A stretch of DNA of 63,522 nucleotides, the filler included, from Folioceros fuciformis (taxonomy: Eukaryota), in the NCBI GenBank assembly GCA_049999805.1. It is 6 parts of 6 records of this genome, joined end to end, with 100 filler letters (N's around TTAATTAATTAA, not from the genome) between each part and the next. Parts side by side here need not be neighbours in the genome. Positions count along the whole stretch, not along the records: positions 60,311 to 63,522 come from JBNGIO010005167.1; 5 more parts are not named here. The stretch is one strand, 5' to 3'. The notes under the pieces were generated by a model. That model saw only the letters and a program-made list of their open reading frames with translations. It did not search any database and was not told where the DNA came from. Positions 1-63,522 of the stretch are shown in pieces (position 1 is the first letter of the stretch; each line of letters starts with the position of its first letter). A program made the translations under genes and the position numbers.

Positions 1-206
1 CCCATAGGTCCATAAAAGAAGGGATGAACCCACCTAGTATTTGTAGTCTAACTCCCTCTTTACTTGTATTGTGTTGTTTCTTGTAATTCTCCTTTTATTT
101 GAGTTTAAGAGCCTTGTTATAGTGCTCTTATTTTTGGGATTATACATCTTGCTTCAACTTACTTGTTTTAACCTCTTTTGAGCATGGCGGGGGTGACATT
201 TCAACA
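1..206 (+). mobile_element. 3' half of LTR family X (partial copy, cut by window edge)
   Basis: Near-identical to 13229-13437; ends ...GGGGGTGACATTTCAACA; no PBS follows. Confidence 0.9.
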
Positions 207-599
207 CTAATAGCCATTGGCTGTTATCAGTGGTCCCTTCAAATGGGAGCTGGGGCATACCCTTCACAGGTGGTGTTGAAGGAAATGATTGAAGAGGAGG
301 GTAGAATGTGGGTGGAGAATTGAACAGTTTGGCTATCCAGTGATGACGAACGTGGGGACTTTTGCAGAGGACGTGGATGGATGGCACCTCCTAAGAGGAG
401 TGGAGGGACATTGGACATTGGGAGTGTGTGGAGGTATTGTGGGAAGACCTCCCGGATCAACGGCATGGCAAGAGAGCGAGGGGAATGCCAAGAGACTGGA
501 GGGCTTAGGCCGTCACAGTGGGGACGAGCACGCTAATTTAGGAGGAGAGTAGCATCATAGGTCACAATTTTCTTTTGGGATTAGAAGATAAGGTGCTAG

Positions 600-1950
600 T
601 AAATTATGAACCTAGGAACGCCAAAATTGTAGGAGTGCCCATTGATAGGCAGGCTATTTTTAGACTCTAAAAAGTTAGACTCTGAAAAGTTACAAGAGTG
701 ATGGCGCCCGAGCCCTGATGTATAAGAGACTTTGTTGCATCTCTCTCATTAGACAATTTCACGTGTGACCTCCCACGTTTCAAATTTGTGTGTGTTGTAG
801 GTTGAAGTCATCCGATCAATGATGGCCTGATTTGGTGTGTTGTCCTCTTGTCAAAAGAGGACTAGGGAGATCCTTGGGTAGTCGAGAGCTGTGTGACCAA
901 GCTCCGCAACTAGGGTGATGAGTGGTGAAGAGTGTTCAACACTTGGCAAGGGAGAAAATTTTTGCAAGAGATGGGGTGGGAACGCAAGGAGCCAACCAGG
1001 TGTATAATTTTTCCTTTTTCCATTCCGTTGTCTAACCAATTCATGTTTAATCTTAAGGAGGGGTCTATGTGGCCCAAGGTGAGGTTTGTGTGACCTGTGG
1101 AGGAAATTATGTGGGTATTTTGCGCATGGTGGAGTGTGGGTACCTGAAAATGTGGAGTATTAGTGAGAATCACTATGGAGGGAAGTGTCGTGGCGTGTGT
1201 GACCCTAAGCTGCATCTACCAGAGAGATCTGGGTGTGCAATTACATGAGTGTGGCCTAGTGTGCATGAGAATCAGGATGCACAAGTCATAGCTCCCAAAC
1301 AGGTGTGGTAGGGAAACCCGCGCCATTTAAATGCCGTAACGCACGCGCATTGAACGAATGGGTTCCACCATGGTAGTTGTATCCACTATCGAGCTGGCCA
1401 AATCTACTATTGAGGTGGCTGAATCTACCACGATGGCAGACTTAGGTCCCGGATAGTGGTGGTGGGCTCAAGTATGGTAGACAATTACATATGGGTAGGA
1501 ACTCATTGTAGGAATCCATAGATTTAGAACATCTTGACACAAACCATTCCCTTGGGAATGAATCCTAGGACTACAACGACGTAGAGAGTGGACCTCCTTG
1601 TGTCCCTAGACACAAAATCCTATTCCACAATTGGGTGTTTGTATTGAGTAACAAACCTGCCCCTTGTCCCTTGTATGCGTAAGAGTTGGGAAAGCTTACC
1701 AACGTGGGTAAACTGTGCCATGGCTATCCTAGGACATTAGTAGGATACCAAGGAGGCCTCTCGTGCGCTGGCATATGCCTTGGTTGATGATGTGGTTCCA
1801 GGGTAGAGGCTAAGCTTAGAGTGGGGTCCCGAGTAGCTTTGGACAAGATAAGTTCCAACAAAGGTTGAGGAGCCAAGTTGTTCTTAGTCGATGAATGAAA
1901 TTATCCACTTGTGTGGAATCCAGCAAGAGAGGTGTGCCCACATGGTGCTA
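600..1950 (-). repeat. Degenerate dispersed repeat, probably LTR-retroelement derived; related to 37100-38650
   Basis: Reverse complement of ~1530-1630 (TTGTGTCTAGGGACAC..GAGGTCCAC..GTTGTAG..CCCAAGGGAATG) aligns by eye with 37645-37750. Outer boundaries are approximate. Confidence 0.5.
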
Positions 1951-2061
1951 GTTAACAATCATAACTTAGTGCACCAACACCTCGTATTGAGTTGTGCTGG
2001 TGTATTCTCTAACATATAAACACACCTTGAATTGAGCTTATGAATCTAAGTGAACACGCGT

Positions 2062-2215
2062 ACCAGACAAAGGATACATAGCTAGTACGACATAAAGGAT
2101 ACATTGCTAGTATGAGAAAAAGGATACATTGCTAGTACTGAACAAAAGATACGTTGCTAATATGAGAAAGTATACATTCCTAGTACCAAACAAATGATAC
2201 ATTGCTAGTACAAGA
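2062..2215. repeat. Tandem repeat, ~25-27 bp unit, ~6 copies
   Basis: Recurring AAAGGATACATTGCTAGTA core. Confidence 0.85.
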
Positions 2216-2460
2216 AATATTCCTTTGCAGCAAATTACAAGTCAAGCTTTATTGAAGTAGAACTTTGGCATCTATTAAGAATGAGGGCCAAACCTAATGT
2301 TATGGCATACTATGGAGGATAAGCGACCCTTGGATCATGGTCGATATCTCATGGCTTGCAAAAGGCCTCCTATTTTGTGAATCAAGACATGTAGTAATTG
2401 ACATTTGCAACCAAGTGGCCTATAAATGGCGCATGTTGACATCAAAATGTTTCATTTATC

Positions 2461-2711
2461 GACTTGTGATAATCAACATGTTGGCGTAGTCAACATGATA
2501 TGTGACAATCCACAAGTTGGCATACTCAACATGATTGGTGACAATCAACATGTTGGCATTGTCAACATGACCTGGGACAATGAACAAGTTGGCATTGTCA
2601 ATATGACTTGTGACAATCATTAAGTTGGCATACTCAACATGATAAGTGACAATCAACATGTTGGCATTGTCAATATGACTTGTGACAATCAATATGTTGG
2701 CATTGTCAACA
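2461..2711. repeat. Tandem repeat, 36 bp unit, ~7 copies, internally palindromic
   Basis: Unit TGACAATCAACATGTTGGCATTGTCAACATGACTTG; explains the 12-aa periodic ORFs 2426-2623 and 2456-2692. Confidence 0.9.
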
Positions 2712-2892
2712 TAAAAAACAAAGGATGAACATTGTCACCATACGAGGGTGAATTCAATGTGACACTATGAGCTTCTACCTGGATGACGAAAAGGTCAACA
2801 TGTCAAAGCTGATGTCATCAAACCGAGTGGAGCCCTAACCCTAATGAAACCCTGGGTTCGACTGCGCAAAAACTTTTCCTCGAAGTGTGCAT

Positions 2893-3236
2893 TTGGTACA
2901 CCACGTGTGTGTGAGCTAGATCTTGTTTCCCAAATTTCCCAAATGTGCTCGCTGATGGCTTGGTGAAAGTGGCAATCACAAGGATATAAAATGAGCAGAT
3001 TGAGCACAAATGAGCCTGCGAGGAGCTTGGTGAAAGTAGCAATAACAAGGACACAAGATTGAGCAGAAATAAACCTGCCGAGGAGCTCCGTGAAATTGGT
3101 ACACCACGTGTATATGAGTTAGAACTTGTTTCCCAAATGTGCTCGCTGATGGCTTGGTGAAAGTGGCAATCACAAGGATATAAAATGAGCAGATTGAGCA
3201 CAAATGAGCCTGCAAGGAGCTTGGTGAAAGTGGCAG
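2893..3236. repeat. Direct duplication (~195-200 bp period) with ~62 bp sub-repeats
   Basis: CCCAAATGTGCTCGCTGATGGCTTGGTGAAAGTGGCAATCACAAGG at ~2938 and ~3132. Confidence 0.85.
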
Positions 3237-3890
3237 TCGCAGTCATTCTCTGTTGAACTTTGAAGTTCTGGGGTGATAGGGATAGAGTCGTCTGGCCTCG
3301 ACGTGGGAAAGCCCTTCAACGGGTGCAGAGGAGAGCACAAGGTAAAGCACTAACTGAAGCAATATTCATTTTAACTTCCGATGTATCTTAGTTTCGACGC
3401 CCTTGTTTCGAAAGCTATGTACACCATCAATACCTGAGTGAAGCCTGACTTTTACCAGCTTTTCGACCGAGGGCGCTGGCAAAACTAGTATATATCCAGC
3501 GGGCAGTCACATTCCTACTGGATACAGCTCTACATGCCAAGTGTTGCAGTTCGTTGAGACCGAACAAAGCTAGCTCCTGACGCACATGCACTGGTTCCGG
3601 GAATCAAACCTCCTCTCATCACATCACACCAAGGCGTTGATAAGTGAACACAGAAGATGTTCAACCAAAGTGCCATCTACCTAGATGTATTACGTCTAAG
3701 CAACTGTATATGGACCATTACCACCCTGCCAAAACAGCAGCGCTCGATTGCATCCAGAAGCTTCAGGAGACTCTCTGCACCAAATCTTCTCTAGAAATGT
3801 GTGCAATTTAAAACATCTACAAGTGCTGCCCAATTAGCTAGATCACAGACACCCTACCAACTCATTCAGTCAGGATCTGACCGAAAGCTA

Positions 3891-6800
3891 CTACATGAGA
3901 CCGTGGCCAGGCATACCTGGAATACTGCGATTGACCTCCATGCCAAACCACCTTTCTATTCCTGCATTACCGGTTGCAGCATTATTACTTATGAAGTTCA
4001 ATACATCGTGTCCTTTATTAGCATGTCCAACATCTGAGCCATAAAGTGCCGCAGACATGAACCCCCCTGCTGGCAGGTGTCCACCTCCTAGCTGCCCAGG
4101 AGGCTGTGCGCGAGCATTATGACCCGGTTGATGGAAGATAGCATTGTGACCGGAGTGCACAGAAGGCCCATTCAGGGGAAAAATGGGAATCCCGGGCTGT
4201 CCTTGCTTAGATGCAAGGCCGTGAGGAACATGCAGGGGATGATCATGAATAAAAGGACCACCGTTCATTCCCTGAAAAAAAGGTCCCCTCTGTGGCAAAC
4301 GCGCAGGACCAATGAACGGATTAGGAACTGGGCCCACAGGACCGACCTGGTGATACGCCCCTTGTCCAAGATGTGCGGGTGGTGATTGAAAATGGATTGA
4401 TCCCGATGATGAGGCATGCAGAAAGGACCTGCCCCCATTGTCAGGAATAGGACCATATCCAAAATAAGGGAAGTCCACGGCATTAGCACCACCGAACTGA
4501 GGCTGCATCTGCTGCTGAGGCCGATATGGCTGGTGCGAAAATCCAGAGTACCCACCCGGACTTGGTCCCTGTGACACCAAAGACTGTTGCAGGTGGTGAT
4601 GGTGAGGCGTAGGGTGTGCATGGAGGCCTACAACTGAGGATGCAAGGGGCCTGTACAACGGAGCGATTGGAAGGCCAGATTGGGGCTGCTGCAAAAGCTG
4701 TCCCTGATAAGTGGAGTAAGCAGCTTGATGTGGTCGCATGAGGCTGCCTTTCAGCTGAGCTGAAGCACTTACTCGGGATTGAGGTTGCGCTCCACCTGAA
4801 TACCCACCCAAACTACCATCCAGTGTGGACATCAACTCTGTTGCCTTACTTTTTAATGATGCACCAGTTCTCTCGCTCTTGCCAAACACAGAACCATTTT
4901 CGGCAGGAGAAGCCTTCCCTCCACTCTCATCGTCAAAAGCCCAGGAACAAGTGGAACTTTGTTTACCTGAACTAACACTCTCCCGCTTGTCCACTGCAAT
5001 CAAATCCTCAGAAATATCAGCCAAATTTGAAGGAAGCTTCAACGGACTTTCCAAAATGGAACTTCCTAGTGGAGGATCTCGTTTTAAATCAGGAATCCTT
5101 GTAAGAGGTGAGCCTTTCACGAGAATATCATGGCCAGTTCCAAAAAAACCATCCACGTCAGCACCGATGGGTCTTGGCACAACCTGCATGGAATTGCTCA
5201 ATTTAACGAGCTCTACTTCTGTAGGTTCAACAGAGGAGCCCTTGTCTTCAGATAAATCGGTCGTCAGGACACTTCCATAGCTGCCTTGGGGTGTAAACCG
5301 CTTCGACTCTTGTGCTAAAAGTGGGTGGCCATTTGCCCACAAGAGTTGGTTAACACTCGGAGACAGAGGAACACTCTCACTACCTGATGTAGTACTTGTT
5401 TTCAGTGCAAAACGGTCCACATCCCTGATTTCCGTATGAGATTCTTCAGAGGTCGAATCTGATGCTGTTGGTCTGGACACTCGACCAATAGTACCATAAG
5501 AAGGCTTTGAAGCACCATTGTTACCTACTGAAGTGTGCCATACACTGTTGAAAGATGATAGTGAAGGCTGTTGCACATCATCTTTTCCTTCAATTGCCTT
5601 GTCCGAAGGAGTCTTCATGGAGACGGGCTTATCCTGAGCTCGCAGTTCATTCATGAATGCCTTCCCAAACAGTGACTCCAAAGTGCCGTACTCCCCAGAG
5701 ACCTTTGTGTCAATCTGCGAACTCGGTTGACCCTTAGAAGCCCAGTCCAAGTGAATTGCCTCATTAATTAAGCCCTGATAATCGGCTGGATGCACTTCTT
5801 CACTGACAGCGACCTCAACCGCTTGAGGGACTTGGCTACTTATCTTGTGATTTGAGGATTTCCTCTGCAACAGTGACAATAGATGCCGAGACGCATTACC
5901 ATCTGAGGTCTCAACCTGCTTACCCTCTGAATCCAGTAAACTACTGGGCACTGCCGTGGTTAGAACCCTGCTTTCAAGTGTACGATCTGCTTCAGCAATA
6001 ATTGACAGTTCAATATCTTCACAAGTAAGGAAAACAGGGGGAAGCTTTGGAATCACAGCTTCTGCTGATGCAGAGGACTCATGGCCGTCCTTCCGTACCG
6101 AACTCCTTGGCAGAACCACCTTAGCCCTGATATCAAGCACATCCAATGCCCCAAAGCCCGTTGATGATCCAGTTCCCACAGCCGCAAGACCCTTCTCAAT
6201 ATCCTCCAAGGATGGGCCAGGTGGCATTGGCAAGACTCGGCCTTGGTGTTTCAGAGGTAGAGAAGTTGAAGAAACCGAATTCTGCTCCTGCAGGAAAGCT
6301 TCAGAAATTCCGCCTTCCACCAGTGGCCTTGACACACATGCAGAAGACTTCGCACTCTTCGGCAAAGGTGAATGACCGTCAGCAGAATCCACAAGAAAAC
6401 TTCTCCCTGAAATTTCTGTTGCACGTACCACAAGCCAAATATCTCAGAATCCTTAGAACACAGTGAGCAATTTGGCCCACTGAGAAAGATATCTACTACC
6501 AAGAAACTCGTAAAGATACACTTAAACCCTTGTTAGAGGATACCTTCAGAGGCAGACCATTTCACAAGTTTCAGACTGTCCTGGTCAAAATCAGACCAAG
6601 CGTGTTCTCCTACGTCCAGGGTGTTTTCCTGTCACATGTCAGTCATTCATGGCAATGTGAGAGACCATCAATGCAATCCTTGACAGAAACTCAACTCATG
6701 TACAATCCAAATCTTCTTCCATGGTCTTGCTTCATGGACTTTATGAAGATAAGAAAATAAACTAGGTGTATACCGTAAACAAGGGGAGTGAGCGAGCGTG

Positions 6801-9543
6801 GCTGCTGTCCATGCTTGCTTTGCCAAACAGTTTATCAAGCACAGAACGTGGCTCCGTACTTAAACCAACTGCCATCCCGTCTGAGTTGATGTTCTCAAAT
6901 TGCATATCCTTAGGCTTCGAACCTCTATTGATAGCGAGCTCCCAGTCATCCAAAGTCTCCTCTGCTTGCCTTCTGTTGCTGGTCACAGCATCCAATAGTG
7001 GATGGAGTACTGTGATCGGATTTTCTAGGATTGTTTTTGAAGATGGAACCACAGAGATTATTTCGTAATTTTCGTCATGATCTCTGCGTTCTAGGGCAGT
7101 TGAAGAAGCATCTGCTTCCTGCTTAGGCTTTGAAGAAGTATCATGCAAGTCACTCACACCATCAATTATGTCATCCACAGCAGTGGCTACTTGTATTCCC
7201 TCCTCCTGGTCAAAGCATTGGAAAACAGAAAAACATTAGGAAGTCCAGATGACAGCTTTATAAGAAATCTCCAGTTATACTTGCAAAGGAAAGTGACAGA
7301 CTACTTTTGTAAAAGTACCAACCAGATAGTGTCATAGGGCCACCAATTAATTGCCCAACTGACTACCATGTATTCAAAAATATGACATAAAACTTCAGAC
7401 CTCTCAACTATGACCCACTACTGATAAAAAAACGCAGTCATGCAGTCCATAAGACAAAGGAAAACTTACTCCATAAAGGCGACTCTCGTTGTTGCCCAGT
7501 TGAGAGCTAGGCTTCACCTGAAGAGTTATCGCAAACCCTGGAGGAACCGCAGGCCGAGGTATTGAAGTGCTTGAGTGATTAGTTGAAGGCGCTGGATTTG
7601 CAGTCTTGAGATTAAAGCCAATCGACCTATTTGGCGACTTTGGAGAAGAGCCCCCCTTTCCATCCACAGACGTTCTTGAATCCCAAAGACTGCTCTCATC
7701 ATGCTTTCTATTGATTTTCTGTTCATCATTCAAAAGCTGCTGCTCCTTCGATTGATGGTATTCTTGCAGCTGCCGCTGATGCTGCTTCCGCATGAGCTCA
7801 AATGACTCTGCATAAGACAGGCTGTCATGTACATCAATATCTCCAACACGAAAGACATGCCATTTAGGGCCTCGTTAAGATCCAACCAACCTTTTCGCTT
7901 CCGCTCCTGTTCCACTCTCTCTTCACTTGAAGGATCATCAAATCCAAAAGTTTCATCATTGATAAAGTCCGTTTCCTCCCGCCGCGCATATGGAGATGCC
8001 TGAAAATGTCAGGAGCCATGGTGGTGACATCCTAGACACCTCTAACACACCAATGAACTCCAAAGACGTTTCACATAACAGGCTTCTCAATGGCAAGTAT
8101 GTTTCAGTTCACCTTGACCTGTCTAGTTGGCTGATACTGGTCATGGCCACGGCCATAGCGAGTAAATCCAGTATATCTTGACGCATTGCCTGGAAGGGCA
8201 CTTGCAAAGCGAGGACCACCACCACTGCCCAGGAGGCCATCACGCTCAGATGATACCCAACCAGAACGGCCTGTCACACCAGCTTGCCCACAAGTACGGG
8301 CTCCAGAATCTGAGACACAACCATGCCAAACATTTTAGAACTTAAGTCCTTGAACATCCTAGCTTCAGAATCCAGATCAGAGAAGCCCCAACATCTACGG
8401 GAAAGCAGATTGCAACTAACACATAAAAGTTAAATAGCAAGTAAACGATCAACATCAGAGTGGTTATCAGGATTTCTCCCCGCAAGTAAATGTCAAGAAG
8501 AAGCCTACCCAACTCATCTACATCCCAGTCATGAAATGGGCGCCTATCTTTTTCTCTGTCACACCCTGCTCGGTGCTCCCGCTTGCCCTGACCAGAAGCA
8601 CCTGCGCCTGCAGGCCTGTCAACAGAGCGAACATGCCCATTCTCACCCCAGTTTGCAGCTGGCCTGGGTGGGTAGCTGGTTGAAAATGCATTCCCGTATT
8701 CATCATCATACGGTTTTCGCTTAGGGCCTGTTTGGATCCCTGATACGCCACTTGATCCACTTGATCCAGGGCGCCATGAGTCTTTTCGCCATTCTGGAAT
8801 CTCCTGTGGAGATCTGACGTGGACCTCACTGCGCATGTCATACCACATTTGCTCCGAGGGTGATTGGTATGACATCATGTTTCCAGCCATACCAATTAAA
8901 TAGAAGACCGCAACCATCAAACAATTGGGATCAGGCCTCACCTGTCCCTATCTCGGCGTGGCAAGCCTCGAGATGCTGGGACAGGAATTGCGACACCACC
9001 ATCCACAATTTCCGAAGGGGGAGGATCTCTGCAAACCAGATGAAATTGGTACATCAGTACAGGAACTTGATTTGATTAGGTAAAAGAGCCGACATCATTG
9101 GATCAGGAAAATTCTACAAAAGATAAACTTCGGATACAAATGAAGATCACAAGTGCCATCCTATACTTGACCCTGGCCAACTAGTAACAGCAGTAATAGT
9201 ATTACCTCCACAGTACCGGGTCAAGACCACCGGGCCGTAATTTGCAAGATTCATGATCAGCAAAGGACAAGAGAAAATCCCTTGTGTAGCAATGCTTGGC
9301 AGATCTGCAGTCAAAAAGACAATGGCACAATCAACGTGACATGTGCTCTAACACTTGACTTGCAGTACAAGCAGTAGAACCCGGTGTCACAGGACACATT
9401 GCAAGTACCAGTACAGGAGATAAAACGACACCCACGATTCAACGATGGCAGGCAAGAGACAGGGTCAGAAATTACTTGGACGTCAGACAAGGAGAAGCTG
9501 GATATCCATCGGTTGCACCAGGGCCAACTCCTTTCTCACCCAT
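3891..9543 (-). CDS. CBE1: CBE1-like (Conserved Binding of eIF4E 1, AT4G01290 family) protein, 10 exons, ~1419 aa
   Basis: Phase-consistent GT-AG exons 9543-9476, 9304-9206, 9028-8942, 8828-8509, 8309-8113, 7999-7891, 7807-7470, 7205-6774, 6628-6544, 6415-3891 (4260 nt). N-terminal eIF4E-binding motif YTRDFLL. Family motifs DGLLGSG, NDETFG..ERKRKESFELMRK, SVLDKLFG, LTCEDIE, ASRHLLSLLQ, TLESLFGKAFMNEL. Confidence 0.88.
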
Positions 9544-10250
9544 CTGAGTCGAGACTTCGAAAACTTTGGACAATCCCGAAACCACATTCGAAGCGCCTGC
9601 ACACTCGACCTACGACAATCTGAGGCACCAGCCTGACTGATCTGCAGCTGCCACAAAGTTCGCTCCGCGCCGAGGGCTGGGCAGATCCAAAGACAAATCA
9701 TCCACTAGAAACCTCGATCCAACGTGCCACGGTATTCCTAAACTCCAGCACGTCAGTATATAACAGAAAGGATCCTATGAGATACACAATGGACCGATAG
9801 GAGGTTTTGTACATTTATACCAAAACCTATATAGGTTAGATATAAGAAAAGAAAAGTCGTCTATTTTAATCCACTTGACGAAAATTTTCTCAACGAAACT
9901 TCGTACTTAAGGCGCAGTCCGAAATCCTTGGCCTATGGGAAAGTAAGGATTATTTTCTTACCTTGGATCTCAATCCTTCCATATCTAATTTTTGATTTTT
10001 AAGTAGAATTATTATTTTCATCGTCCCAAGAGGGTAGAATAGTGTTCTTATTATTGGCTCATGCTATTAATAGTATAGAATAATGGAAAATGTCCAAGAT
10101 ATTGTATTTTAAATTCTACTATTCTTATTTCTTATTCTTCATGAAGATATTCTTAGTAAGGTATGAAATAGTTTTTAAAATCACCTATTATATGATTAAA
10201 GATTGATTTTGTTTAACATAGGTAGATATTATTTTGTCATTTTTTTTACG

Positions 10251-10293
10251 GTATTTTCTATTATTGAAAAAGAGATGAAAGTCCCATCTACTC
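10251..10293 (-). repeat. Short dispersed repeat upstream of CBE1; matches 44722-44765 and the CRE-like 3' tail at ~43976-44005
   Basis: GTATTTTCTATTATTGAAAAAGAGATGAAAGTCCCATCTACTC versus GTATTTTCTATGATTGAAAAAGAGATGGAAAGTCCCATCTACTC. Confidence 0.7.
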
Positions 10294-11185
10294 CAAAGAT
10301 ATAGATAGATATTATTTTGTCATCTCTTTTACTACAATACAAGTCTTCAAACTTTTTTTATTCATTTTAAGGGTTTTAAATAATACTTATAAATGAATAT
10401 TCACATGCTCCATCCATATCGAATACAAAAGGATTAGACAAGACATATGTTTCCGTTCTCCACAAATTAACCATACTCCACTTACATCAATACTTGCAAA
10501 CATGATATGCATGCATCCAAATGCTTACAAGAGCTAAATGACCAATCATGGTACATGTGCCAATATTATCTCTCATGGTTGTGTCACTTGCTCTTTACTA
10601 CTTATGTAAGGGCCATGCAATAGGCTCCTACAATACATGGCATAACATGTACTTGTCACAAATGACCTTACATCTTCACACTTGCTGCTTTACCCCCAAG
10701 ATAGCCAACAACATATACTAGTTTATCTTCACTATGCACTCTTCCAATTAAGTTGAAACTCTTCCTCATACAAAGCTACAATCTCTTCAATTTGGTTTCT
10801 TCCCCTAACTCTTCTCCACAATATCTAGCAACATATATTAGTATGTTCTATGCACCCTCTTCTCTAGTTGTGGCGGAAAACTCTCCCTTGTATACAATTA
10901 TGGCTCACTTTACCCCAATGTTAGCTAGCAACATATATTATTTTATTTCTACTATTCATAACTCTAGCTAGTTTAGAAAACTCTCCCTTATGTATAATTG
11001 TGGTGTGTTCAATTTGGACCCCTTCTTCCCTTCCTTGCCTATTATCTAAAACTCTACTTACACTAGTGCAAACAATTCTTCTCACACATTCATCATGTCC
11101 TTGGCTTGTGCTTCAATCATTGCCTTATGAATACCACATTGATAGATCCCTTTCTTGAACAATATCACGCGGAGATGGAAAAAAA

Positions 11186-11690
11186 CATAGGTGAAAGGCA
11201 ATTGTTGTGAGAATGGGTTCATGTTGGCCAAAACTAGGCGTGATGGGGAGGACCATAGGTGAAAGGCAATCATTGTGAGAATGCGTTCATGTTGGCCAAG
11301 ACTAGGGATGATGGGGAGGATTCCCCTACATGACCATGGACGTTTTGTTGCTGATGGACGGTCTACGCAACGTGCAATGGCGTATAAGCACATGATTTGC
11401 AATGGCAACCACATCAAAATCCTTTATGAATACTATTGGAGAATAACACAAGATAGTGGGGTTCTCACTTGCCTCGAAATGGAAATGGCGCAGGGGTAGT
11501 GCTTGTTTGCACTTAATGGCAATAATACTCTTTTCATTTGGCCTCATCAAGTGACACAATGAATCTTCCACCTAATGGCAATGATACACTTTTCATTTTG
11601 CCTCATCAAGTGATACAATGAATCTTCCACCTGATGGCAATCATACTCTTTTATTTGGCCTCATCAAGTGACACAATGCATCTTGCACAA
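11186..11690. repeat. Two short tandem arrays (~67 bp x2 at 11186-11320; ~59 bp x3 at 11513-11690)
   Basis: CATAGGTGAAAGGCAAT occurs twice; GCCTCATCAAGTGA(C/T)ACAATG occurs three times. Confidence 0.8.
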
Positions 11691-11869
11691 TGATATCGCA
11701 GCCGAGCAATGCGGCTAGGCTCTTAATGTGCCCACAGCTCCGTGTGTGTGAGATTTTATGGAAACTGAAAGTTGAGGTTCCGAAGATAGCCTAGTCATGG
11801 GTAGAATGCCAATAACCTCCGTTACTAGTTGAGGAATAAAAATCAAGGCAGGAAAAAACAAGTGTACTT

Positions 11870-14280
11870 ATGCAGTAACAATAACAATACAGTAACAATA
11901 CGACAACCTCGGTTATTGGTGTGATATTCTATAAGACGCTAGGCTTGCTTGCCCTTTGTTACAAGCACTAATCAGCCCCCACCCCGTAATCATGACACAT
12001 CATTAGCCAATGCTTTGTTAAGCATAAAGGGTTGTATGGTTTCGCAATGGACACCCACGCGCTGTTTGAATAGGAATACATTTTGTAACTTACATTTTTT
12101 TATTATTCTTGAATATATGGATGAGATGCTTAGACTATAATTTTCATTTGCACCTAGCACACATAGCTCTCCAACTACTTGGAGTTTTACATGGTATCAT
12201 AGTGATGAAAATCACTAGTCACTAAGCAATGTACTACACCTAACAAAACAGAGACTTTTCAGCCCGTCCAACATGTATTCACTCTATACACCTAGCCATG
12301 TTGAAATCCTCGCTTCGCCGCCTCTAGAACATCACTAGCCAGATGTGGGCACCTAAAATGTAGATGCCATCAAGGATGGCTCCTGCATCCTATGCCCAGC
12401 AAGGAATCCTTGCCTACATCCACCCCTTAGATCTAGGTAGCGACATACCAAGGCCTAGACTAGTAACATGGCACATCTACCTACACCCACTTAGGCTAGC
12501 CTGCGACCCCACTTGGTGGCCTAGGATGGAAGTAATCTGTTGACGTTTCCACTTGCACTCTATGATGCCACCACGTGAACAATAGATTAGGAAACACCTT
12601 CGTCACCAAGCTACAGATCAAGCCAAGGATGGCAAGCAACTTAGCTTTCACAGTTCTTGCACCGTCACTTAAGGATGTTACCTCGTTGGGCCTAATTCCA
12701 ATGTTGCAGCCTGATTATTTTGAGCACCACAGTGGCACCAATTCTCTTGGATTCTAGGTCTTGGCCTTCTACCCCCGTGAGGCAGAGCGCTAGGGGCTTC
12801 GCCCTTGAAGTCCTCCGCCTCTTAGCCACTCAACACACGAAGGGTCATGTCGCGCAAACCCCTGCAACTGGGGTTAGTACGCGCAAACCCACACCCAATC
12901 AACCCTTGCAAGTGCCACCAGGACACCCCTCAATGGCCCACGTGGGATATGCCAGACTATGACCACAACTTACATCTCATCTATAGATCACCTAATACAG
13001 CAATTCAACTTGTTGTAAAAAGATCTTATAGTTGTTAAGCATGATTAATGTTGAGATTAATTAGTGCTAATCCAGCTTATTGAGTTTGTACTAATTAGTG
13101 GTAAGAGTGATTAAGGTTATGATTAATATATATATATAGCTTATTAGACTTTGCTATGTTAGGCAAAAAAAAGTATTGTAGGGTTTGGGGGTCATTTATC
13201 CCATATTGGGCACGAAATGAGAGTGCCACCCATAGGTCCATAAAAAAAGGGATGAACCCACTTAGTATTTGTAGTCTAACTCCCTCTTCACTTGTATTGT
13301 GTTGTCTTTGTAATTCCCCTTTTTTATTTGAGTTTAAGAGCCTTGTTATAGTGCTCTTATTTTTGGGATTCTGCATCTTGCTTCAACTAACTTGTTTTAA
13401 CCCCTCCTTTGAGCATGGCGGGGGTGACATCTCAACAATAGTAGCCATGGCCAGTAGTAGCTCTTCATGCTCCACTGGCTCAGCAACTGTGTTCACCAAC
13501 CACATCAAGGAAAAGGATGCTCCACTGGCTCAGCAACTGTGTTCACCGACCACATCAAGGAAAAGGACCAGTTCAATGGCCAACACTACCCGGTTTGGCA
13601 TATTTGAATGAAGTCTGTCTTAATCGGCCAGGGCGTTTGGAAGCTTGTTGATGGCACTCTTCCTAAGAACAACCCTGTAGCCTCTCCACCCCCTCAGCAA
13701 CTGACATTGAAAGATGGGAATACCTGAATGGGATAGTTATAGCTCTCCTTATTGGTGGCCTTGATTCAAGCTTGGTACCGAGTGTTAAGTTTCTCACAGA
13801 GGCACCCTCCATTTGGGATCAGTTGTCAAATACATACAACGTCAACAACGTGTTGACATTGTACAGCACGAGAGTTTTGACATTTGAGAGGACAATTGGC
13901 TTCTCTCGGCTCCACCATGTTTGAGACAGACGCAACTGCTCAGCTCTTGATGAGCCTTCCACCGTCTCCCAATTTATGGAGTCTCCTGGAAGAGCGCACT
14001 GGGCAATGGTGAAAAGGATGATCCGTTACTTCAAGGGAAACCTAACCTATGGGTTAGCATATTGAAGTGGACAAACATGCAATGTGACACTTATCTGGTT
14101 CACAGACGCCGATTGGGCATCTGATCCAGACTCGAGGAAGAGTCTCAGTGCACACTATTTCCTCCTATCTTCAGCTGCTGTGAACTAGAGCTGCAAAAAG
14201 TAGACCTCCATGTGCCTCTATTCCATCGAGGCCAAATATAGGTTGCTAACCGATGCCTCAAAGGAGGTAGAGTGGGAATT
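11870..14280 (+). mobile_element. Copia element J, old and internally deleted (gag joined to RT end/RNase H), interrupted by a solo LTR
   Basis: ...TTACA then PBS-like TGGTATCA at 12192. Gag remnant KDQFNG..YPVW..MKSVL..GVWKLVDG at ~13560. HW..VKR..RY.KG / TDADWASD.DSRKS at 13990-14275. 51-bp tandem duplication at 13467-13568. 5' boundary uncertain. Confidence 0.7.
13033..13437 (+). mobile_element. Solo LTR, family X (405 bp)
   Basis: TGTTAAG...CTCAACA termini; perfect 5-bp TSD ATAGT at 13028-13032 and 13438-13442. Confidence 0.95.
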
Positions 14281-16374
14281 TGGAATTTTGGATTTTGCAA
14301 AATTGTGTGACAGTCCGAAAATAGGGTCAAATCGACGATTTTGTTTCGGACCGGAGTGCTTTTTGGACCAGGTCTGTTGTGACACTGGACCGAGACCATC
14401 TCCAAGAACTCGGAATACAACTTGGATTGGGCTGTGCTTCGACCGGACCCGGAGCTAAGTTGCTCGCCAGAGCAAGCTCCGTACATCACCCTCCAAACTT
14501 CGGTCAGGGAGTGAACACGACGTCTCCAACACACATGATAGATGTCCGAGATTCGTCACGGTTCTCGAGCAAAGAATGAGCTAGGTGAGCTTAGAAGACC
14601 GAGCGGCGGTGGAGTCCGAGGAAGGAATGACACAACGATGGAGCAACGTTGTGGATCATGAGCTTTGAAAAAATCTCTTCTTCATCGCTGCGGAGATGCT
14701 TGCTAGGGGATGCTATGTTGTGCGACGAAAAGCTAAGCTGGGCCAAGAGCTCCAAGCAAGGATAGGCACCTATGACTGTGAGTTGCAGTAGCACTGGCAA
14801 GGGTGGAGATGCAGGAGATCTTGGAGCAGCAGCAGGTGGACGGGGCTGGGCCTATTGCGTCTCTCTCCACTGGCAGAGGGAGCCAAAAGCCGCCGAAAGA
14901 AAGAGCAAGAGAGCAAGAGAGGTCTGCTTCTTGCAGCTCCAGTTAACAGTTCCAGATGCCAACAGAAAACAATAAGCTGAAAGGCTCTTCCTGGTGTCGA
15001 CATCAGATGCCCAATCGGCATCAGCAAGAGAGATAAGTTCAAGTCTATTGCTCCCACTACTTGTGTACTGCAGTCCATAAGATGTTGTGCCCTTCATATA
15101 GCGATAGATCCATTTAACAGCTGCCCAATGTTGCTTGCTAGGTGACTTCAAGAACTTGGACACAATAGACATAGCATAGCTAATATCTGGTCTAGTCCAG
15201 TTCGAAAGGTAGATCAAACAGCCAACTAACTGCCTTTGCATAAGAGATGGCCTGCATGTCTTCTAACTCACGAGCATTATGAGGAAACATATCAGCTGTT
15301 AACCTTTCCCCCACTGCAGAGGGAGTTGCTACAGGTTTAGCACCATCCAGGTGAAAACGCTTGAGAATTTCTTTTAAATATTTCGTCTGATGCAAGACAA
15401 TCTGACCATGCGCCTTGTGTCTCAGGATCTGTATACCCAAGCAAAACTACAGAATACCCTGGTCGGTCATCTCAAATTCTTGGCGTAACATGTCCTTTAC
15501 CTTGTCAAGCTGGCCAATGCTGTTACTCAAAAGCACACAGTCGTCAACATATAAGGCGAGTATAACGAATAGAGAGCCATCAGCCAGGTAAAACACGTTA
15601 ATGTCTGCAGGCGATTGAATGAATCCAAGCTTGCACAAATACTTCATTATTCGTTTGTACCATGCATGTGGAGACTGCTTTAAGAGCATATATCGTCTTT
15701 AATAGCTTACAGACTTTCTTTGATGTTTTGGGACTAATGTATCCTTGTGGCTGTTCCATGTAGAGAGTCTCCTCAAGTTCCCCGTGCAAAAACGCAGTGC
15801 ACACATCCATTTGTTGTACCTCCAAGTCAAACTCAGCTGCCATTGTGAGCAATATGCGGACTGAAGGAGGTTTAACAACTGGTGAAAAAGTATCATAATA
15901 GTCTATGCCGGGAATTTGGTTGAATCCTCTAGCCACCAATCTTGATTTATAGCGGGCAATAGTCCCGTCTGCTTTGCGCTTGGTCTTAAATACCCATTTA
16001 CAGCTAATGGGCTTCCTATCTTCAGGTAAGTCGACCAACTCCAAAGTTTTGCTTTTAATGAGTGAGGCATACTCATCGTCAATGGATTTGCGCCAGTGAG
16101 GGCCATCAGGACCATTAATATCTTCATCATAAGTCTTGGGATCAGGCCGAACCTCAAGTACAGAGAAGTCTGTGACATGTGCTTGTGATCCTCGCCTGAA
16201 GTCTATAGATTGATATGGGGGCTCAGCCTATTGCACACGTGTTCGTCTGTCCCTCGTAGGGTAACGAGATTTGGCAGCAACGTTTGGTTCGGTTGCTCCC
16301 ACTTCTGGGATAGCAGGCAAGTCCTCATCAGTAAAATCATCCTCCAGCAATGAGCCAGTGGAATTAGACTGTGC

Positions 16375-19300
16375 TATAGATCAGGCTAGGATTGAATGCT
16401 TAGAAGAGATTGAACTCAAAGATGATGTTATTGAGCGCACGCTCCTCTTAAAGAAGGAGGTGGCGGTTGGCCGCGTCCCATCGTGGGGACAACAGTTGGT
16501 TTTTAGGGTACGATGTTTAGTCGCGCCCCTTACATTTGGGTCACGTCGTTTTATGTGACGGTTCGTTAATTAAATTTCTTATTGCCTATGTAATGACTAC
16601 TTAAATAGCTCCTATTTTCTATACTCCCACTTAGGCTATGCATAGGTAATGTATTTATGCCCAACCCGACTCGATTACTTGCTGCATTTACTCCTATTTC
16701 CACGAAGTCACCTGCTAGGGTTTAGTCGGCGCTTCCGGTAACCCTCAAGAAGGACGGGTACTTGGCATCGGCGGCACTGCTCCAGTTGGTGCTGCTGGTA
16801 GTGTTTGCGCTCCAGGAAACAGCGCTCGATGTGTGTCGGATCTGCCAAGTTGTGCTCCCTGGAAGCTAAGCTTGAGGCGGCGTATTCCCGGTGGCGGCAT
16901 GCACATGGCTACCCACAGCTGGTTGAGGACGCTCCCTTCTGATACTTGCCGAATTGCTTTGACAGGATTATGTATGCTGGAAACGATTTCTCGGAGGAAG
17001 GCCGGTTGATCTTGCGCTATGGTGAGTATGCTACGCCTTGAGCTCCCATTGATTCCAGAGTACTTGTTGTCTTGATCTACACTGTGTAATCGTCTGTATG
17101 CAGAGCCTTGGTACAAATGTTCTACAGTGATGCCTTAGCATCGGTTTCAAGGATGGAAGCATGCAGGTTTAGGTTGTATGGTTGACACTGCCTAGTGGGT
17201 TACAAGAATTTCTATGTGTCAGGCATTTCTATAAGGCCCATGGCCTTGCAAAACTTGTCATGCTTATCCTTAGGGAGAGCTTTTGTCAGGATATCTGCTA
17301 CATTCTCCCTTGTAGGACAATACTGCAAGATTGCGTTTCCATCACTAATCACCTGCCTGATAAAGTGATGCTTTATGTCAATGTGTTTATTGCAGGAGTG
17401 CATGACAGGGTTGTGAGCTAACGCGATTGCCGATTGGTTGTCACACAGTTGAAGTCTTGGCACAGTTTGGTCTTCTCCCAATGAGGACAAGAGTGATCTT
17501 GTGTACACCACGTCCTGTGTTGCTGTAGCCGTTGCAGCATACTCTGCCTCTGTAGAGGAGAGGGCAACAATATGTTGCTTTTTGCTGTATTTGGATATGA
17601 TAGTTGAGTTGTACTCATCCTTTCCCAGAAGTAGGCAGTTGGCGGATATCGACTTCCTGGTGTCACTATCTGCAGCCCAATCGGCGTCCAAGAAACATGT
17701 AAGTAGCAGCCTCTCTGGCCGCTTCCTGTATAGGAGACCAAGTGTTGGTGTTCCTTTTAAATACCGCATTATTCTTTGGACGGCTGCCCAGTGGGGGCTT
17801 CCATAATTTGTAAGGAATTGGGTAGTGGCTCCCACTGCATGGGACAACTCTGGCCTAGTCCAGTTTCTGCAGTAGATGAGTGTGCAGACTGCAGATTTGT
17901 ATGGAACTAACTCCATCTTTTGCCTCTCTTCTTCTGACTTAGGACATTGGTCCAGTGTTAGTTTAGCACCTACAGCTAGAGGGGTTGCTACAGGCTTACA
18001 GTATTGCATCCTGAACTTACTTAGGACTCGCTTAATAAATTATGTTTGATGGATAAAGATTGTATGTTGTGCTAGGTTCTGGACGATTTGTACACCTAGG
18101 AAATATGTTAGTTGACCTATGTCAGTCATACTAAACTCAAATGTCAAGATATTTTTGACCTTTTCCATGAGTGCAGAGTTACTGGCGATGATGACTGCAT
18201 CATCAACATATAGAGCCAGGTATACAACCCCGTTTAAGTCGTACAGTTTATAGACATTGTTGTCAGAGTCACTCTGTAGGAATCCAAAGTCCTTGAGGTA
18301 TTGGTCAATACGATTGTACCAGGCCCTTGGTGACTGCTTCAAGCCATATATAATCTTTATGAGTCTGCACACCTTGTTCGGATATTTTGTACCTTCGAAC
18401 CCCTTGGGCTGCCGCATGAAGATGGTTTCTTGTAAGGTACCATTTAAAAATGTTGTCTTCACGTCCATGTGATGCATTTTATAGTCATGTTGTGCAGCTA
18501 TGGCCAGCAAGGTTCCAACAGAAGTGGCTCTGACTACAGGAGAGAAGGTCTCGTTGTAGTCCAGGCCTTCTACCTGACTATATCCCCGAGCAACAAGGCG
18601 TGCCTTGTACCTAGCAATTGAGCCATCTTGGGCTAACTTTTTTTAAACAGCCATTTGCATGTTACAACCTTGCGGCCCACAGGTAAGTCTACTAGTTCCC
18701 AAGTTTTGTTGTCTATTAAGGACTGATATTCCGAATGAATGGCTGTTTTCCATTTTTCAGCTTCATGTGAGTTAACTGCCTCCTTGTAAGACTGTGGTTC
18801 TCCTAAGTCCAGTGCTTCTCCTTGGTCCTCTACCAAAAATGAACTATATGTTAAGGGAGGTGTATGCCGCTCATCAGGTGACGCTGTATGCCTCCTTGCA
18901 CTTCTTCTTACAGGTTCTTCAGGTACATGTACCTCTATATAGGGCATCGTACTGTCTTCCACTTGTGCTAAACCACTGTCGCTACTTGTGTGTTCAGGGT
19001 CACCAACATCATTGTTTTCCATATTTTGGACATTAAGAACTCGACTTGGCACATCATCATCAGGGAAGTAGCTAAGTTCCTCAACATGTGTGTCTTGTAA
19101 GCCCGGCTAACCTATGGCTGGACTAGAGGCTACAACATGTGGACTGGATGACTGTCCAGCTATCTGAGGAGTTGCTTCTTGTTCAGGTGATTGTTCATAT
19201 GTATCTGTGTCATCTGAATGACTACTAGACGCTTGTGTGCTCAGTGGGGCCAGCTGTGGTGGTTCAAGCAATGCAAGTTCATTAAAGAGCACACTTCAAG

Positions 19301-22300
19301 CATGCGTAGTGGTGCGAGTATCAAGATCATAGATTTTGTACCCCTTGATACCTTCAGTATAGCCAACGAACACATATTTTTGAGCTTTATAATCCAGCTT
19401 GACTCGTTGGTCCTCTACCGAGTGAGCATAGGCTAGAGCGCCAAAGACTCTGAGATGATTAATACGGGGCTTATGTGATGTCCACCTTTCATATGGAGTA
19501 GCACCACTGAAGGCCTTTGTTGGAAGGCGCATTTTTATATAATTTGCAATTGCAACAGCTTCTGCCCAATATCCCCTGGACAAGCCGGATACCTTGAGCA
19601 AGGATTTTGCAGCTTGTTGCAGATGCTTGTTGTTAACTTCCGCCAGCGGGTTTTGTGCTGAGGTATAAGGGATAGTTATTTGGCGAGCAATGCCAAGTGA
19701 ACGACAATAGCTGTCGAACTCTTCTGAGCAATACTCGCCTCCACCATCACTCCGTAAGGTTTTCACCAATTTTCCTGTCTACCTTTGTCCAAAAGTCACG
19801 TACTCCTGGAAGAAGCCTAGTGTTTGACTCTTGTTTTTGATGAAGTAGGTGATGGTGTACCGACTCCAATCGTCCACGAAGGATAATATATATTTGGCTC
19901 CTCCAAGAGATGTAGTGGACATGGGGCCACATAAATCAGAGTGCACCACCTCGAGCAGCTTGGTAGCCCTGGTTGGGTTAGAGTCGTAGAATGGTAGCTG
20001 CTGATGTTTTCCAAAACCACATGCCTCACAGAACTGTTTTTTCAATAGACTTGAGCAAGAATTTTTCACGATAAAGTGTGTTATTTGCCACCATAGCTTT
20101 GATCTTGTCAAAGTTAGCATGCCCTAGTCTATAGTGCCATAGCATCGACTACTGATCCCTCAAGGCTGCTTGACTTACTTGTACAGTTGGTGGTGGCAGC
20201 CCAAACTTGGAGGTAAAATCTAAAGCATACAAGTCATTTATGGGCTTACCTATAGCTAGTGTCTTAGACTTATATTGAGGGTCAGTGATGAGACTGTCAA
20301 GGTCTATGAATGTTATGGCTAGGCCATGCTGTTTCTGGAATTTACTAACTGACACTAAATTTTTGACCATTACAGGTACGTGAAAGACATCCATCAGGTT
20401 GATGGTGCTCCTGCTTATTAGTAACACGAGCACTGTGCCCACTCCAGCTATAGTAAGGCCTCTATCATCCCCTAAGAGAACCTCCTACCCATGTGGCATT
20501 TTTGTATAGTGCAGAAAAGATTGCTGATTGCGGCAAATATGTGTTGACGCACATGAATCCAGGTACCACACATCATTGACTTGTGCTGTAGCAACCATAA
20601 ATACTGCAAGTATGGTGTTCTTTCTCTGCATCAGGTTGCTTTCTACTGCAGGTGCAACCCGACGAGGCTCATTTGCCTTCTTTTTCCGACATTCGGATTC
20701 AAAATGACCTGGTATTAAACACCAGTTGCAAGGGCCCTTCTTTTTAGAAGGAGCAGCCCCTAGACACTTCTTAGTTATAGAACTTTTGGTGTTAGTCCAA
20801 GGTTGCCGAGGTGGTGGCCTTCTAGGGCCTCTCTACGTGTAGAGAACCATGTTTGAGGCCTCTCCTTTGTGGGAGGTGCCACCTCGAATTGCATTCCTTG
20901 TTGCCTCTTCCTCGAGAAGGGCACCAACCAGGACAGATAGCATCACAGCTGGGGTCTGGCTTGCAGGAGTTGAATTTTGTACTATTTGAAGCGTTGAACT
21001 GTAGCTGCTCACAAAAGTCCTGTAACTTTCAGGCAGGGAAAGAAGTAAGGCGATTGCAGCTTGCATTTCTGATGTTGTTGTTCCGCTGGATGTCAATTTG
21101 GATCAAAGTGTCCTGAATTTGGTGACATGAGCCTCAATGGTGTCTGATTCCTTCATTTTGCAGGTGTAGAAGGATCAAGTAGCAGTCACCATTGAAGTAC
21201 CATTTACTACCTGGTAAGCTTGGGTTAATGCATCCCAGACGTCCTTGGTTGTAGCTGCATCTCGGGTGTAATCCATCATCGATCCATCTAGTGCAGCTTG
21301 GATCACACCAAGGGCTTGCAAATCCTTTTTGTTCCAACCGTCTTTTTCTGCTTGAGTTGCAGCAATTGCAGGTTTTGGCTGTGCACTAGTTACAACCTCC
21401 CACAGGTCATGCTCTCTAAGGATGGTTTTGACTCGGAGAGCCTAGATGTCGAACTAGGTACCTGAGAACCTATCGTTTTCCTTAAACTCAATTTTTAGAT
21501 TGTGTACTGTGGTATTGTGATTTATTGTACCAGCTGCTTGGCCTTGTGCCATGTTGTGCACAACTTGTGCCACTAACGCAGCTCGGGTAGCTTGGGCAAG
21601 TTGTGGAGCCCTAGTGGCTGCTTGCTGATGTTTGGCGGCTTGATGTAGTTGTGCTAGGTGTAGGTGGGCATCTATCAAGGCTTGGGGAATACCAGGTCCA
21701 CTTGTCTGACCTGTTTCCTCAATAACAGGTTCCTAAAACAGGAAGAGAGGGTCAACATGTATAGGTACATCAGGGTTTGGTCCCTCCTCTGGAGAGCCTC
21801 TCCCTCGCCTAGTGCCTCCTGCTCGACCACTTCCTCTGCCACGGCCTGGTTGGTTATGAGACCCACGACCTCTGCCGAACATCAGTACACCCTCGTGTGG
21901 TCACCTTGCAGCCATCACTTCTGCCCTTGGCTAGAGGTACATTCAAGAAAAGACTCCAGCTTCTAGACAAGTAAATCTAATTTGATGTCTAAGGCTATGA
22001 CTTTGTTAGAAAGGTCTGTAATTTTTATTTGTGTTTGACAGCCTACTGTTTTTATGAGGCCGAAGGTTTCTACAAGCAGCTGACTAGTGGGAGAGGGAAA
22101 AGAAGTAAGATGGTCAGTACATTCACTGCAAAGAATCGATTTATTCTTGGTCAAGACCTGTGATCTAAGGACAAAAATTTGTTGTGCCTTATTTACCTCT
22201 TCTCTAACTTGCCTTCTTCGACGCGCTAGGAGATCTGGCTTGGGCTGTTGTACCTGACTATGCCCAGTGTTGTGCTGATTTGTGAAGATAGGTTTTACAG

Positions 22301-22859
22301 TGTGCGAGAAGATATGATTGAGATTCTTGTGCTGTTTTTGGATTGAATGACCTAGATAACTAGCGAATGGATCAGCAGACAAATTTGGCCTCCTACCTCT
22401 ACCTCTCAGCATGGCGTCTATCAAGAATAGTAATGAAAAACAGCCTCTGCCAGGAAGGTGTCTGCCATTCCCCAAAAACTGATTAGTTCCTTTCTCAAGG
22501 AGTTTATGAGAATGCGAAAATGCTCATGCGGCAGCAATTGAATACAATTCTTGTTGTCACAGACTAGGCAGTGATTGGAGGACATAGCAGGGTCCATGAC
22601 TCTGATACCATATAGATCAGGCTAGGATCGAATGCTTAGAAGAGATTGAACGCAAAGATGATGTTATTGAGCGCACGCTCCTCTTAAAGAAGGAGGTGGC
22701 GGTTGGCCGCGTCCCGTCGTGGGGATGACGATTGGTTTTTAGGGTAAGACGTTTAGTTGCGCCCCTTACATTTGGGACACATCGTTTTATGTGACGGTTC
22801 GTTAATTAAATTTCTTATTGCCTATGTAATGACTACTTAAATAGCTCCTATTTTCCATA
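16375..22859 (-). mobile_element. Copia element B, full length with both 249-bp LTRs (16375-16623, 22611-22859), TA..TA termini
   Basis: LTRs differ at about 13/249 positions by eye. TSD TGTGC/CGTGC. PBS at 22599-22610; PPT at ~16624-16630. Gag, PR (WYLDS), INT, RT (YVDD) and RNase H (KHIDIKHHFIR) all present with stops/frameshifts. Confidence 0.95.
21915..22412 (-). pseudogene. Accessory ORF upstream of gag in element B (~165 aa; one internal TAG)
   Basis: ATG at 22412 (MLRGRGRR), CSEC motif, heptad-like C-terminus; in-frame TGA overlaps the gag ATG as TGATG (21917-21913). Confidence 0.55.
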
Positions 22860-25800
22860 CGTGCCTCCTGACCATCCAGGAAATCAACATGTGGGTCTGC
22901 AGCATTCTCATCACCAGCAACATCATTGTCCAGGCCTTGTAACAGATCTTCTCCATCAGAGTCTGGATAATCAGCTGGTTGTTGAATAATATGTTGTGGT
23001 GGAATTGCTGCAGGCACAGCATGTTCTACAGCTTCAGCAAAGAGATCTAGGCCTGAGCTATCATCCTTATCACACACTTGTGGATCAAAATCATTCATGA
23101 CAGGTATGGTAATTCCAAAATAAGTCTTCAAGCCCTTTTGAGGTGACAAAAGCTCGTCAAAGGTAACACTACGGGCTAACACCACTTTCCTGGTTGCTAG
23201 TTCATATAACTTATATGCCTTAGACATCTCAGAGTAACCAAGAAACAATAAGGGCCTAGCCCTATCATCCAACTTACGTTGTTTATGTTTAGGTAGATAC
23301 GCATAAGCTGTGAAACCAAATACTCGCAGGTGCAAAAGACTTGGTTTCTTCTTCCAAAAGGCCTCGTAAGGAGTTTTACAAGGTACATTGGTTGTCAACA
23401 CTTTGTTCAGGATATAAGTAGTTGTTGTAAGGGCCTCTGCCCAATAGTGTTTAGGCAGTCCTGCCCATCCTAGCATGCTTCTTGTCATGCTCATTAATGT
23501 CTGGTTCTTACGCTCAGCTACCCCGTTCTGCTGTTGTGTATATGGAATCGAGAGCTGTCTTATGATCCCATGGGCTTCAAACAGCGCATCATACTGGTGT
23601 CCAACGAACTCACCTCCGTTGTCAGTGCGAAAGCACTTCACCAGATTTCCAGTCTATCTTTGTATCATAGCAATCCAGTTCTCAACAGACTCAAAAGCAT
23701 CACTCTTGAGGCAAAGTGTGTACACCCAAGTGTAACGTGAATAATCATCTGTTAGTGTCAGGTAATACTCCGCCCCTCCTAGTGACTTAACTTGTAGTTT
23801 GCCTGCAATATCAGCATGGACAAGTTCTAACACTGCATTTGCCCTCTGTGCCTGTTTATTTTTGAAGGGAAGTTCCTTCTGCTTCGAAATAACACAGGAC
23901 TAACAAACCGGGAGGTGCTTAAAGCAAGGGGGAAGTTTTTCCCTAAAGCAATCTAAAGAAGCTATCAGGTTCAACTTCTCTCTGTTAACATGTCCAAGCC
24001 TTGCATGCCACAAGTTTGCTTCAGATATAGTGGAGGTAACATATGCTTCTGGTTCAGCAGAATTATGTAGCTGGTACAATTCATTAACTAGTTTTCCTCT
24101 AGCTATGCACCTACCAGGTCTAGAGAGATCATAAAGACAACAATGACCTTACACATATGAGATGTGGCCCCTGAGTCTATGAACCAAGAAGGCCGAATCA
24201 GCAGAAGAAGACAGACGAACTGATGTTACAGTTAAAACTGTCGAATTGCTCTTGTGTGGAGTAGGCCCCTTGTCCTTTGCAGCAACATGTGCCTCCAGGC
24301 GAGGGTCCTTCTTAGGTTCGCCAGCCTTCTTCTTGCAACAGTCCCGCTCCCAATGGCCGGGTATTTGACACCAATTGCAATTGCCTTGTCGTTTGATGGA
24401 GGGAGTTGAGGAAGTCAAGCCACCAAAGGTATGTCCTGTTTGGTGAGATTTCTTATCCTTCCCCTTCCCGTTTGCAAACGACTTGCCTTTTGCTGCAAAC
24501 AGGACTTTTTCGCTTTTAGAACGAGCTCCTTCACCTGGTCTGTGTCTACTAGCCTCCTCTTGCAGGAGAGCTCCGACCACAGTATTCAAGTTGAGAGAGT
24601 AGGCCTGATTAGCAGCGGCAGCAGCATATGCTACAGTGAGTGCCGAATTTTGTCCAGAAATGAAGGTCTGGTAAGATGAGGGAAGCACAGTATACAGTTG
24701 GGCAACCATCTCGACCTCGCTAATCTTGACCCCTAGCGAAGCAAGTTGTGCTCGCAGTAGTCTCCGCTTGGTGATGCCAGGGCCAACAGGTTCCCCTTCT
24801 CGCATCCTGAATGATTGAAAGTCACTCATAACATGCATAAGGGTGCAAACATTCTGCACCTGATAAGTATCCTTGAGTTGAGTCCAGATTTGAGCTGCTG
24901 TTTCGAGGAACTCAGTAACTGTTGTCGCATTCAATCCTAAAAACAATATTGCAAATGCCACCTTATTTCCTTTGTCCCACTTGAGAATCTCATCTGTTGT
25001 GGGTTGGATTGCTGTTGTGGTAAGTATCTTGTGAGGATACTCACAAGATGTGTGGTTAATCCTCACATACTCCCACACATCTCTAGCATTCATGTTTGCC
25101 TTCATTTGTGCCCTCCAACTTTCATAATTTACAGGCTTGCCATCAAATCGGTCTTTTTCCTTGAACTCACAAGAGTATGACACCGTGCTAGTGGTGACTG
25201 TAGATGCAGCCATATTAAACACAGAGACAACTCCTGAAGTAACAAGATATGATGGAAGGATGAAGGCAAGGAACTGTGCCTGCAGGGATTGTAGAAAAGA
25301 GAACTTTGTGGCTAAGTCCTCGTCGATGTCACTCTATCTGAATCTTCAAACAGCCAGTTTAAGCCAAAAGACATGGACTTAAAGTGAAACGACATTTATG
25401 AAAGGTATGTCCCGTTTCTAAGTTAGCTGTTTTAGGTTTAGATATGAAAAGTCATAAAATAACGTGAAACGATGCAGGTGAACATGAGCACACGACAGGT
25501 GGCAGGACTCCTCAACCGTCGACCTGAGCAAAAGTGCTGGTTGAGATATGGCTGAACACCGTTGGCACTGCGCCTGCTACACCCACCCTGGCGATCCCCC
25601 TCCCAAGCTGAAGATGGGATCCTGAGTCAAGGCACACGGCGCCCCTATAGATCTGATCGCCCACACGGTGACGCCATTGCAGGCTCTTCTCGTGTAGGCA
25701 CCAAGCTTGGCAGGTAGGTTGCAACCCGGGGAGATCTTGCAGAAACAGATCCAACTTCAGCACGCTCCAACCTCAAGGTGAGGGCTGAGAGGGAATTTTA

Positions 25801-26689
25801 TACACTCTGAAGCAGATCATGCATCGTTGTCAGTCGTTCTCCCTGTTGTAGAAGCAATGAATGTCCTCTGCAGACTTCTGAGAGAAGAGTCTCATTTGTA
25901 CTGGTAACTCTGTTGCACAATGCTTTAAGTCTAAGCTTAGCCAATTCATTCCAGTTAGTGAATCTTCTCTCAAATTCTGTTGAGGGATCTAGTGGCCTGT
26001 TTGAAAAACTTTTCTAGGTGTTGCAGGGACACGGAGATGATCTTCGCTGGGATCCACTCTCCGGAAGAGGAGAGGGAGCCCTTTCTCCCAAGTTGAGTTG
26101 ATGAGATCTTCTCTCTGGAAGAGGAGATGTCCAGCCTAGAGGATTTGTCCAACTGTGACGTTGGCCTTGTGGAGGCGCACAACGCCGGCTAACTTGGTGC
26201 TCAACTTGTTGTGGACGATTCCTGTTCTGTCTACTCACAAATTGTGAGAGACCATCATTAGGACGTTGCCCACGTCTCCGCGTCATTCTGCAAAATCAAC
26301 AGACTCATTTACAATCCCATTTAGTTTAGAGTGCAATATCTAACAATATCTAGAGTGCAGGCAGAGATAAATTTCTGGTCACACAATCTCACATTTTCTA
26401 AGAAAGAAATTTTGTGCATTATGTAAACAGCTAAATTAACTATGTGCATTATGTGAACAGCTAAATTAACTATGCTAGCACAATTCTAGAATAGATTGAA
26501 TATAGCTGGTGCTCTGATACCATGCTACTAATTGCGGAAGTGAACTTTGTATATAAACATTAGAATAATATTAAAGGAAAGCATCCTTAAATACAAAATT
26601 GTGTGTGTGACTTTTGGGTTAATTAACTAACCTCTAGTTAAACTAAGCTATAAGCTATGTTAGGGTTTTATATCCAACACTAAGCCTGT

Positions 26690-27043
26690 AGGCCGGCGGT
26701 TAAGGACCGGTCTTATGAGGATATGTGCGAGTCCATGGAATCTAGGTTTGACAACCTAGTCTCCACGCTGGTGTTGGACATTGACCTCAAGGCTACACTA
26801 GCTGAGGCTAGCGCAATTGCGACAGAGTTGCCTGACATCTATGACTATGTAGCGCCTTGCTTCCCTCCGAAGTATGAAATTTTCCAGCTCATTGTGCAGC
26901 TGTACACTAAGACGTTCATCCAGATGCTTAGGAAGCTTGGAGACCAGGCCAAGGACTTGTCGAACTTAGAGATCTTGAAGGTGACGGCGTGGGTGGTGCA
27001 GTATCAGGTGCAGTTAGGGAACCTCGGGATCGAGTGCAGCTGA
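26690..27043 (+). pseudogene. SEC6: Intronless internal fragment of exocyst subunit SEC6
   Basis: RFDNL..DLKATL.EA..I..EL.DIYDYVAPCFPPKYEIFQL.VQLYT..FIQMLR.L.D.A.DL.NLEILKVT.WVV.YQ matches the plant SEC6 core; both ends are missing. Confidence 0.85.
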
Positions 27044-28328
27044 GTGCTCGCACAACAGTATAATGGCTTATTGGCTGGATGGAGAAGGAAATCCCTTGGA
27101 GGCCGGATTCATAGCGGAGGTGGGGCACGTCCTCGCTCATCTACTTGGATAACATTGCAGAGAACATAGCTCATTTCATCGACAAGGAGATCATGCTACT
27201 GGCTATGAACAACGCCAGCATCTCGGGACTCACTTTGCCGGAAGACAGGCTCAACATCCTCGAGGGCATCCAACGTGGCTATGGCAACGTGATCGCCATC
27301 TAGAATAGGGGTTACGAGTACGATATGTGGCCTCCCGTGGACTCTACCGACCTGAGTGCGTATCTCAACATTCTAGAGATTTGGCGAAACCGGGAGGGGA
27401 TTGCGCACTTGCCGATCGTGTCCCTGAGAGTGTCAGACTTCCACATCGATGAGCTCCTAGAGCAGTTGTGCGCCTTGTTTCAGGGCAAGCTGGCAGAGGA
27501 GGAGCTCAAGCTCACAATGCCCATGCCGGAGAGGGGGCAACAGGCGATCAAGGGGAGACGCGTGGATCCGGTCCGCCCCATGAATCCACAGAGCCTGGCC
27601 ACAACAAGCTCGTCTTCGGCATGGATCAAGTGTCTAGGAAATTGTTGCTCGAGCTCGATTCTGGGAATGGGAAGCCTAGGGCGCTCTGCCTCAACTTTGA
27701 CTCCGCTGATCCGCCTGAGCCGTTGACGTCGTGTGGCACTAGCGCAGTGTCCTCTCCACTAGGAAGACACTACATTTGCTCTTGCCAGAATGGTGTGGAG
27801 GGACGAGGTGCAAAATATTGCTTGTTAGGAGATTGAGGAGGTGGATTGCGCGGCAGCGCTGGGAGAAATGGCAGTAGAGCGGAGACACGGTGCATCGCAG
27901 CTGCACTTGGAGGCAGCAGTGTACGGAAGGCGTGTGTCCCTGTTGAGGCATTCGAGGAAAGCCTACTCCGCGCCAGAGGTGCGAAGGCGGAGCTTCCAAC
28001 CAAGCGCGAGCACAGTTGCGGTGCGAGATCTGCCTACTCTGCAAAGCTACTCTGTTCGATTGGCTTGTGTCGAAACTGGGGCTATCGGAGGTGGAGGGAG
28101 ATTCTGTGTGGCGTCCTGGATCAGCAGCCAGGAATTTAGCCTCATGCTGGCGAATGTGATCTACCTCGAGGCCATCCGGTTCCAAGGCAACCACAGATCG
28201 TGACTCATGCTATCGACACATCGAGTTGCGGATCGCGAAGATGGAGAAGTCATGCTGGCGATTCGAGGTGCTACACCCCGTTGTGGTTGCCAGTGCTGCA
28301 ACCTCGCCATTGGCGAGGTGATCCTCGG

Positions 28329-31300
28329 TGTTGCAGATAATTACAATATATATAATATATTAGTTATATATTGGGTTATACCTAAAACGAAAGGGTAAAC
28401 CTTAAATACAATTATGTAACGTTTCACGGGTAGAGGTACATGCCCCTGACCTCCAGCATATCCAAGGCAGTCCTTGTTGCAATATTTGGTGCGCGTTGAG
28501 ATCGATCTGAGAATTCGTCTGTGCATTCCAAAAACTTAACTTGGTATCAGAGCCGCGAGGCTGGTTCCTTGATGCGCACATGGCAATCGTTTTTATACTC
28601 TATTAATTATGACACAATGTTGGGGTTCTTGGACCCGCTAGCCAAGTAATCCTTAGGTCTCTCTAGAAGGATGCCTCGCAAAAATTTTTGCGCGCAATCC
28701 TGGCTAGAGACAGAAGGCAGAAGGGCGCGCCAGTTGACTGATTCGGAATTGGAAAGGAGGTACTTCAAGAAGTCTTCATCCGATGCAGAGAAAGCAGATA
28801 GGACCCAGTTCATGAGCACTTTCCTTGACTCTTTTGCCTTAGCCTCTAACAGTCATAAATGCGCAGCCTGTGATAAACCTGTACCAAGAGATAAGGGAGT
28901 ACTGTTCTATCGATCATCTGGCACTGAATACATAAAGAAATCGAAGCCTCAACCTGAGACGTTTTCAAAGCAGGAAGTAATTCTTAATTCAATTCTAAAT
29001 ATTAAGAGTACAGTTTTGGAATACACTACCAGGATTGATAACATGTTGTCCAGGCAAGAGAAACTTGAGAGCCTTCGTGTTTTAGACATGATGGCACTTG
29101 CGAAACAGGAGCAGGAGATTATTGAACTCAGAGAGCAATTAGCTCACCTGTCTAAAGCCTCCTAAGAACTTTTGCCGAGGTGGCTCGCAGGCACAATGTC
29201 GCATGCTAGTGCTGACACATCATCAGACAGGCTGCAAGAAAAGGACAGACTCACCCCGAATAATTATGATGCCTGGAGTTTCAGGGTGCGTTGCATCCTA
29301 GAAGAAAAACTGCTCATGGATATCGTAGATGGTACTTTACCTAAGAAGGTTGCTGGAATGCCCTCTGGTTTGACAACAATAGGAGGCACAGTTAAGAATT
29401 GGAACTTAAAGGACGAACTAGAGTGGGTGTCCAAGGACAGGAAGGCACGTACCATACTTGTGTCTTCTATCTCACAGGAGATGATCCCTCATAAAACTGA
29501 CCCAGTCCTCAAACGAACTCTGGTCACTTTTATCAGAGACTTATGAGTCAAAAGACATGATGACTGAGGTAGCTGCAACACTGCACTTCTAGAATCTTCG
29601 CATGAAGGAGACCAACTCTGTTGAGAGTCATGTTGCTAAGTTTAGGGCTACAAGAGCCAAACTAGCATCTTACGGAATCATCCTGTTTGAGTCTAGGGCT
29701 GCTGTACAGCTCCTAGCCTCACTCCCTCCCAGTTATGAGCAGTTCAATTCCAATCAGCAAGCAACAACAATTGTAGTTCCTGCCAATGCCACTCAGCCTG
29801 CAGCATCAAATCTCACTGTTGAGAAAGTTGTTGGGGCCCTATTACAGGCTGAAGCCAATAGAAAACACATGCAAAAGGGAGCATCCTCTAGTTCTTACAA
29901 GTAGAGTGGCACTGCCCTTTATTCTGTCAGAGGTCGAGGTAGAGGCAGGGGATGTGGACGTGGTGGCACAGGGGGTTTGGGAAGAGGATGTTGATAGACC
30001 TTCCAGCCCAACTCAAACTCCTCTTCATCAACCAAGCCTGGTAACTGCAATTACCATAACAAACTAGGACATTGGGTTAAAGACTGTAGGAAGAGAATCA
30101 GAGACGAAGCAGCGAAAGGCAAGCACACATCAGAATCAAATACAGCCAGAGCAAGCACATCTGGTTTACTGGTGGCGTACCTTACCTCATCAAAAAAAGG
30201 ATGTCAGAAGTGATTCCTTGATAGTGGGGCCTCGAACCACATGTGTTCAAAGAGAAAGTCATTTCTTACTTATGAGTCTTCCCTCGCGTGCCATCAAACT
30301 GCAGTAGTATTGGGAGATGATTCTACAATACCCATCAGGGGTTCTGGAACTATATAGATTACCTTGAAGGATGGCAGTTTCCTGCTTTTAGAAAATGCTT
30401 TACATGTTCCAGCAATTGCTAAGAATTTGGTTAGTACAATGGCACTTGGAAAGACAAATCAATACAAGATAACTTTTGAAAGCACAGAATGTTACATTTC
30501 GAGGCTATAAGCTCCAACTGTGCCCATTGCACGAGGAAAGCCACTCTTTGATCTCTATCTTATGGATTTTATATTAGATGTACCTCAATTGTCTGCAACT
30601 GCATCAAGTGCATCAGCTCCAAACAAAGTTAGCTATGAGTGCCTTTAAGTGGCATTGTAGGTTATGGCATCCAAATATCAAAGCTATGCGAAGACTGCTG
30701 AAAGAGAAGATGGTTACTGAACTTCTTCATCAAAAGAGTCAGGTCTTCGATAGCTTCAAAAGATACCTAGCATATGCAGAGAGGCAGACTGGACTAAAGC
30801 TAAAATGTATACGTTCTGATAAAGCAAAGGAGTATTTATCTAAGGCCTTCCAAGAATTCTGTCAGGAGAGGGGGATCACTTGTCAACTCACCATACCATA
30901 TCATTCATACATGAATGGACGTGCAGAAAGGAGATATAGGGCTATTCAAGATTCTACCATGGCACTTCTCTTTCAGGAGAGGTTACCAATTCGCTTCTGG
31001 GCAGAAGCTGTACAAGCAGCAACGTACCTACAGAATAGGATAGCAGTCTCCTCTCTTCAACATTGTACTCCATTTGAAGCCTGGACTGGCAGTAAGCCTG
31101 ATCTGTCGCACCTTCGTGTCTTTGGTAGTACAGCCTATGCACATATTCCAGACAAGCTGCGTCAGAAGTTTTCCTTTAAGTCCAAGAGACATATTTTCAT
31201 AGGCTACACTCCTGGGATACATGGTTATAATTTGTTTGAACCCTACACACATCAAGTCATTCATGCTCATACTGTAGCCTTTGATGAACGCCCTGTCCTT

Positions 31301-31826
31301 GAGCCCCATAAACATACTTTTGCTGATTCTGTAGACCTTGAGCCTGTAGAACCAACTCAACCTACTGACATGGGTGTCAATGATCTCATTGAAGATGTGA
31401 ATGACTCATATGTTGTGGAGTTTCCTGAATACGACTTGTCCTACCTTCTTCTTGATTTACCTGAAGGCTCTCATCCACAGCAGCAATTGTTACCTCCAGA
31501 ACAAGAACCATCAAAACCAGACCTAGAACTTTCACTACTTGAACATCCAATTGGTGCCGACAATGATCAGGTTGCTATTTCAGTACCCATTGTTCTTGAT
31601 CTTTCATTACAGGCTGATCCTCCAGATGAGATGTTCGTAGATGATCCAGTCCAATATGTGATACTAGTTCCTTCGTTTGAACCTTCTCGACGGTCTTTAC
31701 GAGTTCGTAGACCTCCTGATCAGTGGCAGGAGCCCCCCTATCGAAGGGTTGATTTTTGTCAGGATCTAGGCTCTCGTAGTTCCGATGTTGCTAGAGTTGC
31801 AGTGGACAAGGCTAATGTAATTACCA
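28329..31826 (+). mobile_element. Copia element C (5' LTR 28329-28541, PBS, accessory ORF, gag, PR, internally deleted INT), interrupted by LTR X
   Basis: PBS TGGTATCAGAGCC at 28542. Gag at ~29196-30100. FLDSGAS at ~30215. INT RSDKAKEY..NGRAERR..FWAEAV. Deletion junction at ~30720. Confidence 0.9.
28671..29165 (+). CDS. Accessory ORF upstream of gag in element C (164 aa, intact)
   Basis: Open ATG-to-TAA frame between PBS and gag; CAAC motif; coiled-coil-like C-terminus (KQEQEIIELREQLAHL). Confidence 0.6.
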   Translation: MPRKNFCAQSWLETEGRRARQLTDSELERRYFKKSSSDAEKADRTQFMSTFLDSFALASNSHKCAACDKPVPRDKGVLFYRSSGTEYIKKSKPQPETFSKQEVILNSILNIKSTVLEYTTRIDNMLSRQEKLESLRVLDMMALAKQEQEIIELREQLAHLSKAS

Positions 31827-31974
31827 TGTTAAGCATGATTAATGTTGATATTAATTAGTGCTAATCCAGCTTATTGTTTTTGTACTAATTAGTGGTAAGA
31901 GTGATTAAGGTTATGATTAATATATATATATATATATATAGCTTATTAGACTTTGCTATGTTAGGCAAAAAAAA
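31827..31974 (+). mobile_element. 5' part of LTR family X, running into a gap
   Basis: TGTTAAGCATGATTAATGTTGA.. matches 13033 onward. Confidence 0.9.
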
Positions 31975-32074
31975 NNNNNNNNNNNNNNNNNNNNNNNNNN
32001 NNNNNNNNNNNNNNNNNNTTAATTAATTAANNNNNNNNNNNNNNNNNNNNNNNNNNNNNNNNNNNNNNNNNNNN

Positions 32075-35000
32075 AAGCTAAATACGTTTGAAAACATGAT
32101 AGGGCTTCACTCTTATGGGCAAGAACAAAAACTGTAGAATAGCGGCTCCATTCATCAATGAAAGTGATGAAATAAGATGCTCCACCAAAGGACATGGTCG
32201 ACATGGGGCCACATATGTCACTATGGACAGTGTGAAGAAGACAAGGTGCTCTTGACAAGTTTTGGTCTTTGAAAGGTTGTGAAATTGCCTTGCTCAATTG
32301 ACAGGAGTCACAAAAGGCTCTATTATCAAAAGAGAGACAAAGGATCTCTAAAAACGGAGTTATTGACTAAAGTGAAAAGCCTATTAAAATTCACATGCCC
32401 TAATCGGCAATGCCAAAGTTGAGTAGGAGAGAGACCAGAAGCTTGGGTAACGTTAGCAGTAGCATGTGGACTATACAAGGTTCTCACATTCAAAAGATAC
32501 AAATCATGGAAAGGTGTCCCTGTGAAAAGGTCAGTTCCAATGTTGTTGCCAATAACTGAACAACCTGTATTGTCAAAACAAACTCTACAAGAGTGCTCCT
32601 CCGTGAGCTTCATAACTGACATGAGATTCTTGGTCATGGATGGGACAAACAACACATCTGAGATTGTAAGAGAGGAACTACTAGGAAGCTGTATCTTTAC
32701 TGATCCTATACCCTTAATGGATAAACCACTGTCATCACCTAAAAGAACAAACTGGTGATGAGCTGGGTTAGCATCAAAAGCAGTGAAAGCATTCCTATCA
32801 AAACAAATGTGGCTAGTTGCCCCAGAGTCGAGGAACCACATGTCATTCTGGATCTGGATAGAAGATAAGCAAACTGCTAAGATGGCGGGTGGTTTGGGCA
32901 GACCTTTGGACGTGGCTACATTAGAAGCTGGAAAGGAACTTGAACTTTCCTTCCGGGGCTCACCAGCCCTTTTCTTCCTACAGTCCTTCTCAAAATGACC
33001 TGGTATCTTGCACCAATTGCAAGTAAAAGTATGCCGTTGAAGGTTGGGCTGTCGAGAGGTTGACGCTCCTCCTCGTACTGAGCCCCCACGTCCTCTGCCA
33101 CGATTGCCTCCGCGTCCTCTAGAAGCAAACAAAACTCTGCTACCTTGTTGCATAGTAGGCTTGGACTTGTGAAGGCTCCTACGGCGTTCTTCAGCAATCA
33201 AAGCTCCAAATATCTGCTCCAACGTCACATTGGCGCCAGGTCCAGCTGCTTGAAGAGTTGCATTCTGAGAACTGATAAACTGAGAATAACTATCAGGCAG
33301 GGATGCTAGAAAGGAAACAGCAGCTTGAAACTCAGTGAAGGTAGTCCCGCAATATGCAAGAGTCGCACGAGCTGTGCGAAATTTATTGATATAAGACTCA
33401 ACAGTCTCATTATCCTTCATGCGAATATTGAAAAAATCCCGATGCGCTAAAACAAGGGAAACAGAACTCTTATCTCTATAGATGAGTTTGAAGTTGTTCC
33501 AAACTGCTGCTGAAGTGTCAGCATCCATAGTGTGCGGCATCATGTTCCTGTCAAGGGATGCCAAAAGGATGGATCGGGCTCGCCTGTCCTTCCTTTGCCA
33601 TGCAAGAATATCAGCAGCATTTGCATTGTTGGCATGTGTTGCTGGTTTTGGTTCTGTCCCGTCCACAACGGACATGAGCTCATGCTCCTCCAAAATCTGG
33701 GTCAGCCTCATCGCCCAGATGTGGTAATCATTACCATTAAAGCGATCCCTATCCTTGAATTCAATCTTCAAGGAACCTGGAGTGATCGCCATAGCTTGTG
33801 CAAAATTTGCAGCTTGACCAGTAGAAACTCCAACTCCAGCAGCAGGGTTGCCTGCTGTACCTGCAAGGGTGCTTGCGGAACCAGCAGGGTTGCCTGCTGT
33901 AGGAGAAGGAACACTACCTAAGCCTGGCCTAGGCTGTGTGGGATTGCCCCAAAAATTTCTCAAATAGTCAAAAGAGGGAGATGTGCCTTGCTGTTCATCA
34001 ATACCAGTTGTGGGATTGACAACAGGTGAAGTAGGTTCCTCTTGCAACTCCAATCTACCAAGGTCCACATCTTCGCCTTCATTAAATTCGCCAGACGCTG
34101 ATGAGGGCGAACCTGGCTGCATGTCCAATATTCAAATATTAAGAGCGGGGCGCACGTGGGCGTCCCGGTGAAAATAACCTAGCCTCATGCACACGCTTCT
34201 CCTCTTCAGTTGGAGTAGACAGCAAAAATAATTGTTGAATTCCAGTTAGAAGAATAGAGAGAAAATCTTGTAAATTATGGATCTGATGAGATGCTTCCCT
34301 CAAATCAGCTTCAAGTTGTCGTTGTAGAAAACTACGAGAAAATAATGAAGGTGAATGATGAACAGGGCCTCGATTGGAAATACGTCTAATAAAACGTTGT
34401 GGTTGGCTGCTCATAAAATGTTGTTGAAAGGTTCTTTCACAAGACGCCTTCAACTTGCAATCTAAACAAAAGAAGCCACGATCTGATCTGGGTGGCGGTG
34501 ATGGTGGTGAGGCTTGAGGGTGAACTCTCCTCCACTGCGCACAAGAAGATGTCCTGCGCTTAGGCATCTTCATCCGCGTCTCAGCATCATCAATTATAGC
34601 AACATTGACAACTTGCTGTGTCTTTCACACGCCGCAGGCCATGGCTCCAAGCAATCGTGATGAAGCATGAAAATCGAAGGCACTCCTGCCCAGCATGTGA
34701 CACCGGCCGCGAGGCGCATCCATCCACCGCCCGGCTACAAAACCTGGTTGTAAACACTCCGAAGTGGTGAAAATCAAAACTGGTCATGGCCGCAGTGGTG
34801 CCGACAGCGCCGCGATGGGGCTGCCATCTGCTCCCCTGCGCGGCTCCAAATCAGCGTTATAATGTCCTGAATCCTCAGACCGTGAGCGCCTCAGAATTTG
34901 CAATCGATCTCAAACATCTATGACGCTCCTGCCAAGAACTTCACACCGGGCCACGAAACGCCGCAATCCGTGTACCCTGCCAAACCAGAAAACTGCATCG

Positions 35001-35825
35001 CGGCCATAGGTTTGCTGGAAATCTGGATCAGGGTATGGCGCGCTTTGGTGCTGCGATCTCCATCCCTGCACGTGGAAAACATCTGGCATCTGATCGGGTG
35101 ATCGGGTTATGTTAGCATCACTGCCGCGATAGGGCTTGGAAGGCACAGGCGTGCAGATATCAGGCTGGCTTCTTCACCATCGTCTATCCACAGAAATCTT
35201 CACATCCAAAGAGCCTGTGGGTGCTCCCGACTTCAAACTGAACCTCAGAGAGCGCCAACCGGATTGCATGCTAGGCGTCCCTGGTGGACGATTTGATTCA
35301 GGGCGCGTGCGGCCATGGGGCTGTCATCTGCTCCCACTGCCCGGCTTCAAATTGCCATGTGAATCCCTCTTTTGTTGTACGCGCTTCAGGCCGCAGCATG
35401 CCGATGGGAAATCACAAGACGAAATGCTGAGATCGCACAATGCGGACTGGAATTATCGTTGCAGGCTGCCTTCTCTATCCCCTGCACAGTTTCGGGTTGT
35501 GCCTTCAGGCCGAGGCAGCCATCTACCTCCTCGCGATTCTCCACACTTCATAAAATTAATAAAATAGGCATGAAAGCCATGTTTCTAATCACAATTTCAA
35601 ATCGGGCAAGTGAGTCAAATCGATTGCCATGGCTCTGATACCATTTCGCATTGTGTGGATTGTGGGAGAGAGAGCACGGGAGCGAGAGCGCACGAGGCAC
35701 GAAGGGCAAAGGTAGTTATCGTTATATCAAAATAAAAATAAAAAAGAGTATATATGAGTATTTTAAAAGAGTAGTTTTAACTGATTATGAAACTACTAAC
35801 CTAAACTAACATAATTTCCTTTACA
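32075..35825 (-). mobile_element. Copia element D (5' LTR ~35644-35825, PBS, long leader, accessory ORF, open gag-PR, start of INT)
   Basis: PBS at 35632-35643. 600-aa ORF 32326-34128 with CNWCKIPGHFEKDC, WFLDSGAT and WHCRLGH. VHSDICGP at ~32210. Confidence 0.9.
34139..34573 (-). CDS. Accessory ORF upstream of gag in element D (144 aa), zinc-finger-like plus coiled coil
   Basis: MPKRR start; FFCLDC-x12-H; LQRQLEADLREASHQIHNLQ; stops ~17 nt before the gag ATG. Confidence 0.6.
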   Translation of the reverse strand: MKMPKRRTSSCAQWRRVHPQASPPSPPPRSDRGFFCLDCKLKASCERTFQQHFMSSQPQRFIRRISNRGPVHHSPSLFSRSFLQRQLEADLREASHQIHNLQDFLSILLTGIQQLFLLSTPTEEEKRVHEARLFSPGRPRAPRS

Positions 35826-35989
35826 GATGTAGTTTGCTGAGGGCTACATCCTATTGCGTCCTTAGTGGCTTTTACCACTTCAACTGTTCCGTCTGCTTCA
35901 TCATCGAGGCACTCTGACACATGCATGTCCTTGTGCAACTGGATACCTTGACTTTTGTCGCCGTCTTGTACTTGATCCTGATTAGTCAG

Positions 35990-36440
35990 TGGTCGTTAGT
36001 GCAACTTATATAACTTAGTCTTGATCAGCTCTTGAGTCCGTACCTGTGAAGTGTTGTTGCGGGTTAAAGAGAATCCATATGCCAATATAAACGTTTCAGA
36101 AATAAAAATCTAGTCCAAGGTCATGGCGTTGCGGTGACGCGGACGTTTGGTGCTCTTTCTAGATTGCTTGGATGGACATATTTCCTCTAGAAGATATCTG
36201 CCTTCAAATGCATTTGTATTCTCCGTCACCCACCACTATATCAGAAGCGTTTACTTTGATGACATGAAGTCAACCTCTTCCACTTGGGCAATCCAGAATG
36301 GCCAATACTGGTCGTCACCCTCGAAAGGCATAGCAATCATGTCCCCTTTCTGAATTTCATCAACATTCCCATGAAGCCTTCCTCCCTCCATGTCTACAGT
36401 GCTGGTAGGTCTATAGTTGCCAAGATACATATGTCTGTCA
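35990..36440 (-). pseudogene. Degenerate protein fragment, probably a DNA-transposon C-terminus
   Basis: EIQKGDMIA..YWPFWIAQV..WW....GRY..ILAYGFSLT with 3 in-frame stops; family not firmly identified. Confidence 0.35.
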
Positions 36441-37099
36441 TCAGGTCAATTCCGTTCTAGTGGCTCTTGCTCTATCGGAACAAAATGTCTCTCAACCACT
36501 CAATGAGAAGGGCTATCTTCCCGGTTGTACCTCACCCATGGATTCTGCAAATGATAGTCATCTTCGCGGATGATTCTATGTGCTATGTCTTCTTGAGACC
36601 TCCAAAATGCCTACCACCAGTCCTTGTCCTTGTCGCTCAGGTACTTGTCCATTGGTTGTTCAAGCATTTTTTAGATTTGTGCCAAACTGTGGACTTGGTT
36701 TGCAACTTGTTGCTTGCTGTAGACGATCGTAGGTATCGGAACCCTCCTCTAAGTAGTCGAACAATAGGGACTTGGTAGTTCTTTTTTGTTTTGATCAATA
36801 GAGTGGTTGAATACGGGGCGGGCGGTTCCTTATATACCAAATAATCTCCTTGGCCCATGGTAGTTTCTGGCAAGGATCTGGTTACCAATAACACGTCCTC
36901 ATGTCTTGACAATAAGAGAGGGCTGGACTCCAAGTTCCTTGGTTCTTGGTAGCAGTGATCAGCAAGGATTTTCTCTTGTTACAATAACTCGTCCTCAACT
37001 CATGGCCTACGAGGATGGACTATGTAGGGGGTTCCTTGACTCTTAGTGGATTAGAATGACCAAAAGTCTATATAAGGAATAGAGGGGAAGTATTCCACC

Positions 37100-38650
37100 A
37101 GGTATTCCGCTCCGGTGGGCTGGTGGCCGGCATCTTTACGGTGGCTAAGTTAGGTGGGTGCCGAATCGGCCAAGGTGGAGTTAACAATCCTAGTGGCAGT
37201 CCTAAGGTAAGTAGAAAGTCAAATAGGACTTTCAGTTGCGATGCGCAATTGAGGGAAAGCAAGGACAAGGCACCTCAACCAGGTGCATTCTCCGCGAAGG
37301 TTAGAAGTCAGGGAAGGGTAGAAAGGAATCGGCGTGCGGAGGGGGACGGAGCGGCAGCGAGGCGGTGCGGTCACCAGGGTTGGGGAGCACTGACCTGGGA
37401 AGGGAAACGGGAGGTGCACCAACTTAGGGAGCATGCAGCAGTCGAGGGGGAAGCCAACATTTGAGGGGATTGGGGTGGGACTAGAGCACGGAATGGCGAC
37501 TCAACTTGGGCCAACGATCCCCACTATCCAGTGGCCCAATATGGACCACTAGAAAATAAGAGCTGGTGGTCTTGTGCAGGAGCTAGGCCTGGAGTTCATG
37601 CAGAAGATATGGTGCTATGACAACCCCGCATTGGTGTAGGAGTGTTGTGGAGTTAAATGTTGTGTCTGGGGACACCGCGAGGTCCACACTTACCCTCTAT
37701 GTTGTTGTAGCCATGGGATTCGCTCCCAAGGGAATGATTTGTGCCAAGTAACGTAGGCTTCTACTACTACTGACTCTTACCTAGGTCAGGTCTCGTCCAC
37801 TACCGTCCCTACTACCTACCACTACCCCTCGTTAGCCTAGTGTGGAGTGATTTCCTGCACCCAAGAAACACCAAAGGACCACACCTCCCCTTATTGTCGT
37901 TGCAATCTTATGATTCGCTCCCAAGGGAGTGAACTAGTGTCAAGGAACACCTACAGCTATCTACTCACACTTCTACCCATCAGCCGGTCTATAGACCTGT
38001 CCACACGCACACAACAAGGGGGCCAGAAGCCTAGCCTATCTTCAAATCAGGTCACACAACTCACATTCCAGATCTTCAATCCTTCAACTCTTCATGATCC
38101 CCACTTCAGTCCTCTCTTCTTCACTTCAGCTCACACAACTCACACTCCAGATCTTCAGTCCTTCAGCTCTTCATGATCCCCACTTCAGTCCTTCCTTCTT
38201 CACTTTAGTCCTTCCCCCTTCACTTCAGCACACATTCCTGCACCTCAACAACTCACTCTTCACTTCTAGGCACTTCACTCCAACTCTTCCTCTCTTTGCT
38301 TCAGCTATCCCTTGGAAGTTGGGACACAACGGCTTCACTCCTTACAGCCTTCAAAAGTAGTGTAGATGCTAGGACTGGATAGCCATCATGGCTCATGGTC
38401 CTGTCACTTCACTTCAGCCAGCTTGCGAATCATTCAGCCCTTGCGGATCCGGCCACACGGATCTTGGTAGTCTTGGGATCCTCCACGTTTCCTAGTGGCA
38501 AGGGAAATCAAGACCTTGGTTCAATCTCAACTGGCTCAACGCCCTAAGCTAGGAGTTCTGCGCACAAGGTCTAGGGAAATCGCACCGTAGACAGCCCCTC
38601 TCAATGGCAGGTCTCCCCTCTTATACTGCCTAGCCCTCATCTCGTCTACT
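37100..38650 (+). repeat. Degenerate dispersed repeat related to 600-1950, with an internal ~80-bp duplication (38053-38200)
   Basis: See the 1530-1630 match; CACACAACTCAC..CCAGATCTTCA..CTCTTCATGATCCCCACTTCAGTCCT occurs twice. Confidence 0.5.
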
Positions 38651-38689
38651 AGGGTTAACCTGAGTCAACTACCTAACCATCTCCTTCTC

Positions 38690-39045
38690 TAACCTAAACC
38701 ATCCTACATCCGGTTCTGACCTAAACCTCACCTAAGTATGACCTAACCTAACCTAATCTAGGTCTGTCCAAACCTAGGTCTGACCTAAACCTAACCTAGG
38801 TCTGACCTAAACCTAACCTAGGTTTGACCTAAACCTAACCTAGGTTTGACCTAACCCTAATCTAGGCCTGACCTAGATCTAATCTAGGCCTGACCTAGAC
38901 CTAACCTAGGTCTGACCTAAACCTAGCCTAAGTCTAACCTAAACCTAAGCCAAGTCTGACCTAAACCTAAACAGACTTAAACATAGTCAGACCTAGTTCT
39001 CACCCCAACCTAACGCAAGCCTAACTCTAACCTAACCCTACACTT
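38690..39045. repeat. 22-bp tandem array of telomere-like CCTAA(A) units
   Basis: ACCTAAACCTAACCTAGGTCTG repeated ~10 times with degeneration. Confidence 0.85.
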
Positions 39046-39084
39046 AATTGCCCGTTACCCTCTTGGACACCGCTGATTGCCCAC

Positions 39085-39199
39085 CAAATTGTCAACCTCT
39101 CCCAACTAGCCAAAATCCTGACCCAAATTGTTAACCTCTCCCAACTAGCCAAAATCCTGACCCAAATTGTCAACCTCTCCCAACTAGCCAAAATCCTGA
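39085..39199. repeat. 39-bp tandem repeat x3
   Basis: CCAAATTGTCAACCTCTCCCAACTAGCCAAAATCCTGA. Confidence 0.9.
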
Positions 39200-39294
39200 G
39201 TGCTTCCCCACCCTCTGATTGTCCTGCACCCTTCAGAGACCTCCATCTTCAGGTTCCTTCCCCACTCGGCTAGCCATGCCCCGACAAAGTTACC

Positions 39295-39451
39295 CACATA
39301 GTGCCCTTGAATGAGCACCTCGTAAGCTTGGCACACATAGTGCCCTTGAATGAGCACCTCGTAAGCTTGGCACACATAGTGCCCTTGAATGAGCACCTCG
39401 TAAGCTTGGCACACATAGTGCCCTTGAATGAGCACCTCGTAAGCTTGGCAC
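39295..39451. repeat. Perfect 39-bp tandem repeat, at least x4, running into a gap
   Basis: CACATAGTGCCCTTGAATGAGCACCTCGTAAGCTTGGCA. Confidence 0.95.
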
Positions 39452-39772
39452 NNNNNNNNNNNNNNNNNNNNNNNNNNNNNNNNNNNNNNNNNNNNTTAAT
39501 TAATTAANNNNNNNNNNNNNNNNNNNNNNNNNNNNNNNNNNNNNNNNNNNNGCCCTGCCCTGGGCGCGTGGCTGCCTGGGTTTTTTCATGTAGACTACTC
39601 CATCTACGTTGAAGGACATCACTCTCCTCTGAACAACAATGAAGATGAAGTGAAGGGTCCAGGGCAAAGGGGATAGAAGGACAATGGCTGCCTCCACGGT
39701 TGCCTCACTCCATGCAAGCACACTCAATGCACGCATTGCGTGCTCTGCCCAAGAGCAAAAGTCGGAATTAGG

Positions 39773-39850
39773 AAACGGAATCATATTGAAATTCTGCCCT
39801 TTGATGTCAATCCCCTTTGCACAAGGCAGCAGCCAGAACCCGAACGTCTG
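39773..39850 (-). pseudogene. Duplicated fragment of the P450 last intron/exon junction
   Basis: ATTGACATCAAAGGGCAGAATTTCAATATGATTCCGTTT is identical to 40868-40906; the adjacent intron end is similar but diverged. Confidence 0.85.
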
Positions 39851-39869
39851 TGAAAGAGTGCATATCTAG

Positions 39870-40650
39870 CCCACTAAATTAGGCATAGGGTTTGGGACGT
39901 TTCGTAAAAGACATAAAGACAGTTTCTGTTGTAAGCTACTTCAACTATGAAAAGCATTATGCGCAAGTCTCGTACGATTTTTTGCTTTGTCACTTGGTAT
40001 CAGAGCCGGTAGATGTGTGGGCTCCGAATGTCCATGATCTCTGGATGCCTGACTTAAAAAATGCCTAGAAGACGGAGAGGCGCACGGTGCGTGGCCCCTC
40101 CCATTTCTCAGCTGCCAAAGGACCAATCCTATAACAATTCTCACAGGAATTCGGCGCCTCCACAGCGTGATCAAGGGAGGGTCAGTACCCATCGAAATTG
40201 GGTACCCCGCGCTAGGGAACAGGGCAGGACAGGTCTCTCTGAAATTCTTAGTGAAAGGAGACAGTTTCTGCGTTGGGGTCGGTCTCATGCTTCTTTGGTC
40301 CAGTAAAGGCGTGAGCTTTGAAGTGCTTCGCTCACTCAGTGACCCTGCATGATTTGCAATGTATTGTGCCTGAGCTAGGAGTGGAGTGGCCTCAGTGTGA
40401 CTCCAATAAACCAGAAGACGAAAGAAACCTTTGAAGAGCAAAGATGGCCTTCCAGCTACGGAAATTCTGCAGAGAAAATCCCAAAACTTGATCAATTCTA
40501 TTCTACCTAATGTAACGCGTGGGGCTTCCAAAGAACGTGATACTTGTCGTCCTGTTTGAGGGATATAGAACTGTACATGGCGAGGAAGCCCGCTCTTATC
40601 CGGGTAACCTCAATTGAGATCCCACACCTGTAAAACTGCGCCATTTGCTT
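39870..40650 (+). mobile_element. Copia-type element G remnant: partial LTR, PBS-Met and leader ORF only
   Basis: ...TGTCACT|TGGTATCAGAGCC at 39995; ORF MPRRRRG from 40061; no gag before the P450 stop. Confidence 0.6.
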
Positions 40651-40654
40651 TGGT

Positions 40655-42736
40655 TTAATAGATATGGAGCGGCAGGCGAGGGGTTGGGACTGCTTTGAGG
40701 TGGTGCTTCCTTGGAACAGTAAGTCCAAAGGTATCAGACATGTCTAGGTCTTCTGGTTTCTGTCCGTGTGAAAGAGACCAGTCGAAGCTGTGGATCAGTT
40801 TAGCGATGAGGGAGGTGGCTACGGTAAAGCCAAGAGAACTTGCAGGGCACATCCTTCTGCCGCTCCCAAACGGAATCATATTGAAATTCTGCCCTTTGAT
40901 GTCAATCTCTCTGTTGCACAACGCAGCAGCCAGAACACTAACGTCAAGGTTGCAACAAAGGGAAGTTTAAAATCACAAGTTTGCAAAGCAATTCGCAACC
41001 ACATAACATTGTGAATGAACGTAGTACCTTTCGATGAATCTATCTGGTCGGAACTGGAGGGGACTATCCCAAGCTTCTGGGCTTTTGTGAAGATTCAGCA
41101 AGCTGAGGAAGATGGTGGTGTTCGCAGGAATGTCGTAGCCCCCAAGCTTGCAGTCTTGCATGGAGTAATGTGGGATAAGAAGGGGAGCGGGAGGATGCAG
41201 CCGCAGCGTCTCCTTCAGAATAGCTTGAATGTACTGGAGATCAGCGAGATCTGATTCGACCAATAGACGATCCTTCCCGACGACGGAGTCCAGCTCTTGC
41301 TGTGCCTTCTGCATCACGGACGGGTTCCTGAGCAGTTCTGACAAAGCCCATTCTGCCACGATGGCAGACGTCTCGGCCCCAGCAAGCACCAAGTCCTGCG
41401 ATCACCGCTCGGCGCAAACACACAGACTAAGACCACAAACACACAGTCACACACACATTGTCTCGAGTGTACAAGAGCAGCATCATGGTCAGGGGATCTT
41501 TCGGTTTGTCGTCCTACCGTCAAAATCCCTTTCATGGATAGATCTTTGTCAACTCCTTTCTCCCCGGGAAGGTTGAGCAGTACCTCCAGGAAGTCATTGG
41601 GTGAGGAGGTAGTGGATTGGCTCATTCGCTGCCTGTGGTTATCTATGATTTGGGATAGAAAGTTGTTAAGCCTGCTCCTGGACTTCTGCATGCTCCTGAC
41701 AGTGAAAGTGTCCAGAAAACTCAGGAAGCGAATGCTGTCTCCCATCACTGGGATCCCGAGCAACCGGTTCATCTCACCGATCAGCGACAGATACTCAGCT
41801 GCTTCCTTTGAATTGACCTGTACAGTGCGCACCATAGATAAACATATCTGCACGCTTGTAACTGCAGTTCTAAGCAGGACATGAATGCTCCAGACTGGAG
41901 CATAAAATTACGGGTTAACATATTGAATTTCCACCATGACTGCGTCCAAGTACGATAGAAGGACGTAACGGTCTGGAGCTAACCATGGCGCCGTGTCTTC
42001 CAATCTGCTCCCCATGCTCGAACTCACAGAAGCGCTTGTTCATCAACATCCGCGTCATGTTGTTCATGGTCACCGTGATGGCCAGTTCGTGGATGTCGAC
42101 CTCTTTCCCACTGTTGTGCAGCACAGATCTCATGGCAGCATCCAGTTCTTGGCGTCTGGATTCCTCGAATCGCTGCGTTCGTTTGGGAGTCAACAGCTCT
42201 GTCACCATAACCTTCCTGAAATCCGTGAACCATGGCGATCATTACATCATTGTGAGCACCACTCTGAGAGCAAGACCAGGTTAAGCTTGCCAAATCTCTG
42301 ATCGTGCGGCCACCATTGACCAGTGACAGGCTTACCTCACGTATTGGTGCCTGGGTCCGAGGGGTTGAAATCCGCACGTTCCTTCCCGGAAAACCAGATG
42401 ATGGAAGGCTGTGAAGGTAGGACGGGATGCGAAATTGTTGTCCTGCACTTTCATCATCTCTTTAGCCATGTCGGCGGATGAGACAACCACAGCCAGCTTT
42501 GAGCCCATGCGGATGGACATGACCGGACCGAACTCGTTGGCCAGCTCCTCCAGGCGGGCGTGCGGACGGGGATGGGAGAAAATGGAGAGGTTTCCCACCA
42601 GTGGCCATGCCGGCGGGCCCGGTGGAAGGCGATACTTCCTTGCTCCGCTGCTGGACCACTGGCGTGCTTGAGTCGCAATGTGGGCAACCGCCCACAATCC
42701 CGCTACCACAAGCAGGACTGCATCAATCCAGTCCAT
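40655..42736 (-). CDS. Cytochrome P450, CYP71 clan (A-type), 5 exons
   Basis: Exons 42736-42336, 42215-42028, ~41860/41818-41518, 41395-41028, 40910-40655. Membrane anchor plus LPPGP, I-helix AGAETS, ETLRLHPP, FRPDRF, heme motif PFGSGRRMCPA. The exon 2/3 junction is ambiguous. Confidence 0.9.
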
Positions 42737-43959
42737 AATGTGACAACTTCTTGTTTTTCAAGGGCAGCAAGTCACCGTGCAATCCAAGGCTCTTCCAAGC
42801 TGGCTCCGTGTCCTAGGCCTGCACTCCCTGATGCTATGAGCCCGAATTCGACCAGCGAAGATGTCACACACCCGGCGCGGCTCCTTTGCAATACGTCAAT
42901 TCCGTGATTTGCCTTGGCTAGCATCGGGGGGAAGGAGGGGTGGCAGCCTCAGGGAAAATTGCCTGGACATCGAAGCAACGCATGTTATAAGCATCCAGGG
43001 GAGTTTCGAAACTGCGTAGCCGATGAGCAGCTGGTTTCGCCTCATCTCAAGGCGAACGATGGCATCCATGTGCTGCGAGTATTGAGGATGTGGCGGGGCA
43101 GTAGCCAGGCTGGCCTCGTCCTCTGCAGCATCTTACATCTCGGAAGATCCTTCCTTGTTGTCTCTCCCCATGTCGTGGGCCCCGGTTCACAGCATCTTGC
43201 AGGAGAGTGAAGTTCAAGTGCACAGTGGAACGCCAGTCTGATGAGAGACGCTCTGATATCGACATTGCAGCGGAGATCATCAGTACCTGCCGGTACCCTG
43301 ATTCCTTGGCAACACTTATCTGAACTCGGTAATGCTGCACAAGTGCTCCTTTCCACCCAATGCAAGCCATGTTCTCAGATGCCATTCACATAACGTTCCC
43401 TGTGCCTTGGATCGTCTTCCCAGGAAAAAGATGCCGCGTCCAAGTGTCGCTCTGGAACCTGACGCCATGGGCTCGGTATTAGCAACTGGAGCTCGCACTG
43501 ACACGGATTGGCATTAAATGCTTGCCAAAGATACATGTGGACGACGAGGGAGGACTCTAGTTACGCATTATGTCCTACACAGACGGTCCTAATAGCTAAG
43601 TTTGTACGCAAATCAAAGCCCCGCCCAAAGTGAAAAGAGCGAAGACATATCAGAGATTCAACCACTTAATTCTTCTGGTTAAATTATTAAATTAATAAGA
43701 ATGCTTGCTTATGTCGTATTGTGAAACAACACTAGCCCGAAACGGCACGATGAAACCCTACCCTTAGCTGTTGCGTTTTATAGATGCCTCCTCACACTCC
43801 CACTCAGCAATAGGCACACAAAGTTTTGCTTTGGAAAATATTATTGTGTGGCTGTTGACTTTGCTTCCTCAATTGTTAGCTTGATTATGTCATTGCCATG
43901 AATTGCTCCAAGTCCTTTTTTTATGTTTATTATGTTTATAAGGAGGAACATGAAGACTT

Positions 43960-44590
43960 TATAGAAAAAAAAAAGAAAAAAGATGGAAGTTTCATCTACC
44001 CTATGACAAGGGAACAACCCACAATGAGGAAAAAGCCAAGAATGGGACCTAACCCCCTCATCCGTCTAGCTTATAACTCCCTATCGCCCCTAAAGATGTC
44101 ACATTCAGGTATGAGGTATGGCCTACTTAATATTGGGGCCGCTGAAGCCGCATCTGCCGCCCTTGATGTTGTCCAAAAAATCAAGTTTGCCAAGGCCTTT
44201 TGCAGAGCAATCGAAACCCGTTGCTAGAAAAATGCCACAACACTCGATAGAGGAAGCCCCACGCCACTCCTGCTCACGTGATGGGCCTTCTCACATGTCT
44301 TCAAATACCTGGAAAAATCCTTACCCATGGCCCCATTTGTTTCAATAGCAAGCGGGATGAACAAGTAACCCTGCTGCATGGGCCTGTACTTGCAAGTCTT
44401 CCTTGTCACGCTTCCTTCTACCGCCCAATCCGGGGGGTTGATAACGATGTGCTCGCTGATGGTTGTTTGAGTGGGGTCTGTGACCATCACATCTGCTATA
44501 GAAACCTCATCCACTTGGTCAGGAAAAGATCTACAATGAGGGAGACGCCGTTTAGCATAGCAAGGTATATGGGCGTTCCTTGTAGGAGAA
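43960..44590 (-). mobile_element. 5'-truncated non-LTR retroelement with restriction-like endonuclease (CRE/R2-type)
   Basis: VDLFLT..IADVMVTDP..RKTCKY..YLFIPLAIETNG.MG..F..YL..LPLS.VVAFF*QRVSIALQK; stop at 44071; T-rich 3' tail near 43962-43982. Confidence 0.7.
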
Positions 44591-45075
44591 GAAGCCACCC
44601 TTCTTGTTTATAAGTAGGAAGATACTTAATAAATATATAGGTAGTATTATTCTCAGTATTTATATAAGCAACTATCATCACTCCTCTACAAGTAATATCA
44701 CTTATGTAATGATGATATCGGGTATTTTCTATGATTGAAAAAGAGATGGAAAGTCCCATCTACTCTATGTCAATAGGATCGACTCCAGTCTACGTGCAAG
44801 TGTAGGAGAGGAGAGGAGAGAAGAGAGGGTGGTATTGGTGATCACAACCATGAAAACAATACACATCACCACTGTCTTACTATGGAGGTCCGAGGTCTCC
44901 ATTTAAGTAGTACATTTAGGGCTACACAACTTCCAGGTTCAATATGGGATAATCTACACTATCCTAAGTTCACTANNNNNNNNNNNNNNNNNNNNNNNNN
45001 NNNNNNNNNNNNNNNNNNNTTAATTAATTAANNNNNNNNNNNNNNNNNNNNNNNNNNNNNNNNNNNNNNNNNNNN

Positions 45076-45700
45076 GGAACAGGGAGTTAGAGCGGGAACC
45101 CGCCGACACCGACAGAGACAGAAAACATCCTCGGGAAGACGCGGTCCCTATCTACATACGCGTAAGACGGAGGAGAGAAGAGGAGACACCGGTTCCCGGC
45201 GTCGGCGGTTGACCGGGAACCGGCTGGCTGGCTAGCTTTACACAGGAATGCGGGACTGCGGGAGAGAGGGTCTAGAAGAGCGGGTCAAAGGAAAGAAAAA
45301 TAAAGGCGCATGGCGAGCATGGCGAGGAGGAAGAGGGCTGGAAGGGAGAACGGGACTCGGGACGGCTCGAGAGGAGCTGACACATCTGACACAATGCTCG
45401 CTTTTGGCGCCTAGCTATTAAATTTGAACGCAGACGCCGTTGCCACGCGAGCCGTTTGGGAATGGCGTTGCAGCAGTTGTTCATGGCTGGCGTCGCATCG
45501 CGGCCCCGCCTCGTGATGCCGTCTGGCGACCTCGCCAACACGTCGGGCGAGTACATACGCAGGAAGGACGGATGGACGACGCACTGCAGTGTGAGCTTGG
45601 GAGCTTGTGAGAGCCTGGAGCTGGGCCTGGGCCTTGGCCTGGGCCTGGGCTATGGCGCGCCGGAGATGCCGCGCACCCGGCCGCCCTCCCCACCCGCCGC
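45076..45700 (-). promoter_or_regulatory. Probable core promoter and 5' leader of a gene lost in the gap
   Basis: Clustered site II-like TGGGCC/TGGGCT at 45622-45650; AT-rich box at ~45416-45424; CT-rich leader running toward the gap. Confidence 0.4.
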
Positions 45701-46004
45701 TCGCGGGCACTGTGCACTCTGCCAACTAGTGTACAGTACAGTCCTGCAAGTCTGCAGCCTTCCTTCCGCCTTCGCCTCCGAGCCTCGGGTTGGGGACGAG
45801 ATAGATACTGATATAAACAGAAACTCGCAGCCCACACCACTTGTCTTCTGGGAGCTTGGGACATGGAACACATCGTCCTCATCTCCTCGGCGTTTTCCCC
45901 CTGGGCCTCTGCGCCTCCGCCTCCGCCTCGGCCTCGCCTCAATATCTTCCATACCGTTAACACAACAGAAAGTTTACAGTTGACGTTCTCACTCAAGAAC
46001 AAGA

Positions 46005-46052
46005 ATTCATTCATTCATTTATTTATTTAGTTATTTATTTATTTATTTATTT
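46005..46052. repeat. (ATTC)n/(ATTT)n microsatellite
   Basis: Direct reading. Confidence 0.9.
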
Positions 46053-46581
46053 GAATACATGGAGGACGGCTTTTTCGTAGTGGGATTCAAATATGATAAA
46101 ATATAGAAAATGGTCCCAACGGATGTAAAGTTGTACGTCAATGTGGACAAGATGAGCTATATGTGACTCATAAATAAGGAAATACTAATGAGCTATATAT
46201 GAGTCATAAATAAGGAAATACTGACTCATAACAAGGACTCAAGCAGTGTCCATGAGCTAGGTGAAGGGCTACTTACATTGAATATTGGAACACCTCCGTC
46301 TGTTGCATCCTCTAGTCCACGGAATGATCTTTCAAAAGGAAATGGAGCTCCGTCCTTTAAAAGTAGGGAGCAACCCTACTTTTTAAGGATGGAGCTCTGT
46401 ATATGTCAAAGCGGCTTTCCCGTAATAGCTGACATATGTGTTTTTTTAGGCACCCGAGATATATCTCGGGTGCATGTGACCACCGGCTCATCTTCTTCCT
46501 TTGCTACTTGTGGGGGACAGTTCCTTCACTCTTCGCTGTTTGTGCTGGACAGTGTTCGTGAAGTTGCCCAATCTATTCCCC

Positions 46582-47521
46582 ATGGATCCACTGTCCCAAT
46601 ATTGCATGTTGGCAATACAACTAGCACTTGTCCCAAGCGCATCTGGGCTACAAGTTTCAGCGATTCCTAGGCTTCAAAACCAGAATGTGGTTGCATGGAC
46701 AGGAGACAGCACTCATGCTCTCATCTCGACATACGAGTAGGTGTATGTCAACCATCTTCAGAAAGGGAACCTTGCCTCCCACCACTAGGATGCTATTGCA
46801 CTCAGGATTTTGTCCTCTTGCATGGGATTTGTGCCAACAAGTCTGCAATGTCGCAACAAAATGGACTCCCTCAAGAAGCACTATAAGCAAGAGACCAAAA
46901 AGCTTAGCACGAGAGTGTATGCTTCTAAGTGGGCTTTTTGGGAAGCCCTGCATTCCTTCATGTCAAACAAGCCAAAGGTGGTAGGAATGCCTAACTCGCA
47001 TGACCCAGGCTTTGTGGATTTAACTGAAACGCATCTTTGTGAAGGTGTGACATCTGGGATGTCTGAAGGTGTGTGTGAGTCATCACACACTCACAACCCA
47101 CCAGCAAGCTCCTCTCCTGCCTCTTCTCCTCCTCCTACATCCCCACCCTCTACAACTCCTACTAGGGGCCCTACTCCTCCTTCTACATCCAAGGATAATC
47201 ACTCTTGTGATTCACCTTTCACTCAAGTGACAAAGCTCAAAGTTGTTGCAGCAAAGAGGGTCTCCAAGCAAGCCAAAAGGAAGCTCTCAGGTGCTGGGAT
47301 AGACAAGATAGCTGAATCAATCAATATGGGCAAGAGTTGAAGCTGTGAAGCAAGGAAACCTTCAAAGTATGGAGAGAGGAAGGTTGGAGAGCCTTCAAAA
47401 CATGGAGAAAACAAGGCTAGAGCAGAGCATGAAGGTTGTTGAACTCCAACAATTCACGCAAATAGAGCTAGCCAAGCTCTTGGTACAATCATTCAAGCGC
47501 CCAAGGCAGGAGGAGGAGTGA
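46582..47521 (+). pseudogene. PIF/Harbinger ORF1, Myb/SANT (trihelix-like) DNA-binding protein
   Basis: AWTGDSTHALI..Y..LQKGNL..H(W)DAIA..QCRNKMDSLKKHYK..WAFWEAL; internal TAG stops; charged C-terminus. Confidence 0.8.
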
Positions 47522-47596
47522 TACATCAAGGGGTTCCAGCACTTGTCATAACTTATAGTTTGTGCTAGCTATAATATTATAAGGTTTCACCATAAC

Positions 47597-48235
47597 TCCA
47601 AGTGCCATTCAGTCCCAAAATACGACTCACCTCGAAAAGAGCTACATACCATTAGAATCTGCTCTTTGATCTCTACAAGCTTGTGTTTTCACTTTTTCAT
47701 TTGAATGAAAGATGACCTTTGAAACAGCTCCGAAATTGCAGACTTCCAAATAGTTTCTTAAGTTTTAAGCAGACCTTCAACTGCCATTCAGTCCCAACGT
47801 ACGACTAATCTCGAAACGAGCTATATACCATTAGAATCCTCTCATTGTGCTCTACAAATTTGTGTTGTTAGTTTCTCATTCGGATGATCGATGACGCCTG
47901 AAACAGCTCTGAAATTGCATACTTCCAAATAGTTTTTTAAGTTCTGAGCAAAACTTCAAGTGTCATTCAGTCCCAACGTACGGTTAATCTCAAAACGGGC
48001 TATATAGCATTAAAATTCCCTCATTGAGATCTACAAGCTTGTGGTGTCAATTTTTCATTGGAATGAACGATGACATCTGAAACAGCTCCGAAATTGCAAA
48101 CTTCCAAATAGTTTTTAAAGTCTTGAGCAAAACTTCAAGTGCCATTCAGTCCCAGTGTACAGTTAATCTCGAAATGAGCTATATGCCATTGGAATCAGCT
48201 TGTTTACCTCTACAAGCTTGTATTCTCACTTTTGG
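47597..48235. repeat. 179-bp tandem repeat x3.6 between the Harbinger ORFs
   Basis: TTCAAGTGCCATTCAGTCCCA-like unit starts at 47597, 47776, 47955 and 48134. Confidence 0.9.
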
Positions 48236-48335
48236 ATTTTAATAAGAGACTTCTTTCAAAAACAACAAATGCGCTTGCTGACTTATTCACTTATTTGTGC
48301 AACAAAGTACATCACTCAAGCACATAAATGCAACA

Positions 48336-49221
48336 CTATTGTTCTTGTCTTTGTCTACACCAATGCTTGACCAAGGCATTGTATTGAACTAGTGCAATAC
48401 TCTTCATATCCTCTTCCTCCGCACTTGTTAAGATAACAGGAACATGTGGTACAGGATACTCGTCCACCCCTGGTTCTGAAGGTTCTAGCTCACCAGCCAC
48501 AATGCAAAAGTTGTGCAAAACACAACAAGCAGCCACTGTCTTCGCGGCATATTTCACGCGGACATTGAGGTTCTTCAATATTCTCCACTTGTTTTTTAAT
48601 AAGGAGAAAGCATTCTGAATGACAACTCGTCTCGAAGAAAAGAAAGAGTTGAATGCTCTTTGCTCTGCATTCATAGACATTTTGAAGCCTTTCATAAGAA
48701 AAGGTCTCAAAGGATACGCGGAGTCACCAATGATGTAAGGAGGTACTAGAACTCCCTCCACTTCAATGATTGGCCCTTCAAATATCTGTCTAATGATAAG
48801 GCGATACCATAAGCTACTATTCCAGAGAATACCAGCATCATTTGAACCTCCTGGACTATTAGCACATATATCAATCAACATCTTCTGCTTGTCACATATA
48901 GCTTGCACAACCATGTAATGCATATTGTATTATTTGCAGTAATAAGCTGTTGGAGTGTATTGCTCAGCTGGTTTGGAGGCAAACTTGATAAGGGATCCAT
49001 CTATAGCACCAACAACATTACGCAATAAGGTCCGCTGCTCAAATGCTGTTGATATGTCAACTTGGCGACGAACTGATGGAATCGTGATAAATGAAGAATA
49101 TAGCTTGGCAGGGTCACTTAAGATGGAAACAATGAGCTTAGTATACTCAACAAGTGTGGCATCACCAACACCATATTTCGAAGCAACGGTGAGGGAAGGT
49201 AGACCCTTGCCAAGCCTATTG
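48336..49221 (-). pseudogene. PIF/Harbinger DDE transposase (HARBI1-like), 5' end interrupted by copia E
   Basis: VVGAIDGS, QAICD..PGGSNDA, YIIGDSAYPL, R.VIQNAFSLLKNKWRIL, ACCVLHNF. Confidence 0.92.
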
Positions 49222-52200
49222 TGTAATTTACGCAGAGAGCTAGTGTGTTTGCCTCAACTATGTTTTTCTCTACATTAAAAATAAAAGTACAAAATATCAC
49301 TTCAAGTGTTTATTGTCATGCACCTCTTCAACTATGCAACCCTTCACATATTTAGCCCTAATATGAATAACCAGCAAGTAAGCGAGTAACCCTAACGATA
49401 TACCCTGTATGTAAGGGCCTTAACTCGTCACACTCCCTCTCGAGTGCAACGAGCTACACGCTAAGTCCTTGTAGTGGCCACGAGATCCCGCTACCAGCAT
49501 CGCCACCCACCGCCATCGAGTGCTTACCGTCGATAACTATGGAGTCTTAGCTGCTACCAGCCACAATCGCTGCATTCGAACTTGTGCTCTTCCATGTGAT
49601 CCAATTACTAACCAGATTTATCACTATGAAGACCAGGAGCGGAAAGACGTACGCGCGCAGCGAACGGGACCTTAGGAAGCGTACACCAAAGATGGAGCCG
49701 TGCCAGCAAGTTGCCACACTCGGTCCACTAGCTGGCGACAAAGACTGGGAGGAACGGATCAATGTCGGGCAGGCCATCACCATAGGTCGATTCAGGATGA
49801 ACATCAACCTGACAGTGGATTGGGGAGGGCCGATGCCAACAATTGCTTCTGATCCCCAGCTACTGGAGGAGATGGAGAACAGGGAGGGGTTGCTGGACCT
49901 GCTACGGGACACCGCTAAAATTGACCAAATCTTTGAGGGAAGGCTGTGAGAGAAGCTGAGCATGTGTTGGTCGGCAGCCAGGTGACTAAGTATGCAATTG
50001 GCTTCATCCACCTGCTGCTAACCTGCTTGAGCTGCTTGGTATTCTGTTGTGGCACTCACACGCACACTGCTGTTGTCCAGGTATTCAGCTACTGGGGGAG
50101 CAAGGGTAGGTGATTAGCTGTCAGGGTGTCTCCACAAGGTAAACTTATGGAAGATGCTCCTAACTCGGAAGTTGGCACCTACCAGCCCAACCCAACCCAC
50201 CAAATAAGTGAACTATTACTGTTCCATGTGTGCTATGAAGTCACAAATCCCCAAGCCCTCCATGTGCTGATAATGTTTGTGCTTTGGCAGGGCCTTCGTC
50301 AGGATGTCAGCAGTGTTGTCATCATTTCCCACAAAACCCACTTTTGTCACACCTCTGCCCACAGCATCACGGATGTAGTGGTGTTGTACCTCTATATGTT
50401 TGGTTCTGGCGTGAAAACGTGGGTTAGCTACCAAGGCCAGGGCAGACATATTGTCGCACAAAATCAAGGTTGGTTCCTCTTGCTTCTGCCCTAGGTCATG
50501 TAGAAATCTCCTTCCCCATTCTGCTTCCTTCGTGGCTTCTGTAAGCAACTTATACTCTGCCTCAGTGGAGGAGAGTGATATAGATGTTTGCTTTTTGCTG
50601 CTCCAGTTGACAGCCGTAGAGGCTAACAAGAAACAGTACGTGGACAGGCTTTTGCGGGAGTCTAAGTCTGATGCCCAATCAGCGTCCGTAAACCCTGACA
50701 AGATAAGTCTATCCTACCTACTGCTTTTGTATACCAGCCCATGATACATGGTGCCCTTGAGGTATCTGAATATCCGTTTTACTACAATCCAGTGTGCCTT
50801 CCCTGGATTTTCCAGGAATTGGGAGACTCTGCTTACAGCGTATTGTACATCAGGTCTCGTCCAATTTGCCACGAAGATAAGGCTTCCCACAGTGTGCTTG
50901 TAAGGAACTCTTACCATATCTTGTTTCTCCTGGGCAGTCTGAGGGCACATCAGGGTTGTGAGCTTGACTCCTACTGCTGCTGGTGTTGTAGCAGGTCGGC
51001 ATTCCTCTAACTTGAACCTTCGTAGTATCTCGTTAATGTATTTGAGCTGGTGTATGACCATAAGCTTCTCAGTTCTATTACGAATGATCTGGATCCCTAA
51101 GCAGAATCTGAGGGCTCCTATGTCCTTCATTTCGAACTTTTTGCTTAGCAAGCCTTTCACTTCTAACAACAATGGCTGGCTGTTGGTGGCTAGAATCACG
51201 TCGTCTACATATAGTGCTAGGACCACGTACTCTGCCCCTTTGGTAAGCCGATACACGTTTGTGTCAGCCGTGCTCTGCACAAAGTTGATGCTAAGAAGGT
51301 AGATGTGAATCGTAATGTACCACACCCTACCAGACTGTTTTAAACCATATATACATTTCATGAGTTCTAACACCTTGTGTGGGTGCTTCTGATCCACGTA
51401 TGCCTTAGGTTGCTGCATATACAGATCCTCGTCCAAGTCTCCATACAAGAAGGCCGTGCACACGTCCATGTGCTGGAGGTCTAAGTGGTACTCTGTGGCA
51501 AGTGCAAGGATCATCCGGATGGACTGAGCCCTCACAACAGGTGAGAAAGTTTCCTGATAGTCGAGTCCCTCGACTTGTGTGAAACCTCTCGCCACAAGTC
51601 TGGCTTTGAATCCGGCAACCTCACCCTTGGCATTCAGCTTTAATTTAAATACCCACTTACTTGAGATGGGCTTCCTACCATGTGGCAGGTCAACTAGAGT
51701 CCAGGTTTTGTTTTTGATCAACGACTGATATTCGTCTTCAACTGCCACACGCCATTGTGCAGCTTCTGGACCATTGAACGCCTGTGATAAGGTCTTGGGC
51801 TCATCTGGTAAAAGGACTGTTGCTGTTGAAGTGGAGTGCCTGAAATCAATGGATTGATATGGTGGTTCTATCCACTTTGACCTGGCTGGTTTCATTCGTG
51901 TGGAGCGTCGAGGCTCCTATACAGGCAGCTCATCAACATCTGGAACGTGCTCCTCATGTGTAGGAGGATCCTAGGAGGCATTTTCATCAAACAGATCTTC
52001 ATGCTGGTAATCAACGTGATCAAAACCGAATTGTTCATGTTCTGAAAAAACATCCTGCTCCACAGAATCCTGTACTAACACATCAGGTCGTTCTGGTACA
52101 GGTAGAACATGGTCAGGTGCTGGTAGAGCATCATCAACAGGGCCAGCGTCATCTTGGGGATAGTCCACAGGAGGGTCAAGTGCTGGATCTGACTCATCCA

Positions 52201-53255
52201 GATCTGCTGAGTCTTCTACCTCCTCTGAAGCTACAGTCACTCCATCTGGAGCTGGAGTTACTCCCTCTGAAGGTAGTGGCTCACCCATAGGTGCATGTGG
52301 TTCCAAGAAGGTGACACTCCTTGCCAGAACAATGGTATGTCTATGCTTGTCATAAAGTTTGTAAGCTTTGACATTCTCGCTGTATCCTACGAAAATAAGA
52401 CCTTGTGCCCGATTGTCTAACTTCCTCCTCTTTTCGGCAGGGATATAGGCGAAAGCCCGAGAGCCGAAGACTCGGAGATGAAGAATGTTGGGCTTACATT
52501 TCCAGAGTACCTCATAGGGGGTCTGCCCTTTGACAAAACTTGTAAACATCCTGTTCAGTATATAGGTGGCAGCCACCACTGCCTCTGCCCAGTATCCTTG
52601 TGGGAGTCCTGCCCAAAGTAACATGCTGCGAGTCATGCCGAGTAAGGTTTGATTTTTACATTCGGCAACTCCATTATGTTGTGGTGTGTAGGGAATTGTC
52701 AGCTGACGCTGAATCCCATACTCCTGCAGGAAGGCATCAAACTGTGCATTGATGAATTCAGTGCCATTGTCAGTTCGAAGCCATTTAACAACTTGTCCAG
52801 TGTGTCGCTGCACCACAGGAAGCCAGTCTCTGAACAGCTGGAAAGTATCACTTTTTAGCTGCATGGGGAAGGTCCACGAGTATCGACTATAATCGTCAGT
52901 AAGGGTAAGGTAATACCGAGAACCTCCAAGTGATGGCTCGTGAATTTTCCCAGATATGTCAGCATGTATGAGTTCTAACACATGACTGGCCCTATGTGCA
53001 AGTGTGCTTGAGAATGGCTGTTCCTTCTGCTTAGCAAGTATACAGGCTTTACAAATCGGAAGGTCCTTGAAGCATCTAGGGAAGGGTTCTCGATAACAGT
53101 CCTTTCCAGCCATGTCAATGAGCTTTGCCCTTTTGGCATGACCAAGCCTGGCATGCCAAAGAGAAGCTAACACTTGTGAATCTAGCTAACCTGTGCCTGT
53201 TGACAGACCTGCAGGTTGAGACCTACAGTGAATGTCCAAACGGTACAGATCACAG
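49222..53255 (-). mobile_element. Copia element E (INT, RT, RNase H, long 3' region, 3' LTR 49222-49432); 5' part lies in the gap
   Basis: ORFs 51971-53173 (INT), 50714-51895 (RT, YVDD), 50216-50701 (RNase H); PPT GAGAGGGAG followed by TGTGAC...ATTACA. Confidence 0.92.
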
Positions 53256-53355
53256 NNNNNNNNNNNNNNNNNNNNNNNNNNNNNNNNNNNNNNNNNNNNT
53301 TAATTAATTAANNNNNNNNNNNNNNNNNNNNNNNNNNNNNNNNNNNNNNNNNNNN

Positions 53356-53420
53356 ACCATACCACTATTAACCCTTTTTCAACCAAAACAAACTACTACC
53401 CCTAACTTTGGAGGTTCACA
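53356..53420 (-). mobile_element. Terminus of repeat family Y, inserted in the RNase H of element F
   Basis: Reverse complement of 59997-60062 (TGTGAACCTC..GGTTAATAGTGGTATGGT). Confidence 0.75.
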
Positions 53421-54755
53421 GCTACTTCTTATGGCTCCAACAGATAGGACCACCAGCAAAGCTCACCACATATCCTAACACAGACCTCCTAGAGTCCAAA
53501 TCCCCAGCATAATCTGAGTCTGTAAAAACCTCTAGGTCAAGAGCTTCACTGCTATGCTGGTATTTGAGTCCAACATCGAATGTTCCTGTCAAGTATCTGA
53601 AGACTCGTTTAAGACATTGCCAATGCCCCTGTCCGGGGTTTTCTAAATACTGTGACAAGGAGCTTGTGGCAAAAGCAATGTCAGGTCTGGTGGTATTAGA
53701 GGCATATATAAGTTTTCCTACTCCTGTTCTTTAAGGTATGTTCGCCATAACCTCCCGTTCATGCTGAGTCTCAGGGCTCATCTCACAACTGAGTTTGAGA
53801 CCACTAGGAAGAGGGGTTGAAGCTGGTTTGGCGTCCTTAAGACCCATCTGTTCAGCACTATTAAGCACATACCTAGGTTGAGTCAAGGTAATTACTCTCC
53901 TATCCCTATTCCTTTGGATATGAACACCCAAACAGCTTTGTAGAGGACCCAGATTGGTCATCTCGAACTTGCTTGCTAACAGTCTGTTCAACTCAGTAAT
54001 ATAAGTAGGGCTATTGCAGGCCATTATCAAGTCATCTACATAGACAGCTAGGTAACAGACTGTATTGTCCTTTCTGTAGACGTAAAGGCTTCCGTTTGCC
54101 TTGCACTTTACAAAACCTAAGGCCAGAAGCTCTTCATCCAGAGCTTCGTTCCACTTCAGCGCTGATTGTTTAAGGCCGTACAGGGTCTTTATAAGTCGTA
54201 GAACGTAGTCCTCCTTGCCTTGTACCTCATATCCAGGAGGCTGCTACATGTAAATTTCTGTGTCAAGTTTTCCATGTAAGAAGGCTATCTTGACATCAAA
54301 CATTTGCAGCTCGTAGTCCTTGTGTGCTGCAACTGCACATAAAGTACGAAAGGTAGCCATCTTCACAACAGGTGCATATGTCTCAAAGTAGTCAAGCCCT
54401 GGTACTTGTGTGAAGCCTTGAGCAACAAGCCGAGCTTTATATCTGTCAAAGGTTCCATCGGCTTTGACCTTGAGCTTGAATACCCATTTGCAGGATACCA
54501 TCTTTCGGCGTAGAGGTAATTTAGCCAATTCCCAAGTCCCATTTTTGATGAGTGAGTCATACTCAGATTGAATTGCGTTTTTCCATTCTGCAGAATTAGG
54601 CCTCCTGAGTGCTTCCTCGTATGACTGTGGCTCGATGGGATCCAGCAATGTGGCATGTGCTTCAGCTGGCCTGAAATCATGGGATTGGTAGAAGTCTGGA
54701 GGTCGTCGAATACGTTGAGGATAACGACGTTCAGGCTGTGCAACTAGTTCTGGCT

Positions 54756-54949
54756 TGTGAACTTTCCTAATGTGTAGAAAGAGCGGAAGCATGAATTAGA
54801 AAAGATTAAGAAGTACATGGATTAGGGGTCCTTTTATAGAGGACTCGAGCACCCCTTTGTAGGGGTGCGATTGTTTGCTTAACGAGCCAGGGTTAGCCTA
54901 ACTCGCTTAACTGTTGGCTAGGGTTACGTAGCTCTTACTAGTCTTAACA
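54756..54949 (-). mobile_element. Solo LTR (194 bp) nested in element F
   Basis: TG..CA ends; perfect TSD TGGCT at 54751-54755 and 54950-54954. Confidence 0.93.
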
Positions 54950-57733
54950 TGGCTGCTCACGCTGAGGGTCCAGATCATCAAGATTGACTTGTTCAGCATC
55001 TTCAGAAACAGCCTCAGCTCCTACCTCGTCTTCCTCTTGTTCTGAAACAGGGTCAAGAGGTAAGAGATCATGAGGAGGTGGCTCCTATATAGGATCAGCA
55101 ATATTTTCCAAGATTTCCTGGTCTGGGACAGGCTCAAGTTCGGGTGCTAGCTGAAGCTGATCCTCTTGATCCCCACCTGCAGGAGCAACATCCTTAGGAA
55201 GATCCTCAACGTGAGAAACATCCAGATCAAGACGTTCCCAACTGTCAGGAGCAGCATCATCAGCAGGAGAAGCATCATCAGCAACTCCCATTGGCCAGAA
55301 ACACTTTTCGTCAAAGGTAACACTCCTGGAGTATGTAACCTGATTTGTGGATACATCATACAGCTTGTATGCCTTAATCCCCTCTGTGTACCCTAACATC
55401 AGCAACTTCTGTGCCTTGTTAAACAGCTTCTTGCGTTTTTCACGAGGAATAAAGGCGTAAGCAACACATCCGAAAGTCCTGAGATGTTGAATCTTTGGCT
55501 TGATGTTGAATGCCCATAGAAGGCTTCGTAGGGAGTCATCCCTGAAACAATAGTGGTTGGAAGTTTGTTTCTCAAATAAATAGCTTTGATGAGGGCTTCT
55601 GCCCAGTAAGGCAGAGGAAGGTGAGCATTATTCAGCAAAGAAGAGGTAGTCTCTTGCAAAGTGAGGTTCATATGCTCAGCCACTCCGTTCTGTTGGGGTG
55701 TATAAACCACTGTTAACTGTCGCCCAATGCCCTCATTGGTACAGAAAGCTTGAAACTCATGTGAGGTAAACTCCCCACCGTTATCTGAACGCAGGGTTTT
55801 AAGCTGCTTCCCTGTCTAGCGTTCTGCAAACTTGAGATAAGCTTTAAAATGTGTGAAACACTCACTTTTGGCTTTGAGTATGTAGGCAGTGACAAAACGA
55901 GTCTTGTCATCAGTAAAAGTGAGAAAGTATCTCCCACCACCCAATGAGGGCTTGGACAAGGGGCCACACAAGTCTGTATGCACAAGTTCCAAGACTTCAG
56001 AGGCCCTGTGTGGAGCCTTGTTTCGAAAGGCTGCTTGATGGCATTTAGCAAGGACACTGGGTTTGCATAAAGGTAAGGGAACTAACTTCCCAATTGGACC
56101 ATCAGCATATAGGTCACTGAAAGCTAGTTGCTGTAATTTACTACTGTGTGGGTGACCTAATCGAGCATGCCACAACTTAGATTTTCTATGTGTTGTGCAG
56201 AGGTTAGGGAGTCCTCATGTGTGAGATGGGACTGAACTGGACCACTCTTGGTGTGCAGACAAAACAGGTCATGTTCTGAGGACCCGTAAGCTAGAACTTT
56301 GCTGGGATTGAAAGCGTCTATCACCTTACTCTGTGTTGGTAAACAAAATGTGACTGTTGTTGTCTATGTTTAGACGTCTAACAGAGATAAGGTTGTGTGT
56401 CATCTCAGGTACATAGTATACATCTATGAGTGACAGCATGACTCCTGATGGTACAGGAAGCTCAACAGTCCCTCTACCAGGAGAGACAAGTGACCTATTG
56501 TCACCAAGGTAAACATATTGATCCTTGACTGATCTATATGTTGTAAAAGCATTTCTATTGAAGCACATGTGAGCAGTGGCCCCAGTATCAAGGTACCACT
56601 CTGTATACTGACCAACAGTTGGTTTTGCTGACAGACATGTGGGTGAAGAGATGGGATTGATATACTCCTTTGTCCCAACCACAAGCGCTGATGGCGATGG
56701 TTGCTTCTTGACCACAACGTTGGTCTCTGCACTTCCCTCCTTTCGAGGTGGGCTAGCTTGCTTTTTCCTGCAATCCCGTTCCCAGTGACCAGGGATTTTG
56801 CACTAGTTGCAAGTCCCTAACTTCTTATTTTTCTTATTTGCAAATTGTGTTGGGTGGCCTCCTTGCGAGCTGCCACCTCGGGACGAACCAGATCCACCGC
56901 CTCTGGAGTATGGTCTTGCACCACCTCGCCCACGGTTAGATGTAAACAGCGCTTGCTGCCTGCCAGCACGCCTGCCTGATACTCCTTTGGTCGCCTCCTC
57001 TTCCAGGAGGGACCCAACAAGTTCTGCAAATGTTAATTTCTGGTACTTTAAGACCAGCTGATCTGGCCAGCTTAGCCACTTGCATCTGGGATGCATGAAT
57101 GGATGTCACAAAATGTGACCAGGATGGAGGTAATGAAAGCAACAGATAGAGTGTTAACATTTCATCCTTGATTGTCTCCCCAGTAGCTTGTTCTAGCTTG
57201 GACACTAGGGTTCTAAAGGTCATAATATGTCTCTCGACAGATTCTCCTTCACGCATCTTACATTGCTGAAGGTTGTTAAGGGCTGACAATTGATTGGCCG
57301 AATTCTTTCCTGCATACAGCTCTTCCAGGCGATCCCAGATCTCTACAGCAGTCTCGCAGCCAGATGTTTGACGCATCATGTCGGCTATGAGGCCAATTCT
57401 AATAAGGTACACGGCAGCATCATTCCTTTGCTCACGAGCCTCCTTTTGTGGAACTGTTTCTCCTTCTACTGCTAGATATGACCCTTCTGTTGTCTTCCAC
57501 AGTTTTCTGCTCTGGAGTGCGCCTTTCATGCGCATGACCCAAATATCGTATTGGCGTCCATCAAATCTGTCTTTTTCCTTAAAGCCTTCCCCGCCCCCAG
57601 CTACTGATGAGGAGGCTGTATCTCCCATTGTTGGGGTCTACGGGGATAATGAAGCTAAGAAATGAAGCTACTGGCTAGTACACAGAGACAAAACTACAAG
57701 AGTGCAGCTAGCATGTTGACAGGTCTGATCACC

Positions 57734-58339
57734 TCATGCAAACTGGCTACGTGTTGTGCTTCTTTCTCTGTTATTTGCTGTTTTCTCAAAGTGAACAGCA
57801 AATGTGCGGAACTCTGGATTTCTCAAAAGCTCTGGCTTCAGGAGGACATGCAACTTGTAGTCCAAGTGATGGAACTGCTCCCTCAAGTTATGTAAGTCCA
57901 CACTCACGCTGGCCACGCTTTTGATGAGGTTCACAAATCTTTTGTCTACAAACAAGGCATGTGATTCCACCCTAGAAATGATCTGTGTAATTGTGGCCTG
58001 TGGTGCAGGCTGTGTAGTGAGAAAACCGTTAGGGTTCCCGTAGGTGTTTAGAGCAATTCTGGGGTGCAAGTTCTGATGATCAGCACCTATGGCCAGCTCT
58101 TGAGGAACAACACTTAGGTTTTGGTAATTAAGATAGAGAGTTGAAACCAGCAAATCATAGGCCTCGAGTAGGCGATTGCTGTACGCAGGTCTGTCCTGGT
58201 TTCTGTGAATCCAATCTTGTGTGTGTTGGTGAATTCGTTTTGCTACATTCCTGTCGTTGAGCTGTCCTCTTGCTGAACGATTCCGCTGAACGTGCTCAGC
58301 AGGCCGAGGTTGCCAAATATGGCCCTCGTTGTAAGCCAT
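57734..58339 (-). CDS. Accessory ORF upstream of gag in element F (201 aa, intact)
   Basis: ATG-to-TGA open frame between PBS and gag; heptad-like C-terminal half (VSVDLHNLREQFHHLDYKL). Confidence 0.6.
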   Translation of the reverse strand: MAYNEGHIWQPRPAEHVQRNRSARGQLNDRNVAKRIHQHTQDWIHRNQDRPAYSNRLLEAYDLLVSTLYLNYQNLSVVPQELAIGADHQNLHPRIALNTYGNPNGFLTTQPAPQATITQIISRVESHALFVDKRFVNLIKSVASVSVDLHNLREQFHHLDYKLHVLLKPELLRNPEFRTFAVHFEKTANNRERSTTRSQFA

Positions 58340-59080
58340 TTGTGATGGCTGAGACTCTGATTGCGAGGATGCGCCTGAAGAGCATCCTGATTTTTTTTTA
58401 TTTTTATTATTATTTTTTATAAATGCCTTCTAAATGCAGATTGCAGCATCTGACAGGTGTCCTAGCGAACCTAGCCCAGAATTGCTGGAATAGCAATCTG
58501 GCATAGATGCGCTAGAATGCTCTCCAGATCTGCAAAATGCAATCATAAGACAGGCAAATTAAATTATAAAGAAACACAATCAGAGTTTTAAATTTTTTTT
58601 TTGATTTTTCTGGGCTATCTTTTAAAGAACATTTGTAAAAGGATAAGAACCAAAAACATATGTTTGTGCACAACCAAACGTGCACAATTTGATGCGCATT
58701 CTCTAGAATGCAATCCACGCTATAGGAGGCTCTGATACATGACACGGTATGGTAATAACGCAGATTAATTAATTATAATAACATCGTGTTAATCAACAAA
58801 GAAGTGAGTTTCTTATGCAGAAAAGCAAACTAAAACTAAAAACTTGAATAGTCGTGTCCTTTTGTCTAAGGGACGTAACCCTAGCCAACAGTTATATTGA
58901 CTTAAGTATATTTAACCTATGGCCTTAACATGCTGATAACATCTATTAAATAACACTTATTTCTTCGGTAGTGGCGGTCTTTCCGCCATAAAGTCTGTTA
59001 GGGGTCAGTTAGCACTCTTAAATTTTGAGCGGCTTGGATCCAAGCAAAGACAATCTAAAACAAGCTAGTCTAGACTGTAA

Positions 59081-59996
59081 TTACTGTCGCCTCCCTCTTT
59101 GCCGCTGGTGCCTTCCTCTTGGTCGTCGCCCTCCTCCCCTTACTAGTCCGCCTCTCGCTCTCCTACCCTGCCGCTGGTCAGGCAGGTCCTCCCACAGGAC
59201 CTCCACCTCACTGCTGCTACTGCTAGCCCTCGCTGGCGGCGGCGCAGGTGGGTCCCGTTGCAGGAAATCCCTCTTCTCCCTCCGTCGCCGATTTCTAAGG
59301 ATGAGGACAGGCTCCCGTTCAACCCACTGCTGCGCCTCCTCCTCCGTCAGTTCCTCCAGGACTGCCTCAGAATAGCAATGAGGCAGCCCCCTTACCCGCC
59401 AGCGGTAGAAGTAGATGCCCCTACGGCTCTTCAGCTGCAGGCCGTAGCCCCGCGTCCCTCCTGTGCCCATGTGTACATACAAAATAGCTTTAGAACTCGG
59501 GCTCCTTCCACATAGAGGCCTGGCACATAAGAGGCCTCCTCCTTATACTGCAGCATAACTGGACCCTCGGTCATAAAGGAGGTGCTTACCCCTTCCTCCC
59601 TTAGGCTACCTCGGGTTGCCTGTCCCCTACTCTCCTGGGGTACCTGAGAGTCCTCCATCCCTCCAACTTCTGCTGCTTCCCCCAGCTCAGTCTGCCTGGT
59701 GCGAGTTGCCCTCCTGGAACGCCTGGGCACAGGTGCCTCTGCCCTCATTTCTTTGGCTACCGGAGTCGTGGCTTCAGCTACCGATGTTGTCCCTCCTCCA
59801 CCAGTAGCCCCTTCAGCTACCTCGGGCGTCGCGAGACTACCGGTAGCCCCTCCGGCTACCGGTATGGCCATTCGTCTACTGGTAGTCCTATCGGCTACCG
59901 GCACTGTTGCTCGGCTACTGGTAGCCCCATCGGCTACCGGTTCTGGGATTCGACTACCGGTAGCCGGAGGGGCTACCGGTTGTGGAACTTGACTAC
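59081..59996 (-). other. Unidentified frameshifted low-complexity ORF with CTACCGG/GGTAGCC micro-repeats, probably TE accessory
   Basis: Overlapping ORFs 59431-59904 and 59081-59482; A/T/G-rich repeats followed by an R/G-rich tail. Confidence 0.3.
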
Positions 59997-60210
59997 TGTG
60001 AACCTCTAAAGTTTGGGGTAGTGGTTTGTTTTGGTTGAAAAAAGGGTTAATAGTGGTATGGTTTGGTTTTCTTTTTCAACTTATTTTCCCTAATTTTCCT
60101 TTATTTTCTGGTCATTTTTCCTATTTTTCTTTGTGCTAATTAGGTTAATTGACTAGGAAATAGTTGGTTTGGTTATAGGAGTGGGTATAGGTTTGGTCCC
60201 AGACCTGGGA
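59997..60210 (+). mobile_element. Terminus of repeat family Y (probable LTR start), running into a gap
   Basis: Starts TGTG; inverted copy at 53356-53420. Confidence 0.7.
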
Positions 60211-60310
60211 NNNNNNNNNNNNNNNNNNNNNNNNNNNNNNNNNNNNNNNNNNNNTTAATTAATTAANNNNNNNNNNNNNNNNNNNNNNNNNNNNNNNNNN
60301 NNNNNNNNNN

Positions 60311-60952
60311 AAGCACATCGAGATCCAACATCATTATGTTCGGGATGCTGCTGAGAGAGGCTTAGTAAAGATATAGTATGTGCCTACAGATCTTAATGTA
60401 GCTGATGTTCTGACTAAGTCACTTCCTAAGTTTAAACACTGTTTTCATAGGGAAGGACTTGGTCTTGTAGACTGTAGTGGTTATGTCACTCAAGAAATTT
60501 GAAGACATGGTAATGATATTCCTTCTAGCTCCATCAAGTGCAAGGACAATTGTAACTGGAATATTACTTCTGTTCTGGTCATGACTGGTGCGCTACTATA
60601 GAGGTTGTCGCCAGCGACAAACTTCTTGACAGTGTTAGCGACTGGAAGACTTGACAGCCGAGCTGAAGTAGATAGCTTTTGTTACAAACTTTCCAAGCAC
60701 TGATCTCTGATAGAGCTCTTATAACCTCAAGGTGACTGAGAGGGAGAGTTAGAAAGGGTAGCAGTTCACTAGAGTTATGTAACCCTAAGTCATGTTAGCT
60801 TAGCACACTATGTGTAAGGTTGTTTAGCTAGGCTAGTGAAAGGTCACACCCTTTAGGGTGATGCCTATAAAAGCACAACTATTGTACTTTTATATTAATT
60901 CTTAATCATATTCTTTGCTTGAAGACACGCTTCCGCATGTAGTCTTCCAACT
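60311..60952 (+). mobile_element. Copia element H 3' end: RNase H tail, PPT and 3' LTR (60747-60952) with AG..CT termini
   Basis: KHIEIQHHYVRD..ADVLTKSL; PPT GAGAGGGAG at 60738-60746; AGTTAGAA..TTCCAACT; CTATAAAAG TATA box. Confidence 0.75.
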
Positions 60953-62150
60953 ACTATTGCTTTATTCTATCACTATGGCCACCTCCCAAAATGTGGCACC
61001 CATTCCCATCATCAATTGTATGAATGCGACATCTAATTTTAAGGAGAAGGACCGTTTCGACAGCACTAAGTTTGAAATATGGTCCAAACGTATGCGTTCT
61101 GTCTTGAATACCAGATATCTACTTGGCATAGTTGATGGGATTGTCCTCAAGCCCAATGGACCCTCGCCAGCCCTCGACTCTTAGTTGAAAGGCGACAAGC
61201 TTGCTATGCATATCCTTATCTCGGGCTTAGATGAAGTCACTCTTCATTATATTGATGGCGCTACTACTGCTGTAGAGGCTTGGCGGCATGAAGTAGATAT
61301 TTTTCAATCTACCAATGTTATGACATTAGTAACAGTGCGTAATGAATCTTATTCCTTATGCATGCATAATAATGAGAGCATTGGTACTTATGTTGGGAAG
61401 TTTCGTTATCTTCAGGCATAGCTTGCTGCTTTAGGCACCCCTTTAACTGAATCTGAAGCTTGTGTCCAACTGCTTGCCTCCCTTCCCACTAGCTATCAAG
61501 CATTTGTGTCCTCCCTAAATAGCACTATTCGAGAGGCTCATCAAGCGATAACGTCTGGCCGCACACCCAACATTACCATCTCAAAAATTGTTGGCGCACT
61601 CCTGCAAGAAGAGGCTTCTCGTTTCAATGCCTGAACCTCAAAGCATGGTGGTGAAAGAGTTTTGTTTGTTAGCAAAGGCCGTCAAAGACACCAGCCTCAG
61701 CAGCAACATCGTCCTCCTCCACCTGATAAACGACAAACTTTGGTTCCTTCTCATGGCTCTTTCTTACCCGAGCCTAATGATTTCGGCCGCAAGCCCGGTA
61801 CTTGCAACTCGTGCCAGATTCCAGGCCATTAGGAGCCTGATTGCCATAAGGAGAAAGCTGGCGAGCCTCGCCGTCCTCCTAAGTCTGCCAATATGGCCTC
61901 AACCTCCAATCAGATTAAGTTCGATATAGCCCTCACGGTCTTCTTGGTCACTTTCGAATACAAGACCTCTTGGCTATTGGATTCAGCTGCCTCCACACAT
62001 ATATGTTGTCATCACCATATGTTCTCTAAATATCTCTCTATCGAAGCTCACTGCTTTGTTCTTTTGAGCAACGACTTCAGCTTTACTTTTGCAGGCATTA
62101 GCACTGCTACTTTTACTCTTGAAGATGGTTCTGTCCTTCTTTTACGTGAT
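60953..62150 (+). mobile_element. Copia element I fragment (gag, zinc knuckle, protease)
   Basis: FKEKDRFD..W.KRM, CNSCQIPGH, WLLDSAASTHIC; several stops. Confidence 0.85.
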
Positions 62151-62184
62151 TTGGACGTGACATCTTCTATTGGACTCTCACATG

Positions 62185-63081
62185 TATAGGAGGGTGTTGC
62201 TGAGACAAGATTTTGAGGAGATTAAGTATGATCTACAAGAGCTTATAAAGTTGGATGCAATGCAATTTGGATCAAGGGCTCACAAACTTCATTGTTTTTG
62301 GAACAACACGATGCCTAAGCATTTGTTGCAAATACATGCAAATCAGTGCCAAAGGAGTGAGGAGTTTATAATGGATCAAATTTTGGAAGAAGGCGTGCAA
62401 GTAGGCAGGTGGTTTTAGATGATAGACATCCTTTTTATTGTGTAATAAAAAGGGTGAGCTTAGAAGGGCATTACTGACATTTGTCAACTTTGAAAACGCT
62501 AATGCATTCAAATGAGATGGACCTGAAATGGTATTTGACAGCACAAAGAATGTGTGGGATGTTCCGTCACCTAGGGAGAGAAAGGGCAATGGGCTTTGAT
62601 ACAAATTCCACTTATGTGGAGGTTATAACAAGCGAACAAAGAAATAAAAAGCATGGGCACGCTAAGGATTTGAATACTATTAAGTGGCTTACGAGTCAAT
62701 AAAGGTTTATGAGGAGTGGAAGCAAAAATGGAAAGTTATACAGAGTGCAAGATTTAAAAAGGAAGGCTCAAGCGAGGGCAATAAACTAGAAATAGGGGGG
62801 GAGGTCAAAAGGATTAGGGAAGCTAGTGACATGTTTGATGATAATCATAAAGGAAATAAGCAAATGAGGATTAGTGAAGAGGCTGGGGAAGTTGGAGGTG
62901 TGACCAAGAGTTGTGTTGGGTTGGTCGATGATGTAAATGTTTGTGAGAAACAAGAGCATGTGGAATTTCAATGGGATATTTTGGAGGAGATGGGTGTTAA
63001 GGATAAAGAAGATTTTGCAAAGATTTTAGATGATAGGAGAAAGGTGTTTGCCTTTTCCAATAAGGAATTGGGTAGACACAA
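62185..63081 (+). pseudogene. DNMT3-like C5 cytosine methyltransferase C-terminus followed by a gypsy-type pre-RT linker
   Basis: LDAMQFGSRAHKLHCFWNN (motif VIII-like); DQILEEG; ERERAMGF..ST..ITSEQR...G.AKDLNTIKWL (motif IX/X-like); then WDI..KEDFAKILDD..VFAFSNKELG. Frameshifted. Confidence 0.7.
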
Positions 63082-63522
63082 TGTTGAGATGTCACCCCCG
63101 CCATGCTCAAAGGAGGTTAAAACTGTTGAGATGTCACCCCCGCCATGCTCAAAGGAGGTTAAAACAAGTTAGTTGAAGCAAGATGCAGAATCCCAAAATA
63201 AGAGCACTATAACAAGGCTCTTCAACTCAAATAAAAAGGAGAATTACAAAAACAACACAATACAAGTGAAAAGGGAGTTAGACTACATATACTAGGTGGG
63301 TTCATCCCTTCTTTTATGGACCTATGGGTGGCACTCTCATTTCGTGCCCAATATGGGATAAATGACCCCAAACCCTACAATACTTCTTTTGCCTAACATA
63401 GCAAAGTCTAACAAGCTATATATATATATTAATCATAACCTTAATCACTCTTACCACTAATTAGTACAAACTCAATAAGCTGCATTAGAACTAATTAATC
63501 TCAACATTAATCATGCTTAACA
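63082..63522 (-). mobile_element. LTR family X full copy (63124-63522) with a tandem duplication of its terminal 42 bp (63082-63123)
   Basis: Reverse complement of 13033-13437; TGTTGAGATGTCACCCCCGCCATGCTCAAAGGAGGTTAAAAC occurs twice. Confidence 0.93.

Follow-up and report, generated by a model that had tools for sequence, protein, structure and literature searches.

Plant copia retrotransposons are regarded as structurally uniform elements that carry gag-pol only, save for the 3' env-like ORF of SIRE. In the available part of its description, the SIRE/Sirevirus ORF is heterogeneous, fast-evolving and located 3' of pol, and it was scored at 250 codons or more (PMC6317226); as this largest survey, in its available text, scored only additional ORFs of at least that length, frames of 145-200 codons would have been missed. 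Extra ORFs at the 5' side are described for Ty3/gypsy elements. Ogre elements (Tat) carry an ORF1 upstream of gag, for example a 1527-bp ORF in Medicago Mtr70, whose function the available text gives as unknown, and they are primed by tRNA-Arg (PMC2533021), while rice Retrosat2 is described in the accessible portions of two reports as having an ORF0, absent from other organisms, between its 5' LTR and the retrotransposase ORF (PMC3485330, PMC4093653). Plant pararetroviruses offer a further layout, in which a long leader of many short ORFs is adjoined by the first ORF (CaMV ORF VII, RTBV ORF I/II) and downstream ORFs are described as being reached by reinitiation or by leaky scanning through AUG-free ORFs (PMC5902531). 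A sequence-only reading of the DNA considered here had sketched the same division, and our literature searches agree with it: within the text available, the gypsy elements Ogre and Retrosat2 were the only ones found with a described 5' extra ORF, SIRE-type copia was found with 3' ORFs, and a small basic-protein ORF ahead of gag was not found described for copia elements.

The window analyzed here, a stretch of 63,522 nucleotides, filler included, from Folioceros fuciformis (GCA_049999805.1; six parts of six records joined end to end with filler), holds six Ty1/copia 5' regions (elements A, B, C, D, F and G), each with a tRNA-iMet primer binding site (PBS) followed by a leader of 0.65-1.5 kb. 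Within the leaders of B, C, D and F lies a sense ORF of 144-201 amino acids, here called ORF0, whose stop codon precedes the gag ATG by 16 nt in D, 30 nt in C, 78 nt in B and 105 nt in F; in A and G, ORF0 is broken by in-frame stops. The gag genes were identified through Pfam Retrotran_gag_2/DUF4219. These ORF0s are real, non-random and sense-oriented, and in several copia families that are deeply diverged they always lie a short way ahead of gag. The features are as follows.

26511..26522, minus strand: element A PBS (tRNA-iMet type), an exact match to TGGTATCAGAGC
25798..26286, minus strand: element A ORF0 remnant, start MTRRRGQRPN, with stops at 26016-26014 (codon 91) and 25800-25798 (codon 163)
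24149..25213, minus strand: element A gag ORF, 354 aa from the ATG at 25213, matching Pfam Retrotran_gag_2 and DUF4219
22611..22860, minus strand: element B 5' LTR, 94.8% identical to its partner LTR at 16375-16624
22599..22610, minus strand: element B PBS, one mismatch to the tRNA-iMet PBS, directly abutting the LTR end
21963..22412, minus strand: element B ORF0, 149 aa, start MLRGRGRRPN, CxxC at residue 95; gag ATG at 21882
28542..28553, plus strand: element C PBS, exact match
28671..29165, plus strand: element C ORF0, 164 aa, start MPRKNFCAQSW, CxxC at residue 64, long C-terminal helix; gag ATG at 29196
35632..35643, minus strand: element D PBS, exact match, directly after the LTR end
34139..34573, minus strand: element D ORF0, 144 aa, start MKMPKRRTSSCAQW, with CxxC, in a frame different from that of gag
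32326..34122, minus strand: element D gag-protease ORF, open without interruption for 598 aa from an ATG of its own, matching Pfam Retrotran_gag_2, Pol_BBD and gag_pre-integrs
58729..58740, minus strand: element F PBS-like site, two mismatches
58340..58728, minus strand: element F leader preceding ORF0, with strong RNA structure (MFE against shuffles)
57734..58339, minus strand: element F ORF0, 201 aa, no Cys, start MAYNEGH; gag ATG at 57628, with three in-frame stops between
39995..40006, plus strand: element G PBS, exact match
40061..40306, plus strand: element G ORF0 remnant, start MPRRRRGARC, 81 aa to the first stop, with stops at codons 82, 87 and 94

The sequence-only reading had proposed sense ORFs upstream of gag in B, C, D and F and degraded versions in A (from 26286) and G (from 40061), and both proposals hold, with the one correction that the B ORF0 ends at 21963, at an in-frame TAG (21965-21963), and not at 21915. 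Element B is inserted into element A and splits it, and element G is cut off before gag. Assignment of the elements to Ty1/copia follows from a copia-type gag, RVT_2 and an integrase that precedes the reverse transcriptase (RT): B and F show the Pfam order Retrotran_gag_2, DUF4219, Pol_BBD, gag_pre-integrs, rve, SH3_retrovirus, RVT_2, and A, C and D show parts of it. All RT matches are to RVT_2, and the gypsy arrangement of RVT_1 with RT before integrase does not occur among them. The 250-bp LTR pair of B, with its abutting PBS, accords with this assignment; LTR pairs were not seen in the other elements, all of which are truncated. Matches to the tRNA-iMet PBS number 15 against 5.9 expected.

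As had been claimed, the elements represent separate families: DNA similarity between them is absent, their RTs are 50-54% identical (54% for A and B) and their gags 27-47%. Across this divergence only A and B retain ORF0 sequence in common; the remaining 14 of 15 ORF0 pairs show no significant similarity, and homology among the C, D, F and G ORF0s is not detectable by sequence. The N-terminal 16-mers of A and B are reciprocally ranked first among the 1222 ATG-initiated peptides of the window (score 37; next best 20), and the two ORF0s align with a Smith-Waterman z of 3.8, a value reached by 1 of 300 shuffles. Seven of their first ten residues are identical, compared with 15 of 30 bases at the DNA level, with Arg, Gly and Pro encoded by different synonymous codons. 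The 16-residue ORF0 start of A and B is conserved as protein and not as DNA.

Comparison with chance separates the ORF0s by strength. When the longest sense ATG-initiated ORF of each leader was set against 2000 dinucleotide shuffles, ORF0 length was exceptional in B (p=0.002), C (p<0.0005) and F (p<0.0005) and weaker in D (marginal, p=0.06) and A (p=0.14). On the antisense strand, four of the five leaders have only short ORFs (39-77 aa); the fifth, D, has one of 99 aa and also a 144-codon antisense frame. Codon scores of C (0.077) and F (0.044) fall within the range of copia coding regions (0.08 +/- 0.05), with null ORFs at -0.068 +/- 0.088; those of B and D are intermediate and no better than about 20% of null ORFs.

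The predicted products share general character more than sequence. Basic starts, claimed earlier for most, are found in five of six (A, B, C, D, G) and not in F, and the three CxxC motifs noted earlier are present in B, C and D; the latter are weak evidence, since the motif also turns up in 17% of the other ORFs of 100 aa or more (n = 58). The ORF0s have pI values of 9.1-12.0, and in four of six the N-terminal net charge is +3 to +5 (null 0.48 +/- 1.9). Heptad-like C-terminal helices had also been put forward, and a crude a/d-position score stands at 0.6 or above in A (0.6), C (0.6), D (0.8) and F (0.85), with B at 0.5, against a null of 0.32 +/- 0.23 (at least 0.6 in 8.6% of null ORFs and in 4 of 5 ORF0s); a confident long helix in AlphaFold2 was obtained only for C, spanning residues 100-163 (64 residues, block-mean pLDDT 79-97). 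The F model is of low confidence (mean pLDDT 39), and a fold common to the ORF0s did not emerge. Two copies of C residues 95-164 modeled as a complex scored 0.22 against a mark of 0.32, a result that counts neither for nor against self-association.

Searches for relatives returned nothing of use. No homologue of the D, F or B ORF0 was found among near-length proteins of a 5.8-billion-protein library, and phmmer of the C ORF0 against 1.84 billion representatives of any length matched only a tandem-repeat protein, which pairs with the Glu/Gln-rich helix 15 times and is spurious. None of the six ORF0s matched Pfam at E <= 5. Sequence matches in the PDB (a designer PPR protein, LTV1 at E 0.01 and others) were judged compositional and not meaningful, and the Atlas look-alikes of C (PHD-type clusters, 0.82) and of F (unnamed plant clusters, 0.78) showed low recognition, below useful levels. 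Related loci were found neither in metagenome contigs, searched with the C ORF0-gag read-through (X at the stop) or the gag alignment, nor in viral contigs, searched with the gag alignment. An Rfam scan of the window gave no families, and it holds no tRNA genes. RNA evidence for the leaders was looked for and not found: no RNA run was listed as containing them, and in the one possible run cover was confined to 26640-28419, a mosaic of gene fragments outside the A, B and C leaders.

An additional ORF in the sense of Vicient and Casacuberta is found throughout a family, in most copies if not all, and is conserved like other element proteins, as stated in the available part of their article (PMC7264820). 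Other copies were seen in the contig tables of two DNA runs. A contig of the B family differs from B by 40 substitutions over 805 nt, and among the indels listed the one inside ORF0 is a 6-nt, in-frame insertion; two other contigs covering the C ORF0 carry deletions whose lengths are not multiples of three. It had been pointed out that ORF0 stays open in C and F although gag-pol is broken, which is true but not beyond chance: with breaks occurring at least once every 584-658 nt, the probability of an intact ORF0 is about 0.46 for B, 0.47 for C and 0.37 for F (joint, about 0.08), so that open ORF0s in broken copies are what neutral decay predicts and are no evidence of selection.

Translation of both ORF0 and gag is not straightforward. 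ORF0 is never entered at the first AUG, as 4-29 ATGs lie between the PBS and its start and another 3-11 between its start and that of gag. The stretch from the ORF0 ATG to that of gag contains 29 ATGs where shuffles predict 43, with all five elements below expectation, compared with 50 against 53.8 ahead of ORF0 and 191 against 161 in gag-pol. The pre-ORF0 leader of F folds at -118.2 kcal/mol against -83.9 +/- 5.3 for 100 shuffles (z -6.5); the corresponding z values are -1.3 in A, -0.9 in B, +0.1 in C and +0.65 in D, and we rejected shunt-like leader structure as a general feature, as just one leader in five exceeds its shuffles. In A, B and C a pyrimidine-rich YAG motif stops 1-6 nt short of the ORF0 ATG. 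Of 12 threshold settings, 10 give this count of 3/6, where the background is 2-13% (P 1e-4 to 0.03), and the other two give 1/6 (P 0.11-0.17); because this test is post hoc and sensitive to threshold, we keep a splice acceptor only as a lead.

Could the leaders be wholly non-coding, with long frames arising as by-products of packaging or dimerisation structure, composition and AUG avoidance, and no ORF0 protein made? The failure to find homologues, families or folds, the many AUGs upstream of ORF0, the marginal length of D, the structured F leader and the B and D codon scores that do not stand out from the null all fit such an account, yet neither AUG avoidance nor RNA structure explains a single frame free of stops over 450-600 nt, and few or none of the composition-matched shuffles equal B, C or F in length. 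The A/B start motif, kept as protein despite differing codons, and the ordinary folding of four of the five pre-ORF0 leaders also count against it, and we consider it unlikely. Somewhat less probable still is that the ORF0s are unrelated sequences gained independently, as host or foreign fragments or de novo frames, and alike by convergence or coincidence. Gene-fragment capture by LTR elements is documented in the available text of one source (PMC7264820), 14 of 15 ORF0 pairs lack similarity, and F has neither a basic start nor a cysteine; A and B, however, clearly have a common start, the library and Pfam searches found no host-gene or TE homologue for any ORF0, and the position abutting gag is constant. 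With gag itself only 27-47% identical between families, a faster-evolving common ORF0 would be expected to be unalignable.

The third account, in which ORF0 is a former N-terminal part of Gag (one long ORF, or a read-through or frameshift fusion) that decay has split off, we regard as very improbable. It draws on C and F, where ORF0 and gag share a frame and where, in C, only a single TAA and ten codons separate them, and on the long, variable, disordered N-terminal regions that the B and D Gags already possess. A shared frame in two of five elements is nevertheless the chance expectation, and D, with the only intact gag-protease ORF, has its ORF0 in another frame, with a stop in the gag frame upstream of the gag ATG that a programmed shift would hit. 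In F, decay at its rate of 7 or more breaks in 4.23 kb would predict about 0.2 in-frame stops within the 105 nt that hold three, every gag starts from an ATG of its own a little ahead of the conserved gag start motif, and the phmmer search with C, at any length, recovered no fused form. ORF0 is separate from gag and not a decayed Gag extension, and the stops between them are original.

On balance we favor, with slightly better than even confidence, the reading that ORF0 is a genuine accessory ORF, fast-evolving and located upstream of gag in active copia copies, with a function that we can only infer. The sequence-only reading had gone further, to a lineage-wide ORF0 that might be a nuclear regulator, an anti-silencing factor or a capsid partner; this range and these roles are conjectural. 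ORF0 would then form a cistron of its own, placed after the PBS-proximal leader and before gag, that several deeply diverged families carry and that evolves much faster than gag or pol. Its product would be small (~145-215 aa), basic and mostly disordered, with a mostly arginine-rich start, a CxxC pair in some families and an amphipathic, possibly coiled-coil C-terminal helix. Made from the element RNA, this protein may serve as an accessory factor that binds nucleic acid. Ribosomes would come to gag by scanning past ORF0 or through it, a route suggested by the AUG-poor stretch from ORF0 to gag; possibly, ORF0 is translated from a spliced RNA lacking the AUG-rich part of the leader. A far bolder proposal, which we hold to be quite unlikely, is that an ancient, fast-evolving accessory gene stands upstream of gag in a whole group of copia families of this plant lineage and encodes an arginine-rich, helix-tailed RNA-binding protein, translated from spliced or shunted RNA, with ribosomes passing through an AUG-poor cistron to gag, as in plant pararetroviruses, and that this protein controls the fate of the RNA (export, packaging or protection from silencing). 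If that were true, these copia elements would count as 'complex' retroelements that carry a regulatory gene.

Should a 5' cistron recur in this way, the copia repertoire would gain an accessory gene, and with it the puzzle of how a single LTR-element RNA serves for the translation of two cistrons; ORF0 would also be a candidate element-encoded RNA-handling or counter-silencing factor. Small basic proteins that combine arginine-rich with helical or oligomerising segments and bind the RNA of their own element are known in LINE-1 ORF1p and in HTLV Rex and HIV Rev; the analogy with ORF0 is functional only, as no similarity of sequence or fold to these proteins was found and neither an RRM nor a CTD of the ORF1p type is seen in ORF0. 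Plant pararetroviruses, whose leader contains a tRNA-Met primer site, resemble the present elements in layout alone, namely a tRNA-iMet PBS, an AUG-rich leader and an AUG-poor stretch from ORF0 to gag; here, in contrast, AUG depletion is partial, a strongly structured leader is confined to F and a transactivator gene is absent. Within plant copia, the SIRE ORF is the one additional ORF that is well described, and in the available account it is heterogeneous and fast-evolving as ORF0 is, though it lies 3' of pol and not 5' of gag; complete element B has about 0.6 kb between its RNase H region and the 3' LTR, where the longest sense frame is 129 codons (16748-17134), and the other elements are without their 3' parts. 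Retrosat2, as described in the text available, is a single gypsy family with LTRs of more than 3 kb, whereas the elements here are short-LTR copia of several families. Ogre differs as a Ty3/gypsy element, its ORF1 being, by the available description, about three times as long as ORF0 and its primer tRNA-Arg in place of tRNA-iMet; even so, in Ogre as in the copia elements of this window, a plant LTR retrotransposon carries a sense extra ORF after the 5' LTR/PBS and ahead of gag.

A Pfam scan of 146 stop-to-stop frames (each at least 90 codons), together with self-comparison of the window and a search for the tRNA-iMet-type primer binding site (PBS), revealed a nest of Ty1/copia elements, and Pfam-identified fragments of Plant_tran/DDE_Tnp_4, Myb/SANT, P450 and Sec6 suggest a plant host. 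The observation that an extra sense ORF (ORF0) recurs between the PBS and gag of these elements is sound.

Copia elements of the window and their ORF0s
Element A, - strand: PBS at 26522; gag 25213-24149, integrase 23653-22805, RT 16227-15601; split by insertion of B
ORF0 of A, from 26286, - strand: same kind of frame, stop-interrupted
Element B, - strand: complete element between LTRs of 250 bp (22860-22611 and 16624-16375; 94.8% identical), its coding region no longer intact
ORF0 of B, 22412-21963, - strand: 149 aa
Element C, + strand: PBS at 28542; a high-copy repeat truncates it at ~31827
ORF0 of C, 28671-29165, + strand: 164 aa
Element D, - strand: PBS at 35643; 598-aa gag-protease frame intact, N block beyond
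ORF0 of D, 34573-34139, - strand: 144 aa
Element F, - strand: PBS-like site at 58740; retains gag through RT in broken form
ORF0 of F, 58339-57734, - strand: 201 aa
Element G, + strand: PBS at 39995; 5' stump only, beside a P450 gene region
ORF0 of G, from 40061, + strand: same kind of frame, stop-interrupted

The four open ORFs lie where the sequence-only reading had placed them, except that its end for B (21915) falls beyond an in-frame stop, the ORF ending at 21963. The PBS motif occurs 15 times in the window with at most two mismatches, against 5.9 expected, and A, C, D and G carry it without mismatch. The leaders are long, measuring 654-1521 nt between the PBS and the ATG of gag. That these are separate families, as had been proposed, is borne out by the absence of DNA similarity between elements in the window self-comparison and by RT identities of just 50-54% (integrase 37-55%, gag 27-47%), and the families are old relatives.

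The repeat that truncates C is a very high-copy element, present here in four copies 90-96% alike (1-221, 13033-13451, 31827-31974 and 63124-63522), and word depth in the DNA runs reaches 5483 and 12718 in the bin with the 31827-31974 copy, against ~10-150 elsewhere. Five N blocks (31975-32074, 39452-39551, 44976-45075, 53256-53355 and 60211-60310), each made of two 44-N runs with 12 bases between, fall on the 3' side of D, in the 5' flank of G and where E meets F. Abutting the G stump are cytochrome P450 coding pieces (40658-42757, -) in five frames and in profile order, which make up a gene with introns or a pseudogene. The stretch 46789-48929 holds PIF/Harbinger-type transposon parts (a Myb/SANT-like ORF at 46789-47337, +, and a DDE_Tnp_4 transposase fragment at 48339-48929, -), with a tandem repeat of 179 bp alongside at 47571-48228. 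The interval between A and C (26640-28419) is a patchwork of gene fragments, one of them a piece of the Sec6 exocyst gene (26684-27040). The fragments match separate contigs of a possible RNA run, each at <90% identity, and a 1079-nt contig covers 27246-28324 exactly; the interval looks as if made of host gene pieces that were captured or became pseudogenes. The open frame at 3894-6443 (-) runs for 850 codons and encodes a low-complexity protein rich in Ser, Pro, Gly and Gln. It lacks any Pfam match and probably represents a large exon of a host gene whose product is disordered. At 60311-61200 (+), the C-terminal end of a copia pol (60311-60480) has a TATA-like box (~60865) and a gag start (ATG at 60976; Retrotran_gag_3 match weak, E 0.005) less than 500 nt beyond it, with the tRNA-iMet PBS absent and no room for ORF0; either not all copia elements here have ORF0, or this one is a recombinant.

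Set against 2000 dinucleotide-preserving shuffles per leader, B (p=0.002), C and F (p<0.0005 each) stand out for the length of their longest sense ATG-ORF, D is marginal (p=0.06) and A is not exceptional. ORF0 had been described as just upstream of gag, and its stop precedes the gag ATG by 16 nt in D, 30 in C, 78 in B and 105 in F. We judged against ORF0 being a piece of gag because ORF0 of D, the sole element with an intact gag-protease frame, lies in a different frame from gag, which has its own ATG and a frame closed upstream of it; because the 105-nt spacer of F holds three in-frame stops against ~0.2 predicted from its decay rate (at least 7 breaks in 4.23 kb); because ORF0 and gag share a frame in two of five elements, the chance expectation; and because phmmer, run with C against proteins of any length, turned up no ORF0-gag fusion. 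In B, a third ORF0-frame stop overlaps the gag ATG as TGATG (21880-21884, -), an overlap seen in one of the five elements; should the two stops before it, at 21965-21963 and 21917-21915, be products of decay, ORF0 and gag would once have overlapped in a stop-start of the termination-reinitiation kind.

ORF0 does remain open in C and F although gag-pol is broken, but this does not serve as a sign of selection, since neutral decay after insertion fits: given the gag-pol break densities (at least 9 in 5.26 kb in B and 4 in 2.63 kb in C, besides those in F), a 450-600-nt frame would survive with a probability of ~0.4-0.5 each and ~0.08 jointly, and the ORF0 frames of A and G did break. All that the open frames imply is that transposing copies had an open ORF0.

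The ORF0 products have a pI of 9.1-12.0, and the basic starts attributed to most of them are found in A, B, C, D and G but not in F; N-terminal net charge is +3 to +5 in A, B, D and G (null 0.48 +/- 1.9). CxxC is present in B, C and D as noted, a weak signal given that 17% of other ORFs have it. Of the heptad-like C-terminal helices ascribed to the four open ORFs, those of C, D and F, and also A, reach a crude heptad score (last 80 residues) of at least 0.6, attained by just 8.6% of 58 other ORFs, and B falls below it. AlphaFold2 without an alignment, proposed as a check, modelled C with a disordered front and a confident helix at residues 100-163 (block-mean pLDDT 79-97), and F with low confidence throughout. 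Codon-usage log-odds trained on Pfam-supported copia frames give only a moderate separation between coding frames (0.08 +/- 0.05 by leave-one-out) and 107 others (-0.068 +/- 0.088); C (0.077) and F (0.044) score inside the coding range, and B (0.009) and D (-0.004) between the two.

Three-frame comparison of the leaders yielded gag starts as the sole matches, and 14 of 15 ORF0 pairs lack significant similarity by Smith-Waterman with shuffles, A-B being the exception (z 3.8; reached by 1 of 300 shuffles). The starts of A (MTRRRGQRPN...) and B (MLRGRGRRPN...) are reciprocal best matches when the window's 1222 ATG-initiated 16-mers are compared (scoring 37; next best 20), identical at 7 of 10 residues and 15 of 30 bases, with Arg, Gly and Pro codons differing synonymously; this is the one direct sign of protein-level conservation. 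Similarity of the G-D, C-D and G-A starts ranks only in the top 1-4%, and the F start has no similar counterpart among these 16-mers. Database searches found no homologues of D, F or B among near-length proteins, none of C among 1.84 billion representatives of any length save one spurious repeat protein, no Pfam match at E <= 5, nothing meaningful among PDB sequences or in the Atlas, and no related loci in contigs from metagenomes or viruses. Other copies of these elements occur in two DNA runs from the same organism: an 805-nt B-family contig has 40 substitutions relative to B and, among the matches listed, a 6-nt in-frame insertion as its sole indel within ORF0, and two contigs across the C ORF0 have deletions of lengths not divisible by three. 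Coverage by the sole possible RNA run is confined to 26640-28419, outside the leaders of A, B and C.

ORF0 is never at the first AUG, with 4 ATGs between PBS and ORF0 in B and C, 5 in A, 8 in F and 29 in D. From the ORF0 ATG to the gag ATG we counted 29 ATGs against 43 expected from shuffles, with all five elements below expectation, and ATG is not depleted ahead of ORF0 (50 vs 53.8) or in gag-pol (191 vs 161). The moderate start context (purine at -3 in five of six, G at +4 in just one) may, we infer, permit leaky scanning. In A, B and C a pyrimidine-rich YAG ends 1-6 nt ahead of the ORF0 start, which, by a post hoc and threshold-sensitive test, would fit a spliced RNA lacking the upstream AUGs. 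By shuffle comparison, the leader ahead of ORF0 is unusually structured in F alone (z -6.5) and not in A, B, C or D. The F leader (58340-58728, -) folds at -118.2 against -83.9 +/- 5.3 kcal/mol in shuffles as one long interrupted stem, perhaps an inverted repeat that inserted here or a structure of the packaging or shunt-like type.

For this one window, the best-supported reading, toward which we lean slightly, is that ORF0 is a real extra cistron which active copia copies carry, separate from gag and evolving fast. The closest known layout to this leader-ORF0-gag arrangement is that of plant pararetroviruses, for which leaky scanning is summarised in a review (PMC5902531) that describes a long leader rich in short ORFs, then a first ORF adjoining it (CaMV ORF VII, RTBV ORF I), with downstream ORFs reached via reinitiation or by scanning through AUG-free ORFs, whereas AUG depletion in these copia elements is partial. 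Extra ORFs of plant LTR elements are described in one review as mostly 3' of pol (PMC7264820), and a survey of 5410 copia elements, which scored extra ORFs of at least 250 codons only, names in its text the SIRE 3' ORF alone as characteristic of a copia group, while its supplementary tables might list 5' ORFs (PMC6317226). We found no report of such a 5' ORF in copia in the open-access literature. ORFs 5' of gag are described in Ogre (PMC2533021) and as ORF0 of Retrosat2 (PMC4093653), which are gypsy elements, whereas the bearers here are copia; ORF0 would be a variation on a known additional-ORF theme.

Follow-up and report, generated by a model that had tools for sequence, protein, structure and literature searches.

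A probable dead Ty3/gypsy polyprotein fragment carrying a DNMT3-like cytosine methyltransferase remnant in Folioceros fuciformis

The best explanation for positions 62171-63085 of the Folioceros fuciformis DNA analysed here (a stretch of 63,522 nucleotides, referred to as the window) is that they are a fragment of a dead Ty3/gypsy polyprotein gene. Its intact form would read gag-PR-DNMT-RT-RNaseH-INT, with a DNMT3-like methyltransferase domain between the protease and RT, and we put the probability of this reading at roughly 0.9. The order PR-DNMT-RT is that seen in relatives; in the window itself, the contiguous parts are the DNMT remnant, a linker and the block that precedes RT. Of the methyltransferase domain, the C-terminal 60% survives, with motifs VIII, IX and X, and is followed by the linker and the opening part of the pre-RT segment. 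On the 5′ side, at 62150-62170, a copia gag-protease fragment has taken the place of the missing sequence or recombined with it, and on the 3′ side the element is truncated at 63082, where a very abundant repeat begins.

The remnant of a DNMT3-like C5 cytosine methyltransferase (remnant 1) occupies 62171-62699 on the plus strand and extends from behind motif VI to motif X. Its plus-strand reading path passes through five segments, with frames given as position modulo 3: frame 1 from 62161 to ~62394, frame 0 from ~62394 to ~62441, frame 2 from ~62441 to ~62579 (with an in-frame TGA at 62513-62515), frame 0 from ~62579 to 62699, and frame 2 again in an ORF at 62684-63172. The preliminary description of this locus had counted three frameshifts, which holds for the methyltransferase part (near 62394, 62441 and 62579); a fourth break near 62690-62700, ahead of the ORF at 62684-63172, brings the total to four, plus the one stop. 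The peptides that it quoted are present in the sequence at the place given, and its view that introns are lacking agrees with the alignments of remnant 1 with its relatives, in which no intron-like gaps were seen. Motifs VIII (62251-62307), IX (62573-62612) and X (62637-62690), all on the plus strand, follow one another in order, colinear with the relatives and with DNMT3A. Both arginines of motif VIII are substituted in remnant 1, which reads AHKLH vs AHRLR in the family. A weakly conserved linker at 62700-62941 (+), inside the open frame 62684-63172, leads from the methyltransferase domain to the part of the pol polyprotein that precedes RT (the pre-RT block, QWDILEEMG...FAFSNKELGRH) at 62942-63085 (+), located with a profile of seven PR-DNMT-RT proteins.

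A DNMT profile HMM built from 124 related domains was run over the complete set of 2567 six-frame ORFs in the window and matched 62161-62415 with E 2.7e-16 (positions 165-235 of the 344 in the profile), 62426-62512 with E 2.4e-3 (positions 247-273) and 62478-62699 with E 3.6e-6 (positions 295-334). Colinear matches in three frames were also obtained when the stored relatives were compared with the window by tblastn (best E 1.5e-19), and five window pieces aligned colinearly, using MAFFT, on a single relative of 274 aa (P0004). Judged by these sequence scores, the match of the DNMT remnant to the family lies far beyond chance. The pre-RT block was the sole match among the 2567 ORFs to the profile of seven PR-DNMT-RT polyproteins (E 2.4e-7), and the top match to a profile of 45 RT-RH-DNMT-INT proteins (E 0.011). 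The segment WDI...KEDFAKILDD..VFAFSNKELG had been described beforehand as one that precedes RT in gypsy pol, and is indeed such a segment. The block ends ~30-40 residues short of the expected start of the RT domain, and its distance from the end of the DNMT is ~81-91 residues in remnant 1 and 16-104 in relatives.

The methyltransferase assignment rests on intermediate sequences, because single-frame window pieces had no direct methyltransferase match in Pfam or PDB. Nine such pieces gave no C5-methyltransferase in Pfam at E<=10 and, besides the copia domains discussed below, weak chance matches only (Ctf19_RWD2, 0.05; MAD, 0.11). Queried by phmmer at E<=10 with 62161-62418 and with 62478-62702, the PDB yielded a single chance match, a superoxide dismutase (0.035), and no methyltransferase, and a word-based protein search with 62161-62418 returned 22 candidates, of which 0 scored. 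When 62161-62418 was compared by phmmer with 1.84 billion representatives, five matches were obtained. Four of them, at E 2.4e-5 to 8.2e-4, are true relatives, and two of these four pass the PF00145 threshold. P0001, found in this exhaustive search, is an LRR protein matched via its repeats and was dropped as spurious. An Atlas feature search placed 26 of its 30 matches in the PF00145 set, and relatives above the 22-bit cut-off of PF00145 include P0002 (36.9 bits), P0004 (26.7 bits), P0132 (46.1 bits) and the ORF of L003 (51.1 bits). In the comparison with PF00145 and DNMT3 structures that the preliminary description had put forward, the relatives pass PF00145 and as a family match DNMT3, and the window pieces themselves match neither at E<=10. 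The identity of remnant 1 to any database relative is 33-37%.

These relatives are Ty3/gypsy polyproteins with two layouts. The layout RT-RNaseH-DNMT-INT-PHD is that of the majority, in chlorophytes, and the layout gag-PR-DNMT-RT-RNaseH-INT occurs in Closterium, Mesostigma, a liverwort and metagenomes. A family search produced 164 matches at E<=1e-3 (the best 120 of the 164 were listed), and a further family search produced 62. Domain mapping of 160 stored proteins assigned 15 to the PR-DNMT(-RT) type; the remaining 145 comprise 128 proteins of the RT-RH-DNMT-INT(-PHD) type, whole or in part, whose DNMT stretch reaches 200 residues or more, 15 that could be assigned to neither type, one with a DNMT stretch that is too short and the one spurious LRR protein. 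The DNMT3-like module is widespread in gypsy elements of the green lineage, with named matches in chlorophytes, in Mesostigma and Closterium, and in a liverwort.

The gag-PR-DNMT-RT-RNaseH-INT layout is seen in P0132, a single ORF of 2188 aa in which Pfam recognizes, from the N-terminus onwards, zf-CCHC, Asp protease, DNA_methylase (46.1 bits), RVT_1, RNase H and integrase. Loci L001-L003 have the same domain order on DNA, confirmed with Pfam for L002 and L003, and in all three an in-frame UAG separates DNMT from RT. The DNMT is in frame with gypsy RT, RNase H and integrase in P0132, P0146, P0128, P0126, P0153, P0155 and L001-L003. No direct repeat pair was detected in L002 or L003, the contigs of which are possibly too short. 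Motifs I, IV and VI are all present in intact relatives, and the catalytic cysteine, the glutamate and the arginines of the DNMT are kept. In such relatives, the DNMT would be made within a Gag-PR(-Pol) polyprotein and may methylate cytosines of the element's own new cDNA or of nearby DNA; a role of this kind is proposed, and self-methylation discussed, in PMC5890265. The earlier proposal of a gypsy family with a DNMT between protease and RT is upheld by P0132, by L001-L003 and by the side of the tree on which the remnants fall, with the qualification that the order is that of relatives, not of this genome.

A second, independent relic of such a DNMT domain (remnant 2) lies at 1574-2066 on the minus strand and corresponds to profile positions ~148-289. 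Motif VI (ENT, 2009-2001) is preserved in it, as is HRLR in motif VIII, whereas motifs I, IV, IX and X are missing and the reading frame is interrupted by frame breaks and a stop. Pieces of remnant 2 matched the profile HMM with E 2.6e-8, 2.6e-6 and 9.9e-5, with one weak piece at 0.21, and in tblastn it was matched by 117 of the 125 stored proteins at E<=1e-2 (best 1.85e-19). Its partner in the IQ-TREE tree described below is P0028, from a liverwort (support 98/93). Paralogous contigs from the organism's DNA runs, 82-93% alike, span 62171-63042; the upstream loose ends of these contigs hold motif VI as 'ENV' in frame, and the contigs continue in frame past 63081 with pol-like sequence. With two remnants in the window and several read contigs, the family is multi-copy and intron-less in the organism. 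The presence of further diverged copies, including remnant 2, leads us to infer that the genome once hosted, and perhaps still hosts, such an element family. No RNA run is listed as containing the remnant; the one run guessed to be RNA covers the abundant repeat only, and is uninformative on expression.

An IQ-TREE tree of 49 rows, for which 32 of the 128 RT-RH-DNMT-INT rows were taken (every fourth), separated the RT-RH-DNMT-INT type from the PR-DNMT-RT type together with both window remnants, with UFBoot 99 and SH-aLRT 98. FastTree, run on all 159 rows, gave a value of 0.987 for the grouping of PR-DNMT-RT with both remnants. Remnant 1 has a long branch (1.52) and a deviant composition, and the tree supports its placement on the PR-DNMT-RT side but no particular position within that side. 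Scoring with class-specific HMMs was not decisive as a layout assignment, and the layouts were not separated either for remnant 1 (PR-DNMT-RT 149.7 vs RT-RH-DNMT-INT 141.4 bits) or for remnant 2 (RT-RH-DNMT-INT 95.7 vs PR-DNMT-RT 82.6 bits).

That remnant 2 scores 13 bits more with the RT-RH-DNMT-INT profile, that remnant 1 scores just 8 bits more with the PR-DNMT-RT profile and that the nearest rows by pairwise identity include many RT-RH-DNMT-INT proteins could be taken to mean that remnant 1 is a relic of the RT-RNaseH-DNMT-INT-PHD layout, or an independent capture, and not a member of the PR-DNMT-RT lineage. We consider this improbable, as what comes after the DNMT remnant within the element is the pre-RT block rather than an integrase, and both remnants stand outside the RT-RH-DNMT-INT clade (split 99/98). 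In addition, a DLNT.kWL block and an MV(F/Y)DS.K.VW stretch are common to the remnant and the PR-DNMT-RT members.

The likeness of the transposon family to DNMT3 was assessed against solved structures. A search of the PDB with the family profile retrieved 52 sequences at E<=0.01, the top 29 of which are DNMT3A (16), DNMT3C (1) and DNMT3B (12), with E 3.8e-18 to 2.9e-12. DRM and the bacterial M.HhaI/HaeIII rank after the DNMT3 structures, with E 5.7e-7 or worse, at least 5 orders weaker, and there was no DNMT1 row at E<=0.01. The motif order of the family is unrearranged in alignments with solved DNMT3 structures, and these alignments pair exactly the blocks that had been recognized at the outset as DNMT3-like motifs VIII, IX and X. 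By this ranking, DNMT3 is the class nearest to the family, ahead of DNMT1, DRM and the bacterial enzymes; 'DNMT3-derived' denotes here the ranking of solved structures alone, the trees being built without host DNMT3, DRM and Klebsormidium sequences.

The best solved-structure relatives of the transposon family are the catalytic domains of animal DNMT3A/3B/3C (e.g. 2qrv, 6u8p and 8tci), which have motifs I, IV, VI, VIII, IX and X in the same order and, like the family, a short VIII-IX spacer. In contrast, the transposon domain reads GWECQ where DNMT3A reads SPCN, with Glu rather than Pro preceding the catalytic Cys, and, unlike animal DNMT3, forms part of a polyprotein. Neither PWWP nor ADD was found when P0007, P0028, P0132, P0146, P0153, P0155, P0154 and the L002/L003 ORFs were scanned with Pfam; the catalytic domain is alone in the scanned relatives, as expected of a captured module. 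Plant DRM (4onj and 7l4c) is DNMT3-related like the family, but gave much weaker matches (E 5.7e-7 and 2e-3). The motifs of DRM are circularly rearranged, whereas the transposon DNMT family has the canonical motif order.

With host-type DNMT3 enzymes as the closest solved structures, and with family RT and integrase absent from the window, it might be argued that remnant 1 is a pseudogene or retrocopy of a host DNMT3 lying among transposons, and was never part of a retrotransposon. The evidence makes this very improbable. The transposon-borne family is much closer to the remnant (E 1e-16 to 1e-19), whereas DNMT3 itself gave no direct match; the homology runs unbroken into the pol pre-RT block; several diverged copies are found in the organism, and a second one lies in the window; and the relatives scanned have no PWWP or ADD domains.

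Motifs I, IV and VI are absent from 62171-62699, where homology begins at profile position ~165 of 344. Remnant 1 cannot make an enzyme, because it is without the AdoMet-binding motif I, motif IV with its catalytic cysteine and the glutamate of motif VI, and because the motif VIII arginines are replaced and the frame is interrupted by four breaks and a stop. A dead copy, truncated at either end, had been suspected from the start, and the loss of motifs I/IV/VI, the copia fragment ending at 62150 and the repeat beginning at 63082 bear this out.

Upstream, at 60906-62150 (+), lies a decayed Ty1/copia fragment with in-frame stops, consisting of gag and a protease beta-barrel, which is a neighbour and not a part of the element. 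Pfam identified Retrotran_gag_2 (2.2e-7 and 1.2e-7), Retrotran_gag_3 (5.4e-3) and Pol_BBD (1.1e-8, profile positions 1-59 of 81) in this fragment. The gag-protease directly upstream of remnant 1 is of copia type and represents a separate element. The contigs of other copia copies diverge past 62150, with three loose ends in X1 and three in X2, and the two parts are joined by a junction filler at 62151-62170: copia homology ends at 62150, the longest paralogous contig matches from 62171 and other copies diverge before 62182. The least probable of the alternatives, that copia gag-PR and DNMT-preRT form one recombinant family (copia gag-PR/DNMT-RT) that transposed as such, can draw on the two parts being on the same strand ~20 bases apart, but hardly withstands the truncation of the copia protease domain at profile position 59 of 81, the divergence of other copia and DNMT copies at the junction (behind 62150 and before 62182) and the frames of the two parts, which do not join.

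Downstream, remnant 1 is ended by a very abundant repeat at 63082-63522 (+), also a neighbour, the first 42 bases of which are tandemly duplicated (63082-63123 and 63124-63165). The repeat recurs at 13437-13033(-), 206-1(-) and 31973-31827(-), with identities of 96%, 94% and 90%, respectively, and its summed contig depth is ~1.6e4 to 1e5, vs 14-170 over remnant 1. Both remnants are positioned 0.4-1.3 kb upstream of a repeat copy in the same orientation, which prompted the thought that the 3′ LTR of the element itself might be the repeat starting at 63082. This was rejected as unsupported, because the repeats are 94-96% alike whereas the two remnants have no DNA similarity, and because most repeat copies in the reads continue upstream of 63124. 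No LTR-like repeat pair flanking remnant 1 was found within the window. No match to the family's RT, RNase H, protease or PHD profile was seen in the window at E<=0.01, and the family integrase profile matched three ORFs, all of other elements.

Cytosine methylation is the main host weapon against transposons, and transposons with a de novo methyltransferase of their own are therefore of special interest. The window adds relics of DNMT-carrying elements in a further streptophyte genome. The relic itself is without function; its value is as a marker of where intact copies may be sought, and it offers a means of dating the time that the element family has spent in the plant lineage. Such elements may have persisted vertically in streptophytes. 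It is a speculative and rather unlikely prospect that the organism still holds intact, expressed gag-PR-DNMT3-RT-RNaseH-INT copies, of a lineage that is old in streptophytes (Mesostigma, Zygnematophyceae and liverworts) and was carried into land plants. If this were true, a mobile element would be writing cytosine methylation itself, and DNMT3 carried by transposons would have taken part in the evolution of plant methylomes for a long time, rather than being a peculiarity of Klebsormidium.

Methyltransferase-carrying retrotransposons are rare, and those in the literature searchable here are from Symbiodinium, from Klebsormidium and, recently, the DNMT4-like EpiLTRs. In PMC5890265, two Symbiodinium retrotransposons, SymbioDIRS-Dnmt3 and SymbioLINE-Dnmt, are described as having captured a C5 methyltransferase; the former is Dnmt3-related, methylates CG de novo and was studied there by expression in yeast, which has no 5mC of its own. 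As described there, these elements have DIRS (tyrosine recombinase) and LINE backbones and a dinoflagellate host, and are without the gypsy RT, RNase H and integrase. The EpiLTRs of Cymbomonas and Euglena are presented, in bioRxiv 10.64898/2026.05.21.726589, as LTR retrotransposons with a cytosine methyltransferase domain; unlike that of the window family, their DNMT is sister to DNMT4 and placed at the 3′ end of pol, and they also carry an adenine methyltransferase and a chromodomain.

Relatives of the window family reach Zygnematophyceae, Mesostigma and a liverwort, an occurrence of which we found no mention in the literature searchable here. The closest known system is KnitGypsy-Dnmt3 of Klebsormidium nitens (de Mendoza et al. 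2018, PMC5890265), which is described as having a Dnmt3-related catalytic domain in a Gypsy Pol polyprotein. It is likened to the window family by this published description. The Klebsormidium elements are said in the same paper to have DIRS-like repeats, and the window copies differ from KnitGypsy-Dnmt3 in that they are dead and lie in a genome carrying plant-type P450 genes. As far as the description goes, both are intron-less and multi-copy, have an unrearranged motif order and reside in a streptophyte host, and the remnant joins a known kind of element, the Gypsy-Dnmt3 of Klebsormidium.

The peptides quoted in the preliminary description are present on the + strand at 62161-63172, readable across several frames. 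In frames given as position modulo 3, the coding path of remnant 1, the methyltransferase relic, runs in frame 1 up to ~62394, frame 0 from ~62394 to ~62441, frame 2 from ~62441 to ~62579 (with an in-frame TGA at 62513-62515) and frame 0 from ~62579 to 62699; its last stretch is in frame 2, in an open frame at 62684-63172. The frameshifted reading stands, but the three frameshifts counted earlier become four frame breaks and one stop.

Single-frame pieces of the window gave no methyltransferase match in Pfam (E<=10) and no relevant match by phmmer against the PDB, and a word-based protein search with a window piece found no match. When 62161-62418 was searched by phmmer against 1.84 billion representatives, five proteins matched at E<=1e-3. 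One, P0001, was dropped as an LRR protein aligned to the query via its repeats. The other four, P0002-P0005 (E 2.4e-5 to 8.2e-4), contain GWECQD.S, ENV/ENT and DAAQFGS.AHR.R.FWTN, and two of them passed Pfam PF00145 with 36.9 and 26.7 bits (cut-off 22). A MAFFT alignment placed five window pieces colinear with P0004, the aligned span opening in the motif VIII region and closing with the end of motif X, and an Atlas feature search, taken as a lead, returned the PF00145 set for 26 of 30 matches (score 0.92).

We built a profile of 344 positions from 124 DNMT domains and searched it against 2567 six-frame ORFs covering all of the window. Three pieces of remnant 1 on the + strand, 62161-62415 (E 2.7e-16), 62426-62512 (E 2.4e-3) and 62478-62699 (E 3.6e-6), jointly span profile positions 165-334, and tblastn with the stored proteins matched remnant 1 colinearly in three frames (best E 1.5e-19). 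The homology begins directly after motif VI, at position 165 of 344, and motifs I, IV and VI are absent, in agreement with the earlier view that they had been cut off. Remnant 1 is a dead relic without function. The observation of a retrotransposon-borne DNMT3-like methyltransferase was confirmed, and its interpretation is supported.

Among 8000 scored candidates, a profile of P0002-P0005 retrieved 164 longer proteins with E<=1e-3, the best 120 of them at E 1.8e-78 to 2e-49; when the DNMT region of P0007 served as query, a further search retrieved 62. The DNMT-bearing relatives are nearly all Ty3/gypsy polyproteins. Local domain profiles were run over all 160 stored proteins, in 157 of which the DNMT stretch reaches 200 residues or more, and gave two layouts. 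The large majority (128 of 157) show layout B, RT-RNaseH-DNMT-INT-PHD, with the chlorophytes Chromochloris, Chlamydomonas eustigma and Haematococcus as named sources, plus many metagenome contigs. Fifteen proteins show layout A, gag-PR-DNMT-preRT-RT-RNaseH-INT, with Closterium sp. NIES-53/54, Mesostigma viride and the liverwort Calypogeia fissa as named sources. P0132 is one 2188-aa ORF in layout A order, in which Pfam identified zf-CCHC (530-547), Asp protease (796-888), DNA_methylase (978-1226, 46.1 bits), RVT_1 (1421-1575), RNase H (1638-1766) and integrase (1895-2061). By Pfam, three metagenome loci have layout A on genomic DNA too. The source of P0092, a 1974-aa gypsy polyprotein with a DNMT domain, is given as a Minisyncoccia bacterium MAG; probably the sequence is eukaryotic and was placed in a bacterial genome during binning.

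A second relic, remnant 2, lies at ~2066-1574 (-). Its pieces matched the 124-domain profile among the same 2567 ORFs at E 2.6e-8, 2.6e-6 and 9.9e-5, and 117 of 125 proteins matched it by tblastn (best E 1.85e-19). It retains ENT (motif VI) and HRLR (motif VIII), and shows no DNA similarity to remnant 1. Remnant 2 is a relic independent of remnant 1, of the same DNMT3-like transposon domain.

To which layout the relics belong was addressed with profiles and trees. A pre-RT profile, made from the DNMT-to-RT segment of seven layout A proteins, matched one ORF among the 2567, namely 62684-63169 at residues 87-134 (QWDILEEMG...FAFSNKELGRH; E 2.4e-7). This sole match upholds the proposal that the WDI...FSNKELG segment precedes RT in gypsy pol, and the DNMT of remnant 1 therefore runs into the start of the RT region of pol, as in layout A. 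The same ORF ranks first with the corresponding profile of 45 layout B proteins (E 0.011). FastTree analysis of 159 rows recovered one clade uniting all 14 domains of layout A with P0002 and both remnants (support 0.987), with no layout B row within it. An IQ-TREE analysis (LG+C20 PMSF) of 49 rows, comprising 14 layout A, P0002, every fourth layout B row (32 of 128) and the two remnants, split layout B from layout A plus both remnants (UFBoot 99, SH-aLRT 98), and placed remnant 2 as sister to a Calypogeia fissa protein (98/93). Against the layout A placing, the branch of remnant 1 is long (1.52) and its position within its side is not fixed, class-specific HMMs score it nearly equally (149.7 versus 141.4 bits), and remnant 2 scores higher with the layout B HMM (95.7 versus 82.6 bits). 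For remnant 1, layout A is settled by the contiguous pre-RT block.

Upstream, 60906-62189 (+) is a decayed Ty1/copia gag and protease beta-barrel, with Pfam matches to Retrotran_gag_2 (2.2e-7 and 1.2e-7) and to Pol_BBD (1.1e-8, profile positions 1-59 of 81). Because this gag and protease are copia-type, the protease adjoining remnant 1 belongs to another element. In contigs from DNA sequencing runs of the same organism, other copia copies continue differently beyond 62150, and other DNMT copies extend upstream of 62182, where the extension has ENV (motif VI) in the frame of remnant 1; past 63081, other copies continue in frame and are pol-like. Paralogous contigs, 82-93% alike, span 62171-63042, with length differences at three of the four frame breaks. 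Given these contigs and the extensions beyond the junctions, further, less truncated copies are present in the organism.

A very abundant repeat starts at 63082, with its first 42 bases duplicated in tandem at the junction; contig depth sums to 1.6e4-1e5 across the repeat, compared with 14-170 across remnant 1. The window holds four copies, 90-96% alike, at 63082-63522 (+), 13437-13033 (-), 206-1 (-) and 31973-31827 (-). In the organism's DNA runs the repeat has ~1000x the depth of neighbouring sequence, and both DNMT relics sit 0.4-1.3 kb upstream of a same-orientation copy. Most differences between contigs of run X3 and window 61800-63522 are C>T (57) or G>A (52), which is not so in X1 and X2. 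X3 resembles a library prepared from the same sample after bisulfite conversion, in which case it would allow the methylation of the DNMT relics to be read.

Elsewhere in the window, 40976-42757 (-) encodes a cytochrome P450 resembling a host gene. Its exon 41401-40976 (-) is a P450 by Pfam (2.9e-43); among named Atlas clusters, the 30 closest to it are all P450s, Streptophyta being the commonest phylum in the three rows listed. An open frame of 850 codons at 3894-6443 (-), with a high content of Pro, Gln and Ser, also resembles a host gene. Further copia-type elements or fragments, with gag-, integrase- and RT-like ORFs, occur at ~14000-25400 (-), 50200-57700 (-) and 60263-60450 (+), and five pairs of 44-base N runs lie in or beside them.

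In intact members the methyltransferase domain is part of the polyprotein. The catalytic Cys, the Glu of ENV/ENT and the arginines of R.R are each kept by 90% or more of 157 domains. In the three metagenome loci (L001-L003), the DNMT ends a gag-PR-DNMT frame, and a single in-frame TAG is followed by RT-RNaseH-INT-PHD. CAG TTA or CAA TCA follows the TAG (L003 5083-5091, L002 4661-4669, L001 2081-2089). UAG-CAR-YYA is a leaky-stop read-through motif of plant viruses, and this context fits a candidate stop of that type. Should read-through occur at this TAG, DNMT would be produced alongside Gag and exceed RT in amount. Unlike these loci, P0132, P0146 and the Closterium members have no stop at the DNMT/RT boundary. 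Following the Discussion of PMC5890265, the enzyme of intact members may methylate element cDNA or nearby DNA.

A 14-member family profile matched 52 distinct PDB sequences at E<=0.01. The top 29 are DNMT3A (16), DNMT3B (12) and DNMT3C (1), at E 3.8e-18 to 2.9e-12. The next match is 4onj (E 5.7e-7), labelled 'DNA methyltransferase', which we take to be tobacco DRM; M.HhaI and M.HaeIII (~2e-6) and DRM2 (2e-3) follow, and no row among the 52 is DNMT1. In the alignments the motifs pair in canonical order, first I, then IV to VIII, then IX/X; the blocks for which DNMT3 parallels had been drawn (VIII, IX and X) are paired exactly. Judged by this ranking of PDB matches, not by clade assignment, the family is DNMT3-like. 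The scanned relatives showed neither a PWWP nor an ADD domain.

Transposon-borne DNMT3 is described in Symbiodinium and Klebsormidium in PMC5890265, and is cited in bioRxiv 10.64898/2026.05.21.726589, which adds DNMT4-like EpiLTRs. A literature search, with subscription journals mostly outside its scope, found transposon-borne DNMT3 only in these two sources; it found no report of such elements in Zygnematophyceae, Mesostigma, liverworts or chlorophytes, and no description of the layout B family with a C-terminal PHD finger (P0006-P0160). The transposon family has GWECQ where DNMT3A has SPCN, so that in motif IV Glu replaces the Pro of the Pro-Cys dipeptide usual in C5 methyltransferases. Trp, Cys and Gln of this motif are invariant in the 14-sequence alignment, and across 157 domains Gly, Cys and Gln reach 90%, with Trp and Glu at 60-90%. 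Remnant 1 adds one more case to the known transposon-borne DNMT3 elements.
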